Shown: in pieces, positions 1 through 64,000 of the stretch
Layout: each line of letters begins with the position of its first letter
How positions within the stretch are numbered: the stretch's first letter is position 1
Source of the DNA: Gemmataceae bacterium
GTDB taxonomy: Bacteria > Planctomycetota > Planctomycetia > Gemmatales > Gemmataceae
Assembly: GCA_036266155.1 (NCBI GenBank)
Contig: DATANR010000134.1
Coordinates: 21,526 to 85,525 of the forward strand
Length of the DNA stretch: 64,000 bases
Direction: 5' to 3'
Program-made: the position numbers and the translations under genes
The notes under the pieces: model-generated
The model's input: the letters and a program-made list of their open reading frames with translations, nothing else
What the model was told of the DNA's origin: nothing
Databases searched by the model: none

Positions 1-2446
1 TGCCGGCCTTGGCGGCCTTTTCGCGTTCTTCCTGTTCGAGCCGGAGCTGTTCCAGCCGGCTCAGACGCTTCGGTGGAGTCGCGGGGTTCGGCATCGGCGG
101 TGGGGCGGCCACCGTCTTGGCGGGCGGCGGGGCATCCTTCTTGGGCGGCAACGGCACGTCGATCCGCAGTTCGCTCGAACCGACGCTATGCACGACCGGT
201 TCGCCGTTTTCCATGACGACGACCTGACAGAAGATGTTGCGATGCGTCCCGGCTGGGGCGGTCGGTTCGACCTTGATCGGGAACGCGATCTCCTTCGTGT
301 CCTTGTTGATCTTCAATTCCGTCGTCGTCACCTTGGTCGGCAGGCCGATGAGCCGGATGACCGCGTCGCCGGCGAAGGCCTTGGCCACGGTCGGCTTCAC
401 GAACATCTGCGTGTCCTTGCCCTGCTCGACAGCTCCGCGCTCGATGGTGACATTCAAATACGGCGGCGCGATCTCAATCGTCGCAAGCTGGCTCGACACC
501 CACACCGGCCCGCTGGCGATCGGGGCATTACCCATTACCACGTACTTCCATTTACGCACCGGAGCGCCGCCGTTCGCATTGAGCGGCAACATCACTTCGT
601 TCTGACCTTCGGGGATCACGACCGATGACGCCGACCCGACGCCCGGCGGATTGTACAGCGGGACAACCGTGATCGCGGCCTTGAACCCCGCGGTCCGCTC
701 GGCGACGATCTTCAAATTCATCGACCCGCCATGCACCAGCGGCACCTTCGGTTCGACGATGGTCAGCTTGAACGGCACCGCCTCGGTCACGGCGAGCACT
801 GTCTCCGGTTCGTTCTTGTAGGTGTAAAGCGACTGGCCCGGCGCCGAGTAGACAAAGTCCGAGCGCACGTCGAATGCGCTCTTCAGCTTCACGTTCGGGT
901 CGACATGCGAACCGGTGTAAGCTACGCGGCCCGTAGCGAGCGGGGCATCGGGCGCTGCTTCGAACACGATGGGCACCATCGACATGTTGCCCGCCATCGT
1001 CTCGGTCGCCATCGTCACCTTCGCGGGCAACCCGTTGATCTGCACGTTCAAGTCGCCGCCGAAGTCGATGCGGCCGGCGTTCACATAGGTCGCGAACCGG
1101 TTGCCGCGCGGCACCGCGTAGACTTGCCGTTCTTGCGAGAACTGGGCGAACGGCGGGGCACTCAGCGCCAGCTTCGGCTCGACGGCCGTCGCCTCGACGC
1201 GATACGAATAGGCCGGCCCACCTTTCTTGAGATGGTCGGTCACGCTGATCCAGTATTCGCCATCTTGTGGGATCGTTGCGCGGAAATAGCTATCCGGCCC
1301 AATGGCGTCGTCGTTCCCGATGAATGCCCCACCGCCTATCAAGCCCATGTACATCACGGAATCGAGGGCGGACCCGAGCCGGCGAGCGTAGCAGTGAACG
1401 TCGAACACCTGCCCCTTCTTGGCGGCGAACTTGAAATGGTCGATGTCTCCCGGCTTCTCGATCACGCCGTTGAAAGCACACGGCCACAGGCCGGCCGTCG
1501 CCTGGGTTGGCAGGTCGTTTGGCTCGACTTCGATCACGTTGGCAGCGTTCTCGCTCAACCGGAATGGCAGACCCGACGGACTGATGCCGCCCGCGTCCTG
1601 ACAGAACACTTCAAATTTGCCGTCCTTCGGCATCGTGGCCGGCAGCTTGATCTTCTGCTTGATGTCGCCCGAGGCGTCGCCGATGAAACGCAACTCGACT
1701 TCTTCGCCGAGCTTGCCGCCTGCGGGCACCACGGCCAGCGGCCGCGGGAAAGTGCCGACGTGTAGCCGATACTGGCAAGCGCCATTTCCCTGGTACGACG
1801 TCTCGCGGACCATCACGATGTAGGTGCCGTCGGCGGGAGCAACGATCGACAGGCAGCCATCCTGCTTGAATAGGGCCGTGTCATCCGACGTGGCCAGTTC
1901 AAAGCGCTTGGCATCAAGGAGGGCGATGTACGGATCGAAGAACGTCGTCCCGAGCCGCATCCCTTCGATCTCAACGCTGATCCGCTGGCCCTTCTTGGCT
2001 TCCACCGCGTAGTAGTCGACGTCCTCATTGTCCGCGACGCCGTGAACCGTGCAGTTGAGCGGAATCTTTTGCGGGGCCGCGAAGTCGCTGTTTGGTTCCT
2101 TCTCGTCGACGATCGGCAGGGCCCCAATCCAGAGCGTCCGCAATTCGGTGACGCCGGTCGCCGTGCGCACGCGCACCGCATGTTCGCCGAGGCGGGTGTC
2201 CGCGGCGATCTTGACCGCGACCTTCAATTGGTTCGGATTGACGACATCGAGCTTCGTGACCGTGAAGCCCGGCGAATAGAAGACAATTTCTTGCGCATCA
2301 GCCAGAGCGCCGCCACTTAAGACGAATGTGGCATCGGTCCCGCGCTGTGCCCCACGCGGCTGGACGCCGCCGAGCGACGGTGAAGCGGCGAAGGCGGCGC
2401 TGCAGAGGCACACAACAGACGCGAAAGCGATCAGATTGCGAATCAT
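1..2446 (-). CDS. secreted multi-domain protein with two PPC (bacterial pre-peptidase C-terminal)-like modules; C-terminus lies beyond the left edge
   Basis: Not in the ORF track because it has no in-window stop. Hand reverse-translation from the ATG (rc of cat 2444-2446) gives MIRNLIAFASVVCLCSAAFAASPSLGG (signal peptide). Two modules follow, EKEPNSDF..VHGVADNEDVDYYAVEAKKGQ and VEPNDLPTQA..GVIEKPGDIDHFKFAAKKGQ, which fit the PPC-domain pattern. The tail is Pro-rich (PPKKDAPPPAKTVAAPPPMPNP). The frame stays open down to nt 2. Confidence 0.7.
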   Translation of the reverse strand, partial: MIRNLIAFASVVCLCSAAFAASPSLGGVQPRGAQRGTDATFVLSGGALADAQEIVFYSPGFTVTKLDVVNPNQLKVAVKIAADTRLGEHAVRVRTATGVTELRTLWIGALPIVDEKEPNSDFAAPQKIPLNCTVHGVADNEDVDYYAVEAKKGQRISVEIEGMRLGTTFFDPYIALLDAKRFELATSDDTALFKQDGCLSIVAPADGTYIVMVRETSYQGNGACQYRLHVGTFPRPLAVVPAGGKLGEEVELRFIGDASGDIKQKIKLPATMPKDGKFEVFCQDAGGISPSGLPFRLSENAANVIEVEPNDLPTQATAGLWPCAFNGVIEKPGDIDHFKFAAKKGQVFDVHCYARRLGSALDSVMYMGLIGGGAFIGNDDAIGPDSYFRATIPQDGEYWISVTDHLKKGGPAYSYRVEATAVEPKLALSAPPFAQFSQERQVYAVPRGNRFATYVNAGRIDFGGDLNVQINGLPAKVTMATETMAGNMSMVPIVFEAAPDAPLATGRVAYTGSHVDPNVKLKSAFDVRSDFVYSAPGQSLYTYKNEPETVLAVTEAVPFKLTIVEPKVPLVHGGSMNLKIVAERTAGFKAAITVVPLYNPPGVGSASSVVIPEGQNEVMLPLNANGGAPVRKWKYVVMGNAPIASGPVWVSSQLATIEIAPPYLNVTIERGAVEQGKDTQMFVKPTVAKAFAGDAVIRLIGLPTKVTTTELKINKDTKEIAFPIKVEPTAPAGTHRNIFCQVVVMENGEPVVHSVGSSELRIDVPLPPKKDAPPPAKTVAAPPPMPNPATPPKRLSRLEQLRLEQEEREKAAKAG

Positions 2447-2468
2447 GGCGCTACTCACCCAAAACAAG

Positions 2469-2522
2469 TGGGACCGATGGGACGCAGGGGACCTATGGGT
2501 CCCCTGCGTCCCATCGGTCCCA
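2469..2522 (-). terminator. perfect 25-bp inverted repeat with 4-nt loop; terminator-like hairpin between the DUF1501 gene and the PPC gene
   Basis: tgggaccgatgggacgcaggggacc (2469-2493), loop tatg, ggtcccctgcgtcccatcggtccca (2498-2522). On the minus strand the hairpin is followed by CTTGTTTTGGG. Each arm is built from GGGAC-containing ~9-nt units. Confidence 0.45.
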
Positions 2523-2538
2523 TAACCACAATTCCCCA

Positions 2539-3861
2539 CTAAGCCAACAATTCCTTCACCGGCTTGCCGCCGTCGACGATCCGCTGCGGCCGATCGCCCG
2601 GCGACATCAGCTTCTTCTCGCCCGAGATGCCGAGGCAGTGGTAAACCGTCTGGCTCAGGGCATCGACGTCGAGCGGATCGTCTTCCGGCTCGGTCGCGGT
2701 GGCGTCCGAGGTGCCGTAGGCGATGCCCTTCTTGATGCCGCCGCCCGCCAGCACGACGCTGAACACCTTCGGCCAGTGATCGCGCCCGGCCGTCGCGTTG
2801 ATCTTCGGCGTACGGCCGAATTCGCTGGAAATCATGACCAGCGTGCTGTCGAGCAGCCCGCGGTTGCTGAGGTCGGTAATCAGCGTCGCGAACGCCTGAT
2901 CGAACTGCGGGAGCTGGCCCTGAATGTTCTGCTTGATCTGCCCGTGCATGTCCCAGCCGCCGAAGGTCAGCGACACGAAGCGGACGCCGGCTTCGACGAG
3001 GCGACGCGACATCAGCATCCGCTGGCCCGCCGCATTGCGACCGTATTGGTCACGAAGCTTGGCGTCCTCCGCGTTGATGTTGAACGCCTCGCGGGCCTTC
3101 TGGCTTGAGATCAACGAGTAGGCCTGCTGGTAGAACGTGTCCATCGCCGCGATGTTGTCCGACTTCTCCTTGGCGGCGAAGTGGTCGTTGACCGCGGACA
3201 GCATGTTCTTGCGCGTGGTGAACCGCTTGTCGTCGACGCCGCCCGGCAGGGCCAAATCCTGAACCGTGAAACCCGGATTGGCCGGATCCGAACCAAGCGC
3301 GAACGGAGCAAACTTGCTCGACAGATAACCACTTCCTGCATAGGTCGTGGGCACGCTCGGAATGCAAACGTACGGCGGCAGGCTGTTGCGAACGCCGAAC
3401 TCATGGCTGACCACTGAGCCGAACGACGGATACTGCAGAGCCGGACTGGGCCGGTAGCCCGTGAACATGTTGTGGGTGCCACGCTCGTGGGCCGCTTCGC
3501 CGTGCGTCATCGATCGGCAGACGGCAATCTTGTCCGCAATCTGGGCGGTGGCCTTGAGGCACTCGTTGAAGTAGACCCCTTCAATCTTGGTCTTGATGTG
3601 GGTCATTTCGCCGCGATATTCGATCGGGGCGTTCGGCTTCGGATCCCACGTTTCCTGGTGGGCGGCCCCGCCCGGCAAGAAGATGTGGATGACCGACTTG
3701 GCGGTCCCTTCCTTATTGACCTCGTTGCCGCGTGCGGCCTGCGAACGAAGGAACCCGTCGAGGGTCAGCCCAAGACCGGTCGCGGCCCCTACTTGAAGGA
3801 ACGTTCGACGACTCGGCGGTGAAAAGTGAGACGGGTCATCGTTCCATGTGATCGGACGCAT
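2539..3861 (-). CDS. DUF1501 domain-containing protein (sulfatase-like, Tat-exported)
   Basis: 440 aa. Twin-arginine signal SRRTFLQVGAATGLGLTL. Motifs HIFLPGGAAHQETWDPKP, FGGWDMHG and SSEFGRTP..GRDHW are typical of planctomycete DUF1501 proteins. Confidence 0.9.
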   Translation of the reverse strand: MRPITWNDDPSHFSPPSRRTFLQVGAATGLGLTLDGFLRSQAARGNEVNKEGTAKSVIHIFLPGGAAHQETWDPKPNAPIEYRGEMTHIKTKIEGVYFNECLKATAQIADKIAVCRSMTHGEAAHERGTHNMFTGYRPSPALQYPSFGSVVSHEFGVRNSLPPYVCIPSVPTTYAGSGYLSSKFAPFALGSDPANPGFTVQDLALPGGVDDKRFTTRKNMLSAVNDHFAAKEKSDNIAAMDTFYQQAYSLISSQKAREAFNINAEDAKLRDQYGRNAAGQRMLMSRRLVEAGVRFVSLTFGGWDMHGQIKQNIQGQLPQFDQAFATLITDLSNRGLLDSTLVMISSEFGRTPKINATAGRDHWPKVFSVVLAGGGIKKGIAYGTSDATATEPEDDPLDVDALSQTVYHCLGISGEKKLMSPGDRPQRIVDGGKPVKELLA

Positions 3862-4077
3862 GGGACTGGCTCCGGAGCATTGGGTTATGAGCGTCTGGGC
3901 GAGTGTCGGCGGCCTGGGCTATGGGTCGCGGCGGGTGGTTGGCGTGCGCAACAATCAGCGCACCTTGCGGGTGGGTAGCATTTGTAATGCCAGAGGAAAG
4001 GGTAGTCGCTGGACAGGGCGCTGTCAACAACCAATACTCTCATGGCTTACGGAATTGTGAACATAGGTATATTATGT

Positions 4078-4139
4078 AGCTGAATTCGTAAGAATTCAGT
4101 TCTTGGCGTGGCGAGCGCTGAATTCTCACGAATCCAGCT
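4078..4139. repeat. palindromic intergenic repeat element, copy 1
   Basis: Arm agctgaattcgtaagaattcag (4078-4099) pairs with ctgaattctcacgaatccagct (4118-4139). A near-identical element is at 8306-8370. Confidence 0.8.
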
Positions 4140-4149
4140 ACAACACTTG

Positions 4150-4698
4150 CTATTCGCGTGGAAAAACCTTGTGCCCCAGAGTTTTACCCGACTCACGATC
4201 GACGAATTCCACGTATCGCCCCGCACTCTCCTTGCTCAGCACTTTGATCGCCACGTCGTCGACTTCCAGCGTGACCAGGTTGAAGTACTTGGTGTGTTCG
4301 ATCGGCCCGAGACCCTTGAGGTTGGCCTTCCACAGCTGCTTTCCGGTGCCGAAGTCAAGCGCGACCAGCGTGCAGCCGCTCGACATGCGATGGTAGTCGG
4401 CGTAGAAGAGCGTGGTACCGTGAACGACGAACGACGTGTTCTTCTGCGCGTCAAACGTGATCGTCTTGTCGGCCGCGTTCGTGACGGCCACTGTGATCCG
4501 CCCGACGTCATTGGCCCGAATGTCCGTCTTCAACGCGCAGCGCTGAACGGAGAAATCGAGCGTCGCCCGCTCGTCAGCCCAGTCCCAGACGGCTTCATTG
4601 GCCTTCTTCTGATACTCGGCCGACTTGTCCTTCGGCGACGGGGCAGCGACGGCGACTGCGGCAACCATCAAAATCAAGCCAGCAACTTGTCGGCACAT
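4150..4698 (-). CDS. secreted hypothetical protein
   Basis: 182 aa. ATG confirmed (cat 4696-4698). Signal peptide MCRQVAGLILMVAAVAVAAPSP. One PQQ-like blade motif, ALDFGTGKQLWKANL. No family recognised. Confidence 0.6.
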   Translation of the reverse strand: MCRQVAGLILMVAAVAVAAPSPKDKSAEYQKKANEAVWDWADERATLDFSVQRCALKTDIRANDVGRITVAVTNAADKTITFDAQKNTSFVVHGTTLFYADYHRMSSGCTLVALDFGTGKQLWKANLKGLGPIEHTKYFNLVTLEVDDVAIKVLSKESAGRYVEFVDRESGKTLGHKVFPRE

Positions 4699-4737
4699 GA
4701 GGCGTTCCTTGGCGGCCTTGATATTCGACCATTCGTT

Positions 4738-5052
4738 TTACTGCGGCTTTCGCTTCTGCCCGTTCACCCAGAGTTGGTTATCGTCGTCGAGCAGGACCAT
4801 ATCGCCGGCCGCGATCTCGCCACAGTCCTTGCCATTCGCAAAGACATGGCCATCGCGGATGTCGACGCGCCGGGCGTCCGCACCTTCGCCGACCGCTTCC
4901 CACGCACCATCGGCGGACAAGTTACTCTTCGACGTCACGTTGCCGTGGCGAATTTCACACGCGACCTTGCCCGGCTCCTTCGTACAGCCGGTCATTACGA
5001 TCAGTAATCCCAGCATCAACGGCAGCAAACGAATCATCATGAGATTCTCCAT
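4738..5052 (-). CDS. small lipoprotein, hypothetical
   Basis: 104 aa. Lipobox LLIVMTG-C after a hydrophobic N-terminus. Overlaps the 3' end of the upstream CDS by 98 nt. Confidence 0.5.
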   Translation of the reverse strand: MENLMMIRLLPLMLGLLIVMTGCTKEPGKVACEIRHGNVTSKSNLSADGAWEAVGEGADARRVDIRDGHVFANGKDCGEIAAGDMVLLDDDNQLWVNGQKRKPQ

Positions 5053-5845
5053 TCGACGCGACGGCTGCCCGTGAATTCCTGTCCGGCAACAATGGTTGAA
5101 TCATATGACCCAAATAGGTCTTTGGAACCGGCCCACGAATGCCAAACGCGTCCGGCTCATGATTCGGGCACCGATAGGTCCCAAATAATAAATCCATGAT
5201 CGGTGATATATTCGCATAGTTCCCCGCATCGCGATCGCGGTCGTGATGCCAGTGATGCAATTCCGGCGCGCCGATCAATGCACGCAACGGGCCGATCGGC
5301 AGCCGGACATTCGAGTGAATATAGATCGCCCAGATACCGCGGAAGACGATGAATCCCGTCAATGTCTCCAGCGGAAAACCGATGATGAACGCCGGTAGAT
5401 TGATCAGTCCGACCGTGTAAATCGTGTCGAGCGGATGTTCGCGATGGGCCGCGAGCCAATCAAGGTGCTCGGCAGTGTGATGAACTGAATGAAAGCGCCA
5501 GAGAAATGCGCTCCGATGTTGCAAGCGATGGCCCCAATAAATTAACACATCACTGAGCAATATCACTTCGAGCATTTGTAACCACATCGGCTGATTGGCG
5601 ACCTGGGCGCGAAAGCCGGTTGGCACCGTCTCGCCCAGGAAGCGCGCGACATACGTCAACGCCCAAAAGACGAGCCCGCTCCATAACAGATATTGGCCGA
5701 GGAAAAAGCACAGGTCGAGAAACCAGGCCGGCCGGAAAAAGCGCTGGCCCGGCTTGGCGGGGAACGCCATCTCCAGCGGTCGAAAGACGACCACGAGAAA
5801 CAACAGGCTCACACCCGTCGATGCCAAGAGCGCGATGATGGTCAT
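4955..5845 (-). CDS. sterol desaturase / fatty acid hydroxylase superfamily membrane protein
   Basis: 296 aa from MTIIALL (cat 5843-5845, 10 nt after the upstream stop; the track start at 5935 overlaps the upstream gene). His boxes HRLQH, HSVHH and HHWHH, plus several TM segments. Confidence 0.85.
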   Translation of the reverse strand: MTIIALLASTGVSLLFLVVVFRPLEMAFPAKPGQRFFRPAWFLDLCFFLGQYLLWSGLVFWALTYVARFLGETVPTGFRAQVANQPMWLQMLEVILLSDVLIYWGHRLQHRSAFLWRFHSVHHTAEHLDWLAAHREHPLDTIYTVGLINLPAFIIGFPLETLTGFIVFRGIWAIYIHSNVRLPIGPLRALIGAPELHHWHHDRDRDAGNYANISPIMDLLFGTYRCPNHEPDAFGIRGPVPKTYLGHMIQPLLPDRNSRAAVASNGESHDDSFAAVDAGITDRNDRLYEGAGQGRV

Positions 5846-5855
5846 GGGCGGCTCG

Positions 5856-6224
5856 TCAGCGCGGTGGCGTGGAAGGGGCCTTGGGCTCCGCTGACTTCGG
5901 CGGCAGCAGTGGTGCCAGCGATTTCGAGCCGCCAATGATCGTCTTCGGCGCGCTGGGCTTTGGCTCGTCCGCCTTGGGCGGCGGGACCGGAATCACGACG
6001 CCGGCCGACTTCGACGTGCTCAGCATGATCGAAGGATCGACCACGCTTGGATCGTGATAGGCCTCGGTACTGACCGGCGTTGGCTCGGGCGGCGTTTCTA
6101 CCGTCGGCGGGTTAACCAGTACCGGCGTATCGAAAGCACCGGCGCGGAAAGCAATGAGCCCGCCGACCAACACGACGGCACTCGTAATGGCCGCCACTTT
6201 AAGAAGCGCACTTGGCTGTTTCAT
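5856..6224 (-). CDS. membrane-anchored proline-rich protein, hypothetical
   Basis: 122 aa. N-terminal TM AAITSAVVLVGGLIAF, then a Pro-rich tail (PPTVETPPEPTP, PPPKADEPKP). Confidence 0.5.
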   Translation of the reverse strand: MKQPSALLKVAAITSAVVLVGGLIAFRAGAFDTPVLVNPPTVETPPEPTPVSTEAYHDPSVVDPSIMLSTSKSAGVVIPVPPPKADEPKPSAPKTIIGGSKSLAPLLPPKSAEPKAPSTPPR

Positions 6225-6309
6225 GACGCAACCTCCATGCTGCGAGTGTAACCGAACGGCGACGTGTTGCGGGTAACAAGTTGTAACGAGCGTGGCATAT
6301 TGATGCGGG

Positions 6310-8292
6310 CTACTTCTTATCCGCCAGGCCCAGCTCCTTCGTCAAGTCCCCAATCAAACTCTCCAGATCGCGCGACACTTTCTGATACGCCGCGAGCGCT
6401 TGCTTATCTTCATCCTCAACAGCCGCGTCAATCATGGCTTTGAGAGCGTCCAGATAGCGCTGGCCAACTTCAGGAGCCAGGAGGTGCATCTTGTGCAACG
6501 TGATGCGGTCGCCGACCGTCTTGAGCTTGTTCATCGCACGCCGGGCTTCCGGCAACGCGTCACGCAGGTCCGAGGGTTTCTCCAGCTTCGCCCAGGTTTC
6601 GTAAACGAACTTGCGGGCCGCGGCGTGCTCGGCGTCCTTGATCTCCCATTGCGCTTTCAGTTCGTTGAGACCGCGCGTGATCTCCATTTTGGCCAAGTCG
6701 GAATCGGCCAATGTGAGCGCTTCCTCGTATTTGGCAATCGCCACGTCGAAATCAAATTTCTTCATTGCTGCGTCGGCTTCGAGCAGGATGCCGTCGATCT
6801 TCTTGCGCACCGCCGCCGCGGCTGGGTCGTTCTCGATGCGAATCACGTCTTTCAATTTCACCAGATGCGTGCGGAACTCTTTCGTCTTTTTCTCCAGCGT
6901 CCGAATCTCGCCTTCGCAACGGTCGAACAGGGCGGCAGGCGAGTCGGCCTTATAGCGCTCGAGGGCCTTCTCCATGTCGGTCCGCAGCACGTCGGCTTCC
7001 TTCTCGAGCGAGTCGGCGGCGTTCTGGCCGTATTCGAGCGCCCTCGGCTTCTCCTTCTTTTCGAGCGTGGCGATCTCCTCGAAACAGCGTGCCTGGATTA
7101 CGCGGGCGGAAAGGCAGCGATCGAACAGGTCGGCGGCGGCGGCCTGCACCGGGCTCGGCTCCGTAGTGGGGTCCAGTTTCACTTTGCGGACGGCGATTTG
7201 ATCGGGATAAATCTCGACCGGCAAGCGCGCGACCGGTATTTCTCCGTTGCGAACCAGCACGAAGGCGATGTTCTTGAACGGCTCCGTCGAGGTGAAAACG
7301 CCATCCGCATAGCGCATATCTTCACGCTGGCGCGGCATCGTTGGATCGGGGTAATCGCTGACTCCGGCACGCGGCTGTAGCGTGTCGCCGCGATAGGTGG
7401 CGCCGGCCGCGTCGGTCAGTTGCAATTTGAGCGGCCCCTCGCCGGTGCCGAGCTTTACGCAGCGATAGCCGAGCGTGAAGCCGTCGCGCTGCGGCAGGCC
7501 CTTGAAGCGGTTGTACATCTTGCACACGCACATCCCGTTGCGCGGCTCGTCAATGACGTGGAGCAGCACGCCATCGATCCGTGTCCCCGTCATCGGCTGC
7601 GGAGCGGGAGGCGGTGCTTCCTTCTCGTTGGACTTGGCTTTCGCTTTCTTCGGCGCGACCGCCCGCCGACCTTCACGCACTTGGATGACCGCGAAGACGT
7701 CGCCTTTCTTGATGAACCCGTTGAGCGGCCCGAGTTCACCCGCCTTGAGGACAACGCTTACCTGCGGACCAATCGGGTCAAACGTGCCGACGACGCCGAA
7801 GTCCTGCGCCACGGCCAGACCAGCCAAGCGGGCCACGAAGCTGCGGTCGCCATGCACCTGCTTGCGGACGAACGGCGAGCAGTAGCCGGTGCTGCCATCG
7901 TGTTGACGCGTGCGAATCTCGTATTTGTTGTCGGCGAAATCGATGAACACAAAATGCGTCTTCGGCCCGACCGCGGCCGTGACATTGTCGAGCGCTTCGA
8001 GCCCCTTCTCATCGACGAGTGTCCACAGCGGGTCGCGATTCTCCGGCGGCGTCGAATTGAGATCGACCCCCTCGACCGCTCCTGTCGGTCCGAGCGCGGC
8101 TTGCAAGGCGCTGGTCACGCCCTTGAGAACTTCCGCGCGAAAGTGGCGCGTCAGCGTCGAGTGATCGCCCGTGCGGATGACGACGCGAAGCTGATACCCG
8201 CTCTTCGACGCGCCTTCAAGCGGGGCGGCATTGGTCGATGCGACAACGAACAAGATGCAGAAGGGCGCGAGCAAATACCGCATGAGAAGCAT
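6310..8292 (-). CDS. secreted protein with C-terminal coiled-coil/TPR-like region, hypothetical
   Basis: 660 aa from MLLMRYLLAPFCILFVVASTNA (cat 8290-8292). The track start at 8331 lies inside the palindromic repeat and translates it (TEFLRIQLQ). The C-terminal ~300 aa are heptad-like and rich in K/E/A. Confidence 0.7.
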   Translation of the reverse strand: MLLMRYLLAPFCILFVVASTNAAPLEGASKSGYQLRVVIRTGDHSTLTRHFRAEVLKGVTSALQAALGPTGAVEGVDLNSTPPENRDPLWTLVDEKGLEALDNVTAAVGPKTHFVFIDFADNKYEIRTRQHDGSTGYCSPFVRKQVHGDRSFVARLAGLAVAQDFGVVGTFDPIGPQVSVVLKAGELGPLNGFIKKGDVFAVIQVREGRRAVAPKKAKAKSNEKEAPPPAPQPMTGTRIDGVLLHVIDEPRNGMCVCKMYNRFKGLPQRDGFTLGYRCVKLGTGEGPLKLQLTDAAGATYRGDTLQPRAGVSDYPDPTMPRQREDMRYADGVFTSTEPFKNIAFVLVRNGEIPVARLPVEIYPDQIAVRKVKLDPTTEPSPVQAAAADLFDRCLSARVIQARCFEEIATLEKKEKPRALEYGQNAADSLEKEADVLRTDMEKALERYKADSPAALFDRCEGEIRTLEKKTKEFRTHLVKLKDVIRIENDPAAAAVRKKIDGILLEADAAMKKFDFDVAIAKYEEALTLADSDLAKMEITRGLNELKAQWEIKDAEHAAARKFVYETWAKLEKPSDLRDALPEARRAMNKLKTVGDRITLHKMHLLAPEVGQRYLDALKAMIDAAVEDEDKQALAAYQKVSRDLESLIGDLTKELGLADKK

Positions 8293-8305
8293 CCGTGAGC
8301 GTTGT

Positions 8306-8370
8306 AGCTGAATTCGTAAGAATTCAGTCAACGCGATGGCCCGATTTTTTGAATTCTCACGAATTCAGCT
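8306..8370. repeat. palindromic intergenic repeat element, copy 2
   Basis: agctgaattcgtaagaattcag (8306-8327) pairs with tgaattctcacgaattcagct (8350-8370). The left arm is identical to copy 1. Confidence 0.8.
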
Positions 8371-8392
8371 GCGAAACGCAATCCGAGACCGG

Positions 8393-9412
8393 TCACTTCC
8401 CCAAAACGATCTTGAGCCGGTCCGCCAGACGCCGGCCGGCCATGATGACGCGCACTTCGGCGGTGGCCTTCGCGAGTGCCGCGTATTTCTCACCGACTTC
8501 GGGCGCAAAGTCCGGCACGGGCTGGTTGAAGCGCACTTCGACGGCTTCCAACAAGCCCGAACCGTCCGCTTTGCGATAGGCGACGCTCTTCGCCAATTCA
8601 AAACTCTCCTCCGACCAGCTTGCAAACGTTTTGTTCTTGGTGAGCTTATCCTTGTCCGCGTCGGTCAATTCGCGGCCGCGCAACCCGGTGGCGACTTCAA
8701 CCGCCATCTTGTGGATGCGCGCCTGCCGATCGCCGGAGTCGTCCGCGTACTTCGGGTCGGAGCCGAGTAGATCGTCCCAGTAGGCGTGGAGCTTAAAGCC
8801 ACGGCCGTCGACTTTGATGGCGAACTTGTTGCCGCCCTGGTCGCCGTCTTTGAAGGCGGGGGCGCTCGAGAAATACGCGACCGCGTGCATCGGCTGATGA
8901 ATGTCGCCGATGAGGTGGAAGATCCAGCAGATCGCGACGGCCTTGTCTTCGATCGCAATGTTTCGGGCATGCAGTTCGTTGCAGCGTTGCTTGAGTGCGG
9001 CCACGATGTTCATGATGTCGGGGTTGACGAGCGTCTTGCCAGCGAGCGCTTCGGCGTCCTTCGGATCGATGAAGGGGATGTTGATGTAATGATCTTCGGC
9101 GCGATGAAACTTGGTGACCGCGGGACCGCGCGGGTCTTTGTCGCGTGGCCGCACCCAGTCCGACCAGATGGCCGAACGCAGGATCACCCACTCGGCCTCC
9201 TCGATGCCATCGGGCCGACCGGCGGCCAGGAACATCTCAAAATGCGGATGGTGCTTGAGGATGTCGTAGATCTTCCGCTTGTCGCCGTCGCTGAGCTGGT
9301 CGTAGGCGAGCTTGGCGACCGCGAGATGCCCGACGCTGTTCCAGGCGGCGGCCCGGCCGGGCGACAGGCCCAACATCAAGCCAGCAACGATGAACATGAT
9401 GACGCGCGACAT
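8393..9412 (-). CDS. S1/P1-family nuclease, secreted
   Basis: 339 aa. Signal peptide ending AAA followed by WNSVGHLAVAKLAY, which matches the mature N-terminal Trp that acts as a zinc ligand in P1 nuclease. HLIGDIHQPMHA motif present. Confidence 0.85.
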   Translation of the reverse strand: MSRVIMFIVAGLMLGLSPGRAAAWNSVGHLAVAKLAYDQLSDGDKRKIYDILKHHPHFEMFLAAGRPDGIEEAEWVILRSAIWSDWVRPRDKDPRGPAVTKFHRAEDHYINIPFIDPKDAEALAGKTLVNPDIMNIVAALKQRCNELHARNIAIEDKAVAICWIFHLIGDIHQPMHAVAYFSSAPAFKDGDQGGNKFAIKVDGRGFKLHAYWDDLLGSDPKYADDSGDRQARIHKMAVEVATGLRGRELTDADKDKLTKNKTFASWSEESFELAKSVAYRKADGSGLLEAVEVRFNQPVPDFAPEVGEKYAALAKATAEVRVIMAGRRLADRLKIVLGK

Positions 9413-9495
9413 GGAAGGCTCCCGTGGATGTTGGTTACGGTATGGGCTCTCCCGGAAACGGATCGTGAATTTCGAGCGAAGACGCGTCCGCTAGA

Positions 9496-12285
9496 ATGGA
9501 CACGGTCAACCTGGGACTCATCGCCGTGCCCGTTCGTGTGCCCTTTCATCTGCGTCGTCGTGCCGAGCCGGCGCCGGCCGTCGCGCTGTTGCTGCTGAGC
9601 GACAATCCGGCGGCGCTGCTCGCGGCCTGCGCGCGTCTCACCGATCCGCTCGTCTGTCCGGTGGCGAACGGTTTCATCCTGGTCGCCGACTCGATTCCCG
9701 AGGTTGTGCCGGCCACGATCCGATTGCGTCGATTGTCGGAGAACTGCCTGTTGCCCACGGACGCGGATTTGGTGCCCGCGTTGCGGCCGGCGGAGGCGGT
9801 TGATCTGACGGCGAAGAACGGCCTCGTGTTTCTGCCAAATCGCGAACCGCTGTTGTTCGACGCGACGAGCCCGCTCAAACCGGCTGCGTTCCTGGCCGTT
9901 CGCAAGCCGCGTCGCGACGACTGGGAGCCATTCCCCGTCGGCAATCCGCCCGCTGATCGACTGACGGCCCTCGTCCGCGAGATCACGATCCCGCCGGACG
10001 AGATGCTCGAAGCCGACGGCCCAGCGATCGGCACCGACGACGCCCGGCCGCCGCAAGTCGGTCCCGGCCGGCGGGTGGCGGGACACGTGTCCGCGGGTCT
10101 CGGCAAGGGGCTCGGCGCTCTCGGCAGAGCGCTCGGCAGTTCGAAGCTCGCGAGGCTCGGCGGCAAACTTGCGGGCCTTGGTGCGGCGCTGGCCCCCCGC
10201 ATTACCGAAGGCCTGCTCGGCAAGCAGGAGGCTGCCCTTCAACAATTGCTCAAGAAGTTCCGCAGCGGCGCGACGGATGATGCTTTGCGAAAGGCAATCC
10301 CCATCGGCGGCGATCCCGGCCGCGGCGGCGGCGTCTACGGCTCGGACCGGCTACCGACGAACAATTGGAAATGGTCCTTTGGCAGCCTCTTTGGCTCCGG
10401 TGGCAGCAGTGGTCGCGGTGCGCCCATCTGGGCCGGTGGCAAGCCGGATACGTGGCGTGACCTCGTCGCCGAATATCGCCGGGCGGCCCAGCAGGCGGCC
10501 GACCGCGGCGACTTCCGCCGTGCCGCGCTGATTTACGCCAAGCTGCTCAACGACTATCGTGCAGCGGGCGAAGTGCTCACACGCGGCGGTTTGCATCGCG
10601 AGGCGGGGATCATATTCCGTGACAAGGTGAAGCAGTTCGATCGTGCCGCCCGCGAATTCGATCTGGCCGGCGAACACGATGAGGCACTGCGGCTCTATCG
10701 CGAGGCGATGCTGTTTATCGATGCCGGCGACCTGCTGCGGCGCCTCGGTGACGATGACGCGGCGTTCGCCGAGTACCACAAGGCCGCCGAGCGGGCGATC
10801 GAACTGCGGAACGATTGGGCCGAAGCCGGCGACTTGATTATGAAGAAGACCGGCCGCGCCGACCTTGCTGTCCCGTATTTCGACCGCGGTTGGGTCGGGC
10901 GAACCGAGTCGACCGCGCTATCGCAAAACTCCGTCGTGTGCGCGACGCGTCTCCTCGAAATCCTCGCCCTCGCCGAGGAGCGCGAACCATTTTGGAAACT
11001 TCTCAGTGAAGCCGAAGAGTGGCTGCAACAGCCGGGCTGGGTTACCGATGCGGGACGTTTCTTCAATGCGGTGTCGGAATGTGCCCGCCTGCCGCACCTG
11101 ACGAACGACCGCGGTGAGCTGCGCGATCGCGCCCGCCTCGGCCTCGCGCTGAAAGTTCGCCAGCACGCTGAAGCGGAATGCACGCTCGGCACCATCGTGT
11201 CAGACCTACTTTCCGCATCCGGCCACTGGTCGCCGAGCGTCGTTTCGGATGCGCACTTCGCGTTACATGCGTCGACGAAGAAGCGGCCAAAAGACAACCG
11301 CCCGATCGATCGGTCGCTGACGGCGACGCGCCTCCACGTGGGCGAAGTGCGGGCAATTGTTCAAGCTTTTGTCAGCGGCGACCTATTTGTCGGCTTCCGT
11401 GACGGGACAACGATCTGGTTGGCGCCGCAAACGAACCAAGTACGCACCATTCGCGGACCGTGCGCGGAACCAGTCTATGCGCTGGCCACGGATTCACACG
11501 GACTGTGGCTCGTGGACTTGCGCTCCACCGCCATGCAGGACAACACGGTATTGGGATTCGTTCTGGAGCAGCGCGTCCGGCGCGACAATGGCTTTCAACT
11601 GCAGGCGCGGGCCGACCTTCCCATCTCCCCCGAGGTCGTGCAAACGCTCTTGCCCGAAATCGACATGAAATCCGCCGGGATGGAACTCGGCGTGAGCACG
11701 GTCAACGGCCTCGTCGAATACAGTGTGCCCGGCTTGATTCCGCATCCGTCATTGGTCGGCGGCACGGTCCACGCCACCATGCATCTGAAATTGCGCATTC
11801 CGTATTACGGCGAATCATTCCTCTTGATCTTCCAAGGCGGCGGCATCTCCTGGGGCGGAGCGAAAGCGTTCATCGGCTGGATGCCCGAGCGCCCGCCGGA
11901 TCACGGCGTGTTCTGTCCACCGATCGCCTGGCTGGTCACGTCGGCTGCCCAAGTCGAACTGGCCGGGTTGTTCGACAAGGCCACACTTTACTGGACCGAA
12001 GTGGGGCGGTATCCGGACCAACTCATGACGCGGACGATCCCCTTCATCGCGCCTGGAGGCTTCCGGGCCGTGGCGATCTGGCGGCCGGGCCAGGTGGTCG
12101 GCGTGACCGCCGCGAACCGCGTCCTCTGGCTACGTGCCCGCGGCAACCGTTTCGAGGAATGGGCACCGTCCACCGATTTGAACGTGCCCGTCCACGCCGC
12201 CGGCATCTTTCCGAGCCGCAAGACGAACGAAATGCTCGTCGTCATGGAAGACGGGAGCTTGGTGCGGGTCGCTGTGCCGGGGTGA
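9496..12285 (+). CDS. large hypothetical protein: unknown N-domain, G/A/L-rich linker, TPR-like helical repeats, beta-propeller-like C-terminal half
   Basis: 929 aa. ATG at 9496. Linker GLGKGLGALGRALGSSKLARLGGKLAGLGAALAP. Helical repeats YRRAAQQAADRGDFRRAALIYAKLL..GLHREAGIIF..AGEHDEALRLYREA..LGDDDAAFAEYHKAAERA. The C-terminal ~400 aa are beta-rich. No signal peptide. Confidence 0.75.
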   Translation: MDTVNLGLIAVPVRVPFHLRRRAEPAPAVALLLLSDNPAALLAACARLTDPLVCPVANGFILVADSIPEVVPATIRLRRLSENCLLPTDADLVPALRPAEAVDLTAKNGLVFLPNREPLLFDATSPLKPAAFLAVRKPRRDDWEPFPVGNPPADRLTALVREITIPPDEMLEADGPAIGTDDARPPQVGPGRRVAGHVSAGLGKGLGALGRALGSSKLARLGGKLAGLGAALAPRITEGLLGKQEAALQQLLKKFRSGATDDALRKAIPIGGDPGRGGGVYGSDRLPTNNWKWSFGSLFGSGGSSGRGAPIWAGGKPDTWRDLVAEYRRAAQQAADRGDFRRAALIYAKLLNDYRAAGEVLTRGGLHREAGIIFRDKVKQFDRAAREFDLAGEHDEALRLYREAMLFIDAGDLLRRLGDDDAAFAEYHKAAERAIELRNDWAEAGDLIMKKTGRADLAVPYFDRGWVGRTESTALSQNSVVCATRLLEILALAEEREPFWKLLSEAEEWLQQPGWVTDAGRFFNAVSECARLPHLTNDRGELRDRARLGLALKVRQHAEAECTLGTIVSDLLSASGHWSPSVVSDAHFALHASTKKRPKDNRPIDRSLTATRLHVGEVRAIVQAFVSGDLFVGFRDGTTIWLAPQTNQVRTIRGPCAEPVYALATDSHGLWLVDLRSTAMQDNTVLGFVLEQRVRRDNGFQLQARADLPISPEVVQTLLPEIDMKSAGMELGVSTVNGLVEYSVPGLIPHPSLVGGTVHATMHLKLRIPYYGESFLLIFQGGGISWGGAKAFIGWMPERPPDHGVFCPPIAWLVTSAAQVELAGLFDKATLYWTEVGRYPDQLMTRTIPFIAPGGFRAVAIWRPGQVVGVTAANRVLWLRARGNRFEEWAPSTDLNVPVHAAGIFPSRKTNEMLVVMEDGSLVRVAVPG

Positions 12286-12594
12286 CTTGGTATTCGACCT
12301 TTTAGAAAAACAACGCGCCAAGGCGGCCTCAGATGGCGACGGTTCAGCTTAACCAGCGGTTGTACGCCTGAAGAAACCAATTGGCTCCGATAGGGACATG
12401 TCGCTTCTAAGCCAGTCGATGGACCAGATTTCAGAAGTCAAATCGCCGCAATCCCGATCGTTTGTCCAAGGCGGTGTCGCGATTGATGAACACTTCTTGG
12501 ACTTGCGGCGATTGTCGCGACCTGCTACCCGCCATGTCAAGGGGTAGCTTCAGGTATCTTGCATTCTCCGTTTGACAGTTACAAAACCGATCGC

Positions 12595-15500
12595 TTACGC
12601 TCCGCTCCCCGCCACGTACATCCCCTTGTCGAATAGCTCGCCGAAAGGCCACAGCGGGTCCGTGCCGACTGTCAGGTCGATTTCCTGGTAAGTCACGCCG
12701 TCGTAGGCACGGATCGCACCGGTGCCGCCCGTGATGCCGCCGGGGGCCACGATGATGTCGGCCTGGCCGTCGCCGTTCACGTCGCCGGTCGCAACGCGGA
12801 CGCCGCCCGTCAGCGCCGCGTCCAGCGCCGTGAATGACTTCAGCACGGAGCCGTCGAGGCCATTGATCACTGTCACCGTCGAAGCACCCTTGCCGGCGCC
12901 GACGATGAGGTCTGCCTTGCCATCGCCATTCAGATCGGCGGCCGTGATGTAGGCCCCGCTGGTCAACGTGCCGAGCGGCGCCAACTTGCCGTTGCCCAGG
13001 ATGCCCGGCAGGCCGAGCACTTTCTTGTTGACCGCGAGTTCCTTGCCACTGAAGACGCGAGCGCGAACGGCGGTGCCGGCGCCGGTCGTGGCGATGATGT
13101 CCGAATAGCCGTCACCATCGACGTCGCCGGCCGCGACGCGGACGCCGCCCTTGAACGTCGCCGCGAAGGGCGTCATCGTCCCGAGCAGATGGCCGTCGAC
13201 GCCGCTGAATACGTTCACGGTTGGCGCCAGCTTGCTGTTCGGACCGGTGATGATGTCGGCATGGCCATCCTTGTCGACGTCGCCGACGGCCACGAAGACT
13301 CCGCCCAAGAAATTGCTGGCATAAGCAAGAATGCTGCCGGCCGTGCCGCCGACCGGAAGGCCGGTCTTGCCGTCGAAGACCTTGACCTCGGGGCTAAAGC
13401 CGGCGCCGGGAGCGGTCACGATGTCCGGCGTGCCGTCGCCGGTCACGTCGCCGGTCGAGACGCGCACGCCGCCGAGGAAGCCCGCCGGATACGCGAGGAA
13501 ATCGTTGATGAGCGTCTCGCCCTGGTACACCTTGACGCGCGGCTGCGTGCCGGCATCGGCACCGACGATCAGGGTCGCGCTGCCCGGCGCCGAGGCCGGC
13601 GCGTTCTGAATGAACAGCGTTGCCGTCGCCGGGTTGCCTAAGACGGCACCGCCCGTCGGGCCGGAGAGCGTGAGGATCACGGTCTCCGTCGATTCGGGAT
13701 CAATCGTATCGGCGAGGATCGGGACATCGAACGACTTCACTGTCTCGCCAACGCCGAAATGTAAGACACCCGCGGTGAAGGTGTAATCCGCCCCGGCCGC
13801 CGCGGTGCCGTTGCTGGTCGTGTACGCCACGTCCGCCGCCCCGCTGGCGCCGCCAACACGGGTCACGTAGATAGTCGCTGTGCCGGCATTCTCAAACGTG
13901 CTGTACGACCCCGCGCTGAACTGAAGCTTGCCGGCCGTGTCGTCGTCGAGAATCGTGCCGACGCCGGTGCCGCGATTGATGACACCGGTGCTCGCGCCGG
14001 AGAGATTCAAATAGAACTGCTCGTCGGCCTCCGGCGTGCTATCCGTCGTGATCGGCACGCTGACCGGCTTGCTCGTCTCGCCTGGATTGAAGGTCACCAC
14101 GCCGGCGGTGGACGTGAAGTCCGTGCCGTCGGCCGTCGCAACCTGTGTCGAATAGTTTACGGTGACCGTGCTGCCCGACGTTTGCGACATCGACACGTTG
14201 AAGACGGCATTGTTCGTGCCGCCGGTGCCCTCGACGACGGTTACATCGCTCACTGACAAACCAGTGCCTGGGGCCTTGATCTGCAGATCGTATGAGGCCA
14301 TCGCGGGCCGATTCCAGACCTGGTTGAACACTTGCACGTAGTAGGTGCCAGCCGCTCGGCCGGTCAATTGAATTTGATCGCCGCCGCCGTTTGCTGATCC
14401 CGTGAGGTACGTTCCCGCGGAGTCGTACAAATAGATGCCGAGGTCGGCGTAGCTGGGCGGAAAGTCAACGCTCACGAAATCCTGAGCGGTGCCGGTCGCA
14501 GTCGTCGTGAACTTGAACCAATCGTTATTTGTCGGGTCGTCGAGAACCAGGCCAATCAACGAACGCGAGCCGGCCACGGTACCTAGATCGGCAGGACTCC
14601 CGCCGTCGACTTGAGCGCGCGTGTCGTTCGGCTCATAGGCATCGTCGCCGGTGTCGTTCGGCGCGAAGATTTGGAGGTCGTAGGAGTGCATCCCCGGTCG
14701 CGCCGTAACTTGGTTGAACACCTGCACGTAGTAGGTCCCCGCCTTGAGGCCATCGAGACCGAGTGAATCGCCACCGCCGTTGGCCGACCCGAACAGATAG
14801 GTGCCGCTCGAATCATATAAGTAGATGCCGATGTCCGCATAACTCGGCGGGAAGTCGACACTGACGAAATTGTTGAGCCGGCCTGTCCCGGCGATGGTGA
14901 ACTTGAACCAGTCGTTATTGGCGGCATCGTCCAAAACCAAACCAGTCAGAGTGCGCGAGCCCGTCACCACGCCCAGGTCGGACGGATTGCCGGGAATGTC
15001 CACCTGGGCGCGCGTGTTGTTGGGCTCGTAAGCGTCGTCCCCGGTGTCCGGCGGAGCGGCAATGAGCAGATCGTAGAGCGTGCCGAGACTGGCGGCGTTC
15101 TGCGGGAAGACTTCAACGTAATAGCTGCCCGCCTTGAGTCCATCAAGGCTCAACCCGTCGCCCCCGCCGTTGGCCGACCCGAACAGATAGTTGCTGCCTG
15201 AGTCGTAGAGGTACAAGCCGACATCCGGATCGACGTCCGGGAACTCCACACTGACATAGTCCCCGAGCCGACCCGTTCCCAACAGGGTGAATCGATAGAA
15301 ATCCGCCTGGTCTTCCATCGCCGCCTGGACCAGTTTGTTCCCGGTCACCGGGCCGAGATTGGGCGACAGGGCCACGCCCTCGGGCCGGCTAGCGGTCACC
15401 GCGATCGTGTCGTTCTCTTCGTAGCCGTCTTCGCCCAGGTTCAGCGTCTTGATCTTCTTGAGCAGGTCGGTGCGGAACACCGCCGGCCGCGGCCGACGGA

Positions 15501-16026
15501 ACGTGTAATACTCCCACACAAAGTCGCCACCGCGGCCGACGGGGTCGTCGCTGGCATAGACGGCGGCGCCGGTGCGATCGGCGAGTGCATTAACGAACGC
15601 CTTGCCATCGGCGCCGGACGCGACGTTGCACGCGTACAAATCAATCCGCGACTTCGGATCGAGCAGGCCCTTGAGCTTCGTCCACGTCGCGGAGTCGCTC
15701 GCGACGTCGAGGGTATTAATCGTGTCGGCCCCACCGAGGATGATGCTGCCCTCTTGGCCGTGGGCCATCAACGCAAGCTGGCCGATCGGCGCTCCTTGAT
15801 GTGTCGCCGATACTCCGGCCAGCGTGTTGACGAGGCCGTCGAGCGTGCTCGTCCCCGCATTGAACGTCACGGGAATGACATTCTTGGGGACGGCCGCCAG
15901 CACCTGATCGATCGGGCCGACGGCATCGCTAATCAAAGCGACACGCAATGGGTGAACGACCGCGGGTTGGACGCGGTCTTCGAGCGATTGCACTTTCAGG
16001 CGCAAGCACGGAGTCTTACGAGCCAT
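12595..16026 (-). CDS. giant secreted adhesin-like protein: DUF4347 + 3 PPC-like modules + 2 Calx-beta + FG-GAP/VCBS propeller
   Basis: 1143 aa from MARKTPCLRLKVQSLEDRVQPAV (cat 16024-16026). DUF4347-like ALMAHGQEGSIILGG. Three DDAYE(P/E)N..NDWFKF modules. Two Calx-beta-like segments (VVEGTGGTNNAVFNVSMS.., YVTRVGGASGAADVAYTT..). Five GDV(T/D/N)GDG..DI(V/I) FG-GAP repeats. Confidence 0.85.
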   Translation of the reverse strand: MARKTPCLRLKVQSLEDRVQPAVVHPLRVALISDAVGPIDQVLAAVPKNVIPVTFNAGTSTLDGLVNTLAGVSATHQGAPIGQLALMAHGQEGSIILGGADTINTLDVASDSATWTKLKGLLDPKSRIDLYACNVASGADGKAFVNALADRTGAAVYASDDPVGRGGDFVWEYYTFRRPRPAVFRTDLLKKIKTLNLGEDGYEENDTIAVTASRPEGVALSPNLGPVTGNKLVQAAMEDQADFYRFTLLGTGRLGDYVSVEFPDVDPDVGLYLYDSGSNYLFGSANGGGDGLSLDGLKAGSYYVEVFPQNAASLGTLYDLLIAAPPDTGDDAYEPNNTRAQVDIPGNPSDLGVVTGSRTLTGLVLDDAANNDWFKFTIAGTGRLNNFVSVDFPPSYADIGIYLYDSSGTYLFGSANGGGDSLGLDGLKAGTYYVQVFNQVTARPGMHSYDLQIFAPNDTGDDAYEPNDTRAQVDGGSPADLGTVAGSRSLIGLVLDDPTNNDWFKFTTTATGTAQDFVSVDFPPSYADLGIYLYDSAGTYLTGSANGGGDQIQLTGRAAGTYYVQVFNQVWNRPAMASYDLQIKAPGTGLSVSDVTVVEGTGGTNNAVFNVSMSQTSGSTVTVNYSTQVATADGTDFTSTAGVVTFNPGETSKPVSVPITTDSTPEADEQFYLNLSGASTGVINRGTGVGTILDDDTAGKLQFSAGSYSTFENAGTATIYVTRVGGASGAADVAYTTSNGTAAAGADYTFTAGVLHFGVGETVKSFDVPILADTIDPESTETVILTLSGPTGGAVLGNPATATLFIQNAPASAPGSATLIVGADAGTQPRVKVYQGETLINDFLAYPAGFLGGVRVSTGDVTGDGTPDIVTAPGAGFSPEVKVFDGKTGLPVGGTAGSILAYASNFLGGVFVAVGDVDKDGHADIITGPNSKLAPTVNVFSGVDGHLLGTMTPFAATFKGGVRVAAGDVDGDGYSDIIATTGAGTAVRARVFSGKELAVNKKVLGLPGILGNGKLAPLGTLTSGAYITAADLNGDGKADLIVGAGKGASTVTVINGLDGSVLKSFTALDAALTGGVRVATGDVNGDGQADIIVAPGGITGGTGAIRAYDGVTYQEIDLTVGTDPLWPFGELFDKGMYVAGSGA
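14270..15445 (-). repeat. three tandem ~385-bp coding repeats (PPC-like modules) inside the adhesin gene
   Basis: Modules 2 and 3 are near-identical at protein level: DTGDDAYEPNNTRAQVD..YYVQVFNQV..YDLQIFAP versus DTGDDAYEPNDTRAQVD..YYVQVFNQV..YDLQIKAP. Confidence 0.7.
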
Positions 16027-16333
16027 GGGAAGGTCCTTACGAGGGGAGTAAGGGCGGGTTGGGATTGTCAGCGAGTTCGACCAATATACGCGAAGGGGGC
16101 AGCAAGTGAAAGAGACTGTTCCACCTGATCCAGCGATCGTCAATCATTGGTCAACGGCGCGCTCGCCGCCGGCGTTGTCGATTCGGCGAACTATATACTT
16201 CAATCTTGCCTGTCGGTCCGCTCAATGTTCCGGGTCTTGTTTGACCGGCGGAAGGACAGCTTGAGGGTTCTCGTCTAGCAAGAAGCAAGGCGCTTCCGTT
16301 GCCCGTCCACTCCGGTTATGATTCACCCGCCCC

Positions 16334-18766
16334 ATGTCGCGCCTCACCCTGATTCCGTTGCTCGTCCTCGCCAGCCCGCTCGCCGCGGAGCCGCCGACCG
16401 ACCAGCATGGCGACCCGCTGCCCAAGGGGGCCGTCGCCCGCCTCGGCACAGTGCGCTATCGCGTCGGAACGGTCGGGCCCGTCGCCTTGTCACCGGACGG
16501 CAAGACGCTCGCGGTTGAGGGGTCGCACGGAATCACATTTTGGGACGTCGACACCGGCCGGCCCGGATTGCGAATAGGGATTACGGGACACGACATCAAT
16601 TATCCCAATTGCGGTCCACTCGCGTTCACTGCCGACGGGCAGATCTTCGTCAGCGTCTACCGACAAGAACTCAAGGCCTACGACGCCAAGACCTGCAGGC
16701 TTCGCTTTTCCGTTGGACTGGTAAGGGGCGGACAGCGAGTCTCTCCGATCCCCGGCACGACTCGATTCGCCGTGGTCGACAACGAAAAAACGGGTCTCAT
16801 CATTGATGCCAAAGATGGTCGCATCATCTCGAAGATCACGTCAGAAGTGCCGCTGCTTGGATTGTCTCCGAGCGGACGGTGGTTTCTCGGTTCCGACGAC
16901 GGAGTTCTCGTCCTGGTCGACCTGGCTGACGGCAAGATCCGTTCGAGCTATCCAAACATCTCGGGACAGCCACAACTGGCATTTGAACGGAAGATGGTGA
17001 TAATGGCGGACGACCGCCGACTTTACGCGATTGATCGCAAATACCAATTGCAGACTTTCGACGCCCATTCAGGTGCGTCGCTCGCTGTCCTCAATTTACC
17101 TGATGTCATTACAGCGAAGGGTGTATCTCCCGACGGACTGGCTATTTCTCCCGACGACACGGTCATTTATTTGTGGAGATACAACTTGGCGACGAGTCGC
17201 CTCGACGTGAAGACGGGCCGCTGGCTCGAGCCGCTTCCAAGTATGCCTTTCGGCCGCCTGGTTCCGCACCCGGATGGCAAACGCGTCCTGTTCGTCGGCA
17301 TTGACGGACTACTGCGGCGCTATGACTTGGCGACGCGACGAGAGATCGCGCCGCCGGACGGATTTGTCAACGACGTGACGACCGCTCCAAGTCCCGATGG
17401 CAAATACGTGGCGACGGCCTCGAATGAAGGTCGCATCGATCTGTTCGATTCAACCGGCCGATTGCTCTGGTCCGTTGTCCCCGAACACGCGCAAAAGGGT
17501 CTCTCCTGGACCCCCGAGTCCCGGAGCGTGGTCTGCGTCGGCAGTTGGGAGATTGATTTTCGCGACGCCACCACCGGTAAAGTGCAGCGACGCCTGAAGC
17601 TGGCTGACGTCACTCGGGGGTACGAGAAACACGCACTCATCACCGCGTTCGGCGGACCCGTCCAATTTACGCCCGCCAGCGATTTGATGGTCGTGCCCTT
17701 TGGCCACTGCTACGACCTTCGGACCCGCATTGCCGTGATCGACAACAAGACTGGTCAGCGAACGCGCATGATTCAGCTCGGTGAAGAGGAACGAATGACG
17801 CTCGCGTCGGATGGCCGAACGCTGGTGGCGAGGCGATCAGGAAAGGACACAACGTTTATCGATCTCGTCACAGGCACTTCCCGCGGGCCATTCCAAGACG
17901 AGAAGCTCATTGACGACGGTTGGGCGGCAGGCCTCGCGAGCGCCGAGATTGCGTGCAGTCCCGATGGCGCCTGGCTTCTAACCTGGGACGGACCTGGCAA
18001 GGCAGTTCTGCGCGACCCAGACACGGGCCGACAGGGGCGCACAATCGATGTGCACCAGAAAATGGTGCAGGCGTTCTCATTCAGCCCCGATGGCCTCTAT
18101 CTCGCGACCGGCGGCGACAACGGCCTGGTCGCCCTTTGGGACGTGGCCACGGGCGATCAGGTCTGGGCAGAGGATGGACATTCGGACCGCGTGACCAGCC
18201 TCGGCTTCGCCGGTCCGCGGCGACTCGTGACCGGATCGCGTGACTTGACCGCCCTCGTGTGGGATCTGCGGCCCGATCGGAAGCTACCGCAGACGGCGTG
18301 GCAAGCATTGGCCGGCGAACAATCGCGGGCGGCGTATCAGGCCATCTGGGCCATCGCCGACGATCCGGACGGCCCGGCGCTCTTGCGCTCGAAGATCGCT
18401 CCGGTCAAGCACGCGTCGGCCGCGCAGATGCAGAAGTGGATCGCCGACCTCGGCGCGCCGCGTTACGCCACGCGCGAGTCGGCCACGACCGCCCTTCGCG
18501 ATCTGGGCCGTCGCGTCGAGCCTGAACTCCGAACGCTGCGTGCCAAGACGACGGATGACGAGGTCCGCAACCGACTCGATTCTTTGCTCGTCAACCTGCC
18601 CCGCGAACGCACCGCCGCCGAGCGCGTCAACGCCCGAGCCGTCGCCGCGATGGAGTTGGCGGGAACCGCGGAGGCGAAGAAGCTGCTTGCCGAATGGGCG
18701 AGCGGCGCTGCAGGTGCACGGCTCACGATCGACGCCAAGGCGGCGCTTAAGCGAATGGGACGATAG
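16334..18766 (+). CDS. secreted WD40/beta-propeller repeat protein
   Basis: 810 aa. Signal peptide [18 protein letters not shown]. Repeated blades [41 protein letters not shown] and [13 protein letters not shown]. Helical C-terminal domain. Confidence 0.8.
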
Positions 18767-18928
18767 GGACGTTTTGCCACATTCATTTCATTGCGTTGCT
18801 TCGTTTTCATCGGCAACGAACTACGAACCAGTGGTGGCGCATGCAGGCCGTGAATTCGGGGCTTTATTGCGCTAGAATTTCGGGCTTCGCGTTTCCAACC
18901 CATCTGCTTTGTTGGTATCGGTTTGTGT

Positions 18929-18998
18929 GCAAAAACGCGGGCAGAGATTGCCAACCATAGGGGGAGAGTGGCAATCTCTGTTGGCAATCTCTCCTTTT
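18929..18998. terminator. candidate bidirectional intrinsic terminator between the convergent WD40 and scpB genes
   Basis: Stem cagagattgcca (18942-18953) pairs with tggcaatctctg (18969-18980). The 3' arm is duplicated (ttggcaatctct, 18981-18992). T-run ccttttcgg follows on the plus strand and gcgtttttgc follows on the minus strand. Confidence 0.5.
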
Positions 18999-19036
18999 CG
19001 GTTGAAACGAAGTCGGTTTTGCAGAAGAGCCCCAGG

Positions 19037-19777
19037 CTAAAAGGAAACGCGTTTCGGCTCGCCGACGGTCGGCAGCTCATCCAATTGGCGCATGCGAAAG
19101 ACTTCGAGAAATCGAGGCGTCGTGCGATAGAGCGTCTCGCCGGTTTCCCCCGGCGCACTGGCGATCAGACCAAGCCGTGCCAGTTGCCGCAGCACGCCCC
19201 CCGAGTCGACGCCGCGTGTCCCGTCGACTTCCTCCTTCGTCGTCGGCTGGCGGTACGCGATCAGCGCCAGCACGTCGAGCGCGGGTTGATTGAGCCGAGC
19301 TTCACGCGGTCCTCCGACGAGGCGCTCGCGGACGGCCGCATACTTCCGGCTCACCCGCAGCACATATCCCGTGGGTCCATGAACGACCGCATAGGGCCGA
19401 TTCTGCGCGCGATAGACGCGATTCAGGGCGTCGATGCATTCGCGGAATTGTTCCGGCCCCAGACCGCGGATCGCATCGGCAGCGTCTTCGGCTGTGAGCG
19501 GCGGCCCGCCGACGAACAAGAGCGCTTCGAGAATCTGGATCGGCCCCGGCGGCACCGTCGGCTCGTTCACCGCCTCCGCCAAGGGCGGCGTCTTGGGCGA
19601 GCCGGGAGCGTTAGCGACCGGTGTCTCCGGCTCAGGCAAAGCACCGGTCACTGACGCTCCCGGCTCACCCGCGGACACGTCGAGTTCCCAGTCGCTCGCG
19701 CCGACGAGCGTGGCATAGCTCTCGCCGAGCCGTCGGGCGGCCGCCAGGTCGTCGGCTTCCGGTGCCGGTTCGTTCAT
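19037..19777 (-). CDS. scpB: segregation and condensation protein B
   Basis: 246 aa. LEALLFVGGPPLTAEDAADAI and ALDVLALIAYRQPTTKEEVDGTRGVDSGGVLRQLARLGLI are typical ScpB winged-helix motifs. ATGA overlap with the upstream gene. Confidence 0.85.
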   Translation of the reverse strand: MNEPAPEADDLAAARRLGESYATLVGASDWELDVSAGEPGASVTGALPEPETPVANAPGSPKTPPLAEAVNEPTVPPGPIQILEALLFVGGPPLTAEDAADAIRGLGPEQFRECIDALNRVYRAQNRPYAVVHGPTGYVLRVSRKYAAVRERLVGGPREARLNQPALDVLALIAYRQPTTKEEVDGTRGVDSGGVLRQLARLGLIASAPGETGETLYRTTPRFLEVFRMRQLDELPTVGEPKRVSF

Positions 19778-20184
19778 GACGCGTCAAATGAATGGGGGAG
19801 GAAGAATACGCCGGTCACCACCGTGCCGATCCAGAGGACGGAGAACACGATCGCGAGCGCGATGTGGGCGGTCTTGTATCGCCGCGTGCCTGTGTACAAC
19901 ATGGCCGGCAACATCAGCGCGGCCGGCACCGAAAAGCAGAGGTGGATGTTCAACGCTTCACGTTGTTCCGGGCTAAAGCTGGCGGTCAGGTTCGGCTGCA
20001 CGAAGCGGATGATGACTTCGAAGCCGATGACGGTCAAGATCGTCAACGCAAAGAAGACCCTGTTGATGCGCCCATGCCAGCGCGGCGAACCGGCCGCCAG
20101 CGCGATCAGCGAGGCGATCAGCAAGAGGGTGACCGCGCTCACCGCGATTTTTAACGACAAGATGACCAACGCTGGTGCAAGCAT
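19774..20184 (-). CDS. small 4-TM membrane protein (possibly DUF420-like)
   Basis: 136 aa from MLAPALVILSL (cat 20182-20184). Four hydrophobic segments. The family assignment is weak. Confidence 0.55.
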   Translation of the reverse strand: MLAPALVILSLKIAVSAVTLLLIASLIALAAGSPRWHGRINRVFFALTILTVIGFEVIIRFVQPNLTASFSPEQREALNIHLCFSVPAALMLPAMLYTGTRRYKTAHIALAIVFSVLWIGTVVTGVFFLPHSFDAS

Positions 20185-20291
20185 CAAGCCTCCGGTCTCA
20201 CCGATGTAACCAACCGACCTTCGCGTTTTACTCGCCGGCCCACCCGTGTACAATCGGGCGCAGCCATGTTGTCTGTCGCGAGGAAACGCCA

Positions 20292-21209
20292 ATGTGTCCG
20301 GCCCCGCTGTTTTTGATCGCTGCTCTCGTCGCCGCCCCGGCGCCGGCGAAGCCGCGCGACCCGTGGGTCGGCGTCGTCGTTTGCCTCAAATCGAGCAGCC
20401 CGGAGACCTATCAGCCTACAAAGGACGGTGAACTCGAATTGCAGGCGTTCCGCTTCCGTTACCTCGACGTGCGCTGCACCGACGAGAAGGGCGACTTCGT
20501 TGCCGTCCAATGCGACGATCAGGTGGTGTGGGTCAAGAAAGAATCCGTGCTGCGGCCACGCGACGCGATCAACCACTACACGGCCGTGCTCGACAAGGAC
20601 CCGACCGACGAGCGCGCCATCTCCTGCCGGGCCTGGGCGTACATGGCCGTTCATGAACTCGACCGGGCGTTGAAGGATGCCGAGGAAGCCGTGCGTCTCA
20701 ATCCCGAAAGCACGGCGTGGAAGAACAACCGCGGCGAATGCTTCATCAAGCGCAAGGAATACGACAAGGCGATCGCCGAGTTCAGCGATCTTCTAACGAC
20801 GAACCCGCGTTACTTTTTCCCGCTGTACAACCGGGCTGAAGCTTATCTGCGCAGCCGGCAATTCGCCAAGGCCAAAGCCGATCTCGACACGGCACTCGCG
20901 ACCGAGCCACGCGTCCCCGGCCTGCACATGTACCTCGCCCGCGTCTACGCCACGGCTCCCGACGCCCGCTTGCGCGATGGCAAGAAAGCGGTCGAATCAG
21001 CGAAGAAGGCCGTCGACATGATCAAGTACCGCGACGGCCGCTACCTCGACACCCTCGCCGCCGCCTACGCCGAAGCCGGCGATTTCGACAAAGCGGTGGA
21101 GACGCAACAGAAAGCCCTCGACGATCCGGACTTTATGAAGGAAGAAAGTGAAGGTGCTCGCCACCGGCTGACGCTTTATCGCGACAAGAAGCCGTTTCGG
21201 GATGAGTAG
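20292..21209 (+). CDS. secreted TPR-repeat protein
   Basis: 305 aa from MCPAPLFLIAALVAAPAPA (ATG 20292). TPR units AISCRAWAYMAVHELDRALKDAEEAVRLNP, NRGECFIKRKEYDKAIAEFSDLL and LAAAYAEAGDFDKAVETQQKAL. Confidence 0.8.
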   Translation: MCPAPLFLIAALVAAPAPAKPRDPWVGVVVCLKSSSPETYQPTKDGELELQAFRFRYLDVRCTDEKGDFVAVQCDDQVVWVKKESVLRPRDAINHYTAVLDKDPTDERAISCRAWAYMAVHELDRALKDAEEAVRLNPESTAWKNNRGECFIKRKEYDKAIAEFSDLLTTNPRYFFPLYNRAEAYLRSRQFAKAKADLDTALATEPRVPGLHMYLARVYATAPDARLRDGKKAVESAKKAVDMIKYRDGRYLDTLAAAYAEAGDFDKAVETQQKALDDPDFMKEESEGARHRLTLYRDKKPFRDE

Positions 21210-21292
21210 ACGGTCGCCGTATGTCCGGCCAAGGGCTCCGCTTGATTGACGGAACAATTCATTTCACGCCGCGGCAACGCGTTGCATTTCAG

Positions 21293-21350
21293 AGAGCGCC
21301 AATCAAAGAGCGCCACGAAGAGCGCCAGGGGTGCATGGGGTTGGCGCTCT
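21293..21350. promoter_or_regulatory. iteron-like cluster: AGAGCGCCA x3 direct + x1 inverted
   Basis: agagcgcca at 21293-21301, 21307-21315 and 21319-21327. Reverse complement tggcgctct at 21342-21350. The cluster lies ~125-180 nt upstream of the RepA-like ATPase gene. Confidence 0.4.
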
Positions 21351-21473
21351 TTGCTTGCGTTTGCGCGCACATCCCAATACGTGGTTGTTAGATGGAGCGA
21401 TTTCGCGGACCAAAAAAGTGGTACCAGGAACCCTCCCAAAAAGTGGTAAACACATCCTCCCGGAGCCCGCATC

Positions 21474-22532
21474 ATGTCACACCCTCTACCCGTTCCAATG
21501 ACCGACGTCCGGACCGGATCTCTCGCCTGGCTCTGGCCCGGCTACATCCCAAAAGGGAAGCTGACGATCCTTGATGGCGACCCCAATCTCGGCAAATCCT
21601 TGACCACGCTCGATCTGGCCGCGCGCTGGTCGCGTGGCCAGACCTTCCCCGACGGCGCCGGCGCCGGAACCATCGGGCGCACGTTGATCATCCAAGTCGA
21701 AGACGGAACCGCGGATACCGTGCTCCCGCGCTTGCAGGCCGCGGGAGCCGATCTCGCCAATGTGTTCGTCCTCCCCGATGAGAGCGCCCGCGTCTTTCGT
21801 TTGCCGTGGAACACACCGTGGCTCGAACAAGCGATCCGCGAGTCAAACGCGTCACTCGTCGTCATTGATCCATTTCTATCCTTCCTCTCCCGGCGCGTGT
21901 GGGCCACCAGCGACCAGTCGGTGCGCCGTGTCCTGGGCAAACTGGCCGAAGTTGCCAAGCAAACGGGGGCCGCCATTATGTTGATCCGGCACCTGAACAA
22001 GACCGAAGGCCAAAAGGCGCTCTACCGCGGCGGCGGCTCGATCGGCATCGTCGGCGTCGCCCGCTCGGCCCTGCTGGCGGCCGCCCACCCGTCGGGCGAT
22101 GGCCGCGTCGTTTTGACAACCACCAAGGCCAACCTCGGCCCGCCGCCGCCCGCGCTGACCTACCGAATCGTCGGCAACGAGTCGGGAATCGCCACAATCG
22201 CCTGGGAAGGCCCCGTCGATCTGACGGCCGACGAGGCGCTCAACCCGCCGCCGACAGAAGACGACAAATTACTCATGAATGTGATCCTGGCGACCGAATG
22301 GCTGATGGCCGAACTGCGCGCCGGCCCGTGCCCCGCCAAGGAAATCGCCCGCGCCGCCGAGTCGGCCGGCATCCCGGAACGCACGCTCGACCGCGCCAAG
22401 AAATCGGCCCACGTCATCTCGACGCTGGAAGTGAATCGCAAAACCAACGAACGCCGTTGGATCTGGAAGCTGAACCGCGACTACTACGAGCCGCTGGAGG
22501 ATTTGCCGCGGGCGCCGGATGTGTTTTGGTGA
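21474..22532 (+). CDS. RepA/AAA_25-like RecA-fold ATPase with C-terminal HTH-like domain (mobile-element type)
   Basis: 352 aa. LAWLWPGYIPKGKLTILDGDPNLGKSLTTLDLA (Walker A). LVVIDPFLSFL (Walker B-like). AIMLIRHLNK. This pattern is typical of phage, plasmid or ICE replicative-ATPase loaders. The tail PAKEIARAAESAGIPERTLDRAKK looks like an HTH. Confidence 0.7.
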   Translation: MSHPLPVPMTDVRTGSLAWLWPGYIPKGKLTILDGDPNLGKSLTTLDLAARWSRGQTFPDGAGAGTIGRTLIIQVEDGTADTVLPRLQAAGADLANVFVLPDESARVFRLPWNTPWLEQAIRESNASLVVIDPFLSFLSRRVWATSDQSVRRVLGKLAEVAKQTGAAIMLIRHLNKTEGQKALYRGGGSIGIVGVARSALLAAAHPSGDGRVVLTTTKANLGPPPPALTYRIVGNESGIATIAWEGPVDLTADEALNPPPTEDDKLLMNVILATEWLMAELRAGPCPAKEIARAAESAGIPERTLDRAKKSAHVISTLEVNRKTNERRWIWKLNRDYYEPLEDLPRAPDVFW

Positions 22533-22603
22533 GGGGGACGTTTCGGTTCCGAGCCGCGTCGATCACAATTGACAGAGCTTCCGAAATCGATGGAGTGGCC
22601 GAC

Positions 22604-22915
22604 ATGAGCGCCGCGATCGACACGGCTACATTTGAAGTCCATCTTCCGCTGCCGCCAGCGCAGACGAAAGGCGAGCGGGAACGGTCGGCCTTCTTGCGCT
22701 TGCTACCGGAGTTGCTGGCCACGCATCCGGGAAAGTTCGTTGCGATCCACAACGAGCAAGTTGTCGATAACGATCAGAATGACATCGCACTGGTTCAACG
22801 CGTTCATAAGCGAGTCGGATATGTTCCGATTCATGTTGCTAGGGTGGCAGGGCAGCCGGCCGTTGAGCGAATTTCTGGGCCGCGTGAGATTGACCATCCG
22901 AGAAACTATGTATGA
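22604..22915 (+). CDS. small DUF5678-like protein (antitoxin-like fold?)
   Basis: 103 aa from MSAAIDTATF (ATG 22604), the C-terminal part of track ORF 21899-22915. HPGKFVAIHNEQVVDNDQNDIALVQRV resembles the GKWVAI..VV motif I recall for DUF5678. Confidence 0.45.
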   Translation: MSAAIDTATFEVHLPLPPAQTKGERERSAFLRLLPELLATHPGKFVAIHNEQVVDNDQNDIALVQRVHKRVGYVPIHVARVAGQPAVERISGPREIDHPRNYV

Positions 22916-23033
22916 TCAGCTATCGGTATGCGACCGGGCTGACACCACCCGCTGTACTCGTGATCGCGACAATCTTTCTTTGGGTGACCGCCAAACGACC
23001 CGGAATATTGACTCATAGAAAGAACTGTTTCGT
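22912..23033 (+). pseudogene. possible 5' gene fragment truncated at the low-GC island junction
   Basis: ATGA-coupled to the DUF5678-like gene. MISYRYATGLTPPAVLVIATI resembles the N-termini of small retropepsin-like proteins that I recall as partners of such genes. The reading frame then runs into the antisense of the DUF4435 gene and loses protein-like character. Confidence 0.2.
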
Positions 23034-23975
23034 TCATGACGACGAGGGAACCGGAATGGCCGCTATGAATTCGCGCAGACATTGTGGCGTGTCCGCATAT
23101 TGGCAGAGTTCGGATATGAAATTTGTTTCTGATACTTTCAGCGGCACGTGGCGAGATGTCAAGAGGAGTGTCGGTGATTTCAGGTTCGCGTCTTCGCAGA
23201 GCTTTGAGAGGAACAATCGAAAGAAATAGGCTTGAAACTTACCTCTGTACCGAGTCATCCGATCTTGTGGCGGTATCATTAGTATTGCTTCTTGTGCCTC
23301 TGTGTCGGTAAATGTCTGCGTAGAATTCGTACTCCTCTCAATTGCGGCAATTGTGTAGGTGGCAGTTGAAGTCTGCAAGCCAATTTGAACGATCTTGTTT
23401 AGATTGATTGAGTTCAGATTAGCACTCGTCGCGCCAGGATGGGCTTTTTCGTAGCGCCTCTGGAGCATGACCCATCCGTTCAGTAACGCAGTACAATCGA
23501 GAAAGGCGCTAGCGCTTTGCGTGAAGGCTGCCAGGCATCGTTCGAACGAATCATCCCCTTCGGCGTGTTCGCTCAGGTGAAACTCATAACGCAATATGCG
23601 ACGGAAGGCTTGTTCGGAAACATATAGATTTTCCACGGAATACGTCGGCGTGATATACACTATTACATCGGAAGGCAACTCAGAAGGATGGTCGAAATCG
23701 CGATCTATAAAGTACAATGTATAGGCTAACTTATGTTGGTCGTGGCTTGCAATCAGGCGGAATAGTTTCAGGACGTTATCCTTTCCGCCACTATTTATCC
23801 CCTCCCATGCCAACTCGGGCCGGAGCATCTCTATACGATGTGCGTAATATTTTGTGTCAAACCCCTCAAAGAAAATCACATACGCGTTTGGCCGTCTGCT
23901 CCTTATGCGCAAAAAGTCTCGTAGTTTTACGGCGTAGCTGTCGCGGCTACCGCGCAGGCTCTCTACTCGGCTCAT
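23034..23975 (-). CDS. DUF4435/Toprim (OLD-type) nuclease-like protein, AriB-like
   Basis: 313 aa. Motifs VIFFEGFDTKYY, NSGGKDNVLKL, YFIDRDFD and TPTYSVENLY match the DUF4435 Toprim pattern. AGGA lies 8 nt upstream of the ATG (cat 23973-23975). Only 2 nt separate it from the upstream stop. Confidence 0.85.
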   Translation of the reverse strand: MSRVESLRGSRDSYAVKLRDFLRIRSRRPNAYVIFFEGFDTKYYAHRIEMLRPELAWEGINSGGKDNVLKLFRLIASHDQHKLAYTLYFIDRDFDHPSELPSDVIVYITPTYSVENLYVSEQAFRRILRYEFHLSEHAEGDDSFERCLAAFTQSASAFLDCTALLNGWVMLQRRYEKAHPGATSANLNSINLNKIVQIGLQTSTATYTIAAIERSTNSTQTFTDTEAQEAILMIPPQDRMTRYRGKFQAYFFRLFLSKLCEDANLKSPTLLLTSRHVPLKVSETNFISELCQYADTPQCLREFIAAIPVPSSS

Positions 23976-23977
23976 GC

Positions 23978-25339
23978 CTATTTCCTTTGCACAAACCTAG
24001 TTAAATCATGTGCCTTACCGTCTAATGCATTTTCGAAGACGAACGGAGAGTGCGTTGTGGCTAGGAGGAATGAGCACTTGCCGGAATCCATAATGTCAGG
24101 GAGCAGCATCTTCTGCCACTCGATCGATAACGAGAGTTCTGGCTCGTCAAACAAGACGGCAAGCTTTGCACCATTTTCGAGGTACACCCTTGAAAACAGT
24201 GACACTATTTGCTTCTCTCCTGACGATAACTTGGCCAACTCGACAGGCTTCTCGTTGGATTTGTGTACTACCCGGAGATCGACAGTGCTTTCGTTGTAAA
24301 CTACTTGCTTGTCTGTGAGATACTTGTTGCAGACGCGAGTGAACTCCTTGATTGCTGCGTCGGATTCTTTCTGCTGATCGTAGACATTGATTAGGTTAGC
24401 GAGGAAATACACAAGAGTTTCATATTGCAGTTGTGCAATGTCACCTGACTCGACAAGCTGCATAATTCTATTCTTCCGTTCAGCGCTGATATTATTACCA
24501 ACTCGATCGAGCACGATCTTGAGAGCGCTCTTGTCCTGAATTCTTTTCAGTTCATCTACGACGGTAATCCCGTCCACAAGTTGTGACAACATTTGCCCGC
24601 TGATGCGCGAGTACCATTCGACTGACGATTTTTCGATCCTGCCCGTGATGTCTCTGATCCGTTGCGTAACATCGCTCATTCCAAATCGGATTAGACCTTC
24701 GCCACGAAAGCCTTCTTTCCTGGTGTAGCCGAGATCTTCCAGCTCCTCTTCAATACGACGGTATGTTGGGAAGTAGAGATTCGTAAAAGGGAACGCCTCC
24801 GATAAATGCCTCCGCACGTTTTCATTCTCGAAAAGACTCGGAGAGTCGCCGGTTGGGCCGTGTATCATCTCGGAACGTAAAACGTCAAGAATGTACGCTG
24901 GCGGAAGTCCCGCTGTCTCCGCCATGTGAATTAACATTGGGTGGTGGCGGACATCGGGATGTCGAAGCCCGCGCGTCTCTTCGCTCAACCGGTAAAGATC
25001 CTCCTCTGGCACCTTGTGGAGTAGTCGTCGAAGCCGAGGTTCAAGCTTCGCCGACATGAGCCCTACCTCTGCCATTTCTGCTGAAATCGTGATAACTCTG
25101 CCGTTTGCGGTTTCGACGGTAATAGACTCAAAGTTATGTTTCCTGAGCTTGTACAGTTGCCGAGAGAGGACGGCGTAAATCATGCTAAGGATTGTTGTCT
25201 TGCCGGAGCCGTTGTCGGCGATTAAAACCATCACCGGCTCGTCGAACCGTATGTCCACGTCGCGGTCACCAAACAGACCCTTGATCTGAAACCGCTTGAT
25301 CGGTGACGCTAGTGACATTGGTCCAGATTGATCCGCCAT
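23978..25339 (-). CDS. ABC/SMC-type ATPase with long helical insertion, AriA-like
   Basis: 453 aa from MADQSGPMSLASPIKRFQIKGLFG (cat 25337-25339, GAGGAG 9 nt upstream; the track start at 25363 is a TTG). Walker A LIADNGSGKTT, ABC signature LSSGEKQ, Walker B LAVLFDEPELSLS, H-loop LLATTHSP. Confidence 0.85.
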   Translation of the reverse strand: MADQSGPMSLASPIKRFQIKGLFGDRDVDIRFDEPVMVLIADNGSGKTTILSMIYAVLSRQLYKLRKHNFESITVETANGRVITISAEMAEVGLMSAKLEPRLRRLLHKVPEEDLYRLSEETRGLRHPDVRHHPMLIHMAETAGLPPAYILDVLRSEMIHGPTGDSPSLFENENVRRHLSEAFPFTNLYFPTYRRIEEELEDLGYTRKEGFRGEGLIRFGMSDVTQRIRDITGRIEKSSVEWYSRISGQMLSQLVDGITVVDELKRIQDKSALKIVLDRVGNNISAERKNRIMQLVESGDIAQLQYETLVYFLANLINVYDQQKESDAAIKEFTRVCNKYLTDKQVVYNESTVDLRVVHKSNEKPVELAKLSSGEKQIVSLFSRVYLENGAKLAVLFDEPELSLSIEWQKMLLPDIMDSGKCSFLLATTHSPFVFENALDGKAHDLTRFVQRK

Positions 25340-25680
25340 CAGCGTTCGCTCCTCGGGCGACAACCGCAGTCATCCTTCACCGTGGTTCTGATCACGACAG
25401 CATTACTGAAGGGCGCTGCACTTCTTAGAGCAGCTGTGTTCCCACCGGCTCGCCTTATCCAGCTCGATACAACCGTCTGAGCAGAGTTTACCGTCGGCAA
25501 CACGCGTAGGCTACTACGACTCGAAATCAAGAAAATAAAATCGCGACCTCTGGATGGAAAAATAGAGCATTCGAGGCCTTCGCCGACCCAATGGATCCCC
25601 TGCGGCAAGCGACCCGTGCTAGGTGTTACGCCGCCAGGCAAGCTTCATTTGCGAACTGCGTCCGCCTGGGCTGCCCGACC

Positions 25681-26595
25681 TCACACCCCCTTGATCGCCG
25701 TCCCCTGGATTTCGACGTTCGACAGTTCCAGGCTCTTGATCGTCCAGTACAGCATGAAGACGAGGACGCCGGCGAGTTCGACCAAGAGGACGGTGGAGCG
25801 CAGGCCGTACCAGTACAGCCCGACGGCGAGCACGGGGACGAGGCCCATCAGGGTGCCGGTCAACAGATAAAGGCTGCTATACACTTTCTGACGCGTTGGG
25901 TCGGTCTTGAACAATTCCTTGAGCGTGTCGTCGGCGTGGAACCAACAGACGCACGCGATGCCGAAGAAGAAGGTGAGCGCGCCGGCATAGTGCAACCAGC
26001 CTCGCAGCGTTTGCGGCAATGAGTTCTTCAGGTCGGCGTCGATCGCGTGCAGACCTTGTGCGATGGCTTTGGCCTTATCCGCTTTCTCTTGAATGCCATC
26101 CTGTAATTGCTGGGTGTCCGCTTTCAGTTGTGCCGTTTTCGCGTCGTTATTGGAAGCAATGTCTGATTCAACGATGATCTGTGCTCGCTCATTGCTCTGT
26201 TGCAGCGCGAGTGTCACGTCGTCGGCGACGACGGCGGGCTGGTTCCATTCCATCGGGCAGAGGGCCACGACAAGCAAGCCGATCGCGGCAATGTTGAGGA
26301 CCCAGCTCTCTTTCCACGTGAATCCCTTGTAGGCGAACAGCATCATGGCGACGGAGACGAACGTGGCGACGAACAGGTCGCGGATCGGGATATGCCCGAG
26401 GAGCTTCTCCTGGCTGTGGTAATACGCGGAAATGGAATTTCGCTGAATCCCGTCGCCTTTCGTGAAATGATACGCGAGCAGCGACACCAAAAAGATGATT
26501 GCGACAGCGACGAGCAGGTGCCGCAGGCTCTTGTAAGTCGCCACCATCGACAGGACGAGTTTCTCGACGGCCGGATCGGTCTTCTGGACGTGCAT
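25681..26595 (-). CDS. multi-pass membrane protein with ~90-aa coiled-coil loop, hypothetical
   Basis: 304 aa. About 6 TM segments. ISAYYHS motif. Central Q/A/D/K-rich loop (QQSNERAQIIVESDIASNNDAKTAQLKADTQQLQDGIQEKADKAKAIAQG) encoded by a lower-GC stretch. Confidence 0.7.
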   Translation of the reverse strand: MHVQKTDPAVEKLVLSMVATYKSLRHLLVAVAIIFLVSLLAYHFTKGDGIQRNSISAYYHSQEKLLGHIPIRDLFVATFVSVAMMLFAYKGFTWKESWVLNIAAIGLLVVALCPMEWNQPAVVADDVTLALQQSNERAQIIVESDIASNNDAKTAQLKADTQQLQDGIQEKADKAKAIAQGLHAIDADLKNSLPQTLRGWLHYAGALTFFFGIACVCWFHADDTLKELFKTDPTRQKVYSSLYLLTGTLMGLVPVLAVGLYWYGLRSTVLLVELAGVLVFMLYWTIKSLELSNVEIQGTAIKGV

Positions 26596-26787
26596 GGGGC
26601 ACCGTGGGGAAGAGTGAGCGGGGTACCGAAGGACAGGCTATTCGGCCGGTCGGTCGCGCACAATGCAAAAGTGAAATAGGATGTCAATAGTGGCCCTCTC
26701 GCTCCGCGAGAGGATTGCATGGCTCGCCGCGGTGAGGACCACACGCTGTCAGCCCGAGTCTTGCATTCTTCTCGCGGAGCGAGAAGG

Positions 26788-27423
26788 CTACGATTGCTTC
26801 GTCTTCTTGATCGGCCCCTGGCGTTTGGGTCCGCGAACAATTGCCTCGCTGGCGTTTGCCCCTTCGAACAACGTCTGAAGCTTCGCCAGCGCTGCTGTCC
26901 AGTACGCTTTGAAGCGCCCGACGGCCGCGAGGTCCTTGAGCTTGTTGTGCTCCAGGGCAACCTGGCTTTTCGCGGGGCCCTTGTTCCAGAAATTGACTTC
27001 AACGCTCGTCTCGCCATCGATCCAGGTGATGCGCATCGACTTGTTCGCGGTGGCCCGGCGAACCGTCATCTTGGCGCCGTCCGGCAACCACTGGGCCAGC
27101 TTCTTGGGTTCGCTCCAGCTCGCGTACAGGTCCGCGATCGGCACGGCGATGGTTTTCGACGCGCTGGCCGAGAATTCGCCGTCGCACTTTTGATGCTTGA
27201 CGCGGAGGCCCTTCACCTGCTCGTAGCCGACGGTGACCATCTGGCTCCACCAGCCGGGACAACCGTGTTGCTCGCTTAGGTGCGTGGCGATTTCCTTGTG
27301 CGTCCACGCGGCCGCGCCGTCCGTGTCGAGCACGGCGATCCACTCGGACCATGTCTTGCCGGTTTTAGCCTGCACGGCTTCGGAACTGATGCCGGCGGCT
27401 TCGGTCACTTTGGGTTTGGGCAT
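26788..27423 (-). CDS. DUF4287-like N-domain + SRPBCC/AHSA1-like domain protein
   Basis: 211 aa. KTGKTWSEWIAVLD..HKEIATHLSEQHG, followed by a START/AHSA1-like beta-rich part. Confidence 0.6.
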   Translation of the reverse strand: MPKPKVTEAAGISSEAVQAKTGKTWSEWIAVLDTDGAAAWTHKEIATHLSEQHGCPGWWSQMVTVGYEQVKGLRVKHQKCDGEFSASASKTIAVPIADLYASWSEPKKLAQWLPDGAKMTVRRATANKSMRITWIDGETSVEVNFWNKGPAKSQVALEHNKLKDLAAVGRFKAYWTAALAKLQTLFEGANASEAIVRGPKRQGPIKKTKQS

Positions 27424-27490
27424 TGGTGCAGTCTCCCTTTGCGGCGTCGCCCTCGCGTTGCTCTTCGGGTTCTGTCGTTACGAGCGTGCG

Positions 27491-28219
27491 TCAACCCAGT
27501 GGCCACGCGGAATCCAGGGCGGCCTGTTGGATGCGCGTCACTTCCTGGATGCCCGCGGTGCCGACGCTGATCAGGCGCATCAGTTGATCGGCCGAGAAGG
27601 TCGCCTCTTCGCCGGCGCCCTGGACTTCGATGAAGCGGCCAGAGCCAGTCATCACCAAGTTCATATCGACGTCGGCATCGCGGTCTTCGACGTATTCGAG
27701 GTCGAGCCGTTCCTCGCCGTCAATGATGCCGACGCTGATGGCGGCCACGCTGTCGGTCACCACGTTGGCCGGCGGACCAATGACGGCGGCGTGCTTGTTC
27801 AAGGCCATGCACAGGGCGACGAACGCGCCATTGATGGCGGCAGTCCGCGTGCCGCCGTCGGCTTCAAGCACGTCGCAGTCCAGCCACAGCGTGCGCTCGC
27901 CGAGTTTGGTGAGATCGACCACCGCCCGCAGGCTGCGGCCGATGAGCCGTTGAATCTCGACCGAGCGCCCGTCGACCTTGCCCACCTTGTCGCGAGCTTT
28001 GCGTGAACCCGTCGAGCCGGGGAGCATCGCATACTCGGCTGTCATCCAGCCTTTGCCCGTCCCCACGAGAAACGGCGGCACCGCCGGCTCGACGCTGCAC
28101 GTGCACAGCACGGTGGTCGCCCCCGAGCGCACAAGTACGCTGCCGGCCGCGGTGCGGGTGAAGCCCAGCTCAAAGGAGAGTGGGCGAAGCTGATTCGGCA
28201 GACGGTTGTTGGGACGCAT
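27491..28219 (-). CDS. rph: ribonuclease PH
   Basis: 242 aa from MRPNNRLPNQLRP (cat 28217-28219). GSVLVRSGATTVLCT, EYAMLPGSTGSRKAR and DGRSVEIQRLIGRSLR are classic RNase PH motifs. The track's N-extension (FRVFRG) translates the upstream hairpin. Confidence 0.9.
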   Translation of the reverse strand: MRPNNRLPNQLRPLSFELGFTRTAAGSVLVRSGATTVLCTCSVEPAVPPFLVGTGKGWMTAEYAMLPGSTGSRKARDKVGKVDGRSVEIQRLIGRSLRAVVDLTKLGERTLWLDCDVLEADGGTRTAAINGAFVALCMALNKHAAVIGPPANVVTDSVAAISVGIIDGEERLDLEYVEDRDADVDMNLVMTGSGRFIEVQGAGEEATFSADQLMRLISVGTAGIQEVTRIQQAALDSAWPLG

Positions 28220-28236
28220 GGGGATAAGGTAGGAAC

Positions 28237-28340
28237 CACGAAAGACACGAAACACACGAAAAGAGACAAGATGATGCAGACCAATCAGTTATTCTTGATT
28301 GGTTCTTGTCTTCATTTTCGTGTGTTTCGTGTCTTTCGTG
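28237..28340. repeat. 104-nt hairpin with perfect 26-bp outer stem made of CACGAAA 9-mers
   Basis: cacgaaagacacgaaacacacgaaaa (28237-28262) pairs perfectly with ttttcgtgtgtttcgtgtctttcgtg (28315-28340). The interior is partly self-complementary (gagacaag/cttgtct, accaatcag/cttgattggt). Confidence 0.8.
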
Positions 28341-28350
28341 ATTCTTAACC

Positions 28351-29265
28351 CTAAGCCTTCAATAGCCACTCCAGAATTGCTTTTTGGGCATGCATGCGGT
28401 TGCCCGCTTGTTGAAAGACGACGCTGGCGGGGCCTTCCATCACGTCTTCGGTGATCTCCTCGCCGCGGTGGGCCGGCAGGCAGTGGAGAATTTTCGCATC
28501 GCGCGGCGCTTTCTTCAGAAGGGTGGCGTTCACCTGATATGGGGCGAAGATGCGCAGGCGTTCCTCTCGTTCGGACTCCTGGCCCATGCTGGTCCAGACG
28601 TCCGTGTAGATCACGTCAGCCGCTTTCACCGCGGCAAGTGGGTCGGCGGTTTCGAGCGGCAGCTTCGGGTTGACCTGCGTTGTGTAATTCGTTTTGAAGT
28701 CCGCCGGGAAGCCATAGCCGTCCGGCCGAGCGAGGATGAAGTTGATGCCGAGCTTGCCGCACAACACGGCCAGCGAGCGTGCCACGTTGTTGCCGTCGCC
28801 GATGAAGGCAATCGTCTTGCCGCGCACGTCGCCGGTTGTCTCTTGCAACGTCAACACGTCGGCCATCGCTTGGCACGGATGCGAGGTATCCGAAAGCCCG
28901 TTGATGACGGGAACGGTTGCATGGTTCGCCACGCCGACGACGGTGTCGTGTTTGAAGACGCGGAGGACGATGCAATCGACGAATTGAGACATGGTGCGCG
29001 CGAAGTCGGCGACCGATTCGCGGACGCCGAGGCCGACCTCGCTGCCGGCCTGGAACAAACTTGTGCCGCCGAGTTGGGCGACGCCGGCCTCGAAACTCAC
29101 ACGCGTGCGCAGCGACGGCTTCTCAAACACGAGGCCGACAATCTTGTGACGAAGAGTGTCCGCATATTCACCGTGCGCGACGGCCGCCTTGAGCCGGGCC
29201 GCGTCGGCGATAAGCTGTCGTAACGTGTCCGCGTCGTGGTCAATAACGGTGAGAAAGTGCTTCAT
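28351..29265 (-). CDS. argF: ornithine carbamoyltransferase
   Basis: 304 aa. FEKPSLRTRVSFE, HPCQAMADVLTL and HCLPAHRGEE motifs. Confidence 0.9.
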   Translation of the reverse strand: MKHFLTVIDHDADTLRQLIADAARLKAAVAHGEYADTLRHKIVGLVFEKPSLRTRVSFEAGVAQLGGTSLFQAGSEVGLGVRESVADFARTMSQFVDCIVLRVFKHDTVVGVANHATVPVINGLSDTSHPCQAMADVLTLQETTGDVRGKTIAFIGDGNNVARSLAVLCGKLGINFILARPDGYGFPADFKTNYTTQVNPKLPLETADPLAAVKAADVIYTDVWTSMGQESEREERLRIFAPYQVNATLLKKAPRDAKILHCLPAHRGEEITEDVMEGPASVVFQQAGNRMHAQKAILEWLLKA

Positions 29266-29294
29266 ATTAGCGGTCAGTGGTCGGTGATCAGGTG

Positions 29295-29345
29295 AAAAAC
29301 AAAAAAGCCAGTGATTGGTGGTCTTGCCTGACCACCGAGCACTGG
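29295..29345 (-). terminator. intrinsic terminator-like hairpin between argD and argF
   Basis: Minus strand: ccagtgctcggtggtc-aggcaa-gaccaccaatcactgg (13/16 pairing), followed by CTTTTTTGTTTTTC (rc of the A-run at 29295-29306). Confidence 0.55.
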
Positions 29346-29355
29346 CCGCGAATCA

Positions 29356-30558
<1,203 letters not shown>

Positions 30559-30576
30559 GGTGTTTTCCCGAGCGAC

Positions 30577-31461
30577 TTAGTGTGCCTCAAGCTTCATGGC
30601 CGTGCCGACGCCCTGGTCGGTGAAGATCTCGAGCAACAAAGAATACGGCCGGCGACCGTCGATCACATGCACTGTGCCGACGCCGGCACGCAAGGCATCG
30701 AAACACGCTTCGACTTTGGGGATCATTCCCCCGTCGATCGCGCCGGCATCGATGAGCCGTTGACACTGGGCCGCATCCAATTGGGCGATCAGGGACGCCG
30801 GGTCCTTCGCGTTTCTCAAGATGCCCGGCGTGTCAGTGAGCATCACGAGCTTGGTCGCCTTGAGAGCCGCGGCGACGGCACAGGCGGCCGTGTCCGCGTT
30901 CACGTTGAGCCATCCGCCCGCCGCATCGACGGCCAGCGACGGCAACACGGGAACGATGTGCCCGTTCGTGATTTCCCGAAGCAATTGGCAGTCGACGCGC
31001 GTCACCTGACCCACGTGGCCGAGGTCGATCGGTTCGCCGCCGGGGTTGGGCAAGGTAAGTCGTTCGCCACGTAAAGCTTGTTGCGGACCGGAATGTAGAC
31101 CCACCGCTCGGCCGCCGAGTTCGCGGAGTTGCCGGACAATTCCCGCGTTGATTTCATTCGTCAAAACGTCAACGACGATTCGCAACGTCGCGTCATCGGT
31201 ATACCGGCGCCCCTGGACCTTGCGAGGCACGAACCCCGACGCGGCCATCGCTCGGTCAATCGGTTTGCCGCCGCCGTGGACGAGCACCGGCACGAGGCCG
31301 ACGGCTTGCAAAAAGACGACGGACTGCAGCGTGGCCCGGAGCGCAACCGGGTCTTCCATCGCACTGCCGCCCAGCTTGATGACGGTGACGCAATCGCGAA
31401 AGGTGCGGATGTAGCCGAGCGCCTCGACGAGGGCTTCGGCCTTGCGGATGGCGTTGTCCAT
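30577..31461 (-). CDS. argB: acetylglutamate kinase
   Basis: 294 aa. VIKLGGSAMED, VLVHGGGKPI and NVNADTAA motifs. Confidence 0.9.
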   Translation of the reverse strand: MDNAIRKAEALVEALGYIRTFRDCVTVIKLGGSAMEDPVALRATLQSVVFLQAVGLVPVLVHGGGKPIDRAMAASGFVPRKVQGRRYTDDATLRIVVDVLTNEINAGIVRQLRELGGRAVGLHSGPQQALRGERLTLPNPGGEPIDLGHVGQVTRVDCQLLREITNGHIVPVLPSLAVDAAGGWLNVNADTAACAVAAALKATKLVMLTDTPGILRNAKDPASLIAQLDAAQCQRLIDAGAIDGGMIPKVEACFDALRAGVGTVHVIDGRRPYSLLLEIFTDQGVGTAMKLEAH

Positions 31462-31640
31462 CGGACCCGGGTCGGGTGTGCCGACGTAAAAGATGAAATG
31501 TATGGCGGTGGACAGGGGGCGTCAATGGCGAGGCATACGCCAATCACGGTCATTTTGAACTAGCCGCCGCTTTGATCTTTCATCTGGCCAAGCCCCGCAA
31601 CATGTCCCGCACTGCGACCACGATCTGAGATTCGGACCGA

Positions 31641-33053
31641 TCAGTCGGTCCGATCAACGATTTGCCACAACAACGACCGCGCTGCAGCCATGATCTTAGG
31701 GGCGGATTCGACTTCCAAATAGCTCGAGCGCGCCCGCCAAGTCTCGTAACCGCCGAGCGCATGCTGAGCCGGCGTCGGCAGGTAGCCGTTGTAGCCATTC
31801 GCCAGCTCAATTGTAAAGGTGTTCTTCAGCCAACTTTTCTTCTTGATCTCCAGCCCGATCTCCGCGAACACCTCGCACGGAATGGCAACGATGCCGACGT
31901 TGCCGATGCGCAGCGCCTGAATCGTGACCGGAACCGCCGCGGGGTATTTGTCCACCAACAAGGTCTCGCGCGCGTAAATCGCGTCGCGGCCAACGAGGTT
32001 CTTCGGGTCCTTTTGCTCAGCCAGCAACTTGCGAGCGCGATCCATTTCCTTATCGTTCGGCTTGCGGACGCCGAGTTGCAATTCCTTGGTCGCGGCGGCA
32101 AGCGTCACATCGCTTCGATACTCGACTTTCGTATATGCCTCGGCCACTTTTTTCGCAACACTATCGGCAACAACTTTGATCCGCTCGCCCGGACCATATT
32201 TAATCGCGGCGATGCCGAAGTTAATGTTGTTGATGTCCCCGCTCGTTGCGTTCGACATGATGCCCACAAAGTCCTTGGAATCAGCCGCGACGAGTTGTTT
32301 GATGCGCTCCGCGAAAGCGCCGTAATAATCCGCCGACACGGCGGGATTGCCGCCCACATAATGCAGCGAATAGTTGGCGAGCACGCAGAGCGGTTTGCCG
32401 TTTGCGGTTTGGACTGAGAGGAAGGAGATGTCCGGATCAACTGGTCCGGCCGGTTCGACTAGGCCCTTCGCCTCGTTGCCGGGATTCATTTGCACCTTGT
32501 CGGTCGTATTGCCGAACGGGTCGGCCGGAATGAGGTCGTGTTCGCGTTTCCAACGGCGATTGAAGACGTTCGTCTCATCGCGGGCTCGGCCAAACCCGAT
32601 CTTCGCGGGCCCCCGGCGTTCGTGTGCGATGCGAATGCCGTCGGCAATCTTGGCCGCGAGGAACCTGACATAAACCGCGTCCGGTTCGCTTTGAAAGACA
32701 CCGGTGACGGTCGGCGCACTATGCGTGTGCGTCGCCGAGATCAGGATGTGATCGGCGGCGATGCCGCTCGCCTTCGTCGCCTGGGCCTTGGCGTCCAACA
32801 CCAATTCTCGCGGGATCATGCAACTATCGACGACGACTATTGCGAGCTTCGTTGTTCCGTCGTCGAGGACGAGGCACCGGGCATGCAGCGGATCGTTCGC
32901 CCCTTTCGCCTGACCGTCGGCCAGGTTGCCGTTCACACTGATCGGGAACTTGGTCGGCGTCACGTCCATCGCGAACGCGCCGGCTTTGAGTTCGGCGGCC
33001 TGAGCGTAGGCGCCAAAGACAAGCACAAGGAGCGCGGCAACTGTTCGGATCAT
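31641..33053 (-). CDS. secreted neutral/alkaline ceramidase N-terminal-domain-like hydrolase
   Basis: 470 aa from MIRTVAALLVLVFGAYAQA (cat 33051-33053). AGAFAMDVTP.., HARCLVLDDGTTKLAIVVVDS and ISATHTHSAP resemble the ceramidase-N family. Confidence 0.6.
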   Translation of the reverse strand: MIRTVAALLVLVFGAYAQAAELKAGAFAMDVTPTKFPISVNGNLADGQAKGANDPLHARCLVLDDGTTKLAIVVVDSCMIPRELVLDAKAQATKASGIAADHILISATHTHSAPTVTGVFQSEPDAVYVRFLAAKIADGIRIAHERRGPAKIGFGRARDETNVFNRRWKREHDLIPADPFGNTTDKVQMNPGNEAKGLVEPAGPVDPDISFLSVQTANGKPLCVLANYSLHYVGGNPAVSADYYGAFAERIKQLVAADSKDFVGIMSNATSGDINNINFGIAAIKYGPGERIKVVADSVAKKVAEAYTKVEYRSDVTLAAATKELQLGVRKPNDKEMDRARKLLAEQKDPKNLVGRDAIYARETLLVDKYPAAVPVTIQALRIGNVGIVAIPCEVFAEIGLEIKKKSWLKNTFTIELANGYNGYLPTPAQHALGGYETWRARSSYLEVESAPKIMAAARSLLWQIVDRTD

Positions 33054-33142
33054 GGCGAAACTCACGGTAGGAGAGCAGTGAAGATACCCCGACAACCACG
33101 CGGACACAACAAGCTGCTGGCGAAACGTGCTAGACTTGCGGT

Positions 33143-34066
33143 GTGACCGTGTCGAACCCCATCGTCCTTGGATTGACGCCAGCATTGCCATGGCCGTTGC
33201 GGCAATGGCGCTGGCTCATCACGCCCGTGCCGGCCGAGCGGGCGACCGCGCTCCGGATTGCCGTCGGCGCCGTGTTGCTGTTTGACATCTTGGTGCTCTA
33301 TCTGCCCAACCTTCGAACACTGTACGGCGCGGGCGGCTTCGGCGATCCCGCCAACTTCGATGCGATGTTCGCCCCGCCCTTTTGCCGCTGGTCAATGTTG
33401 CGCTGGCTGCCGGCCACGTGGGGACCGCAATTCCTGATCGTCAACTGGTTGGTCGCTGCAGTCGCCTTGCTGATCGGCTATCGATCGCGACTGGCTGCGC
33501 TCGTCTGCTGGATGGCTGCGGTATCGTTTGCCAATTCGAATCACAGCCTCCACAACGGCGGCGATCAACTCAAGATTGTTGCCCTGCTCATGCTCGTCTT
33601 CCTGCCGACCGACGGTTGCTGGTCGGTGCGGCGCCATCCGCTCGCCCGCGGTGTTGGGCCTGTCCTCGTTCAGGCATGGCCGATCCGTTTGTTGATGGTC
33701 CAGCTTGCCGTGATGTACTTCATGAACGGCTATTACAAATCGATGGGCCCGGCCTGGCGCGATGGATCGGTCATGGCCGCGATCGCGCAGAACCCGAGTT
33801 GGGCCCACTTCTCGCCGGACTATCTGCCGCTGCCGGACGTGGCCTTACGGTTTCTCGCTTGGACTACGGTGATCTGGGAATTGCTCTTTCCGGTACTCGT
33901 GCTCATGCCGCTTACGCGTGCGGCCACGATCTGGATCGGCGTGCTCTTCCATGTCGGCACGTTGATCCATCTCGAGGTGGGGCTGTTCCCGCTCTACGCA
34001 TTGTGCTACTACGTGCCGCTGTTGCCGTGGGAGCGGCGATCATTTGCCGCGAATGCTCGCCTTTAG
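33143..34066 (+). CDS. HTTM-domain-like polytopic membrane protein
   Basis: 307 aa. GTG start in the track. RIAVGAVLLFDILVLYLPNL..LYGAGGF, LIGYRSRLAAL and HNGGDQLKIVALLMLVFLP fit the HTTM pattern. The 3' end overlaps the pheT 3' end by 27 nt (convergent). Confidence 0.55.
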   Translation: MTVSNPIVLGLTPALPWPLRQWRWLITPVPAERATALRIAVGAVLLFDILVLYLPNLRTLYGAGGFGDPANFDAMFAPPFCRWSMLRWLPATWGPQFLIVNWLVAAVALLIGYRSRLAALVCWMAAVSFANSNHSLHNGGDQLKIVALLMLVFLPTDGCWSVRRHPLARGVGPVLVQAWPIRLLMVQLAVMYFMNGYYKSMGPAWRDGSVMAAIAQNPSWAHFSPDYLPLPDVALRFLAWTTVIWELLFPVLVLMPLTRAATIWIGVLFHVGTLIHLEVGLFPLYALCYYVPLLPWERRSFAANARL

Positions 34067-36556
34067 CACGTGCACAAGCCGATTCTCGACCTGCTTGTGC
34101 GCCTTGTCGATCTCCGTGTCCTTGAGCGTTCGATCGGCCTGGTAAGTCAGCGCGTAAGCAAGACTCTTCTTGCCGGCCGGGATCGAGTCGCCGCGGTAAA
34201 CGTCGAAGAGCCGGACTCCGGCCAGCAATTCACCGCCGGCGGCGCGGATCTCGGCGACGACCGACTCATTCGTCAGTCCTTCGTCAACGACCACGGCGAC
34301 GTCGCGCAAGGCCGCTTGATGCTGCGGGACGGCGACGTACGCGAAACGCTCGGGTGCCGCCGCCAGGATCGCTTCCAAATCGAGATCGGCAGCAAGGACC
34401 GCGTGCTCGCTCAACTTGAATGCGGCCGCCGTCTTCGGATGCAGTTCGCCGAAGCAGCCGACCGCCTTACCATTGACGAACAACTCCCCGGACCGGCCGG
34501 GATGCAGATATGCCACCTCCTTCGTCGAACGAACGGCGACTCCAGGCAGATGCAATGCGGCCGCCAGGCGCTCGATGACGCCCTTCAGATCGAAGAAGTC
34601 GAGGACCTGTCCGCCGGAAGGCGCGTCCCACGCTTCCGTCGCACGGCGGCCGGACAGGACAAGTGCCAAGCGCCTGGGTTCAACCGGCAGCTTCTCGCCG
34701 GCCTTCGGCAGGTACACAGGCCCGACTTCGAACATCTTCACCGCGGGCTCGTGCTTCAAATTCTCCTCGGCCGCTTCGAGCAGGTTCGTGAGCAAACTCG
34801 TCCGCATCACCGAACGTTCGGGGCTGATCGGATTCACCAACTCGACCCACGGGCCGGCGACGCCCAGCTTGGCCTCGCCATCCTTGGCGGTCAGCGAGTA
34901 AGTCACACACTCTTGCAGGCCGGCGTTGGCCAGCGTGTCGCGAACGGTGTCCTCGAGCACCAGCACTCGATTGTTCCGCTGGGGCGGCAATTCGCCGGAG
35001 AGCAGTATGCTCGGTAATCGATCGTAGCCGTGGGTTCGCACCAATTCCTCGATGAGATCAGCAGCGCCGGCTTGAATATCGAGACGCGTGAGCGGGACTG
35101 TCGCCTGCCAGCCGTCCGCGACCTTCGTCAGCGTGAACTGCAGCGCCGCCAACACGCGTTCAACTTCCGCGTCCGGGAAATCGACTCCCAACAGTCGGCG
35201 AATTTCCGCGCGACGGAGCGTCACGATCTGGGCCGGCAGCGGCGCCGGATAGGCGTCGATCGTGCCAGTCAACATGGTGCCGCCGCCGCTTTCGGCGATG
35301 AGCCGGGCGGCATGTTGTGAAGCCGGCGGCGCCAGTTCAGGATGGACGCCGCGGCTGAAACGCGTGCTCGCTTCGCTGAACAAGGCGAAACGGTGGGCCG
35401 TGCGGCGGACGCTGACGAAGTCGAAGCTTGCCGATTCGAGGAGCACCGTCTTTGTCGCCGTCGTCACTTCCGTCTCGGCGCCGCCCATGACGCCGGCCAG
35501 CGCGATCGCGCCGGCCGTGTCCGCGATGACCAGCGTCTCCGGCGTCAGCGTGCGGTCCTGGCCGTCGAGCGTCTTGAGGATCTCGCCGTCCTTCGCCGGA
35601 CGGACGATGATCGTCGGCGCCTTACCGCCGGCGCGCTTCACGAGAATGTCGTAATCGAACGCGTGCAGCGGCTGGCCCCACTCCAGCATGGCGTAATTGG
35701 TGACGTCGACTAGATTGTTGATCGGCCGCATGCCGGCGTGGGTCAAGCGGCGTTGCATCCAACCCGGCGCCGGACCAACCGTGACATTTTCGATCATCGC
35801 CGCCGTATAGCGCGAGCAGAGCTTGGCGTCGACGATCTCGACCTTAACTTTGCCGGCGATCGGCCCACCCATCTTGGCGGGCGTCGCCGCCGGAACGCGG
35901 ACGGTCTTGCCGAACAGCGCGGCCACTTCGCGCGCGACGCCGATCATCGATAAGCAGCGGGCCATGTTCGGCAGGACGTCGATCTCCAGCACCGCCTCGC
36001 CGAGCAGATCGACGGCCGGCACGCCGACCGGCGCGTCGGCCTCTAGCAGGATGATCCCCTCGTGCTCGTCGGAGACACCCAGCTCGAAGTTCGACATACA
36101 CATGGCATCGTTCGGGATGCCACGCAGTTCCTTCGGCTCCAGCGTCTTGATCACCTTCTTCGATTGCTTGGTCGCCTTGTCTTCTTCCTCCATGAAGTAG
36201 CGCGTGCCGCGCAAACCGAGGATCACCTTCTGACCGCTCTCGCCGACGGCGATATTCGGCGCTCCCGTTACCACCGTCTTCGGCGTGCCGGTCCCATAGT
36301 CGAGTTCGACGAGCTTCAGCTTGTCCGCGTTCGGATGTTTGTCGATCTTGCGGACCAGCGCCGTGACGACCTTATCGCGGTCCCAGACCGGCCCCGGTTC
36401 GAGGACCTTGGCCTTGAGCCCGGCCGGCGTCGGCAGGCCGAGCAGACGCACGCCGGTGACCTCCAGGCCGGCCAGCGTGAGCCGCTCGACCAACTCGGGC
36501 AACGCGACGTCGGCGAGGTCCACGTGATCGGCAAGCCACTTCAGCGGAACGTTCAT
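34040..36556 (-). CDS. pheT: phenylalanine--tRNA ligase beta subunit
   Basis: 838 aa from MNVPLKWLADHVDL (cat 36554-36556). tRNA-binding domain, B3/4, B5 and a C-terminal FDX-ACB-like domain are recognisable. Confidence 0.9.
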   Translation of the reverse strand: MNVPLKWLADHVDLADVALPELVERLTLAGLEVTGVRLLGLPTPAGLKAKVLEPGPVWDRDKVVTALVRKIDKHPNADKLKLVELDYGTGTPKTVVTGAPNIAVGESGQKVILGLRGTRYFMEEEDKATKQSKKVIKTLEPKELRGIPNDAMCMSNFELGVSDEHEGIILLEADAPVGVPAVDLLGEAVLEIDVLPNMARCLSMIGVAREVAALFGKTVRVPAATPAKMGGPIAGKVKVEIVDAKLCSRYTAAMIENVTVGPAPGWMQRRLTHAGMRPINNLVDVTNYAMLEWGQPLHAFDYDILVKRAGGKAPTIIVRPAKDGEILKTLDGQDRTLTPETLVIADTAGAIALAGVMGGAETEVTTATKTVLLESASFDFVSVRRTAHRFALFSEASTRFSRGVHPELAPPASQHAARLIAESGGGTMLTGTIDAYPAPLPAQIVTLRRAEIRRLLGVDFPDAEVERVLAALQFTLTKVADGWQATVPLTRLDIQAGAADLIEELVRTHGYDRLPSILLSGELPPQRNNRVLVLEDTVRDTLANAGLQECVTYSLTAKDGEAKLGVAGPWVELVNPISPERSVMRTSLLTNLLEAAEENLKHEPAVKMFEVGPVYLPKAGEKLPVEPRRLALVLSGRRATEAWDAPSGGQVLDFFDLKGVIERLAAALHLPGVAVRSTKEVAYLHPGRSGELFVNGKAVGCFGELHPKTAAAFKLSEHAVLAADLDLEAILAAAPERFAYVAVPQHQAALRDVAVVVDEGLTNESVVAEIRAAGGELLAGVRLFDVYRGDSIPAGKKSLAYALTYQADRTLKDTEIDKAHKQVENRLVHVLKASIRGK

Positions 36557-36609
36557 GCACGCGGTCCTGATGCGATAAACTAAGCAGGGGATGATCTTAC
36601 GAGAGGTCA

Positions 36610-37371
36610 ATGGCGATGCCACTACGCGACCACTTTCACGCGCCGCTCAAGACGGAACGACACTGGGGCTCATTTCACGCAATGTGGATCACCACCATCG
36701 CCGAGCGGCTAAACGAACGATTGCCGGAAAGATACTTCGCCGAGGCGCAGGTTCACGCGGGCGCATCGATCGAGATCGACGTAGGCACATTCCGAGACGA
36801 GGACCATGATGCCGCACCGCGGAACGGCCAGCCCTCCGTTACGGCCAATGACGGCGGCGGGACGGCGTTGGCGGTCATGCCCGAAGTTTTCACATCGACT
36901 GAGCCGGACTTGTCTGTTGGGACTGAACTAGCCGATGATCGAGAGATTCGAGTCTTCAATGATGTTGGCGGCTCCAGGTTGGTGGCCGCGATCGAACTCA
37001 TCAGTCCCGCCAACAAGGATCGTCCAGAATCCCGACAGGCCTTCGCAACGAAATGCGCCAGCTACCTGCACAACAGCATTGCTGTCGTCATCATTGACAT
37101 TGTCACCGAACGCCATGCCAACTTGCACGACGAAATCGGTCCGCTGATTACGAGCGACAAGTTGCCGCCTGTCGGTGAGCAAAGTCTGTACGCGTGCGCT
37201 TATCGGCCGATCATTCGTCAGGAAAAATCCCAAATCGACATGTGGACGCGCAGGCTGGCCTTAGGCGAGGTGTTGCCGACGCTGCCGCTGTGGCTGAATG
37301 CCGTGAAAGCCGTGCCGGTCGAGCTTGAAATGACGTATGAAACCGCTTTGAAGCGCAGCCGCATCGCCTGA
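36610..37371 (+). CDS. DUF4058 family protein
   Basis: 253 aa. MPLRDHFHAPL..WGSFHAMW..LPERYFAE and AAIELISPANKDRPESRQAFATKCASYL match the DUF4058 pattern (nuclease-like IE(L/I)xSPxNK). Confidence 0.65.
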   Translation: MAMPLRDHFHAPLKTERHWGSFHAMWITTIAERLNERLPERYFAEAQVHAGASIEIDVGTFRDEDHDAAPRNGQPSVTANDGGGTALAVMPEVFTSTEPDLSVGTELADDREIRVFNDVGGSRLVAAIELISPANKDRPESRQAFATKCASYLHNSIAVVIIDIVTERHANLHDEIGPLITSDKLPPVGEQSLYACAYRPIIRQEKSQIDMWTRRLALGEVLPTLPLWLNAVKAVPVELEMTYETALKRSRIA

Positions 37372-37564
37372 CCGAAGTCGATCCGACTCGATACGTTCGC
37401 GCGCCACACACCCCCCTGAACGTATTTCTCATTTTTCGAGCGTCGCCGGGGATTCTGGTGCTAGGCGGACGTAAAACCTTAGCTCGCAATCGCTTCTGGA
37501 TGTGGCTCTGACCCGATTGCGCGTAAGCTGGATGCCCGCCGCGCACGTCGCCGGGCGTTCGGCG

Positions 37565-37612
37565 TGAACGAAACGAAGCCGGCCCGGCGGTACGCGAGGA
37601 ACCGCCGGGCCG
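37565..37612 (-). terminator. candidate intrinsic terminator downstream of the pilus operon
   Basis: Stem cggcccggcgg (37580-37590) pairs with ccgccgggccg (37602-37612). On the minus strand it is followed by GCTTCGTTTCGTTC. It lies 20 nt after the stop at 37632. Confidence 0.45.
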
Positions 37613-37631
37613 AAAGCGTTTCATTGCATTG

Positions 37632-40600
37632 CTACCGAATCTGCTCCGCGTACTTGACAATCGGAGCATAAAGCGGCGCCTTGTACTGGAACCCGGGTTG
37701 CTGACCCGGGTTGCCGGGCACCGCCCCGAAGCCCTGGTAGAACGGATCGGGATTTATCAAGCGAATCGGCGCCCCGCGTCCGTGGCTGTAGTGGAAGAAG
37801 CCGTCGGCTTGGGCCGACTCCAGGATAATCGTCGCCGTCGTGGCGCCCCCGTTCGACGAGGTGGGATCGATCGACTCGAGCGGCAGTCGAATGATCACCG
37901 GCTCCGCCTTGTCGCCGACGTCGAGGATCGCGAGCGACATCTTCTGCGGGTTCGGTGGGCCCGCGTTCGGCGTCGTGTCGATGATCGTCCACGGGAAGCC
38001 GTCGTAGACGCCGTCGAGCCGGATCGTCTTGAATGGCTTGACCGTCGGGTATGGCGGTCCCTGGCCGTAGATCTGGCTGTTCACCGGAATACGGCACTTG
38101 ACCTGCGACACGCTCGGCGCACCCAGCGGGTTGGGCCGCGTGTCCGGGTCGGGCATGACGTTGTAGCTGCCCGGAATCAGACCCAGCGACGGGCTGTTGT
38201 ACGGGATGCCGTTCGGCAGCATCACTTCCGGGTTGTAATCGAAGTAGATCGGCGGCGTCCCTTGCTTCGGCGACGGGCTCTTCGGCGTCAGCGGCGTCTG
38301 ATCGATCGACAGGTTGGTCCGGTCGACGATGGCGAAGAACTTGTGCCGCGTGACCGAGCCTTCGTCCGTGCCGAGTTCCTTGCCCAGGACCGGCCGGTTC
38401 GTGTCGTCGTACGGTCCGTCGTTGAGAACTTCGAAGTAACCGATCGTGGCATAGATGGCGAACGCGTTGCTGCGCGTCGTCGTCTGGTTGAACGACTTGG
38501 CAAACAACTCAAACTTCTGCATCGGGCCGGCGCTGCCGCCGGTCGCCGGCGCGAAGGTCTCGTCGCCCGTCTGGCTGGCCCACAGCGCGCCCCTGCGTGC
38601 AAGCGTTGCATCCTGTGAATTTCCAGTAGGCATGCCCGCATACTCAACCGGCCCGGCCAGGCCGACCATCGGCTTATCACCGGCCGACTGGAACGGCTGG
38701 CTGCCGCCATTCAAGCGCTGACTCACGAACGACTGCCACGCCCGGTCGACGTCGCCCTGGGTAAAGCGATTCGCCTGCTGCGCGTCGCCGATCGCGCTGA
38801 ACTGCGGGGCCGTGCCCGATCCGCCGGTAAGGTTGTTGTGGATCGTGTTCACGTTGATCCGGCCGGGGATCCGCGATCCAAACGGGATGCCCTCAATAAA
38901 CGAGCCCGGCCGCAGGTAATCGAGCGCCCGGAACAGGAACGTCGACTTGCCCGCCGGCAGGTTCGAAGGATCATCTGGGGCGTCCAGCCAGTTGGCCATG
39001 TAGGCGACACGGCGATCCTGCGGGTTGCCCGAGGTCTGTTGCATGAAGAACGCGTGCGTGAGCAGGTGTGGCTTGGTCGACACCACATGCAGCAGCTCAA
39101 TCGGGTTGAGCAGCCCGCGATCCAGATGGTTGAGCGGCATGAACGGCGTCTGCAACGTATCGTTCGTCTGCGAGCCGGGGTTCTCGTCGACCCCGCCCAC
39201 GTAGCCGCCCGGTCCGGCGTCGGCCGGCCAGTTGCCGTTCTTGGCGTTGAGCTTGCTAAACGTGTGCCCGCCGATCTGACCGTTCCCAGCGCCGCCAGCG
39301 CCCTGGCGATAGTGCTGCTGATCGTTCCACTTGATGCGGGCGTCGTACGGCTGTCGGCGCCCCCACGAATAGGTCGTGTTGAGGTCCGGCTGCATGCTCG
39401 AACCCGGGTCCGGGCCGCGCGTGCCGTTCGGCAGGAACTCGATGTGGTCGTAGACCGAGTTGCCCGACCAGTCCGGATCGATGTAATCCACCGTCACGTA
39501 CTGATTGTCCGGCGTGCCGCCAAACTCCTGGAGTGGGTCGCCGTTGTACACCACGTAGGGATTCGACAGCCGCTGGAGGACGAACATCGGCACCCACTTC
39601 GGCTTGCCGTTGTCGTCGGTGTCTTCGTTGCCCTGGGGCGGCTGTTGGAACGGCGGGTAGGTCAACGGCACGTTCAACTTGTCGTGCGTCAGGTCGGCCG
39701 TCACTGAATTGTCGGGCAGTTTGGCATCGTTGCCGCCGCCAGCGCCGCCGGCGCCAGGCGAATCGTCCGACGGCCCGATCACGTAGAACATCTTGCCTTG
39801 AACTTGGGCCTGAACGTTCGGCTGCACTGTCTTGCCGTTCGGGGCCGACTTCGATTTCGTGAAGTCAATCACGCGCGGCCAGCCGTTGCCCTGCGGCGGA
39901 TTGGCCGGCGGCGTCGGCAAGCCCGTCACGTTGTCGAAATCGAGCATCTTGATGTTCTGCGGTTGACCCACCGGCATCTTGTACATGACGATCCGGTAAG
40001 CCGTCTGCAGGTTGGCCGCCGAGTTCAGGTTGGTCGGGTCGGTGTGGACCTTTTCCTCCAAGTTCGTCCGATATCCGCCGTGCGTCGGGTCGGTGTTCGG
40101 GGCCGCCACGGTTGCGCCATCGCCCATCGGGTCCCAGTTCTGGTCGCCCAGCGAGCCGGGCGTCAACGCGTTGTGCAGTTCCAACCAGCACCGCAAGCTG
40201 AGCGGGTCGCCCGCCCGCTTGTTGTTCTTCATCGGAATGGCCGTACCCTTGTCCTTCGGGTCGTTCTCGATGCGGGTGTAGGTCTCGTTCATCACGAGCC
40301 GCGGGCGCTCGAAACCATAGACCCACCCATCTTTGATGCTGACGCCGGTCGGGTTCCAGTTGAAAGCCGTGCTGATGTCGTCATTGTCGATGTAGTCGAC
40401 GATGTTGACCGCCAGTTGGGCCAACCAACGCAGCGAGTTCACCTCGGCGGGCGCCGGGGCGGGCATCGTGTAGACAGCCGGCAGACCGGGACCGGGCACA
40501 GCCAGGGTCGGCATCACGCCCGTCGTCGCGGCCCGCAGGCGATAATAGATATCCTTGGCCAGGTCTTGCCGATCCTTCAACGCCCGCTGGTAATTACCAA

Positions 40601-42953
40601 CGTTATCCGGCCCCAGAGGCAGGTCGGTCCGCGTGCGGTAATCAGTCAGCTTGCGATTGAGGTCGACCGGCCCGAGCATCGCTGCGAGCTTGGCACGATA
40701 GGCATCGTCGTGGTCCGGCGCCGCCCCGCCGAACGTCGGCTTGGGACTGCTCGAGGCCGACGGGTTGAACGGTTGCGGCGTGCCATACGGGTAGGTGGCG
40801 CCCATCACGAAGCTGCCCGTCGTCGGGTTCGGCAGCCACGGGCCGGCGCCCGGCAGGTTCAAATCGCTACTGAGCGTCGTAATGCCGAACCGCGAGTTGA
40901 ACTGCCCATTTTGGAAGTACGAGTTGCCCAGCGTGCTCGAAGCCAGGGCGGCGAGGTCGCTGTTCGGGTACTTGCCATAGTTGTACTTCTCGTTCAGGAA
41001 GCGCATTTCCTCGGGGCCGAACGTGCGATCGATGCCGGCCGGCGTCGACTTCTTCGTCGTCTTCATCCAGTACGGGTTGTACATGGACGGGTGGCCGGTC
41101 CGCTCGTCGTACGGGGTGCCGGGGATGGCCATCCCGTTGTCGTACCGGCTGTCCGGATCGGGATAGGCAATGGGCGGACCACTCAAGAAGGAAGGCCCGA
41201 AGACCGTGCTTGTCGTGTGACCGAGGAACGGCAAGCCCGGGTCCGACCAGCGCTTGGCGGTCGCACGCGTGATGTAGCCGCTGGCGGGGTAGTAGTTGGC
41301 GGCGACACCGTTAAAGTCGACCAGGCCGTAGAACGGCGCGCCGGCGCCCGGCGACGGCTGGTTCTGCGGCGGGGCCGCGTATTCGTTCGGATAGGCGCGC
41401 TGCCGGCGATTCGGCATCGTGTCACCCGCGAAGCGATTGTGGACGCTCGTCGCCGCGTATTTCCATTCCGGCGGCGGCGCCGGATCGCTTCCGGTCCGCC
41501 AGGCCAGCGCCGGACGCGACAACATGGCCGCTTCGTTGCTGTTCCATTGGGCGTTCGGCGGGTTGTTCATGCCAACGCTGATCGGCTGATACGCAGCCGG
41601 AATCTGCATCGGCATGACCATCACCGGATTCACTTCCCACGGCCCAATACCCTGGTTCGAATAGTGGCCGTATTGCGGCACCATCACCGTGCGGAAGTTC
41701 GGCACCGTCGACGGCGGCTGCTGGCCCGGGTTCGGGGCCGACGCCATGTTGTCCGGCAGCGGATAGAAGTTGCCGGCCGTGTTCACGTTCACCCGGCTAT
41801 CCAGGTCGACGATCAGGAGCGCCACGAGCGGCTTGTAATTCTTGCCCTGCCAGCGGCGGACCGGGTAATCGAAGTCCATCCACACGCTGTCGTACTGCAT
41901 TCCGCCCGGCTTGCCTTCAAGGTTCTCGACGTCGCCGTACGTGCCGTCCGGCAAGCCGTTCGGGTAGAAGTTCCACTTCGGGTGCGGGAAGTAGCTGATC
42001 CACTGATTGGCGCCGACCTGGACCATGTGGTCGACCGGCCGCGGCCGCAGGGTCTTGTAACGACCAAGCGAATTCGTCCACGGGTTCGGGTTTGAAGTCG
42101 GATGATTAGCCGCAGCCGTCACCGCGAACGCCTGACCGTAGGTCGGCCCCGTCAGCGGATCGACCGGCGGCATCCATTGCGGCACCTGCGAGGGCGGCAT
42201 CGGCGGCTTGCTCGGATCGACCATCAAGTACGGCCGCTCGTAGGAGGGCAATAGGATGCGGCCGCTCGTCGGGTCCATCGCCGCCAGGAACATGTTGTTC
42301 AAGTCGGGATAGGTGTAGTTGGCGTTCTTGGCGTAATAGCGATAGGTTGCCGCGTTGAAGGCCGGCACGCTCAACTTGGGATTGCGGGCGTAGTTGTTAT
42401 CGATGTCGAACATCCATTGCAAATTCGGATCGACTGCGGCCATCCACGGCGCCCAGGTGAAGTTAATCATCTGGTCCGAGTATGGGATGGGCGGCTTGGA
42501 ACCGCCGTTGTCGCCGAGCGTGGTCGGGTGAATGAGTTGCGGATTGACGCGGCCGACGCCGTTGAACGGCTGCGTCGCGTCGCCGACCTTGCTCGGTAGA
42601 TTGAGCGCTGGCGTACCCGGGTCGATATCGAACCCGTAGATGAGCCGAGATAAGTCGTGACCGCGGAAGCTATCGAACGCCCCGCCGAGATCGTTCGGCG
42701 GTCCGTAAATGACGTCGCGCATCACGATATTGAAGATCGTTTCCGGCTCCGGCGGCGCGCCGTCGTGCGTCGGCGGCAAAACGCCCGACTGCCCGCCGTT
42801 GCCGCCGTCGCGATAGACTTTGGTCTGGTCCGCCTCCGCGATCGAGTAGAACACGAACGTGAGGCCGAGGACCAGGAAGATGGACAAGAAGGCCACGACG
42901 ATGACCGTGACATTCCCGCGCCGGCCGCCTTTTGACGTGCTGTAGGGCCGCAT
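37632..42953 (-). CDS. giant GspK-like minor pseudopilin / pilus-tip protein
   Basis: 1773 aa from MRPYSTSKGGRRGNVTVIVVAFLSIFLVLGLTFVFYS (cat 42951-42953, GGAGG 8 nt upstream). Single N-terminal helix without Glu5. SRVNVNTAG (41773-41811) and GRINVNTIH (38839-38869) are GspK-type motifs. C-terminal SNAFAIYATIGYFEV..HKFFAIVDRT. Confidence 0.75.
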   Translation of the reverse strand: MRPYSTSKGGRRGNVTVIVVAFLSIFLVLGLTFVFYSIAEADQTKVYRDGGNGGQSGVLPPTHDGAPPEPETIFNIVMRDVIYGPPNDLGGAFDSFRGHDLSRLIYGFDIDPGTPALNLPSKVGDATQPFNGVGRVNPQLIHPTTLGDNGGSKPPIPYSDQMINFTWAPWMAAVDPNLQWMFDIDNNYARNPKLSVPAFNAATYRYYAKNANYTYPDLNNMFLAAMDPTSGRILLPSYERPYLMVDPSKPPMPPSQVPQWMPPVDPLTGPTYGQAFAVTAAANHPTSNPNPWTNSLGRYKTLRPRPVDHMVQVGANQWISYFPHPKWNFYPNGLPDGTYGDVENLEGKPGGMQYDSVWMDFDYPVRRWQGKNYKPLVALLIVDLDSRVNVNTAGNFYPLPDNMASAPNPGQQPPSTVPNFRTVMVPQYGHYSNQGIGPWEVNPVMVMPMQIPAAYQPISVGMNNPPNAQWNSNEAAMLSRPALAWRTGSDPAPPPEWKYAATSVHNRFAGDTMPNRRQRAYPNEYAAPPQNQPSPGAGAPFYGLVDFNGVAANYYPASGYITRATAKRWSDPGLPFLGHTTSTVFGPSFLSGPPIAYPDPDSRYDNGMAIPGTPYDERTGHPSMYNPYWMKTTKKSTPAGIDRTFGPEEMRFLNEKYNYGKYPNSDLAALASSTLGNSYFQNGQFNSRFGITTLSSDLNLPGAGPWLPNPTTGSFVMGATYPYGTPQPFNPSASSSPKPTFGGAAPDHDDAYRAKLAAMLGPVDLNRKLTDYRTRTDLPLGPDNVGNYQRALKDRQDLAKDIYYRLRAATTGVMPTLAVPGPGLPAVYTMPAPAPAEVNSLRWLAQLAVNIVDYIDNDDISTAFNWNPTGVSIKDGWVYGFERPRLVMNETYTRIENDPKDKGTAIPMKNNKRAGDPLSLRCWLELHNALTPGSLGDQNWDPMGDGATVAAPNTDPTHGGYRTNLEEKVHTDPTNLNSAANLQTAYRIVMYKMPVGQPQNIKMLDFDNVTGLPTPPANPPQGNGWPRVIDFTKSKSAPNGKTVQPNVQAQVQGKMFYVIGPSDDSPGAGGAGGGNDAKLPDNSVTADLTHDKLNVPLTYPPFQQPPQGNEDTDDNGKPKWVPMFVLQRLSNPYVVYNGDPLQEFGGTPDNQYVTVDYIDPDWSGNSVYDHIEFLPNGTRGPDPGSSMQPDLNTTYSWGRRQPYDARIKWNDQQHYRQGAGGAGNGQIGGHTFSKLNAKNGNWPADAGPGGYVGGVDENPGSQTNDTLQTPFMPLNHLDRGLLNPIELLHVVSTKPHLLTHAFFMQQTSGNPQDRRVAYMANWLDAPDDPSNLPAGKSTFLFRALDYLRPGSFIEGIPFGSRIPGRINVNTIHNNLTGGSGTAPQFSAIGDAQQANRFTQGDVDRAWQSFVSQRLNGGSQPFQSAGDKPMVGLAGPVEYAGMPTGNSQDATLARRGALWASQTGDETFAPATGGSAGPMQKFELFAKSFNQTTTRSNAFAIYATIGYFEVLNDGPYDDTNRPVLGKELGTDEGSVTRHKFFAIVDRTNLSIDQTPLTPKSPSPKQGTPPIYFDYNPEVMLPNGIPYNSPSLGLIPGSYNVMPDPDTRPNPLGAPSVSQVKCRIPVNSQIYGQGPPYPTVKPFKTIRLDGVYDGFPWTIIDTTPNAGPPNPQKMSLAILDVGDKAEPVIIRLPLESIDPTSSNGGATTATIILESAQADGFFHYSHGRGAPIRLINPDPFYQGFGAVPGNPGQQPGFQYKAPLYAPIVKYAEQIR

Positions 42954-43022
42954 GGGAGGAACCTCCAAAAGACAGGTAACAGGAGGGCTGCCGGGGGGTA
43001 TGGCCAGCAACCCAGGGATAAA

Positions 43023-44387
43023 TCAAACCTCTTGGACGATCGTGACCTGCCGAGCCTGTTCGGCCCGCGGGTCGTAAATTCGAATCTTGATCTGTATCGC
43101 CCGGACGTTGATCCGGTTGGGCACGGTGCCGGCACTCGGCGTCAGGAACGACGTCATCTGATCCGCATCCGCGGGATCAATGGGCGCGAAACGCGGGTCG
43201 CCGAGGATTGTCCGCAGGCCCGTGTCGAACACGCGGCCCTGGCCCGGCATCAACACCGAATTCCAATAAATGTCCGAGAACGGCTCGTCCATGTTGCCCG
43301 TGGCGAAAATCGCCGGCGGCGGCGAGCTGTTCTGCACCACGGTGTTGAACGTCGCGTTGTTGAACCAGGCGAGCTTGATGTCGAACGACAACACGTCCGT
43401 TAGCACGACGTCTTCGCCGGTCGTCGGAACGCCGGCCACGATCAAGTACGGGTGCGGAATCGCCGACATTCGCTGCACGTACTGCGGCGGTTTCGTGTTG
43501 TCGACATACGTCGGTGTCCAGTCGACGTCGGGATTGTTCAAAGCTTCCGGACCGGGAAGGCGAACCGTGACGAACTGGGGTGGCTGGGCCGGGATCGGGT
43601 TGGGCGTCACGATGATCGGGGCGATCACGTCGGGATACTTAGGCACGTTCGGATAGCTGACGTAGTAGCTCCCGACAAGTTGCATGGCCTGGGCCAGCGG
43701 CAAGTTGTTGTAATCGACGCTCGTCGGCGGCAGCAGACGAATGCGGCGGCGCAGCGAATACAACTGCAAGCCGCCGCTGGCGAATTCGCCGACCGTCGGC
43801 TCGAGCCAATAAACGACCTCGGCCCAGCGCGTGTACATGATCGACTGGGCGTTGATGAACGAATTCACCCGCGAATCGGCGGTGAACGTCGAAAGAAATT
43901 GAGCGGCGAACAGGTCGGTTTGCGGACCGTCCGGCAAGCGGACGGTGAAGCGCATCTTGTGATTCACGGCCCGCGTGGAGGTGATCCCTTCACCGTCGGT
44001 CCGTGCATTGGCGAACGGTTCGAGAATCGACGCCAGGTTGCCGGCCGGACCTTCGCCCAACTGGCGCATCTCGAAGTAACCGCTGTTTGCCGGCGTCCAT
44101 CCCGATTGATCGAGCCGCTGGTCGGACAGACGCGGGCCGCCGCGGGCGGAACCATAGGGCGGGCCAAACTTGTCGCCGCCCAGATCCTTGCGCATGAGCG
44201 TGATCGCGGTGCGATTGCGCTCCTGGAGCACGCCGGCCGTGCGCAACGCCGAGGTCGTCTTGGACGCCGCCGCCAGCGCTTGCGAAATGATCAACATGAT
44301 CATCATGACCAGCGCGGTCGCGACGAGCATCTCGACCAGCGTAAACGCCGATCGACGCACGGAGCGGGCGTGTGATCGAATTCGCAT
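43023..44387 (-). CDS. prepilin-type N-terminal cleavage/methylation domain protein (large minor pseudopilin)
   Basis: 454 aa. N-terminus RRSAFTLVEMLVATALVMMIMLII. Confidence 0.85.
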   Translation of the reverse strand: MRIRSHARSVRRSAFTLVEMLVATALVMMIMLIISQALAAASKTTSALRTAGVLQERNRTAITLMRKDLGGDKFGPPYGSARGGPRLSDQRLDQSGWTPANSGYFEMRQLGEGPAGNLASILEPFANARTDGEGITSTRAVNHKMRFTVRLPDGPQTDLFAAQFLSTFTADSRVNSFINAQSIMYTRWAEVVYWLEPTVGEFASGGLQLYSLRRRIRLLPPTSVDYNNLPLAQAMQLVGSYYVSYPNVPKYPDVIAPIIVTPNPIPAQPPQFVTVRLPGPEALNNPDVDWTPTYVDNTKPPQYVQRMSAIPHPYLIVAGVPTTGEDVVLTDVLSFDIKLAWFNNATFNTVVQNSSPPPAIFATGNMDEPFSDIYWNSVLMPGQGRVFDTGLRTILGDPRFAPIDPADADQMTSFLTPSAGTVPNRINVRAIQIKIRIYDPRAEQARQVTIVQEV

Positions 44388-44420
44388 GGCTTGTCCCCTG
44401 CTTACTCCGGCCGTCTTGCT

Positions 44421-44520
44421 CCCCCCTCTCCGCTTCGGAGAGGAGGGTTGGGGGGGAGAGGTTATCGAGGTTCGCCCAGAAACCTCTCCCCCTAGCCCCC
44501 TCTCCGCAACGGAGAGGGGG
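44421..44520. repeat. array of three GC-rich hairpins between pseudopilin genes
   Basis: cctctcc-gcttc-ggagagg (44425-44443). gggggagaggtt..aacctctccccc (44452-44463 pairs with 44481-44492). ccccctctcc-gcaac-ggagaggggg (44496-44520). Confidence 0.8.
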
Positions 44521-44540
44521 AACCAAACCAGACTTGCCAG

Positions 44541-45743
44541 CTACTGCTTCGTAGCCCCCGCCGCTGACACTGTACCGCGGTCGAACACTTCCACCAAATT
44601 GTCGAATACCACGGCAATTCCCGAGGGACCATACGTTTGATCGATCGCGTAGGTCCCCGGCAGCGCGGGCTTGATCGGTGATTCGAGTTCGAGCGCCAGG
44701 AAGCCCGCGATGTCCGAATTGATGCCTGAGACGCGATAGAAATCGAAGGTCATGTACGGCACGAACGCCTGTGGCGCGTTCGTGGGCGGCCTGATGATGC
44801 GGTGGAAGGCGATCCACCCGCCGCGCCGCAGGTTCGGGATCACCTGGCCGCCCAACTGAACGAGGATGTTCTTTTGCCCGGGCGCCGCATAGGCGTTGAA
44901 CGCGGTCTCTTGCGACGGTGTGTCCGTCGCCGAGCGGGCCGCGTATACGAGGACCGACACGTTGGCTTCGGCCGGGATGTCGTTCCGCGGCCGATAGACC
45001 AGCCACGCCACGTTGTAGCGGCCGGCCCGCTCGATCTGCCCCGTAAAGTCGGCCGGTTCGCCCATCACCGAAAAAGTCGAGCCGTCGCCGGGCCGGGCGA
45101 AGGTCATGTCGTCGAGCAAGGCCGTATTGCGAACTACAGGCGTGGGCGGGCTGAACTGCGGATACGGAAACGGCGGATTCGGCCACGGTCCCGGCGCTGG
45201 CGGCGAAGGCAAAGTGGGGTCGTACCAATAGCCGCCGTTCACGTTGATGCAGCGCCGCAGCGTCGTCCGCGATGGCAGAACTGACTGACCGGCGATCAGG
45301 AATTGATCGTTCGTACCCGCCTTGGTCAAGAAGCCGACGGGGTCGACCAACACCGGGAAACTCGGCTGACTCAGCGTCGGCAAACCGACGCTGGCCGCGG
45401 CCGCACCCGCGGGAATGGTGCCGTTGATGCCATAGTTCTTGTTCGGGTGATTCTCGAAGGCCCAGAGCATCGGCTCCTGCGAGAAGTAATAGGCGTCCGC
45501 GTTCGAAGCTCGGATGTTGCCGCCGTTCGGATCGTTCCACGCGGCCTTCCAGTAGTAGCGGAAGGTCTGATCGGAGTTGACGCCGTGCGTGGTGCTGCGA
45601 TCCTGCGTGATGGCGCGGGCCATGTTCACGGCGCCGATCGGGAACAGCGCCATGATGCAGACGAGGCCGATCGCCATGATGCCGGTGGCGACCATCACTT
45701 CCATCAGCGTCACGCCGGAGCGTCGTCGTTGGTTCGCCGTCAT
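44541..45743 (-). CDS. prepilin-type N-terminal domain protein (large minor pseudopilin)
   Basis: 400 aa. RRRSGVTLMEVMVATGIMAIGLV. Confidence 0.85.
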   Translation of the reverse strand: MTANQRRRSGVTLMEVMVATGIMAIGLVCIMALFPIGAVNMARAITQDRSTTHGVNSDQTFRYYWKAAWNDPNGGNIRASNADAYYFSQEPMLWAFENHPNKNYGINGTIPAGAAAASVGLPTLSQPSFPVLVDPVGFLTKAGTNDQFLIAGQSVLPSRTTLRRCINVNGGYWYDPTLPSPPAPGPWPNPPFPYPQFSPPTPVVRNTALLDDMTFARPGDGSTFSVMGEPADFTGQIERAGRYNVAWLVYRPRNDIPAEANVSVLVYAARSATDTPSQETAFNAYAAPGQKNILVQLGGQVIPNLRRGGWIAFHRIIRPPTNAPQAFVPYMTFDFYRVSGINSDIAGFLALELESPIKPALPGTYAIDQTYGPSGIAVVFDNLVEVFDRGTVSAAGATKQ

Positions 45744-45773
45744 GGGTATACCTTTCGCGGACCGGACGCGGGC

Positions 45774-46889
45774 TTAGAGCCCCGGCGTCGATCCAGTAAA
45801 TACGTTGGCGTACGGGCTGGAGCCGGTGATGTCGTACACGAAATGCGGCGCCACCTTGCCGGTCCGCGTGTAAATGGCCAACAGCAACGCGTCGTTGCCG
45901 CCGCCCTGCGGAGCGGCTTGCCGATCGGCGTTCTGAATCCACAGGATGATCTGCCCCGTCGGGGCATTGGCCACCACGCCATTCGGGTTGAACAGAATGT
46001 CGAGGTTGCCGCCGAGCGCGCCGACCGGATCGGTCAAGCGGGCCGGCGCCCAGGCCGAGATCGGCTGACCAAACTGGGCGGTCAGATACGGCTGGCACGG
46101 CGAACTGCGGGCCAAGTCGATGTACACGTCCTTGTTCAGTTGCAGCGTCGGCTCACCAATGAGCGGCCGCGGCTGACGGATGACGCGGAAGTTGTTTGTC
46201 GACGTCCACACGTTGCCGATCACCGCGGGCGGCGGCGACGGATTCGGGAAAACTTCGGCCCCGTCGATGATGCGATCGAGGACGAGTTGAGCGAACTTGG
46301 CCGGACCGGTCGGAATCGGGGGCGCCGTGGCCGCCGGCGGCGGCGACGTGAAGCGCCGGATGCCGGCGACGGCGGCCGGGCTGCCCGTCAGTTGGAACGT
46401 GTCCCCCGGCTCGACGCCATCCCAGTTGATCCACAGATTCTGCGGCGGCGGCAACAGGTACGTCGGAATGTAAGTGTTGTTCGGATCCTGATAGAGTGTC
46501 ACGACCGTCAGGAAACCAAGGTTGCCCGGCGCGCCCGCGAAGATCAGCGGGTCGTAGCACTGTTCCGTCCGCACATAGATCTTGATCCCCGGCCCACGCG
46601 GCGCGACCGGTTCGGGCTGCTCGATGTACTGCAGCTCGACCACGCGGCCGGAGCCGGGTGAATCTTCGATGAGCCGGATGCCGCGTGCCGACCCGTCACG
46701 GATGGCCGACTGCTTGGCCAGGTTGAAGTAGCCGTGAATCTGCGTGACGGCGTTGGGCGTGCCCTTGTGCCGATCAAGGTTTGGCAGGAACAGCACGGCC
46801 AGCGTGGCCAGCGCGATCATGATGCCGATCACCACCAGCAATTCGAGCAGGGTGAACGCACGCCGGCGGCCGACCATTCGCGTGGTCAT
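45774..46889 (-). CDS. prepilin-type N-terminal domain protein (large minor pseudopilin)
   Basis: 371 aa. GRRRAFTLLELLVVIGIMIALATL. Confidence 0.85.
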   Translation of the reverse strand: MTTRMVGRRRAFTLLELLVVIGIMIALATLAVLFLPNLDRHKGTPNAVTQIHGYFNLAKQSAIRDGSARGIRLIEDSPGSGRVVELQYIEQPEPVAPRGPGIKIYVRTEQCYDPLIFAGAPGNLGFLTVVTLYQDPNNTYIPTYLLPPPQNLWINWDGVEPGDTFQLTGSPAAVAGIRRFTSPPPAATAPPIPTGPAKFAQLVLDRIIDGAEVFPNPSPPPAVIGNVWTSTNNFRVIRQPRPLIGEPTLQLNKDVYIDLARSSPCQPYLTAQFGQPISAWAPARLTDPVGALGGNLDILFNPNGVVANAPTGQIILWIQNADRQAAPQGGGNDALLLAIYTRTGKVAPHFVYDITGSSPYANVFTGSTPGL

Positions 46890-46891
46890 GG

Positions 46892-47848
46892 CTAGTTCCC
46901 CCTATTGGTCTGCTGAATCCGGTAGCTGTAAATGTTGTCCTGCTCGTTCGGCGGATAGTATTGCTTGTCGCCACCGGCCGAGAAGACATAGGGGCCGCGG
47001 TTCACGCCGTCGAACGGGTTCTTAATGAACGGACGCTTGCTCGCGTTCGGCTGGACGAAGTAGTTGAACGCTGGCGTGTAAAGCGGCCAGCCCTGGATCT
47101 GGAGCCGGCCTTCTCGGTCCATTGGGTCATTTTTGGGGAATGTTGGCGATCCTGCCTTGTATGCCGAGTAGGCGGCTGCTTGGGTCGCATTGACGAACGG
47201 CGGCTGATTCAACTCGTCGAGGACATACGCAATGTCGTCGTCCGCCTCGCGGCGAAAGCCGATCGGCATGCCCCATTCATCGATGAACACGGGCAATTGA
47301 ATGGTGCCGCCCGACTTGCGAGGGAACTCGAGCTTCGCGGTCCGCGAGGCGGTATCGTTGCCGAAAGTGACCCCGCCGCGCCCCTGGCTCATAATCAGGT
47401 ACAGCATCGCCGCGTTTTCCTGATCGTTGAACAACGAGGCGTCGAGGATCGTTAGCGCGTAGATCGGCTTCGGCAGATACTTGGCCTGGTTGTACGTGAA
47501 ACTGTCGGTCGCCTCGCCGAAGTTCTGCGGGAATTCCTGACGCATGCGCAGTTTCATGTGCAAAGCCCGCGCTCGAACCAAGTCGGTCTGACCGTTGGCG
47601 TTCTTCGTGCCTTCGACAATGTCCGGCGGAATCGTCTCCGCCCGGCATGTGTCCAGCGCCGCCTTCCATTGCTGCATAAAGCCGACGTCGATCTTGCGCA
47701 CGGCCGTCACCGTGTTCTTTTCGGCCTGCGACTGCCTCAGGCGGAACACAGCGCTGGCGGTGATCGCGATGAGCAAGCTGATGATGGCGATGACCACCAG
47801 CATCTCGATCAGCGAAAACCCGGGCCGGCGTCGATTAGTGATCTTCAC
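46892..47848 (-). CDS. prepilin-type N-terminal domain protein (pseudopilin)
   Basis: 318 aa. GTG start (rc of cac 47846-47848). RRRPGFSLIEMLVVIAIISLLIAI. Confidence 0.8.
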   Translation of the reverse strand: MKITNRRRPGFSLIEMLVVIAIISLLIAITASAVFRLRQSQAEKNTVTAVRKIDVGFMQQWKAALDTCRAETIPPDIVEGTKNANGQTDLVRARALHMKLRMRQEFPQNFGEATDSFTYNQAKYLPKPIYALTILDASLFNDQENAAMLYLIMSQGRGGVTFGNDTASRTAKLEFPRKSGGTIQLPVFIDEWGMPIGFRREADDDIAYVLDELNQPPFVNATQAAAYSAYKAGSPTFPKNDPMDREGRLQIQGWPLYTPAFNYFVQPNASKRPFIKNPFDGVNRGPYVFSAGGDKQYYPPNEQDNIYSYRIQQTNRGN

Positions 47849-47868
47849 GAGCGCGTCTCCCGAGTGGG

Positions 47869-48873
47869 TTAGTTGTCCGAACCGAGAACGTACCGCGCGA
47901 AGTTCGCCAGGTCGTCGTTGCCGTCCTTGGTCTGGTACGGTGAGCCGCCCGGATAGTAGGTGGAGTTGTTGCCCGGCGTGCTGCCGGCGCCCGGCACGCG
48001 ATTGCGGCCCGGGCTGACGATCTGGTATTCCTGGGTCTGCATGTACTTGCCGTCTTTGCCGATGTGCGGATTCATGCCGCCGTAGCCGCCCACGTTGGTG
48101 AAGCCGCCGGCGCTCGCGCTGGGATTGAACACCGGCTGGTAGAGGCCGTAGTAGTAGTAATCGTTGCCGCTGCGCGAGCTGAAGTAGTAGTAGACCGATT
48201 CAGCAAGGTTGTTGTTGCTGTGCTTATCCCAGTACGGATCGTGGTAGTGGCCTTGCGAATCGATACGGTCAGGCTTGAAGTCGAGGAACGGGCCCTTGGC
48301 CTGGGCGCCGTTGGTCGGCGGGCCGGACTGGCCGCTCTGGACGTTGAACGGGTTCTGCGGCGAATTCAGGAAGCCGGTGCGCGTGCCAATCCAGTTCGCG
48401 CCGTTGAAGCCGTACGGCCGGGAGTCGCTCGGTGGAATGCCGCCCAGCAGGAACACCAACAGTTGGTTGCCGTCCAGGTAAATGTCCCCAGTGTTCGCCG
48501 GCAGCGGCGTGATCCCCGGCATGCCAGGCACGAAGGCCTTCGGCCACACCTTCGAATAGAAGTCGCGGCTATCCGCCAGCGCCGCGTTGAACTGGGCCAC
48601 GGTGGGGCCGCCCGGCGGCATCGTTGTGCGCGGATTGTAATTGCTTGACAGGATGAACGCCGTCGGGACGAACTTCACGTCGTACGTCGACTTGAAGTTC
48701 TCGATCGACGTGCCCAGTTCGCCGATTTCGGCTTTGCACCGGGCCCGTGTGGCCGCTTCGCGGACCTTTTGCACGGCCGGGAGCAGCAGGCCGATCAACA
48801 AGGAGATAATGGCCATCACCACCAACAACTCGATCAGGGTGAACCCGGATCGGCTCGCGTTTGCCCGTCGCAT
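47869..48873 (-). CDS. prepilin-type pilin with DUF1559-like N-terminus (candidate major subunit)
   Basis: 334 aa from [46 protein letters not shown] (cat 48871-48873). I did not see the H-X9-DG C-terminal motif of DUF1559. Confidence 0.8.
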
Positions 48874-48933
48874 GGCAGGTCTCCCGTATGTGCCAGGGGC
48901 GTCCCCCCGGTCTTCCGCGTGAAGCATTATTCG

Positions 48934-50178
48934 CTACTTGCTCAAACCTTCCAAAAGTCCAAGCATCGGCAAAAACAAGGCCACAACGATGGTCCCAATG
49001 ATGCCGCCGAGCACGATGATCATGATCGGCTCCAGCAAACTAATCAAGCTCTTGACAGCTGTATCCACTTCCTCGTCGTAAAAGTCTGCAATTTTGTATA
49101 GCATCGTGTCGAGGTCGCCGGTCTCCTCACCGACCTCGACCATGTTCGTCACCATGTCGTCAACCAAGCGCGACTCGCGGAGCGGGTCGGCAATCGTGTC
49201 GCCCTCGCGGATCGACTCGTAAACCCGCTGGAACATCCGCTCGAAAACCGCGTTGTTCGATGTCTCGCGGACGATCGCCAGCGATTCCAGAATCGGCACG
49301 CCGGAAGAAACCAGCGTACCTAACGTCCGCATTGTGCGTGCCACGACCGTTTTTTCGACGATCTTGCCGATAATCGGCACCCACAGCAGCATTCGATCCA
49401 AAGCATAGTTCCCGGCCCGGCTCAGGCGGATCAATTTCATCAACAACCAGAGCCCGAGCGGCACCAGCGGCAGGCTCCACCAATATTTCGAGCACCACAT
49501 CGAAACGTCGATGAGGAATTGCGTCAGTTCCGGCAGCTTGAGCCCGAACTCGCGGAAGATCTTTTCGAACTTCGGGATGATGGCCACCATGATGAAGATC
49601 AAGATGCCGACGGCGGCCGTGATAACGACGGCTGGGTAAACCATGGCCCCGATGACTTTGCGCTTGAGCGTCTGGCTCTTTTCCTTGAACTCGGCCAGGC
49701 GCTTCATGATCGTTTCGAGAGCACCGCCGGCCTCACCCGCCTTGACCATGTTCACGTAGAGTCGATCGAATGCCCGCGGATGCTTGCCGAGCGCCTCGGA
49801 CAGCGTGCTGCCGGATTCGACGTCCTCGACCACGTCGATCAGCGCGTTCTTGAGAGCGCTTGGCCGCATTTGTTTTTCGAGAATGCGCAACCCGCGGAGC
49901 AGCGGCAGACCGGCGTCCTGGAGAATGGAGAATTGACGCGTAAAGAGCACGAGGTGCTTGGTCTTCACACCGCCGATGACGAAGGTCTTCTTGGACTTCT
50001 TGTAACCGGCTTTCTTCTTCTTGCCCTTCTGCTTGCCACCGCCCACCGCGGTGAGCTTGGTGACGAAGTAGCCCATCTGCTTGATTTTCTGTTGCGCCTC
50101 TTCTTCGTTGGTTGCCTCGATCTCGTCCTTCACCTCTTCCCCGGAGGTGTCCATCGCTTCGAATTTATAAGCTGGCAT
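48934..50178 (-). CDS. type II secretion system F / PilC family platform protein
   Basis: 414 aa. MPAYKFEAMDTSGEEVKDEIEATNEEEAQQKIKQMGYFV. Two GspF repeats and three TM regions. Confidence 0.9.
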   Translation of the reverse strand: MPAYKFEAMDTSGEEVKDEIEATNEEEAQQKIKQMGYFVTKLTAVGGGKQKGKKKKAGYKKSKKTFVIGGVKTKHLVLFTRQFSILQDAGLPLLRGLRILEKQMRPSALKNALIDVVEDVESGSTLSEALGKHPRAFDRLYVNMVKAGEAGGALETIMKRLAEFKEKSQTLKRKVIGAMVYPAVVITAAVGILIFIMVAIIPKFEKIFREFGLKLPELTQFLIDVSMWCSKYWWSLPLVPLGLWLLMKLIRLSRAGNYALDRMLLWVPIIGKIVEKTVVARTMRTLGTLVSSGVPILESLAIVRETSNNAVFERMFQRVYESIREGDTIADPLRESRLVDDMVTNMVEVGEETGDLDTMLYKIADFYDEEVDTAVKSLISLLEPIMIIVLGGIIGTIVVALFLPMLGLLEGLSK

Positions 50179-50349
50179 GTCAGGCTCTCCGGGCGGTCAG
50201 CGAAGGTCGTTGATCGGCGAACAGTCATTAATCTGCAACACGATACGTCTGGACCTCAAACGATCCAAAAACTCGGGCGGAGGCCCGGATACGCAAGAAA
50301 CCATGTATTTGCCCTGAAAGGGCACATTCACCCATTCGATTCCCGACTT

Positions 50350-52314
50350 TCAACTCTCATCCTCAAGGATGGTCTCCCGCACCACTTCATCCACAGTCGT
50401 GACCCCGGAATACAAGGCATCCAGGCCGCGTTCACGCAAGCCTTTAGTTCCCTTGGAACGGGCGTATGCTCGCAGTTGGTCTGTCGACGCCCCCTTGGAC
50501 ACCATGTCCCGGATGTCGTCGTTCATGATCAGGAACTCATAAATGCCGGTCCGGCCCTTGAAGCCGAGGTTGTTGCACTTGTCGCAACCTTCGCCGAAGA
50601 AGAACTTTTTGCCGCGCACGTCTTCCGGCTTCAGGTTCAACTCCATGAGTTGATCGCGGCTCGGCTCGAATTCGGTCTTGCAGATGGGGCAAATCCGCCG
50701 CACCAGTCGTTGGGCGAGAATGCCTTCCACCGTGGCCGTGATAAGAAACGGCTCGACGCCCATGTCGCGCAGGCGGGTGATCGAGCCTGGCGCGTCGTTT
50801 GTGTGCAGCGTGCTGAACACCATGTGCCCGGTGAGCGAGGCCTGGATGGCGATCTGGGCCGTTTCCAGGTCACGGATCTCGCCGACGAGGATCCGATCCG
50901 GGTCCTGCCGCAGAATGGCACGCAGGGCGCTGGCGAACGTCAAGTCGATGTCGGAATTGATCTGGCACTGAATGAGGCCGTCGATTTCGTACTCGACCGG
51001 ATCTTCCGTCGTGATGACCTTGTCGGTGATCTCGTTCAACTCGGAGAGCGCCGAGTAGAGCGTGGTCGTCTTGCCGGCGCCGGTCGGCCCGGTCACCAGG
51101 GTGATGCCGTTCGGCTTGTGCATCACCGCGCGGAAATCTTGCAAAATGTCCTGCGGCATCCCGATCTTTTCGAGATCGAGGCCGACGCGGCCCTTGTCGA
51201 GAACGCGGATGACGATCGATTCGCCGAACATGGTGGGCAACACGCTGACGCGCATGTCGACCGTGGCGCCGCCGATGTTCAGCTCGATGCGCCCGTCCTG
51301 CGGCAAGCGCCGCTCGGCAATGTCCAGGTTGGACATGACCTTGATACGCGAGCTGATGGCGGTCGCGAGGTGTCGCGGCGGCGGGACCATTTCGTAGAGC
51401 ACACCGTCGCAGCGATAACGCATCTTGTATTCGTCTTCGAACGGCTCGAAGTGAATGTCGGACGCGTGGTCCTTGATGCCCATCAGGAGCACCATGTTGA
51501 CCAGCTTGCGGACCGGGGCCGCGTTGGCCATTTCTTCGACGGACGCGATGTCGATCGACGTTTCGCGCTTGCCGTAGCCCAGGTCGACGTCCGTCGCCAT
51601 TGCGTTAATGATGTCGGCGATCGACTCTTCCTTCGTGGTCGAATAGGCCTTAGTCAGGGCCGCGTCGATCTTCGACCGCGGTGCAAGCTGAGCGACCACC
51701 TGGCGAATGCCAAGCATGTTGCGCAAGTCGTCCAGCGCCATCAAGTTGTTCGGGTCTGACATGACCACCGTCAGGACGTCTGCCTCCATCTTCAAAGGCA
51801 GCATCTTGTACAGTTCGGACATGTTCTGCGGGACGGCCTTCATGGCCTCCGGCGTCGGCTTGACTTCGTCCAGATTGACGAGCGCCATACCGTGCAATTC
51901 GGCCGTGGCGGTGAGGAGCTGGTCTTCGTTGATGAGCCCGCGATCCATCGCAATCTTGTCGACTTGCGAATCGGTCTGCCGAGCTTCCTCCTCGATCGAT
52001 TCGAGCTGCCCGTCGTCGATGAAACCGAGGTCGACGAGGATGACGCCGATCGTACGAACCGCCGGCTTTTCCTTCTTCTTCGGCGCGGGCTTGGGTGCAG
52101 GCTTCGGCGCCGGCTTGGCCGGCTCCGCAGGCTTCGCCGGTGGCTTACCCGCTTGCGGCGTAGCGGGCTGCGGCTTCGCTGGTTGAGCCGCTTGCGGCTT
52201 CGCGGGCGGGGCAGGCTGAGCGCCGGCCGGCTTGGCAGGTTGCTGGCCCGCCGGCTTCGCGGGCTGCCCTGGTTGGGCGGGCTTCTTCGGATCGTTCGGA
52301 GTCGGTGTGGCCAT
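50350..52314 (-). CDS. GspE/PilB-family assembly ATPase with ~85-aa Pro/Ala/Lys-rich N-terminal extension
   Basis: 654 aa from MATPTPNDPKKPAQPGQ (cat 52312-52314). T2SSE_N-like domain. Walker A GPTGAGKTTT. Asp and His boxes. Tetra-Cys CPICK..CDKC. Confidence 0.9.
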   Translation of the reverse strand: MATPTPNDPKKPAQPGQPAKPAGQQPAKPAGAQPAPPAKPQAAQPAKPQPATPQAGKPPAKPAEPAKPAPKPAPKPAPKKKEKPAVRTIGVILVDLGFIDDGQLESIEEEARQTDSQVDKIAMDRGLINEDQLLTATAELHGMALVNLDEVKPTPEAMKAVPQNMSELYKMLPLKMEADVLTVVMSDPNNLMALDDLRNMLGIRQVVAQLAPRSKIDAALTKAYSTTKEESIADIINAMATDVDLGYGKRETSIDIASVEEMANAAPVRKLVNMVLLMGIKDHASDIHFEPFEDEYKMRYRCDGVLYEMVPPPRHLATAISSRIKVMSNLDIAERRLPQDGRIELNIGGATVDMRVSVLPTMFGESIVIRVLDKGRVGLDLEKIGMPQDILQDFRAVMHKPNGITLVTGPTGAGKTTTLYSALSELNEITDKVITTEDPVEYEIDGLIQCQINSDIDLTFASALRAILRQDPDRILVGEIRDLETAQIAIQASLTGHMVFSTLHTNDAPGSITRLRDMGVEPFLITATVEGILAQRLVRRICPICKTEFEPSRDQLMELNLKPEDVRGKKFFFGEGCDKCNNLGFKGRTGIYEFLIMNDDIRDMVSKGASTDQLRAYARSKGTKGLRERGLDALYSGVTTVDEVVRETILEDES

Positions 52315-52373
52315 ATCGAATAAAACCGCTGGTATTTGAGTGAGGAACGGGCGACCGTCGTTCGGTCGAAACA

Positions 52374-53549
52374 CTACTTCCGCCGCCGCCGACGATCGTC
52401 CTCGTCATCATCCTCTTCGTCTTCGTAATCCTCGTCCTCGTCTTCCTCCTCGTACTCGTCCTCGGCCTCTTCGAGACCACGCTCGACGGCCGCGATCTTC
52501 GCCGCCAGTTCGGACGGTTTCTTGGCCTTGAGCAGGATTTCTTCCTTGTCCACCAGACCATTCTTCCACAAGCCGAACAGGTTGTCGTCGAGCAAAAACA
52601 TGCCGTATTTACGGCCGGTCTGGATCGACGAGTCGATGCGGTAAACCTTGTTTTCGCGGATGAGGTTCTGGATGGCATCCGTCACCACCATCATCTCGAA
52701 GGCCGCCACCAGTCCTTCGGGCTTCTTGGGCAGGATCGCCTGTGACAGCACACCGATCAGGGCGGTGGAAAGCTGCGTGCGGACCTGATCCTGTTGGTCC
52801 TTCGGGAAGACGTCGATGATTCGGTTGATGGTGGAAGCGGCGCCGGAGGTGTGCAGCGTGCCGAACACGATGTGGCCGGTTTCCGCGGCTTCGATGGCCG
52901 CGTGGATCGTGGCCAAGTCACGCATTTCGCCGACGAGGATGATGTCGGGGTCCATTCGCATGGCCCGGCGAATTCCTTCCTTGAAGTCGGGGACGTCGAC
53001 GCCGATTTCACGCTGATTGACCGTGCACTTCTTGTGTTTATGCTGGTATTCGATTGGGTCTTCCAACGTGACCACGTGCCGATCGTAGTTGTCGTTGATG
53101 AAGTTGATCATGCTCGCCAGGGTGGTCGTCTTGCCCGACCCGGTGGGGCCCGTGACCAGAATCAACCCGCGTGGTCGCACAATCAGCGAGCGAATCGCCT
53201 CGGGCATGCCGATCTGCTCGAACGTCAAGAACTGACTCGGAATGCGCCGGAGGACCATGCCGATCGAACCGCGCTGCTTGAAGATCGCGCAGCGGAAACG
53301 AACGCCCTCGAGATATTCGATGGCAAAGTCGGCGCCGCCTACCTCCTGAAGTTCTTGCTGGCACCGGTCCGGCGTGATGGCCTTCATCAAGGCGGTGGTG
53401 TCGTCGTTGTCGAGGCTTTTGGCTTCGAGCCGGCGCAGTCGTCCGTGATGGCGAATGACCGGCGGCTGGCCGACGGCGACGTGAAGGTCGCTCGCCTTCA
53501 ACTGAATGACCGTGGCCAGAAGTTTGTCGATCTGAAGAGACGAAGCCAC
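52374..53549 (-). CDS. pilT: type IV pilus retraction ATPase PilT with acidic C-terminal tail
   Basis: 391 aa. GTG start. GLILVTGPTGSGKTTT, DPDIILVGEMRD and GHIVFGTLHT motifs. Tail EEAEDEYEEEDEDEDYEDEEDDDEDDRRRRRK. Confidence 0.9.
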   Translation of the reverse strand: MASSLQIDKLLATVIQLKASDLHVAVGQPPVIRHHGRLRRLEAKSLDNDDTTALMKAITPDRCQQELQEVGGADFAIEYLEGVRFRCAIFKQRGSIGMVLRRIPSQFLTFEQIGMPEAIRSLIVRPRGLILVTGPTGSGKTTTLASMINFINDNYDRHVVTLEDPIEYQHKHKKCTVNQREIGVDVPDFKEGIRRAMRMDPDIILVGEMRDLATIHAAIEAAETGHIVFGTLHTSGAASTINRIIDVFPKDQQDQVRTQLSTALIGVLSQAILPKKPEGLVAAFEMMVVTDAIQNLIRENKVYRIDSSIQTGRKYGMFLLDDNLFGLWKNGLVDKEEILLKAKKPSELAAKIAAVERGLEEAEDEYEEEDEDEDYEDEEDDDEDDRRRRRK

Positions 53550-53692
53550 GTTGTTCTCCCCTGTCTGGCAGTCGGCCTCCCGTTCGTTGCGGGAGGGATA
53601 AAGTCGATCACCGTCCGACCAGGGTCAGGGTATTTCGGGCGCAAACTCCTGTCACGCCCGAATTATGCCCCGCGCCTGGACTTCGGCCAAAA

Positions 53693-55429
53693 CTACTTGG
53701 TCGCCTTGCCCACGCTGGCAAGCTCCGCCGCCTCCGCGTGGCACGTACTCAACACTTCTTCCAGGGTCGTCGTCCCCTTGAGCACTTTCAGCATCCCATC
53801 CTCCAGCAGGTTCCGCATGCCGTTTTGGCGGGCTATGCGGCGAATCTGCTGGGCGGGCGCCTGAGTGAACGTCAGTTCACGGATAACGGATGTCAGCTTC
53901 ATCATCTCAAAGATGCCCAGCCGACCGCGATAGCCTGATTGATTGCAGTGCGCGCAGCCAGTGCCACGCATGAAGGTCGCCTTGGCCAGCGCTTCGGGCT
54001 TGATGCCAGCCGATCGAATTTCCCCATCGGATGGCTTGTAAGGCTTCTTGCATTTCACGCAATTCACGCGCACCAATCGCTGGGCCATGATCGCGATCAC
54101 GGAGGATGCAATCAAGAACGGTTGGACACCAATATCAGCGAGGCGGGTAATAGCAGAGGGCGCGTCGTTCGTGTGAAGTGTACTGAATACCAAGTGTCCA
54201 GTCAAAGAAGCCTGTACCGCGATCTCAGCTGTCTCCTTGTCGCGAATCTCGCCGACGAGGATGATGTTCGGCGCTTGCCGCAACATCGCTCGAATGATCC
54301 GCTGAAAGTCCAAGCCAATTTGGTGCTTCACCTCGACCTGATTGATGCCCGGCAAGTAATACTCAACCGGGTCCTCGGCGGTGATGATCTTCCGATCTGG
54401 CCGGTTCAACTCGTTGAGCGCCGCATACAGCGTGGTTGTCTTGCCCGACCCTGTCGGCCCGGTGACCAAGAAGATGCCGTTCGGACGCTTGATGATTTGT
54501 TGGAACTTCACATAGTCGTCTTCACCGAAACCGAGATCGCGGATAGATACTTGGATGCTGCCACGATCAAGAATGCGCATGACCGTTCCCTGGCCATGCA
54601 CTGTCGGCAAGAGACTCACACGAAGATCGAAGTGTCGACCCTGGATATTGATCTTGATACGACCGTCCTGAGGTCGCCGCTTCTCGGCGATGTCGATCGA
54701 GGCCATGATCTTGAAACGCGAGGTCATCGATGCGAACAACCGACGCGGCACCGCATCGCGTTCAACCAGCACCCCGTCAATTCGGTAACGCACCCGGACG
54801 CGATCCGCGAACGGTTCAATGTGAATGTCAGAGGCGCGCTGGGCGACCGCTTCCTGAATGATGAGGTTGCAGAGTTTTACCACCGGCGCGTCAGAATAAT
54901 CGTCTTCTGCCGCTTGTTTCGACGCTTCCGTCTGCGTGAAGTCGATGGCGGTATCTGTAAATTCGACCAGCATCGAGTCCATCGACTCGGTTTCGGTCTG
55001 ACCGTAGTGCCGGTTGATCGCCTCACGGATCTGCTCGTGGTCGGCCAGAACCGGCTGGACGTCCTTGTTCAGAATGAACGTGAGTTTCTGGATAACGTCG
55101 TAGTTGGTCGGGTCCGATGTAATCACCTTGAGGACGTTGCCCTCGAGCGCCAGTGGAAGCACCACGTTTTCGCGAGCCACCGACTCGGGCACCAATTCGA
55201 TGACCGCCTTGGGGATTTCAACTTCCTCCAGGTTCACGAACTGGAGGTTGTGGAACTCAGCGATCGCCCCCATGACCTCGGCCTGGGTGGCGTAATTCAA
55301 CTTGACCAGGGCTTCCTGAAGCTTGATGCCCGTGCCGCTCGCCAGGCCCTCGGCCTCGGCCAGCTGATCGGGCCCGACCGTACCATTACGGATCAAGATG
55401 TCGAGAAAGTCACCGCGCGCTTTGGCCAT
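53693..55429 (-). CDS. GspE/PilB-family assembly ATPase
   Basis: 578 aa. T2SSE_N domain. GPTGSGKTTT. CVKCK..CAHC zinc motif. Confidence 0.9.
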   Translation of the reverse strand: MAKARGDFLDILIRNGTVGPDQLAEAEGLASGTGIKLQEALVKLNYATQAEVMGAIAEFHNLQFVNLEEVEIPKAVIELVPESVARENVVLPLALEGNVLKVITSDPTNYDVIQKLTFILNKDVQPVLADHEQIREAINRHYGQTETESMDSMLVEFTDTAIDFTQTEASKQAAEDDYSDAPVVKLCNLIIQEAVAQRASDIHIEPFADRVRVRYRIDGVLVERDAVPRRLFASMTSRFKIMASIDIAEKRRPQDGRIKINIQGRHFDLRVSLLPTVHGQGTVMRILDRGSIQVSIRDLGFGEDDYVKFQQIIKRPNGIFLVTGPTGSGKTTTLYAALNELNRPDRKIITAEDPVEYYLPGINQVEVKHQIGLDFQRIIRAMLRQAPNIILVGEIRDKETAEIAVQASLTGHLVFSTLHTNDAPSAITRLADIGVQPFLIASSVIAIMAQRLVRVNCVKCKKPYKPSDGEIRSAGIKPEALAKATFMRGTGCAHCNQSGYRGRLGIFEMMKLTSVIRELTFTQAPAQQIRRIARQNGMRNLLEDGMLKVLKGTTTLEEVLSTCHAEAAELASVGKATK

Positions 55430-55622
55430 GAGTCTGGCTCCAGGAAAATAGGCGGATACGGGTATCGGTCATGTCGACCGGCAGGTTGGACGGGAATGGG
55501 CCGACCTTTGGCCAAAGGCGAACCGGCGGATGACGAACGTCATTGGGACCTGAACAGCAACGTTGGCGAAGGTTCGAGAGGTCTGTGATGGTGGTAAGGT
55601 ACGCGGTCGCACGAGCTTCATG

Positions 55623-55655
55623 CAAGAGAAAAATGCCCGGAATTCGCGCCGGGCA
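55623..55655 (-). terminator. intrinsic-terminator-like hairpin + U-tract in the leader, ~200 nt upstream of the first pilus ATPase gene
   Basis: Minus strand: tgcccgg-cgcgaatt-ccgggca followed by TTTTTCTCTT (plus-strand stems at 55634-55640 and 55649-55655, A-run at 55625-55633). Confidence 0.5.
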
Positions 55656-55808
55656 CGGGAAACACCCGCCTTACCTGCACCGATCGACTACCGTCTATTG
55701 TGCCGGGTTCGACACGTACCAAGTGTCTGCGACGGGGCTTCGCCCGCGCGATCGAAATGCTATAACAACAATCTCGCCATCCGCCGCCTCTCCTATTGAT
55801 CCAACACG

Positions 55809-57368
55809 ATGCACACGCACTTCACGACTTTCGCCGCTGCTCTAACGTTGCCCGCTTTCCTTGTCGCCCAACCGGCCGCCAAGGATGCGCCCTCTCCGGG
55901 CGCGAAGATCAGCTACTACAAGGATGTTCGGCCCATCTTCCAGCAGCACTGCCAGGGCTGTCATCAGCCGGCCAAGCCGGGCGGCGGGTTTGTCATGACC
56001 TCCTTCCCGGACCTCTTTAGGGCCGGCGACAGCGACATGCCGGGCGTCGTTGCCGGCAAGCCGCAAGACAGCTTGCTTGTTAAGTTGCTGCATGAAGTGA
56101 AGGGGCGGGCCCAGATGCCCAAGGGCAAGGACCCGTTGCCGGAGCCGCAAATCAAGTTAATCGCCGACTGGGTCGCTCAGGGCGCGGCGGACGATACGCC
56201 TGAGTCGGCACGCGCACCGCTTGTCGATGCCGCACATCCGCCGACTTACGAACTGTTGCCGGTCCTCACGGCCGTCGCTTTCTCACCCGACGGCCAACTC
56301 CTGGCCGTCTCCGGTTACCACGAAGTGCTGCTCCACCGGGGCGACGGTTCCGGGCTGGCCGGTCGATTGATCGGTCTTTCCGAACGCATTCAATCGATCG
56401 CCTTCTCGCCCGACGGCAAGACACTGGCCGTGTCCGGCGGCGATCCCGGCCGATTCGGCGAAATCCAGCTCTGGGACGTCGCCAAGAAAACGCTGCGCCT
56501 GTCGATCCCACTGTCGTTTGACACCGTTTACGGCGTGAGCTGGTCACCGGACAACAAACTCGTCGCCTGCGGATGTGCCGACAACACGGTGCGGGCCTTC
56601 GACGCCGAGACCGGGAAGCAGGTTCTCTTTCAGGGCGCGCACTCCGACTGGGTCATGTCGACCGCGTTTTCGCAAGACGGCCAGCATCTCGTCTCGATCA
56701 GCCGGGATCGCTCCGTGAAGCTGACAGAGGTGCCGACCAACCGCTTCATCGACAACGTGACGAGCATCACGCCCGGTGCACTCAAGGGCGGCCTGCTCGC
56801 GCTCGACGTCCGACCAGCGAAGGACCCGAAGCCGGAGATCGCATCCAAGGTGGCGCTGGCGGCGGGGCAACCGCGGATCCCGGGCAACCTCGGCGCGCTC
56901 GCGCTGGCGGCCGTTCCACCGAAGAAGCGGATGACGGTGATCCCGCCCGACGCCAAGGACGTGCCGGCCAAGGTGTACGACGAACTCCTCTTTGCCGGCG
57001 CCGACGGCGTCCCGCGGCTGTACAAGATGCACCGCGAGGTCAAACGCGTGATTGGCGACGACGCGAACAAACTGCGTGAATACGAAAAGATGCCCGGCCG
57101 GATCTATGCGGTCGCCTTCGACAAGACAGGCCGCTACTTCGTCGCCGGCAGCAGCCTCGACGGGACGGGCGAAGCCCGCGTGTTTGAAGTCGACACCGCC
57201 AAGCGCGTCTCGTTATTCGAAGGCGTGAAGACCCCCGTCTACTCAGTCGCCTTCCGCCCGGACGGCAAGCTGGTCGCCACCGCCGGCTTCGACGGCGTCG
57301 TGCGTCTCTCGGACCCGATGACGGGGAAGTTAGCGAAGGAGTTCGTGCCGGTGCCGGAGAAGAAGTAG
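55809..57368 (+). CDS. planctomycete cytochrome c (PSCyt1-type) domain + WD40 repeat protein
   Basis: 519 aa. Signal peptide. YYKDVRPIFQQHCQGCHQPAKPGGGF contains CxxCH. WD40 blades [47 protein letters not shown] and FRPDGKLVATAGFDGVVRL. Confidence 0.85.
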   Translation: MHTHFTTFAAALTLPAFLVAQPAAKDAPSPGAKISYYKDVRPIFQQHCQGCHQPAKPGGGFVMTSFPDLFRAGDSDMPGVVAGKPQDSLLVKLLHEVKGRAQMPKGKDPLPEPQIKLIADWVAQGAADDTPESARAPLVDAAHPPTYELLPVLTAVAFSPDGQLLAVSGYHEVLLHRGDGSGLAGRLIGLSERIQSIAFSPDGKTLAVSGGDPGRFGEIQLWDVAKKTLRLSIPLSFDTVYGVSWSPDNKLVACGCADNTVRAFDAETGKQVLFQGAHSDWVMSTAFSQDGQHLVSISRDRSVKLTEVPTNRFIDNVTSITPGALKGGLLALDVRPAKDPKPEIASKVALAAGQPRIPGNLGALALAAVPPKKRMTVIPPDAKDVPAKVYDELLFAGADGVPRLYKMHREVKRVIGDDANKLREYEKMPGRIYAVAFDKTGRYFVAGSSLDGTGEARVFEVDTAKRVSLFEGVKTPVYSVAFRPDGKLVATAGFDGVVRLSDPMTGKLAKEFVPVPEKK

Positions 57369-57372
57369 TTTT

Positions 57373-58719
57373 TCACGGCTTCACCCGCACAAACTCCAGA
57401 ATCTGGCGACGTTTCCCATCCTTCGGATCGGCTGAGAAACTCTCCGGCGGCTTTCCGTCGGCCTGGTCACACATCCGCAATGTGTCACCTACGACTTCAT
57501 AGATGCCGGCGTGGACCTTCCCGTCGGCCAGCGGCTGCCTGTAGACGTGGGGCTTCTTCGCCTGATCGACGGTTATCGTGCTCTTCGACGTTTTCTTCTT
57601 GCCACCAGATTCCGTCTCGACCGACATCTCGTGGCCGTTGATCGTCATTTGGTAGTACGACGAGACCGCGAGAAAACTCTTTTCGCCCGGCGTGTATTTG
57701 TCGTACAGCGTCACGAGCTTCCAAGTTCCGTTGAGATTCGGATCGGATTTGCCCGAAACGGTTTCCTTCGCAGCGGTCTGCGGGGCAACCGCGTCAGGCG
57801 CGGTTTCCTTCGCAGCATTCAGCGGTGCAATCGCATCGCTTAGCCGAAACTCGCTGACTGTGGCGCCCTTCGCGATGGTGAACAGAAAGCCGAGCTTGGT
57901 CGGCGTTTGCTTGGGTGCGATCCGGATCGGTCCAACCGGATCGCCAGGCACGCGCGGCCAGATGTTGAGCGCGACATTTGACTTTGTGTTGCTCACGATG
58001 ATCGGGTCGCCATCCTTGGCGACGCTGATCGAGGTGGGGATCGTGTACCAGGTTTCGTTCGGCCCATCGTCCAGCATCGCGAAGCCCATGGCCGTTCGCC
58101 GCACTGTGTCCGCTTGCGCCGATTCGCGGGCCACCAGCATCACGCTGAAAAAATCGAAGCCTTGGTCCTTTTTCGGGTCGTCACTGGTGATATCGCAGAA
58201 GACTTCGACCAGTTCGTGACTCTCGTCCGCATCAATGATCCGGTTGAAATCCGCCTTCGCCTGCTTGGGCTTCCGCACGACGATATTGCTGACTTTCCAG
58301 ATCGCCGGCTTCGGCGGCGCGATCTCGACCGTTGGCTTGTCCTTCGTCTTTTCCGGTTGAGTTTTCTCGGTGATGCTTGTGGGAGGCGACTTGAGAGGTT
58401 CAGTCTTCGGAACCGTCACGGCCGCAACTGGCGTCGTCGATTCGGCGGCGGCGACCATGCGTGGGCTCTTTCCCATCGTCGAGCCGACGACGATGCCCGC
58501 AACTGCCGCCAGAATGACGAGTACCCCGGCGCCCGCGACCAACGGCCGGCCGATCCGAAAGCCATTCGCCGCGGTCGGCTCGGCTTCGGCTGGCACTGGA
58601 CGGACGATTGTCCGTCTCTGACACTTCGGGCAGGAAACTCGTTTACCAGCCGCCGCTGCCTTGGCACGCAACGGTCGATGACAATGGTCGCATTCGAATT
58701 GGATCGTGGCGGCGTGCAT
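57373..58719 (-). CDS. zinc-ribbon / single-TM / C-terminal TIGR03067-domain protein
   Basis: 448 aa from MHAATIQFECDHCHRPLRAKAAAAGKRVSCPKCQRR (the track start is a TTG 2 codons upstream). TM LVAGAGVLVILAAVAGIVVGS. C-terminal LNGTWKLVTL..AGIYEVVGDTLRMC..PPESF matches TIGR03067. Confidence 0.75.
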   Translation of the reverse strand: MHAATIQFECDHCHRPLRAKAAAAGKRVSCPKCQRRTIVRPVPAEAEPTAANGFRIGRPLVAGAGVLVILAAVAGIVVGSTMGKSPRMVAAAESTTPVAAVTVPKTEPLKSPPTSITEKTQPEKTKDKPTVEIAPPKPAIWKVSNIVVRKPKQAKADFNRIIDADESHELVEVFCDITSDDPKKDQGFDFFSVMLVARESAQADTVRRTAMGFAMLDDGPNETWYTIPTSISVAKDGDPIIVSNTKSNVALNIWPRVPGDPVGPIRIAPKQTPTKLGFLFTIAKGATVSEFRLSDAIAPLNAAKETAPDAVAPQTAAKETVSGKSDPNLNGTWKLVTLYDKYTPGEKSFLAVSSYYQMTINGHEMSVETESGGKKKTSKSTITVDQAKKPHVYRQPLADGKVHAGIYEVVGDTLRMCDQADGKPPESFSADPKDGKRRQILEFVRVKP

Positions 58720-58797
58720 GGCCAATCATCCCTACGGGGAGAAACGCCTGTTCTCCTTACTTACCGGGATAATGTGGCATGCGTTACAAGTTGGTGA

Positions 58798-60807
58798 TCA
58801 CTTCCCCTCTTTCACCTTCTCCAACTCAATCTCTGCCTTGAGCCGGGCGGCTTTGGCGCGAACGAGGCCCTGCTTCGATTGCTGACCGGCGTCATAGAGC
58901 TTTGTCATCGTCAGCTCGTATTCGCGGAGGTACTTCAACAGCTTCTCCAGGGCCGCGATTTTGGCTTCTTGCGTCGTGGCCAGATCCACCTCGGCATCGG
59001 CCAACTCGTGCACCGCGTCGAACAACGATGTCATCGAGTCCTTGCCCTGCTCGACTCGTTCAGTTTGCGTTTTCAGTTGTTCCTCGAGCGCCTTTACCCG
59101 CTCCTGCTTCAGTTCGTGCAGTCGCCCGGCAGGCAGCTTTGTTGTCGGCGGCGATGGCGGCGTTGTTGTCGGCGCCGGCGGCAGCTTCGCTTCCGAACCT
59201 TCGCGGACGAAGTACATGGTCGGCGGTCCGTCGGCGGCGTCAAACGTCGTCGGCCGATCCTTGGTATTCTCGTTGAGCCGCAGCTTCAAGACGTCGCGAT
59301 CGCGGGAGTAAATCCCCATCATGCGCAGGCCGCGGGACTCCGGACGGCCGGCGACGATCGTCATGTCGATCTGCCGAGGCGACGGTTCAAGATTGAGCGA
59401 ATAGTCCGCTTCGGTGAGCGGCACGCGGTCTGGCGGTGGTCGGAACGTGAGATGCTGACCTTTGAAGAGAAGGTTGGTGCCGGCCGTCTCGCGCCGCACG
59501 CCGCCTTGCTCCACCGCGACCAGCGTCCACGCTCCTTCGAGCGCCTTGCGTTCGTCGGCCGCCGGGTCTTTCGGCTGCTCCTTGGATCGTCGCAAAACGA
59601 TGTGCGTGAACGGCGGCCCCTTGTCGCTCGGCTCGAATGAATCAGGGCGTTCGTCCAAGTCGACGATGCCGAGGACTAGGTGCAACTTCTCGCCCTCAAA
59701 ACGGTAGATCGCGGGAATGCGAACCGTCGTCTTGGTCGTACCCGAGAGTACGTTCTGCATTTCAAAATCGATTCGCTTCTGATCCCATCCTGGATCGAGC
59801 GTGTAGAGACGCGGTCGGCCAGTGAAGCGACTGAAGCGCACGCTCGATCCGTCGAAAATCATTTCCTCATCCACCCAACTTGAAACGTCGTCGCCGCCGC
59901 TGCGCCGGGCGGACTCGATGACCCAGGCGCCTTTGAACCGCTCCGCATCGGAACGTGCCGGTTTCGTCGACTCGACGGATGGCGGCTGCTTGGGTGCATC
60001 CTTCGCACCGGGAGTTGGCCCAGCGCCGGCTGCCGGAACGAGCACGATACCCGCCGTCGCAGTCCCCAGCAGACAGACGCCGATCGCCGCCAGATTCGTC
60101 AGCTTCGTGATTGCCATGGCTCGGATCACTCCTTCGGCTAATTCGCGGGCGGCCGTGCTGCCGGCCAATCTTGTGGAATCGATCAACGCGGCCGGCACCG
60201 ACTCCGGCGCCAGGGCCGCTACAGTCAACACGCTGGGCACAATGCCGAGGCGCGTGAGTTTCATTCGTAATTTGACGCGAGCCCTTGCGAGCCGGCTGGA
60301 CAGCGTGCCTTCGCCGACGCCCAACTCCGCGGCCGCTTCGGCACGTGATCGACCGAGCACATCACATAGCAGGATCGGCCCGCGGTCGCGATCGGACAGC
60401 TTTGCCACGGCTGCGTCGAAGTGAGGAATCCAATCGACCGCGGTCTGTGCTGGTGGAGCGGCAATCGCGTCGAATTCCACCGAAGCCGGCAGACGCCGCG
60501 ACCGGCGTGCCTTGTTCGCCACGCGGACAGCGACGGCATACAGCCAGCGACTCAAACTGTCGGGCCGAATTGTGTGGGCCTTGCGGGCGAGGACCAGAAA
60601 CGCGGCTTGAAAGGCGTCTTCCGCATCGTGCACGTGTCCGAGGGATCGGCGACAGACCGCAAAGACCATTGGCCCGTGCCGGCGGACGAGTTGCGTGAAC
60701 GCGATTTCATCGCGCGTGGCGACGAACCGATGCAGCAGCTCGGCATCCGACGTGATCCCGTCCGCGACGAGCCGGTTTACGGTCCGGGCGAGCGTGTCGG
60801 CAACCAT
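58798..60807 (-). CDS. ECF sigma-70 factor fused to TM helix, two TIGR03067 domains and a coiled coil (paralogue 1)
   Basis: 669 aa from MVADTLARTV (cat 60805-60807). Sigma region 2 FTQLVRRHGPMVFAVCRRSL..DAEDAFQAAFLVLARKA. Region 4 ILLCDVLGRSRAEAAAELGVGEGTLSSRLARARVKL. TM LAAIGVCLLGTATAGIVLV. FKGAWVIESA.. and LEGAWTLVAV..MGIYSRDRDVLKL..RPTTFDA. Confidence 0.85.
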   Translation of the reverse strand: MVADTLARTVNRLVADGITSDAELLHRFVATRDEIAFTQLVRRHGPMVFAVCRRSLGHVHDAEDAFQAAFLVLARKAHTIRPDSLSRWLYAVAVRVANKARRSRRLPASVEFDAIAAPPAQTAVDWIPHFDAAVAKLSDRDRGPILLCDVLGRSRAEAAAELGVGEGTLSSRLARARVKLRMKLTRLGIVPSVLTVAALAPESVPAALIDSTRLAGSTAARELAEGVIRAMAITKLTNLAAIGVCLLGTATAGIVLVPAAGAGPTPGAKDAPKQPPSVESTKPARSDAERFKGAWVIESARRSGGDDVSSWVDEEMIFDGSSVRFSRFTGRPRLYTLDPGWDQKRIDFEMQNVLSGTTKTTVRIPAIYRFEGEKLHLVLGIVDLDERPDSFEPSDKGPPFTHIVLRRSKEQPKDPAADERKALEGAWTLVAVEQGGVRRETAGTNLLFKGQHLTFRPPPDRVPLTEADYSLNLEPSPRQIDMTIVAGRPESRGLRMMGIYSRDRDVLKLRLNENTKDRPTTFDAADGPPTMYFVREGSEAKLPPAPTTTPPSPPTTKLPAGRLHELKQERVKALEEQLKTQTERVEQGKDSMTSLFDAVHELADAEVDLATTQEAKIAALEKLLKYLREYELTMTKLYDAGQQSKQGLVRAKAARLKAEIELEKVKEGK

Positions 60808-60840
60808 CCGGGGCCCTCGGATCAATTCCGTCTACCATAT

Positions 60841-60869
60841 CTTGCCCCAAGGGATGGTAGCGCGTCCAT
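60841..60869 (-). promoter_or_regulatory. conserved ATGGACGCGC-N13-GGCAAG motif upstream of ECF paralogue 1
   Basis: rc of gcgcgtccat (60860-60869) and of cttgcc (60841-60846). The same motif with the same spacing lies upstream of paralogue 2, while the 13-nt spacer differs. Confidence 0.4.
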
Positions 60870-61138
60870 TTATTTGTTGCGGACAACTTGAAGTGCAGCA
60901 GGAATTGGTTGAAACCCAGAGACAGGCACTGCTTGATTCTTGGTGCTTTACTTACCCTCTCGGCACGGTCGCATCGTGCTGGGCCGGCATTCCGGTCCCG
61001 TTGTTGTGCTCCGCAGAGTTGGCGACCTTCCTTTTTGAAAAAGCCCGTTTTCCGCGGCAATTTGAGTAAGGTCGCCAAGATCGCCACGCTTTTGCCACAC
61101 CCACCCCTGACGATTTCATTGCATTGCATCCGACATTC

Positions 61139-61163
61139 CCCCCTCTCCGCTCTCGAGAGGGGG
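61139..61163. repeat. GC-rich hairpin of the CCCCTCTC..GAGAGGGG type
   Basis: ccccctctc (61139-61147), loop cgctctc, gagaggggg (61155-61163). It lies 27 nt downstream of the stop of ECF paralogue 2. The stem sequence is the same family as the hairpins at 44421-44520. Confidence 0.7.
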
Positions 61164-61189
61164 AGTAAGACCGATCTCTGAACCCGCCG

Positions 61190-63325
61190 TCACTTTCCAT
61201 CCTTCAACTTCTCTAACTCAATCTCCGCCTTGAGCCGGGCGGCTCGGACCTGGGCGACTGTGTGTTTCGTCTGCAGTTCAACTAACGGCTTCAACCCCGG
61301 CTTTGGCCCAGCCGGCAGGTTTGCCACGAATTCTTCGATTTCACGCAGTTGTTTTGTCCACTTTTCGATCGCCGCGATTCTGCTTTCGCGTGTCGTCGCC
61401 AGTTCCCGTTCGGAGTCGGCCAGCTCTCGAATCGCATCGAGCAACACAACCATTGAATCCTTGCCGATCTTGACGCGCTCGAACTGGTCGAGAAGCTGTT
61501 CCTCCAGGGCCTTCACCCGTTCCAATTGAAGATCGCGCAGCCGCTTGTTCGTCGTCGAAGTCACCGATTTCTGTTTGAGAGCCGGCGGCGAAGTCCCCGC
61601 CGGCCGCAGCAACTCCAACGCTGAGCGTGAGGACAGCGTCCGAGCCCGCATGAACACGTACGCGGCTCCGTCTTTGCCGGCGGTCTCAAAACTCGATGGG
61701 CGATCGGCGCCTCCGAGTGCCAGGTTCAAGAACACGCCGTGGCGGGCAAAGACGCCGCGTACACTTGCGCCTTTCTTGTATCCGCCTCCATCCTCCGAGA
61801 TCGTCAGGTCGATGTGCCATGGACTGGATGCGAGATCGATCGTAAACGTGGCATGGAGCGGGTCCGAGCCAGGGACGTCGAATCGGAGGCGATTGCCTTT
61901 GACAACGAGCTGAGTGTCCCGCGCCGGTTGCTCCTGACCCTTGACCGTTTCCAACAAACCCACCCACGTTCCCTGGAGGCCGTCGTGCTCGACGCTGTCC
62001 TGTAGCTTGCGTTCGTTGTCAGTGGGACGGCGAAGAAACAGATGCACGAACGGCGATTTCGGCCCGGACCACTCGAACGAGTCCGGCCGTTCGCGGAGTT
62101 CTTCGTCGCCGAGCACAATCAACAGTGTTTCCCCATCAAACTTGTAAATGCTCGGCCGCAGAATGTCGTTCCGCTGACCACTGAGGCCGCCCTGAGCTTC
62201 GCGGAACGTAAAGTCGATCCGCTTCGGGTCGCGGGCCGGATCGAGATGAAAAAGACGGAGGCTTCCCGGCAGCAAAATGGATTCCACGCGATCGCCCGTG
62301 AACGTAACAGTTCGGCCTTTGGCGTCGTTAGCCCAGGTCAAATTGTTGCGTCCACCGCCAAATCCGGTGCCGGCGCTACTAAGGACATCCGGGCTCGCCT
62401 TCGCCGACTCAATGATCCACGTCCCCTGAATCCGCGCAAGATCCGTATCTGCCTTCGGCGCCTCCTTTGTGGGCATCGAGGTCTTCGGATTCTCCGTGCT
62501 CTGCGTCGCCGGATCGGCCCCCGCCGCCGGCAGCCACGCGAAGCCGATCCCGATTGCTCCGAGGACCAGAACACTCGCGGCGGCGAGCTTCAGAATCTTG
62601 CTGAAAAACATGGTTTGTATCACTCCGGCAGCCAGTTCGTGAGCCGTGCTCGTCGAGGTGCTGGCCGCGATGGTTGATTCGAGCAATGACGGCCGCACCG
62701 TGGCCGTCGCCTGGCCCGTCAGTCCGGCAACGAGCGCCGGCGCCGACAATGCCGATCCCAGATGTGCCAACCTCAGCCGCAACTTCTCGCGGGCCCGCGT
62801 CAGCCGGCTGGAGAGCGTCCCCTCCGCGATGCCCAACTCGGCGGCCGCCTCCGCGCGCGATCGACCGAGCAGGTCGCAGAGCAGTATTGGTTGTCGGTCG
62901 CGTTCGGGCATCCGTGCCAACGCTGCGTCCAAGATCGGAATCCAATCCATCGATTGCGGTCCCGGCGGAGCAGCCACGGCATCGATGTCCGCCGCGCTCA
63001 TCCGCCGTCGCGACCGCCGCAGTCTTGCCTTGTGCGCGACGCGCACGGCGACGCCATACAGCCAGCGACTCACGCCATCGGATCGGATCAACTGCGCCTT
63101 GCGGGCGAGAATCAGAAACGTGGCCTGGAACGCATCCTCCGCGTCCTGCACGTGACCGAGCGATCGACGACAAACGCCGAAGACCATCGGCCCGTGCCGG
63201 CGAACGAGTTGCGCGAACGCATTCTCATCGCGCGTGGCGACGAACCGGCGCAACAACTCATCGTCCGACGTGAAACCGTCGGCGACTAGCCGGTTCACGG
63301 TCTGCACGAGCGTGTCGGCAACCAT
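61190..63325 (-). CDS. ECF sigma-70 factor fused to TM helix, two TIGR03067 domains and a coiled coil (paralogue 2)
   Basis: 711 aa. The N-terminal ~200 aa are closely similar to paralogue 1 (MVADTLVQTVNRLVADGFTSDDELLRRFVATRDENAFAQLVRRHGPMVFGVCRRSLGHVQDAEDAFQATFLILARKA). The C-terminal ARLKAEIELEKLKDGK is shared with paralogue 1. Confidence 0.85.
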   Translation of the reverse strand: MVADTLVQTVNRLVADGFTSDDELLRRFVATRDENAFAQLVRRHGPMVFGVCRRSLGHVQDAEDAFQATFLILARKAQLIRSDGVSRWLYGVAVRVAHKARLRRSRRRMSAADIDAVAAPPGPQSMDWIPILDAALARMPERDRQPILLCDLLGRSRAEAAAELGIAEGTLSSRLTRAREKLRLRLAHLGSALSAPALVAGLTGQATATVRPSLLESTIAASTSTSTAHELAAGVIQTMFFSKILKLAAASVLVLGAIGIGFAWLPAAGADPATQSTENPKTSMPTKEAPKADTDLARIQGTWIIESAKASPDVLSSAGTGFGGGRNNLTWANDAKGRTVTFTGDRVESILLPGSLRLFHLDPARDPKRIDFTFREAQGGLSGQRNDILRPSIYKFDGETLLIVLGDEELRERPDSFEWSGPKSPFVHLFLRRPTDNERKLQDSVEHDGLQGTWVGLLETVKGQEQPARDTQLVVKGNRLRFDVPGSDPLHATFTIDLASSPWHIDLTISEDGGGYKKGASVRGVFARHGVFLNLALGGADRPSSFETAGKDGAAYVFMRARTLSSRSALELLRPAGTSPPALKQKSVTSTTNKRLRDLQLERVKALEEQLLDQFERVKIGKDSMVVLLDAIRELADSERELATTRESRIAAIEKWTKQLREIEEFVANLPAGPKPGLKPLVELQTKHTVAQVRAARLKAEIELEKLKDGK

Positions 63326-63359
63326 CCAGGGTCCTCGGTGTCAGGTCCGACAAGTATGC

Positions 63360-63388
63360 CTTGCCCGCTCGGGCCGCGGCGCGTCCAT
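63360..63388 (-). promoter_or_regulatory. conserved ATGGACGCGC-N13-GGCAAG motif upstream of ECF paralogue 2
   Basis: rc of gcgcgtccat (63379-63388) and of cttgcc (63360-63365). It overlaps the stop codon of the upstream gene. Confidence 0.4.
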
Positions 63389-64000
63389 CATTTTTTCGCA
63401 GGCTTCAAAGATTTGGCCCATTCATCAAACTCGGGCCGGCCGCGGAGGACCGCGAGATCGGTGTCCTTGACGCGAATGTGCTCGACATCGGTCGCCGTGG
63501 CCGGGTAACCGACGGCCTCCGCTTTCTTGAGCCAGGTCATCGCCTTGCCGCACAATTCATCGCGCGCCGATCCCTCAGCGCCTGTGGCCAGACGTGCGAA
63601 GAAGCAACCAATGTTGTAAGCCGGCACCGCGGTCCAACTCGGTAGATCGGGATTCAGGTCACCCATCATCTGGATGGCTTCGAGCCTTGAGCCGCTCTCC
63701 AACAAATCGCGGGCGTGACCCACCATCAAGTTTTGGCGTATTTGATGGAACCAGAGCCCCTTCGGCAGTTCGCTGAATGCGGGGAAGTCGCGGAACAAAG
63801 CACTCATCAGTTCGACGGCGCGACCGGATGCGACCGCCGCCTCCCTGAACCGCTTTTTCGCTCCGCGAAGTTCCGATAGGAGGGAGTAGGCCTGGACGGT
63901 TTGCATTCGATAGGGGAACGCTCGCGGCTGACCGACGATGAGTGACTCATAATCGCGGGCCACCTCCTCGATCAGTCGTTCGGCCTGATCGGCCCGTCCC
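63388..64000 (-). CDS. C-terminal part of a TPR-like helical-repeat protein; start beyond the right edge
   Basis: The track start at 63963 is a GTG. The frame stays open upstream to the window end (..GRADQAERLIEEVARDYES..). Helical-repeat composition. Confidence 0.6.
   Translation of the reverse strand, partial: GRADQAERLIEEVARDYESLIVGQPRAFPYRMQTVQAYSLLSELRGAKKRFREAAVASGRAVELMSALFRDFPAFSELPKGLWFHQIRQNLMVGHARDLLESGSRLEAIQMMGDLNPDLPSWTAVPAYNIGCFFARLATGAEGSARDELCGKAMTWLKKAEAVGYPATATDVEHIRVKDTDLAVLRGRPEFDEWAKSLKPAKK

Follow-up and report, generated by a model that had tools for sequence, protein, structure and literature searches.

A probable horizontally acquired PARIS anti-phage cassette in a Gemmataceae bacterium

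The stretch of DNA analysed here, called the window in the following, comprises 64,000 nucleotides of a Gemmataceae contig and contains two genes on the minus strand that are separated by only 2 nt and encode an ABC ATPase followed by a DUF4435 protein. The cassette, designated ariA and ariB below, and its immediate surroundings comprise the following features:

22604..22915, plus strand: orf103, a small DUF5678-like gene (weak DUF5678 match, 0.0048), convergent with ariB
22912..22974, plus strand: remnant of a retropepsin-like aspartyl-protease gene, first 21 codons, identified by a profile match
23034..23975, minus strand: ariB, DUF4435 Toprim nuclease effector, 313 aa, beginning 2 nt past the ariA stop
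23978..25318, minus strand: ariA, ABC-type (AAA_15/AAA_21) sensor ATPase, 446 aa from the ATG at 25318
25319..25680, minus strand: non-coding leader/promoter region upstream of ariA, within which, at the high-coordinate side, foreign DNA gives way to native DNA

The stop codon TAG of the ATPase gene lies at 23978-23980 and the ATG of the DUF4435 gene at 23973-23975, so that the ORF coordinates agree exactly with the two minus-strand genes, 2 nt apart, described in an earlier sequence-only reading of this DNA. The ATPase ORF can be extended at most to 23978..25363 (minus strand; 461 aa from a TTG at 25363). The ATG at 25318 is the start called by JGI, and an alternative ATG at 25339, the start chosen in the sequence-only reading, leads to 453 aa and is preceded by GAGGAG 9 nt upstream.

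AriA matches the Pfam families AAA_15 (4.3e-14) and AAA_21 (8.5e-12), and its best PADLOC match is the AriA model PDLC04164 (6.7e-35), followed by the family PtuA (3.7e-17). The motifs DNGSGKTT, LSSGEKQ, LAVLFDEPELSLS, and TTHSP, which the sequence-only reading had named, are all found in the translation. In the numbering of the 446-aa protein the Walker A motif is GSGK40TT, the signature S365-Q370, the Walker B motif D391-E392, and the H-loop histidine H423. Residues N36, G37, G39, K40, T41, T42, S365-Q370, D391-S398, and T422-P425 are invariant across 39 AriA homologs, and according to alignment and homolog conservation the ABC ATPase motifs (Walker A lysine, Walker B glutamate, signature, H-loop) are intact. 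In the alignment with the solved AriA chain 8ux9_B (E 6e-10), GSGK falls on GAGK39 and DE on DE393, and mutation of K39 or E393 abolishes the function of E. coli AriA (PMC11464382). In the AF2 model of AriA (pLDDT 81) helices predominate between residues ~94 and 330, in agreement with the ~300-aa helical insertion that had been proposed between Walker A and signature. In a Foldseek search with this model the top 14 matches are all AriA chains (E 1e-14 to 1e-12, TM up to 0.66), and PtuA structures of retron and Septu systems follow as second tier (5e-10). The least conserved stretch among the 39 homologs, residues ~85 to 180, is a putative sensing region; the trigger-sensing pores of AriA are likewise poorly conserved (Burman et al., 2024, PMC11464382).

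AriB matches DUF4435 (Pfam, 1.3e-33) and the PADLOC model AriB PDLC02983 (5.1e-31) with no rival family. A check of the 313-aa protein for DUF4435 had been recommended, and it turned out clearly positive, with no Toprim_OLD or RloB match. The motifs FFEGFDTKYY, SGGKDNV, FIDRDFD, and YSVENLY were recovered in the translation as described before. Predicted metal-binding residues are E37, D40, D91, D93 (and D95), and E115, and K65 and R244 are basic residues. E37, G38, K65, D91, E115, N116, R244, G245, and K246 are invariant across 33 homologs, in which D40 and D93 are conserved at ≥90%. The AF2 model (pLDDT 93.4) places E37 after a strand formed by residues 32-36 and D91 after a strand formed by residues 86-90. 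Its top Foldseek matches are the AriB chains 8v46_D and 8ux9_A (probability 1.0, TM 0.53-0.55), and the next-best match is an OLD Toprim structure (6njw, E 0.03). Neither phmmer with the AriB sequence nor the clade profile found a solved structure, and the link to these structures comes from the fold search and from bridging via a Pseudoalteromonas plasmid PARIS and PARIS-1. No relatives of AriB were found in a phage collection. The hhalign comparison with AriB of E. coli B185 (0.0034) equates D91 with D88, D93 with E90, and E115 with E122, whereas E37=E26 and D40=D30 are mapped by the shared strand-EG motif and by position and not by a significant pairwise alignment. On this basis the predicted two-metal site of the Toprim domain is conserved, with equivalents of E. 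coli E26, D30, D88, E90, and E122. In E. coli AriB, tRNA is contacted by K64 and R236 (PMC12409363), and the counterparts of these two residues by motif are K65 and R244.

It is highly improbable that the pair represents another ABC-ATPase/nuclease system (Gabija or another OLD system of class 1-2, Septu or retron PtuAB, AbiL, MADS3-4) or that the ATPase is a housekeeping protein of the RecF/RecN/SbcC type. Apart from PtuA, the ATPase has weaker matches to mad3 (6e-13), SMC_N, and RecF N-termini, and PtuA is also its second-tier structural neighbor. However, the AriA models outscore these families by far: the NCBIfam model of PtuA reaches 48.4 bits against a cut-off of 500, recF 19.1 against 172, and Rad50 15.9 against 700, with the P-loop region alone being matched by recF and Rad50. 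A check for housekeeping membership, which had been suggested earlier, thus yielded scores far below the cut-offs and no full-length match above them. Septu and retron PtuA share with AriA the AAA_15/21 ABC ATPase and the long helical insertion, but their partner is the HNH nuclease PtuB, whereas the partner here is a DUF4435 Toprim protein and not HNH, Toprim_OLD, RloB, or DUF4276. Systems of OLD classes 1-2 (P2 Old, Gabija GajA) likewise combine an ABC ATPase with a Toprim nuclease, and their Toprim regions are the next structural neighbors of AriB, yet at E 0.03 at best; moreover, they form one fused polypeptide of the Toprim_OLD type, whereas the two domains here lie on separate genes. These other families and the housekeeping ATPases are therefore largely refuted by the family scores and the DUF4435 partner.

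The rule for PARIS in MacSyFinder asks for AAA_15 with at least 32 or AAA_21 with at least 27 bits plus DUF4435 with at least 27 bits (Rousset et al., 2022, PMC9122126), and the two proteins reach 53.3, 46.2, and 117.2 bits, respectively, on the same strand and 2 nt apart. AriA and AriB are also the best defence-model matches of the two proteins in PADLOC, and among solved structures AriA and AriB are the closest to the two predicted folds, with moderate TM-scores of 0.54-0.66. The gene order of ATPase followed by DUF4435, adjacent or overlapping, is kept in unrelated contigs, and the clade of the pair is large (>1000 clusters at 50% identity). Hence, the assignment to PARIS with AriA and a DUF4435 AriB, already made in the sequence-only reading, is upheld by Pfam, PADLOC, folds, and residue conservation. 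The pair is an intact copy of the already known PARIS, and within this widespread family it is nothing out of the ordinary.

Judged by sequence, the validated PARIS-1 of E. coli O42 is the nearer relative of the pair, and the structurally studied system of E. coli B185 is more distant. PARIS-1, which is located on a P4-like satellite (Rousset et al., 2022, PMC9122126), has the identical two-gene order. Its AriA aligns end-to-end over the 399 available residues with 29% identity (E 3e-31; hhalign 99.9%, 1e-32) and shares the motifs PTYRR, FG.DV, and CNKYL with AriA described here. The AriB proteins align over 241 columns (hhalign 98.5%, 1.9e-15) and have the motifs FEG, GGK/GAGK, D.D, EN, and RGK in common. 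Differences lie in the identity of 23-29%, in the diverged helical insertion and AriB C-terminus, and in the host, which is a planctomycete chromosome here and an enterobacterial satellite in the case of PARIS-1. PARIS-1 is active from an inducible promoter only (PMC9122126), and its own trigger and target are without biochemical characterization. PARIS-2 of E. coli B185 (8ux9, 8v45-8v49; Burman et al., 2024, PMC11464382; Belukhina et al., 2025, PMC12409363) comprises the same Pfam families, is the best structural match of both proteins, and is the sole biochemically characterized system. Its proteins have 464 and ~305-316 aa compared to 446-461 and 313 aa here, and the earlier impression of an ATPase shorter than that of E. 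coli was therefore mistaken. Equivalents of its ATPase residues K39 and E393, its Toprim residues E26, D30, D88, E90, and E122, and of R236 and K64 are all present. However, its identity to the pair is 13-17% (AriB 13-14%), the sequence match of the two AriA proteins is confined to the C-terminal lobe, and the B185 AriB is only weakly linked by sequence and is missed by phmmer and the clade profile. In addition, the AriA-contacting residues R28 and R31 of the B185 AriB are not retained as such, their positions being taken by F39 and K42 here. Sensing of the phage anti-restriction protein Ocr and specificity for tRNA-Lys/Thr/Asn are features of B185 that are not to be assumed for the pair described here. 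The designation “divergent” given earlier therefore applies with respect to B185, but not with respect to PARIS-1 of O42 and the very large clade.

The cassette differs from its surroundings in composition. Its GC content is 0.494 overall and 0.447-0.537 in windows of 300 nt, whereas the flanks have 0.56-0.69 and the whole window a mean of 0.614. It is the lowest-GC stretch of 2.3 kb within the 64 kb (z = -4.3), the next lowest outside the cassette having 0.576. GC3 is 0.53 for ariB and 0.58 for ariA, compared to 0.72-0.83 for neighboring genes. The low GC content had been recognized before, but the figures of 42-43% against 65-78% overstated the contrast. In other hosts, too, homologous cassettes have a foreign composition. 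For a comparison of related loci, 185k species genomes were searched with RNase PH as anchor. None of the 80 loci of other genomes anchored in this way contains the cassette, which answers the earlier call for such a check in relatives. The argD-argF-rph synteny is conserved and ends at rph in every relative, and the search via this anchor revealed the absence of the cassette alone and no precise empty site. A recent import, as suggested in the sequence-only reading, is supported only in so far as the composition is not ameliorated; no empty site that would date the event was found in a close relative.

At the low-coordinate side, the junction of the acquired DNA lies between ~22955 and 23033. 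A retropepsin-like gene of ~110-133 aa (Pfam gag-asp_proteas, 7.8e-8) comes directly after the orf103 homolog in at least 8 other contigs; in 6 of these it begins with MIRYRY..PPAPFVNV or a close variant and has a 4-nt start/stop overlap. A profile of this gene has its single best match among 2020 six-frame pieces at 22912..22974 (HMM positions 1-21; E 0.029 window-wide), and the remainder of the gene was found neither beyond the cassette nor anywhere else in the window. We propose that the arrival of the cassette destroyed this retropepsin-like gene. orf103 itself (GC3 0.59; seventeen related metagenomic loci) shows no linkage with the cassette when other contigs (L003-L006) are compared and is a neighbor and partner of the truncated protease gene, not a PARIS component. 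Near the cassette also lies a primase-helicase-like AAA_25 gene with a native GC3 of 0.80, and a small TA-like module adjoins the cassette. Because of the low GC and GC3, the absence at the 80 loci, and the retropepsin-like gene cut to 21 codons, the arrival of the cassette by horizontal transfer, beside the mobile-element-like AAA_25 gene, is supported. The sharp jump in composition and the origin of the sequence from a metagenome-assembled genome could also indicate that a low-GC cassette of another organism was mis-joined to the Gemmataceae contig during assembly or binning. This is extremely improbable, as the identical sequence recurs in a separate Logan assembly (L002), where AriA-AriB is connected to orf103 and to a portion of the high-GC AAA_25 gene, the cassette is present in both the JGI (111 kb) and the NCBI TPA (119 kb) contigs, and the junction holds the recognizable remnant of a lineage-typical gene.

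At the high-coordinate side, the leader region has an intermediate GC content of 0.569 and contains a 100-aa ORF with no family match. It shares no non-coding flank with the closest homologous cassette, to which similarity begins at 25310, and its RNA folds no better than shuffled sequences (z = +0.81). A scan for promoters and terminators gave nothing above the shuffled expectation and no consensus promoter on the minus strand; its promoter part covers the sigma-70 consensus and not planctomycete promoters. A recognizable sigma-70 promoter is thus missing upstream of ariA, and decayed copies exist elsewhere, for example a split AriA next to a transposase in another contig (L105), which would be in line with an acquired but silent or decaying relic that has lost expression or function. 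We regard such a decay as quite unlikely, because both ORFs are free of internal stops and full length relative to their homologs, all catalytic residues are intact, and dN (0.17-0.27 against the nearest cassette) is far below dS, which is saturated, so that dN/dS itself is without value.

An unlikely, though slightly less so, explanation is that the pair serves chiefly as a toxin-antitoxin-like addiction module, with AriB as toxin and AriA as antitoxin, that stabilizes the mobile DNA with which it came instead of defending this host against phages. The PDB depositors call AriA an “antitoxin”, the AAA_25 gene and the small TA-like module adjoin the cassette, and the foreign composition of homologous cassettes in other hosts would suit such a role as well. 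However, scans of the window for tRNAs and Rfam families found neither an integration site nor an associated RNA, att-like direct repeats around the cassette are short matches at chance level, and the marks of a live element (integrase, att repeats, tRNA) are absent at the locus. As GC3 of the AAA_25 gene is native, there is no obvious element left for the cassette to stabilize. Moreover, addiction and abortive infection are compatible for PARIS.

Taken together, we assume with a probability of about 0.8 that the two genes of the cassette constitute a PARIS anti-phage system (class 4 OLD-family), which was acquired horizontally and works by a mechanism analogous to that of the E. coli systems. 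In E. coli PARIS an AriA hexamer sequesters three AriB subunits. By analogy, we infer complex formation, trigger, RNA target, and expression and protection in the host. AriA would assemble into a scaffold on which AriB is bound and silenced, and a phage protein would bind in an ATP-dependent manner to the helical insertion of AriA, which is poorly conserved, whereupon AriB would be released. The freed AriB would dimerize and cut host tRNA via its two-metal Toprim site (E37, D40, D91, D93, E115), so that translation would halt and the infection would be aborted. The cassette itself probably entered the Gemmataceae chromosome beside the AAA_25 gene, disrupting the retropepsin-like gene. It is conceivable, but rather doubtful, that the PARIS-1-like clade has a trigger bearing no relation to DNA mimics of the Ocr type and cleaves other substrates, which could be other tRNAs or non-tRNA RNA.

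PARIS is estimated to be present in 5% of prokaryotic genomes, and its structures and mechanism are already known. DefenseFinder and PADLOC would call the cassette automatically, and therefore the locus opens no new question. We found no text on PARIS in Planctomycetota in the literature and supplements, where the per-phylum data are published as an image. The cassette adds a well-supported PARIS locus for the Gemmataceae, whose defence systems are little studied experimentally, and it shows that PARIS moves as a compact unit of two genes, which retains its low GC content even inside high-GC hosts. Its practical value is that of a divergent PARIS-1-like representative for comparing trigger and tRNA specificity. 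To our knowledge, there are no known phages of this host and almost none of the phylum, and if the PARIS-1-like clade indeed differs in trigger and substrate, this planctomycete member would offer a handle on the conflict between phages and their hosts in this phylum.

The pair in the window genuinely belongs to the PARIS family and reached its planctomycete host by horizontal transfer. An ORF scan of the window yields an ATPase gene and a DUF4435 gene, both without interruption and with a gap of 2 nt from the ariA stop codon TAG (23978-23980) to the ariB ATG (23973-23975), which is the spacing that the sequence-only reading had reported, and all motifs it had quoted are found in the two translations.

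23978..25363, minus strand: ariA in its longest form, 461 aa from a TTG
ATG at 25339, minus strand: ariA from the start chosen in the sequence-only reading, 453 aa, GAGGAG 9 nt upstream
ATG at 25318, minus strand: ariA as called by JGI, 446 aa, in agreement with homolog N-termini
23034..23975, minus strand: ariB, starting at the ATG at 23973-23975

The impression that this ATPase is shorter than E. coli AriA does not hold, as the solved AriA has 464 aa, compared to 446-461 aa here. The dN values of ariA and ariB are 0.17-0.27 against a homolog with saturated synonymous sites, so that a dN/dS ratio is not quotable; low dN in intact genes is consistent with purifying selection. PARIS is operationally defined by both genes being present with AAA_15 ≥32 or AAA_21 ≥27 bits and DUF4435 ≥27 bits (PMC9122126). 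The pair satisfies this published rule, with 53.3 bits for AAA_15 at the N-terminus of the ATPase, 46.2 bits for AAA_21 at its C-terminus and 117.2 bits (1.3e-33, residues 32-266) for DUF4435 in the second protein, whose family had already been proposed correctly. The best PADLOC matches are AriA for the ATPase (6.7e-35, PtuA following at 3.7e-17) and AriB for the DUF4435 protein (5.1e-31, without a competing family). A housekeeping ATPase (RecF, Rad50) or the Septu ATPase PtuA can be dismissed, since the respective NCBIfam models match the P-loop alone and far under their cut-offs.

The predicted model of AriB (pLDDT 93.4) has as its two best PDB matches the AriB chains of two PARIS cryo-EM studies (probability 1.0, TM ~0.54, 13-14% identity), with OLD-nuclease Toprim regions trailing at E 0.03. 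For the AriA model (pLDDT 81), the first 14 matches are all AriA chains (E 1e-14 to 1e-12, TM up to 0.66), and retron and Septu PtuA structures rank behind them. The Walker A, signature, Walker B/D-loop and H-loop residues of AriA are invariant in 39 homologs, and its Walker A lysine and Walker B glutamate align to E. coli K39 and E393; mutants of either residue lose trigger binding or ATPase activity (PMC11464382). In AriB, E37-G38, K65, D91, E115-N116 and R244-G245-K246 are invariant and D40, D93 and D95 near-invariant among 33 homologs. Residues 5-298 of AriB from E. coli B185 were rebuilt from an alignment to a Pseudoalteromonas plasmid homolog, and the resulting numbering fits the published E26, R28, D30, K60, K64, D88, E90, E122, F137 and R236. 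An hhalign comparison of weak score (E 0.0034) pairs D91 with D88, D93 with E90 and E115 with E122. K65 is equated with K64 and R244 with R236 on the basis of motif and position in the secondary structure. In the model E37 and D91 end the strands 32-36 and 86-90, respectively; E37 and D40 are inferred to correspond to E26 and D30, because these are placed by motif and strand position and not by significant alignment. Taken from domain scores, PADLOC, folds and residues, the initial reading as a PARIS-type ABC ATPase with a DUF4435 Toprim protein was right in substance.

PARIS-2 of E. coli B185 is far from the pair in sequence, the AriA match being confined to the C-terminal lobe (6e-10), and neither phmmer nor the clade profile links the two AriB proteins. 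In contrast, PARIS-1 of E. coli O42, the second validated system (sequences from the supplement of Rousset et al.), aligns with the AriA end to end (29% identity, E 3e-31; hhalign 99.9%, 1e-32) and with the AriB profile across 241 columns (hhalign 98.5%, 1.9e-15). Therefore, by sequence the pair is assigned to a PARIS-1-like lineage. Judged from homolog searches this lineage is not rare, with >5000 ATPase relatives at E ≤1e-3 in a word-indexed search, many of them 40-45% identical (Serratia, Vibrio, Pseudoalteromonas, Pseudomonas, Cystobacter), and 2382 50%-identity clusters for the AriB profile, 1022 at E ≤1e-30. Unrelated contigs and plasmids repeat the arrangement of an ATPase gene followed by a DUF4435 gene, the two lying side by side or overlapping. 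Among plasmids, the nearest AriB (35% identity) is encoded on the Pseudoalteromonas xiamenensis plasmid NZ_CP072134.1 (L105, 1681-3942), where the annotation splits the preceding AriA into two CDS and a transposase adjoins; this copy looks like a decaying one. In two other contigs (L004/L005, 6663-8000) the gene call for the AriA homolog gives only 234 aa while tblastn similarity covers the whole gene, which may reflect a frameshift or a gene-calling difference; in L006 (5792-7129) it is intact with 445 aa.

The acquisition is supported by composition, by one junction and by distribution. With a GC of 0.494 (0.447-0.537 across 300-nt windows) against a window mean of 0.614 and flanks of 0.56-0.69, the cassette is the lowest-GC 2.3-kb stretch of the 64 kb (z = -4.3), and GC3 is 0.53 for AriB and 0.58 for AriA versus 0.72-0.83 in neighbouring genes; the low GC claimed beforehand thus stands, but the contrast had been overstated numerically. 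Homologous cassettes in other high-GC hosts (L003, L004, L006) are also below flank GC (0.46 versus 0.64 in L004; 0.57 versus 0.63), and the PARIS-1-like clade seems to circulate out of a lower-GC pool. The neighbours are as follows.

22604-22915, plus strand, convergent: orf103, 103 aa, weakly DUF5678-like
within 21210-22532, plus strand: stand-alone AAA_25 gene, 352 aa
25681-26595, minus strand: gene for a predicted membrane protein, 304 aa, directly upstream of the cassette

Among 17 metagenomic relatives of orf103, a retropepsin-like gene of ~110-133 aa comes after the orf103 homolog in at least eight contigs, six of which show the start MIRYRY..PPAPFVNV (or a close variant) and a 4-nt start/stop overlap. 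In the window this overlap persists along with codons 1-21 of the gene (22912-22974, MISYRYATGLTPPAVLVIATI), and the similarity breaks off ~60 nt before the ariB stop. This remnant is the single best match of the protease profile among 2020 six-frame window pieces (E 0.029 window-wide), and the same search found no further protease fragment. Since the rest of the gene is absent, incoming DNA replaced most of it, which places the low-coordinate junction; the second lies somewhere within 25364-25680. The closest cassette shares DNA similarity with the window from 25310 to 23185 only and not in the flanks, and no att repeats, integrase or tRNA were found near the cassette. A chimeric assembly is unlikely, since the cassette is also linked to orf103 and part of AAA_25 in a separate Logan assembly. 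The orf103-type gene and the aspartyl-protease gene (~125 aa) form a conserved module (L009, 4325-5010; L090, L092, L093, L097, L101) that may be a toxin-antitoxin-like pair. The AAA_25 protein resembles the C-terminal ATPase domain of phage/plasmid primase-helicases (phrog_10729, 1e-13); its gene is native in composition (GC3 0.80), so any element that once included it would be old or degraded. Upstream of it are two tandem copies of CCAAAAAGTGGTA (21410-21448), together with an inverted repeat of 16 nt (21300-21357). The membrane-protein gene is likewise native (GC3 0.80), and its product has a sub-threshold DUF6773 match as its only family hit and no homologs in related loci. Between this gene and the DUF4287/AHSA1-like gene, a 42-nt imperfect inverted repeat (26685-26796; 83% complementary, 28-nt spacer) may be a terminator or regulatory hairpin.

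With RNase PH (27491-28219) of this Gemmataceae MAG contig as anchor, 80 loci of other genomes were retrieved. None carries an AriA or AriB homolog, which refutes a cassette conserved in all relatives, and no clean empty site could be drawn among them, the relatives being too distant. In ~25 loci from Gemmataceae and other Planctomycetia, argD-argF-rph is collinear with the window, and collinearity stops at rph every time, even in the closest loci (RNase PH 90% and 85% identical). For the genes on the low-coordinate side of rph (~19000-27490: DUF4287, membrane protein, PARIS, orf103, AAA_25, TPR, DUF420, ScpB), none of the 80 loci (L007-L086) has a syntenic counterpart downstream of rph, as if a rearrangement or the edge of a variable region lay at rph.

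In E. coli PARIS, an AriA hexamer keeps three AriB subunits inactive until a phage protein binds AriA in an ATP-dependent manner. This frees AriB, which forms a dimer and nicks the anticodon stem of tRNA via a two-metal Toprim site. In the Gemmataceae pair the catalytic residues, as aligned, and the folds, as modelled, are in place. By analogy, an AriA-AriB complex would form, binding of a phage trigger would free AriB, and the released nuclease would be active in vivo and cut its target tRNA. The least conserved part of AriA in the 39-homolog alignment (~residues 85-180) corresponds to the trigger-sensing pores, which are described as variable (Burman et al., PMC11464382), and therefore the trigger probably differs from that in E. 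coli and is not predictable from sequence. Standard defence finders would detect the cassette, and a database entry for the protein already exists under the DUF4435 name; the remaining novelty would lie in the host phylum and in whatever specificity the PARIS-1-like clade may have.

Follow-up and report, generated by a model that had tools for sequence, protein, structure and literature searches.

A probable core operon of a planctomycete type IVa-pilus-like machine, with two PilB-type ATPases and a giant last subunit, in a Gemmataceae bacterium

In the type IVa pilus (T4aP) systems of Myxococcus xanthus and Geobacter, PilB, PilT and PilC are encoded in that order, and the PilM-type partner, PilD and secretins are found at other loci. 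Their PilBs carry an MshEN N-terminal domain and a tetra-Cys site, and four minor pilins go together with a large tip protein. T4aP minor pilins and PilY1 form a priming complex (PMC7541494). [quoted passage not shown] Tip subunits that join a pilin-type anchor to a large module include GspK of the T2SS, TadG/CpaL of Tad and PilB/PilC of S. sanguinis, and PilK-type subunits can provide the final β-strand in cis, without PilY1 (PMC13533445, PMC8179133).

Within the Planctomycetota, an operon of the layout described here was noted in Planctopirus limnophila by Rivas-Marin et al. (2023) and scored essential by TraDIS. Plim_0410 to Plim_0401 are annotated, in order, as T2SS E, a twitching motility protein, T2SS E, a T2SS protein and six planctomycete-restricted hypotheticals. 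Plim_0401-0408 and Plim_0410 are essential, Plim_0409 (PilT) is unclear, Plim_0076-0078 (PilM plus two) are also essential, and the peptidoglycan synthesis genes are non-essential. The report concerns essentiality, as against function (PMC10632474). Our literature search found no mechanistic study of the operon, and no filament, subunit or localisation data for it in any planctomycete.

The window, which is the whole 64,000-nt stretch of DNA analysed (contig DATANR010000134.1 of a Gemmataceae bacterium), contains ten co-directional genes on the minus strand at 37632-55429, spaced by -1 to 171 nt. An ORF check placed all ten genes of the operon that a sequence-only reading had proposed here at the coordinates given, on the minus strand. 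The operon's products are a pair of intact hexameric ATPases of the PilB type (PilB1 and PilB2), PilT, PilC, five substrates of prepilin peptidase (318-454 aa) and, as sixth subunit, a giant of 1,773 aa. Pfam and NCBIfam searches of the ten proteins back the proposed identities of the two GspE/PilB proteins, PilT and PilC/GspF, and place an N_methyl prepilin motif in all five ORFs between 43023 and 48927, where prepilin-type proteins had been claimed. The locus is probably the core operon of a T4aP-like filament machine typical of Planctomycetota, with subunits in G/G′-H-I-J-K style. This machine is best read as a variant, so far uncharacterised, of a familiar kind of system, and the window as one ordinary instance of it.

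Gene order was followed across Planctomycetota, as the sequence-only reading had suggested, and proved conserved at two depths. The full ten-gene order recurs in about 20 Planctomycetia relatives, including Tuwongella immobilis and Lacunimicrobium album, and the PilB1-PilT-PilB2-PilC block recurs phylum-wide, with tandem PilB genes in at least 44 of the 60 sampled genomes. The idea of a planctomycete-specific fibre machine without a functional description is upheld, but the layout itself was already on record for P. limnophila (PMC10632474). This species belongs to a different family (Planctomycetaceae as against Gemmataceae). From annotation order and back-calculated gene lengths, we infer that Plim_0401-0410 is the counterpart of the window operon. 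The lengths, derived from insertion indices, parallel those of the operon: from Plim_0410 onwards they are ~565, 370, 570, 419, 352, 370, 360 and 468 aa, one gene without insertions, which gives no length, and ~1599 aa. Essentiality of the upstream genes in TraDIS could be partly polar. Since the P. limnophila operon is essential apart from pilT, assembly, rather than retraction, seems to be the housekeeping activity. Few type IV filament machines are known to be essential, and in this respect the P. limnophila operon differs from T4aP.

In six-frame searches of the whole genome, the window's contig yielded no match to a secretin, to peptidase A24 or to PilM_2. The prepilin peptidase that a T4aP calls for, PilD, is encoded on contig C503 (380 aa), with the domains A24_N_bact and Peptidase_A24. 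PilM_2 matches are strong on C441, within a trio of genes, and weak on C60, where the PilM-like gene accompanies a 2148-aa secretin. Overall, two PilM-type loci and four genes with a secretin domain are present in the genome, at least three of the latter non-Tad, and a second giant secretin measures 1507 aa. C141 carries a separate GspE/GspF-like pair. Neither the products of the genes that follow the PilM-type ones nor the lipoprotein encoded after the secretin on C60 had a Pfam match. The lack of secretin, peptidase and PilMNO claimed by the sequence-only reading therefore holds for the window but not for the genome, where its proposal to look for these components led to PilD, PilM-type genes and secretins; the machine is split among contigs, not secretin-less.

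Both extension-type ATPases, PilB1 (53693..55429, 578 aa; T2SSE 8e-135) and PilB2 (50350..52374, 674 aa; T2SSE 4e-135), match MshEN and contain Walker A GPTG(S/A)GKTTT, GEIRD, TGH(L/M)VFSTLHTNDA and CxxC...CxxC. Each aligns full-length to M. xanthus and Geobacter PilB; all motifs are kept between PilB1 and M. xanthus PilB (3jc8), and likewise between PilB2 and Geobacter PilB, its top PDB match at 530 bits. Both copies thus carry, in intact form, the tetra-Cys site and the Walker A/B, Asp and His boxes of a T4aP PilB, which agrees with the earlier view that both retain the N-terminal domain and tetra-Cys motif and that neither is degenerate. On the PilB equivalog TIGR02538, PilB1 scores 622.5 bits and the other copy 615.5, below the 675.65 cut-off, so that both are PilB-like, not equivalog-level. 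The two fall into separate clades of the ATPase tree, with 100/99 support each. On this phylogeny, PilB1 (‘position 1’) and PilB2 (‘position 2’, canonical PilB-like) are two ancient phylum-wide paralogue clades. The second, anciently diverged PilB upstream of pilT sets the operon apart from T4aP. PilB2 also has a ~100-aa Pro/Lys-rich N-terminal extension, and its gene shares 1 nt with the pilT stop.

The retraction ATPase PilT (52374..53549, 391 aa) scores 433.6 bits on TIGR01420, above the 319.1 cut-off of this PilT/PilU family, and ends in a poly-acidic C-terminal tail that is kept across Planctomycetia but not in other classes. PilC (48934..50178, 414 aa) has the two T2SSF domains of a T4aP platform protein (PF00482, E 1.4e-64), and its relatives share 57-91% identity.

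The prepilins Pil5 to Pil9 all bear class III signal peptides with Glu5, and their N-termini appear to carry G, H, I and J signatures in T2SS order. The candidate major subunit, Pil5 (47869..48927, 352 aa; N_methyl 6e-8), starts with a GspG-type signal, G|FTLIELLVV...LLLPAVQK, and in hhalign comparisons its top match is E. coli GspG (97.6% over 58 columns). Pil6 (46892..47848, 318 aa; N_methyl 4e-8), a second GspG-type prepilin, also has GspG as its top match (95.9%). Pil7 (45774..46889, 371 aa) is GspH/FimU-like, matching the GspH family TIGR01708 at residues 10-77 (2e-6) and GspH in hhalign (94.2% over 63 columns). Pil8 (44541..45743, 400 aa; N_methyl 6e-5) is weakly assigned as GspI/PilV-like, with GspI heading its row at only 26%; its family conserves the N-terminal pattern G|VTLxEVxVAxxIMxIGL. 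Pil9 (43023..44387, 454 aa; N_methyl 1.7e-4) is GspJ/PilW-like (top match GspJ, 61.6% over 53 columns), so that the best of each row runs G, G, H, I (26%), J (62%) in gene order. The putative H, I and J assignments of the three minor pilins depend mostly on the first 25-60 residues.

The operon pilins are 2-3 times the size usual in T4aP. For their globular parts, neither Pfam nor NCBIfam has a matching family, and an AF2 model of Pil9 (a 54-residue N-terminal helix followed by β-sheets, pLDDT 71.5) has no significant match among PDB folds. Catalytic residues are kept in both PilBs and the minor pilins are without characterised orthologues, so neither of the findings that the earlier reading named as fatal to it turned up. 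Its description of Pil5 as DUF1559-like fails: DUF1559/SBP_bac_10 (PF07596) does not match at E<=10, against 9e-45 for a control prepilin from C60, and Pil5 shares with DUF1559 prepilins only the N-terminal LLLPAVQK helix. Some 44 DUF1559-type prepilins are scattered over the genome.

The giant (37632..42953, within an ORF of 37632-43010) starts at an ATG at 42953, the start also indicated by the gene call in the database and by the homologues, of which there are more than 289, every one annotated ‘hypothetical’. Its N-terminus, RRG|NVTVIVVAF..., is a pilin-like transmembrane segment without Glu5, and the family consensus RRGxILxVV likewise has no Glu at +5. Several short conserved motifs follow one another as they do in E. 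coli GspK: RRG and the hydrophobic helix, DLDxRxNVN, VDYIDxDD (ADYIDVDD in GspK), GRINVNT and C-terminal strands. As befits a GspK/PilX protein, it is also the final gene of the minor-pilin block in every relative inspected. Pfam and NCBIfam searches gave no family for the giant, T2SSK and PilX_N included; among 28 homologues, a single one matches PilX_N (E 0.09). GspK homology was not significant in a PDB profile search, hhalign with E. coli GspK reached 26% over the N-terminus only, and the best-of-row comparison gave GspJ 33% and GspK 5%. Residues 352-1551 were modelled by AF2 with pTM 0.85, and Foldseek with this model found nothing at E<=0.001, the XcpGHIJK model ranking second at E=1.4. 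The label ‘GspK-like’ is thus favoured by position, the Glu5-less N-terminus and the ordered motifs, but not by HMM, profile or fold searches.

A 1773-aa pilin-anchored protein in the putative tip position is foreign to T4aP. Neither the small (~15-20 kDa) major pilin nor the PilY1-type non-pilin tip adhesin of T4aP is found in the operon, the candidate major subunit having 352 aa and no operon ORF matching a PilY1 family. The conserved last ~30 residues of the giant, preceded by ~180 that are not conserved, may be a likeness to cis-strand tip subunits. The giants (1300-2100 aa) are several times larger than the modular pilins compared, the largest cited in PMC8179133 having 860 residues, and their extra mass appears to lie in several insertions between conserved motifs instead of one appended domain.

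Membership in the Verru_Chthon cassette A-D (TIGR02600/02598/02599/02596), a prepilin-type cassette of a PVC lineage that ends in a very large protein A, was rejected, as all scores lie far under the family cut-offs. Pil5, Pil6 and Pil7 match D weakly, Pil5 also C, and Pil8 B (best 17-25 bits vs cut-offs of 51-256). Three of 28 giants match protein A (TIGR02600; best E 0.0044, cut-off 332 bits), and the window's own giant does not.

The arrangement after the platform gene invites another explanation, a T2SS-like endopilus. Here a short periplasmic G-H-I-J-K pseudopilus would act as a piston that drives folded cargo out by way of a secretin. Candidate cargoes are essential proteins of the envelope or surface and the ~44 DUF1559 prepilins, whose number in the genome suits this model, and PilT would only reset the piston. 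The gene order, read as E-F-G-G′-H-I-J-K, is that of the T2SS, and essentiality, with pilT as the sole dispensable or unclear gene, is easier to reconcile with a part in secretion or envelope biogenesis than with an adhesive pilus. PilB2 also comes near the 630.25 cut-off of the GspE equivalog with 618.8 bits, a point in favour of this model, although it and PilB1 (595.9) both stay under it. In other respects the ATPases speak against it. Among PDB structures, both are closer to T4aP PilB (478-530 bits) than to GspE (400-438), and in the tree M. xanthus and Geobacter PilB cluster with PilB2 (90/86) and E. coli GspE does not. Assignment to the T2SS by ATPase was therefore rejected, PilT within the operon counting against it as well. 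Furthermore, PilT is kept there throughout the phylum, the candidate alignment partner found by the PilM_2 search is PilM-type, and the pair on C141 is a distinct GspE/GspF-like set. The subunits also depart from the T2SS in their extra G-type member, their far larger sizes and the lack of significant HMM or fold matches to GspK or GspJ. An endopilus is accordingly unlikely.

On the favoured reading of a T4aP-like filament machine, PilD would process the subunits at their class III signal peptides, and Pil7, Pil8 and Pil9 would assemble with the giant into a GspH-I-J-K-style priming complex. The Glu5-less giant, ~190 kDa, may sit at the extreme tip as a built-in cap or adhesin, so that a single chain would do the work of both PilX/GspK and PilY1. 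PilB2, which is orthologous to canonical PilB and whose gene adjoins pilC, would drive PilC to polymerise Pil5, perhaps also Pil6, under the tip; with subunits this large, the fibre, which PilT would depolymerise, would be thicker than usual. PilB1 would be a second extension motor, equally old and conserved, most likely acting on that platform too, whether under separate control or to serve another pool of subunits. A bolder version is quite unlikely. It holds that the machine is an essential phylum-specific trans-envelope filament with thick fibres of 35-45-kDa subunits and a ~190-kDa giant head, forming the core and 12-nm fibres of crateriform structures, and that the two motors load the operon pilins and several dozen scattered DUF1559-type prepilins. 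Its role as a membrane tether or as the long-sought macromolecule ‘fishing rod’ would explain why assembly is indispensable and retraction is not.

The two motors could also belong to two machines that share one transcription unit, a very unlikely arrangement in which PilB1, with PilT, powers another filament system with another platform/alignment set and secretin (e.g. that on C60), and PilB2, PilC, the pilins and the giant use the C441 PilM set. Two PilM-type loci, at least three non-Tad secretins, the ancient separation of the PilB clades and the two GspG-type pilins, Pil5 and Pil6, are consistent with this. Yet just one PilC is linked to the PilB pair anywhere in the phylum, PilB1 adjoins PilT-PilB2-PilC even where the pilin block sits elsewhere, and the other platform protein seen, on C141, has its own ATPase partner. 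Finally, a static trans-envelope tether, in which a short capped filament forms the core of crateriform ‘press-stud’ contacts between inner and outer membrane and envelope integrity explains essentiality, is likewise very unlikely: the essential operon without a clear need for pilT, the dispensable peptidoglycan synthesis genes of P. limnophila and the giant secretins are purely circumstantial support, and the strict phylum-wide conservation of PilT in the operon argues for dynamics.

A machine with two extension motors and very large subunits has been retained throughout the phylum, and in a model species the operon of the same layout is indispensable. Its function, once worked out, could account for the crateriform structures and their thick fibres, and also for the uptake of macromolecules or for what holds the envelope together in cells that can do without peptidoglycan synthesis. 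As to the mechanics of pili, such a system would illustrate how a tip subunit can reach ~190 kDa and why a single platform would need two PilB paralogues. The window adds a Gemmataceae instance, an ATPase tree with two clades that span the phylum and a sharper view of which claims about the giant are supported and which are not, but no new kind of machine.

The intergenic segment between the Pil8 and Pil9 genes (44388..44540, minus strand) folds into REP-like nested hairpins (MFE -97.9 kcal/mol, z = -6.87). Its palindrome unit, CCCTCTCCG-N-CGGAGAGGG, is a dispersed, REP-like element with 37 copies in the genome.

The best reading of the locus is that it encodes the core of a type IVa-like filament machine, with G/G'-H-I-J-K style subunits, two extension motors and a giant protein as built-in cap. 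Ten minus-strand ORFs are found within 37632-55429, matching the ten co-directional genes proposed earlier; that observation holds with two corrections, one to the first pilin and one to the GspK likeness of the giant. The first four form a motor block on the minus strand comprising PilB1 (53693-55429, 578 aa; Pfam T2SSE at 8e-135 plus MshEN), PilT (52374-53549, 391 aa; NCBIfam TIGR01420, 433.6 bits against a cut-off of 319.1), PilB2 (50350-52374, 674 aa; Pfam T2SSE at 4e-135 plus MshEN) and PilC (48934-50178, 414 aa; two Pfam T2SSF domains). They are followed on the same strand by five prepilin-type proteins, Pil5 to Pil9, of 352, 318, 371, 400 and 454 aa, for which the N_methyl prepilin motif is the sole Pfam match at E<=0.01. 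The last ORF (37632-43010, minus strand) belongs to no Pfam or NCBIfam family and encodes a giant protein of 1773 aa from the ATG at 42953, a start given by the homologues as well as by the database gene call. Neighbouring genes lie at most 171 nt apart, and pilT and pilB2 overlap by 1 nt. Because the flanking genes are all unrelated (pheT and a DUF4058 ORF downstream, a divergent PSCyt1-WD40 gene upstream), the operon is taken as a ten-gene unit. A gap of 1 kb separates pheT from the end of the giant gene, and the DUF4058 ORF (36610-37371, plus strand, E 3.6e-12) takes up most of it. A scan of the operon for promoters and terminators returned sites no more numerous than in shuffled sequence.

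Both PilBs are intact, as the sequence-only reading had held. Each keeps GPTG(S/A)GKTTT, GEIRD, TGH(L/M)VFSTLHTNDA and the CxxC...CxxC motif, and full-length alignment to solved PilBs revealed loss of catalytic residues in neither. The alignments to the T4aP PilBs of M. xanthus (3jc8) and Geobacter (5tsg/5zfr) span the full length at 478-530 bits, T2SS GspE being a poorer match at 400-438 bits. In a maximum-likelihood tree of 57 ATPases, the position-1 (PilB1) proteins all fall in one clade (100/99) and the position-2 (PilB2) proteins all in another (100/99), and broadly the same groupings of species recur in each clade. PilB2 is the canonical PilB, since the PilBs of M. xanthus and Geobacter fall in with its clade (90/86). 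On its place in the tree and its distribution, PilB1 is an ancient extra paralogue kept throughout the phylum. The genome also carries a third GspE/GspF-like pair (contig C141, 4314-7259; an ATPase of 575 aa and a GspF-like protein of 401 aa) with no adjacent pilins; this ATPase groups neither with the two clades nor with the PilB references and is placed close to E. coli GspE, itself a long branch.

In the MshEN N-domains the c-di-GMP motif reaches 20.9 and 24.5 bits against a cut-off of 38 bits, and the RLG arginines are replaced; c-di-GMP binding is accordingly not claimed. At its C-terminus (52374-52480) PilT carries a poly-acidic tail, about 30 residues long and with RRRRRK as its cap; such an acidic tail occurs in 17 of the 19 Planctomycetia orthologues inspected and in none of the orthologues from other classes. 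By contrast with this tail, the N-terminus of PilB2, basic and made of PAKP repeats, lacks conservation and is missing from Lacunimicrobium album.

Conservation of the operon order and of the two-PilB motor block, in Planctomycetia and across the phylum respectively, supports the proposed fibre machine. The order PilB1-PilT-PilB2-PilC-five pilins-giant recurs in practically all relatives whose contig is long enough to show it; among them are complete genomes, that of Tuwongella immobilis included, and L. album, which belongs to another family. Identity to relatives is 56-93% for the motors and mostly 22-54% for the pilins and the giant. Of 61 close relatives, 51 have a detectable giant. Giants run from about 1300 to 2150 aa, and scanning the named genomes with a profile turned up 304 relatives of the protein. 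Apart from a few metagenome bins that evidently carry a wrong label or none, the best 80 of these all belong to Gemmataceae, Gemmatales or Planctomycetia; Zavarzinella formosa, Limnoglobus roseus and Fimbriiglobus are among them. A second search, from L. album, reaches Gimesia, Rubinisphaera, Symmachiella and Planctomicrobium, while Planctopirus limnophila is absent from its named hits. All family members are annotated "hypothetical" and lack a Pfam domain.

The motor block was followed through 61 genomes spread evenly over 55 families of the phylum. A PilB1-like gene is present in 61/61, and tandem PilB-like genes occur in no fewer than 44 of the 60 genomes besides the one studied here. Most tandem pairs lie 1.2-1.9 kb apart, the size of pilT, and four are directly adjacent. 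ORF maps of 15 tandem loci gave PilB1-PilT-PilB2-PilC by BLAST label in 9 and by size in 3 more, and at some mapped loci prepilins follow, together with a protein of 1113-1576 aa. At L169 (G022) and L172 (G033), which stand for at least two further classes or families of the phylum, the motor block precedes a sensor histidine kinase-like ORF with a HEINNPL motif and no pilins, an arrangement that resembles, by eye, the pilB-pilT-pilC-pilS order of Geobacter and Myxococcus. A pilMNOPQ set after the motor block in other classes was rejected, since the ORFs that come next resemble, again by eye, a histidine kinase and other, unrelated proteins.

The large size of the pilins proved to be a family trait, the median lengths in relatives being 315, 319, 345, 342 and 422 aa. 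Pil5-9 bear class III signals with Glu5. Each family profile was compared with E. coli GspG-K by local hhalign and the best match of each row taken: GspG for Pil5 (97.6%) and Pil6 (95.9%), GspH for Pil7 (94.2%), GspI for Pil8 (26%) and GspJ for Pil9 (61.6%). The resulting order G, G, H, I, J is supported but not proved, because it is mainly the first 25-63 residues that align. A GspJ fold for Pil9 was not confirmed, since a Foldseek search with its AF2 model gave no significant match. The first pilin had been described as DUF1559-like; Pil5 is not a DUF1559 protein, and its LLLPAVQK helix is common to about 44 prepilins scattered over the genome. About 50 ORFs in the genome have a strict prepilin N-terminus, 44 of them with the DUF1559-type LLLPAVQ helix and a median mature length of 310 aa. 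These constitute a large pool of potential PilD substrates.

The N-terminus of the giant (RRG|NVTVIVVAF...) is pilin-like and hydrophobic but without Glu5, as is the family consensus. Absence of Glu5 is a hallmark of the tip-most GspK/PilX/PilK protein. The family alignment consists of conserved blocks with variable stretches between: the N-terminal helix, NAxYTYPDxNN, LIxDLDxRxNVNxAGN, LAQLAVNIVDYIDxDD, GRINVNT and TTRSNxFAxxxTxGYFEV...RHxFFAIVDR. E. coli GspK presents QRG and a helix, DAQHCFNLN, ADYIDVDD, INLN and a C-terminal SRYFTL strand in the same order, a likeness judged by eye that is suggestive. The GspK-like label can draw on position, motif order and the Glu5-less N-terminus, but all formal tests were negative or non-significant. 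Pfam and NCBIfam searches of the giant and 28 homologues at E<=1 yielded stray weak matches only, a profile of 48 sequences had no match among all PDB sequences, and hhalign against E. coli GspK aligned the N-terminus only (26%). In the best-of-row comparison with GspG-K the giant received no assignment. TIGR02600, the Verru_Chthon cassette protein A family, did not match it in a six-frame search of the genome. AF2 produced a confident compact model of residues 352-1551 (pLDDT 76.5, pTM 0.85), for which Foldseek found no PDB structure at E<=0.001; the XcpGHIJK pseudopilus model ranked second, at E=1.4. The last ~30 residues are conserved and the preceding ~180 are not. PilK-type subunits need a terminal beta-strand, which PilY1 supplies in trans; T2SS and Tad systems supply it in cis (PMC13533445). 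This need and the conserved terminus suggest that the giant may provide its strand in cis.

The window had been said to contain no secretin, peptidase or PilMNO, which holds for its contig but not for the genome. When the assembly (8.2 Mb in 510 contigs, 94% complete) was searched in six frames with HMMs, PilD was located on C503 (A24_N_bact and Peptidase_A24) and, at C441:2159-9169, a strong 912-aa PilM_2 protein followed by membrane proteins of 633 and 748 aa. The PilM_2 protein includes a TM segment and its tail is rich in Gly and Pro, and the two membrane proteins carry PGPGPM-type repeats. At C60:75-10780, a weak PilM-like protein of 527 aa with a TM segment precedes a 483-aa protein, a 2148-aa secretin and a lipoprotein; this locus is a candidate for the outer-membrane part of the machine. 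The secretin contains long low-complexity stretches rich in Gly. Other secretins lie on C335 (1507 aa) and C32, and a Tad locus on C206. Because PilD, PilM-type and secretin genes are present on these contigs, the machine is spread over several loci rather than secretin-less.

No mechanistic study was found in the literature, as the sequence-only reading had supposed, but the same layout has been reported and scored essential in Planctopirus limnophila (PMC10632474). There, Plim_0410-0401 comprise four "type II secretion" genes and then six planctomycete-restricted unknowns (Rivas-Marin et al. 2023, PMC10632474). Plim_0401-0408 and Plim_0410 are essential, with TraDIS insertion indices of 0-0.0056 against 0.12-0.27 in neighbours; for Plim_0409, a "twitching motility protein", essentiality is unclear at 0.022 (PMC10632474). 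We back-calculated gene lengths from integer insertion counts and insertion indices, obtaining ~565, 370, 570, 419, 352, 370, 360, 468 and 1599 aa (Plim_0402, with 0 insertions, is not inferable). These inferred lengths parallel those of the operon, for which Plim_0401-0410 are putative orthologues. The C441 trio likewise resembles Plim_0076-0078, a PilM gene and the two after it, which are essential (PMC10632474). The operon is an ordinary member of a class already glimpsed in the literature, and its interest is that of the class as a whole: essential, phylum-wide, with two motors and very large subunits. Large crateriform structures from which 12-nm fibres arise were described by Boedeker et al. 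(2017), as were contacts between the two membranes that resemble press-studs. A link between the crateriform structures or fibres and the operon is a hypothesis only.

Some Gemmataceae carry extra paralogous giants distant from motor genes (L086, L088, L112, L116, L117, L125, L135, L147, L150 and L151). In several cases, at L086, L088, L147 and L150, they stand behind 3-4 ORFs of 450-820 aa with no BLAST match to the operon pilins. These may be alternative tip cassettes. Within the operon itself, nested hairpins are predicted for the Pil8-Pil9 gap (44388-44540; -97.9 kcal/mol, z = -6.9), made of the palindrome CCCTCTCCG-N-CGGAGAGGG. With 37 copies in the genome, it is a dispersed REP-like element.

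Follow-up and report, generated by a model that had tools for sequence, protein, structure and literature searches.

On balance, we favor a reading in which two neighboring genes of a Gemmataceae bacterium, here called A and B, each encode a planctomycete transmembrane signaling device made of one polypeptide, namely an ECF57-like sigma factor that is anchored in the membrane. The N-terminal ~190 residues would form a complete cytoplasmic ECF sigma factor, followed by a flexible linker of ~55 residues with a conserved juxtamembrane motif that leads into a single transmembrane (TM) helix. The C-terminal ~440 residues would be periplasmic and act as the sensor—two lipocalin-like barrels and then a four-helix coiled coil. 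The window, i.e., the whole stretch of DNA that was analyzed, comprises 64,000 nucleotides.

Translation of the open reading frames confirms the three minus-strand genes that the earlier note had described, two for sigma factors of 711 and 669 amino acids and one for a protein of 448 amino acids. Gene A (711 residues; 61190..63325, minus strand) was delineated by its reading frame, domain searches, and AF2 models, and gene B (58798..60807, minus strand) by its reading frame and domain searches. Counted from a TTG, gene B would encode 675 residues (58798-60825, minus strand); the ATG at 60807, which gives 669 residues, is backed by a conserved Shine-Dalgarno-like GAGGG and by the orthologues. 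The reading frame of gene C (57373..58725, minus strand; 450 residues from a TTG, 448 from an ATG) begins 72 nt downstream of B on the same strand. A GC-rich hairpin with a 10-bp stem and without a U-tract is located 27 nt past the stop codon of gene A (61139..61163, minus strand). Over the full length, A and B share 47% identity.

Sigma regions 2 and 4 are complete in both proteins, as had been claimed: Sigma70_r2 and Sigma70_r4_2 exceed the Pfam cut-offs, and TIGR02937 is matched with 65.7 and 60.3 bits against a cut-off of 42.9. Characteristic of ECF (group 4) sigma factors, A and B bear sigma2 and sigma4 only, with neither sigma3 nor sigma1.1. In A, the ECF core covers residues ~20-190 (62756..63268, minus strand; Pfam/NCBIfam), is modeled by AF2 with a pLDDT above 90, and is the part to which ECF sigma factors of the PDB align (residues 22-190). 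It carries one conserved cysteine in GVCRR of sigma2 and another in LLCD of sigma4—a pair that is nearly invariant, with the second motif generalized to (L/V)LC(D/E), in 28 paralogues of the source genome and 79 homologues.

The core of A is followed by the linker (residues 191-243) and the TM helix (residues 244-266), which together occupy 62528..62755 on the minus strand. Two linker motifs, VPxxL...T and L.EGV..M..K, are kept across the 28 paralogues of the source genome. With a pLDDT of 45 to 63, the linker is predicted to be flexible over ~25-55 residues; confidence is low for residues 195-225, and a helix is modeled over residues 212-263. A Kyte-Doolittle scan agrees with the claim of one TM helix per protein, finding a single hydrophobic segment in A (244-266), B (245-267 in the 675-residue numbering; 60025..60093, minus strand), and C (61-83). 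A separate anti-sigma gene had been described as absent, and no anti-sigma family was indeed detected in A, B, C, or the flanking genes; zf-HC2 does not match the A and B linkers even at E<=5.

The extensions of A and B measure 480-520 residues. Each contains two TIGR03067 stretches, with scores of 73 bits for A and 79 bits for B against a cut-off of 40.15, and the translations contain all of the motifs reported for them, i.e., GTW/GAW, RP..F, and the ending ARLKAEIELEK(L/V)K(D/E)GK. In A, domain 1 spans residues 294-418 (62072..62446, minus strand) and domain 2 lies at 61685..61990 (minus strand; 39.1 bits); both were found as profile matches, and AF2 models each as a β-barrel. The two domains of B, likewise profile matches, lie at 59632-59952 and 59239-59559 (together 59239..59952, minus strand). 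The C-terminal region of A (residues ~590-709; 61199..61558, minus strand) is modeled as a coiled coil of four long helices with a pLDDT of ~90, and shows a sub-threshold OEP/TolC-like match (20.2 bits against a cut-off of 22). For the tail as a whole—two β-barrels plus four long helices—the mean pLDDT is 87.

A Foldseek search of the tail against the PDB gave no match at E<=1e-3 and high-probability matches at the level of domains only, the best of which are the lipocalin-like structures 4qrl and 5byp (probability 0.99, TM 0.54-0.56). With moderate confidence, the models thus suggest a small lipocalin-like β-barrel as the TIGR03067 fold. Most of the ~50 TIGR03067 copies in the source genome are small, secreted, stand-alone proteins, and 23 of 24 stand-alone paralogues bear signal-peptide-like N-termini. 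Since TIGR03067 appears to be an exported domain, the tails of A and B are predicted to be periplasmic. TIGR03067 was not mentioned in the literature searched.

The architecture is not unusual: the sigma head fits the published description of the planctomycete group ECF57/ECF01-Gob, and the source genome alone encodes 28 long-tailed sigma paralogues, ~24 of which carry a TM helix 50-70 residues past sigma4. More than 4,000 relatives came up in the search, and 32 full-length homologues in independent metagenomes keep the architecture with 30-58% identity over the aligned tail. Judged from these sequences, the design of A and B belongs to a large, already described planctomycete family. Nor does the pair stem from a recent tandem duplication: orthologues elsewhere are closer (52% and 58%) than the neighbor is (47%), and A and B are, by this measure, two old paralogues.

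It is next to impossible that A and B owe their fused form to gene decay or to an artefact, be it a frameshift in a sigma/anti-sigma pair or an assembly error. The A-type orthologue from one genome of the same genus is indeed split into two overlapping reading frames. The reading frames of A and B, however, are uninterrupted, their tail (pLDDT 87) bears residues that are invariant in the alignment of homologue tails, and more than 30 full-length homologues in independent assemblies refute a frameshift or assembly artefact.

By analogy with IutY and ECF52 (PMC5411451, PMC8999054), the sigma domain is most likely set free by regulated proteolysis, as the earlier note had reasonably supposed. Tethering would keep the sigma domain from most of the chromosomal RNA polymerase. 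A signal at the barrels or the coiled coil would then most likely lead to a site-1 trimming of the periplasmic part, after which an RseP-type M50 protease would cut within the membrane, as in IutY of Pseudomonas putida. Once free, the sigma domain would direct transcription, and its own gene would probably be among the targets, via an upstream cassette that is specific to the orthogroup. We infer the cleavage, the signal, the autoregulation, and the regulon. Activation of a fused sigma factor by regulated intramembrane proteolysis is known from IutY (PMC5411451) and has been reviewed (PMC8999054). As a further precedent, ECF paralogues of Tuwongella immobilis, a species of the Gemmataceae, were found in detergent-soluble fractions (PMC8567305). 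Candidate proteases of the M50 (C440, C346) and S41 types are encoded in the source genome, which is weak evidence because both are near-universal.

The sigma factor might, on the other hand, never be released and work or switch on while tethered, with RNA polymerase being brought to the planctomycete membrane, which is heavily invaginated. The switch would then be a conformational or oligomeric change that the TM helix passes on, or would respond to redox state or metal at the cysteine pair of sigma2 and sigma4. This pair is conserved family-wide, and a conformational role has been proposed for it in ECF57 (PMC8999054); the long linker with its predicted flexibility makes a tethered holoenzyme sterically conceivable, and the C-terminal coiled coil could mediate dimerization. 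Gemmataceae membranes are deeply invaginated, and ECF proteins fractionate with membranes (PMC8567305). Yet, a sigma factor functioning in the membrane-bound state is without precedent, and the only fused sigma factor with demonstrated processing, IutY—and, indirectly, SCO4117—requires proteolysis (PMC5411451, PMC8999054). The family-wide juxtamembrane motif, moreover, fits a protease recognition site equally well. We therefore consider permanent tethering unlikely and retain release by proteolysis as the working model.

Upstream of both sigma genes lies a cassette of ~65 nt that is kept in 13 loci. For gene A (63326..63397, minus strand) it consists of an A-tract, TGGACGCGC, a 13-nt spacer, GGCAAGGCAT..GTCGGA, GAGGA, and the ATG; for gene B (60808..60878, minus strand) it reads AAATAAATGGACGCGC-N13-GGCAAGATATGGTAGACGGA..GAGGGCCCCGG-ATG. 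In the metagenomes, each of the five matches to the strict pattern precedes an orthologous sigma gene by 18-24 nt; within the source genome, A and B are the only places where the cassette occurs. A loose pattern, GGACGCGC-N12-14-GGCAAGRTA, gave matches at chance level only over the genome contigs, in unrelated phyla. On these matches, the cassette is specific to the A/B sigma orthogroup; it appears promoter-like and is a new detail compared with the known family.

The distance from TGGACG to TATCAT is 23 nt. A sigma70 promoter was rejected, as the cassette misfits the standard -35/-10 spacing and a consensus scan found no sigma70-type promoter. A conserved RNA hairpin in the 13-nt spacer was dismissed as well: short GC palindromes are found in several loci, with position and presence inconsistent across the 13. 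The spacer is treated here as a putative promoter spacer. Allowing three mismatches over the two boxes, a search of the source genome for other regulon members singled out the two sigma genes alone. The lack of any further copy elsewhere in the source genome would imply that the regulon sites are degenerate or that a different factor recognizes the cassette.

A further-reaching reading takes the head, the juxtamembrane motif, and the TM helix as a self-contained cassette without an anti-sigma surface. The private upstream element would serve a one-gene positive feedback, the barrels would bind a small hydrophobic ligand of the envelope or the environment, and the periplasm would be bridged by the coiled coil. 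We regard this combination as decidedly unlikely; if it were true, and the sigma factor also acted while tethered to the invaginated membrane, it would constitute a new mode of sigma-factor control.

Gene C contains all three elements ascribed to it by the earlier note: a CDHC..x17..CPKC ribbon (58615-58692, minus strand; weak profile matches), a TM helix (58477-58545, minus strand; hydrophobicity scan), and one TIGR03067 domain (57436-57738, minus strand; profile match). An orphan domain lies between the TM helix and TIGR03067. The TIGR03067 match is borderline, with 38.8 bits in one search and 41.7 in another around the cut-off of 40.15. The cytoplasmic part comprises ~55 residues with CxxC-x17-CxxC and weak, generic zinc-ribbon matches. 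In the source genome, gene C is probably co-transcribed with B.

From these features, gene C had been proposed to serve the sigma factors as a dedicated co-sensor or an anti-sigma-like partner; its zinc ribbon would bind the sigma domains and its TIGR03067 domain the sigma tails. Its position on the same strand 72 nt behind B, a gap without a terminator-like site, and its domain of the same type as in A and B speak for such a role, and a chance adjacency would be uncommon given some 40 TIGR03067 genes in 8.2 Mb; in addition, the two contigs bearing gene C homologues stop ~50 nt upstream of the gene. However, none of the seven orthologous sigma loci examined has a gene C-like neighbor, and four same-genus genomes have the sigma orthologue and lack a gene C homologue. 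The TIGR03067 domain of gene C shows no particular similarity to its counterparts in A and B, and the protein's short cytoplasmic part matches neither zf-HC2 nor RskA. Gene C also does not correspond to the description of Class I/ZAS anti-sigma factors, i.e., an N-terminal domain of ~80-90 residues with four helices (HxxxCxxC in ZAS) that is found adjacent to the sigma gene across species.

The homologues of gene C came from an exhaustive search, a word-based search having returned gene C alone. The closest of them, P0122 (46% identity over residues 3-307) and P0124, are without TIGR03067, and the homologues are syntenic with a convergent PSCyt1-WD40 gene and PilB, which lie on the other side of gene C. 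Going by this synteny, gene C is probably part of the adjacent WD40-cytochrome/pilus block, happens to have acquired a TIGR03067 tail, and is no anti-sigma factor. It is not a conserved partner of the sigma pair and is probably unrelated to it, and a dedicated partnership appears very unlikely to us. The zinc-ribbon "partner" is removed as a false lead.

Membrane-anchored ECF sigma factors are very abundant in Planctomycetes, with 28 in the source genome alone. Within these, the orthogroup of A and B is a handy test case—it is compact, its sensor is confidently modeled, and its sharply conserved upstream cassette is usable as a reporter. The TIGR03067 domain, for its part, gains a predicted fold and a cellular location as an exported lipocalin-like barrel.

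Compared with known proteins, the domains of A and B share with other TIGR03067 proteins a score above the cut-off, and with 4qrl and 5byp the small lipocalin-like barrel of the model. Whereas TIGR03067 is stand-alone and secreted in most source-genome copies, it is fused to a sigma factor in A and B. ECF57 (formerly ECF01-Gob) is enriched in Planctomycetes and characterized by long C-terminal extensions (Jogler et al. 2012; Casas-Pastor et al. 2021, PMC7826278; PMC8999054), by one conserved cysteine in sigma2 and one in sigma4 with a proposed conformational role (PMC8999054), and by 5.3 copies per planctomycete genome (Casas-Pastor et al., bioRxiv version). A and B share the planctomycete (Gemmataceae-like) origin, the many copies per genome, the cysteine pair, the long C-terminal extension, and the lack of an adjacent anti-sigma factor. 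They are ECF57-like by these published group features, as distinct from an assignment by group HMM. Their tail differs, consisting of two TIGR03067 domains and a coiled coil instead of WD40-like repeats; no WD40 match was found in A or B, and these repeats are prevalent in ECF57, not universal. The relatives P0063 and P0093 combine the same sigma head with WD40 tails.

In the actinobacterial groups ECF52, ECF48, and ECF53 (e.g., SCO4117 of Streptomyces coelicolor), an ECF core is also fused, by way of TM helices, to a sensing domain outside the cytoplasm, and activation by proteolysis has been proposed for them (PMC8999054). Between sigma4 and the membrane, however, these proteins have an anti-sigma module of the zinc-finger (ZAS-like) type, whereas the linker of A and B is without such a motif or Pfam match. 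A possible functional analogue is IutY, an ECF243 sigma/anti-sigma hybrid in which one polypeptide likewise runs from an ECF domain in the cytoplasm through one TM helix to a domain in the periplasm (PMC5411451). In IutY, a FecI-type sigma factor is combined with an anti-sigma domain of the FecR type, and a TonB-dependent receptor drives the protein; for A and B none of these was detected, and neither they nor the neighboring genes gave FecR or TonB-receptor matches. The sequential cleavage of IutY by Prc and RseP has been demonstrated and is taken by analogy as the working model for A and B, with M50 and S41 homologues being present. Hence, A and B may resemble IutY in how they possibly work, not in family membership.

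The two membrane-anchored ECF sigma factor genes of the window, gene A (61190–63325, an ORF of 711 aa) and gene B (58798–60825, 675 aa from a TTG or 669 aa from the ATG at 60807), lie on the minus strand, as does gene C (57373–58725, 450 aa from a TTG or 448 aa from an ATG), the zinc-ribbon gene beside B—all as ORFs at the positions given by the earlier note. Its description of A and B as complete sigma factors, each with one TM helix and two TIGR03067 domains, is borne out. Both match Sigma70_r2 and Sigma70_r4_2 over the Pfam cut-offs as well as the ECF superfamily model TIGR02937, each has two stretches matching TIGR03067 (73 and 79 bits; cut-off 40.15), and a hydrophobicity scan finds one strongly hydrophobic segment of 19 to 23 residues in each of A, B, and C. 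Over their whole length, A and B share 47% identity. The solved ECF sigma factors SigE, CnrH, RpoE, SigL, and SigW align with residues 22–190 only and with nothing past them.

Between this N-terminal sigma core (the head) and the part after the TM helix (the tail) lies a linker. In a model of residues 1–290, computed from 79 sequences, sigma2 and sigma4 reach pLDDT values >90 and residues ~195–225 only 45–63, while a single long helix (212–263) holds a juxtamembrane motif together with the TM segment. The anti-sigma families zf-HC2, RskA, and FecR were sought in the linker and none was found even at E ≤ 5; hence, there is no evidence of an anti-sigma domain in cis. The absence of a separate anti-sigma gene is likewise upheld.

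The tail of A (residues 286–711; 33 sequences in the alignment) was modeled with AF2 at a mean pLDDT of 87 and comprises two all-β domains, each with about eight strands, then a spacer of low confidence and four long helices of 18 to 30 residues. As a whole it finds nothing in the PDB at E ≤ 1e-3 by Foldseek. On the level of single domains, the best matches are the lipocalin-like structures 4qrl and 5byp (probability 0.99, target TM-score 0.54–0.56), followed by FABP/P2 and retinol-binding proteins, which is consistent with the Pfam lipocalin-like tails of sister sigma factors. The helical region gives an OEP (TolC-like) match below threshold (20.2 bits versus 22). The genome itself bears ~50 TIGR03067 domains, most of them in stand-alone ORFs of 140 to 200 aa, and in 23 of 24 such ORFs a signal-peptide-like hydrophobic N terminus directly precedes the domain. 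This marks TIGR03067 as an exported domain and, hence, places the tails of A and B in the periplasm. Another contig, beyond the window, carries ~11 small genes (140–165 aa) in tandem for signal-peptide-bearing TIGR03067 proteins (C482:7315–12055).

The architecture is neither a one-off nor an artefact, judging from its homologues. More than 4,100 of 8,000 scored candidates are significant relatives, and ~35 are full-length homologues (40–60% identity, coverage 94–100%), mainly from metagenomes of soil and freshwater and from MAGs of Gemmataceae; the tail alignment of 32 of them shows many invariant residues. Many relatives carry the same head with other tails—WD40, lipocalin-like PF13648, DUF1559, TPR, HlyD-like, or OEP-like—and in some the number of TIGR03067 domains is one or three. 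When the genome of the window (510 contigs, 8.2 Mb) is searched by phmmer with the head as query, the hits fall into two classes: 28 long-tailed paralogues of 438 to 1172 aa (89–404 bits), with tails of 250 to 980 aa, and ~16 ordinary short ECFs (≤51 bits). In ~24 of the 28, a hydrophobic helix follows 50 to 70 residues past sigma4. One cysteine in sigma2 (GVCRR) and one in sigma4 ((L/V)LCD) are common to the alignments of the 28 paralogues and the 79 homologues, as are the linker motifs VPxxL...T and L.EGV..M..K immediately N-terminal of the TM helix. One of the 28 lies on the plus strand ~5 kb past the window end (C134:90454–92943; 5455–7944 of locus L015). In a same-genus genome (G002), a frameshift divides the A-type orthologue into overlapping ORFs for the head (278 aa) and the tail (491 aa; L013 8670–10821), so that this gene is a pseudogene or else misassembled.

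Upstream of both sigma genes lies a conserved cassette of ~65 nt (60808–60878 for B and 63326–63397 for A, both minus strand). At A and B it reads A-tract, TGGACGCGC, a nonconserved 13-nt spacer, GGCAAG(G/A)(C/T)AT, a (G/C)(T/A)CGGA box, a GAGG(G/A)CCC box, and ATG; across loci it is written as A-tract, TGGACGCGC, N13, GGCAAGGTATCATCGACGG, GAGGGCCCCGG, ATG. It occurs at 13 loci (A, B, L001, L003, L004, L005, L009, L013, and L135–L139), including six at which the orthologous protein has only 42 to 58% identity to A or B, whichever is closer. A strict pattern gave five matches in a metagenome scan, each of them 18 to 24 nt ahead of an orthologous sigma gene, and in the own genome the composite motif is found at A and B only, with three mismatches allowed. 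Box conservation and a spacer of constant length speak for a promoter, plausibly an autoregulatory one as typical of ECFs, and for B the GAGGG box favors the ATG as start. The boxes do not fit sigma70 spacing; a leaderless reading is possible, in which GGCAAG would be the −35 and CCGAGG the −10 element. Just after the stop of A, a GC-rich hairpin (61139–61163, minus strand, 10-bp stem, no U-tract) is possibly a Rho-independent-like terminator or a processing site, consistent with A and B as separate transcription units.

Gene C had been proposed as a co-sensor or anti-sigma-like partner. It starts 72 nt after B, and no terminator-like site was found in between, which makes cotranscription of B and C likely. 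However, neither a gene C-like neighbor nor a second sigma gene was found at any of seven orthologous sigma loci (L001, L003, L004, L005, one more locus for which there is no DNA, and two same-genus genomes); where flanks exist, the next gene called is an opposite-strand gene, a short unrelated ORF, or none at a contig end. No homologue of the zinc-ribbon/middle part occurs in four same-genus genomes that carry a sigma orthologue. At four of five metagenomic loci, a 340-aa GFO_IDH_MocA oxidoreductase lies divergently upstream of the sigma gene (L001 6381–7403, L003 6398–7420, L004 4777–5799, and the locus of homologue P0008); it is missing there in the window, so the context of the sigma pair is rearranged here.

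By exhaustive homologue search, gene C is a mosaic. Its zinc ribbon (residues 3–50) matches the extreme N termini of many proteins (e.g., L140 50–2065), which favors the long start over the public call of 407 aa, which begins at Val44 and leaves out the CxxC..CxxC ribbon (58596–58725). Its single TIGR03067 domain is borderline (38.8 bits, 41.7 bits in the genome search; cut-off 40.15) and bears no specific similarity to those of A or B. The nearest relatives, P0122 (46% identity, residues 3–307) and P0124, both lack TIGR03067 and adjoin a convergent PSCyt1-WD40 gene, with a PilB-type ATPase further on at P0122. The window (53134–58725) and L140, from another assembly, share the order PilB ATPase, PSCyt1-WD40 protein, and zinc-ribbon membrane protein, the first two at 78% nucleotide identity; as both contigs with a gene C homologue stop ~50 nt before its start, this comparison covers the gene and its downstream side. 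In the window, gene C and the convergent PSCyt1-WD40 gene end with stop codons separated by 4 nt (57366–57375), and no terminator lies in this gap. Absence beside the sigma orthologues, this synteny, and the TIGR03067-less relatives suggest that gene C belongs to the neighboring pilus/WD40-cytochrome block and would have gained its TIGR03067 tail in this lineage. The partner idea is, hence, not supported.

Of the earlier interpretation, the tethering of the sigma factors to the membrane and the absence of an anti-sigma gene stand, and proteolysis is plausible; the analysis adds the conserved juxtamembrane motif, the orthogroup-specific upstream cassette, and TIGR03067 as an exported, lipocalin-like domain. 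The most likely reading, which we hold with some confidence, is that A and B act as one-component transmembrane sensors whose sigma domain would be freed by regulated proteolysis. The earlier note had called for a search for site-1 and site-2 protease genes, and M50 and S41 genes are both present: RseP-like M50 proteases on contigs C440 (783-aa ORF) and C346 (427-aa ORF), and eight S41 proteases. Both families are near-universal, so their presence is only permissive. As the main rival, control might occur without release, via the conserved cysteine pair or by coiled-coil-mediated oligomerisation at an invaginated membrane, which we consider rather unlikely. Tuwongella ECF paralogues were recovered in detergent-soluble fractions (PMC8567305); this fits membrane anchoring and is equally compatible with both models. 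Proteolytic sigma release remains our preferred reading.

Fused, membrane-anchored sigma factors have precedents. IutY of Pseudomonas putida is activated by proteolysis, with a Prc cut followed by an RseP cut (PMC5411451), and proteolytic activation was proposed for ECF48/52/53 (PMC8999054). Planctomycete ECFs underwent duplication and gained unrelated C-terminal extensions (Pinto and da Fonseca, PMC7671368). In ECF57, counted at 5.3 copies per planctomycete genome in the preprint of the ECF re-classification, WD40-like repeats are prevalent in the C-terminal extension and two conserved cysteines possibly link sigma2 and sigma4, with an example from the planctomycete Singulisphaera (review of noncanonical ECFs, PMC8999054). 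The head of A and B, with its two cysteines, is provisionally assigned to ECF57 by this published description. The novelty of the design was, hence, overstated. The earlier note held that membership in a characterized group with known mechanism would refute its reading; the group is described but lacks an experimentally known mechanism, so this objection applies by half. With its TIGR03067 and coiled-coil tail, the A/B pair is a further member of a planctomycete kind that is already known and abundant.
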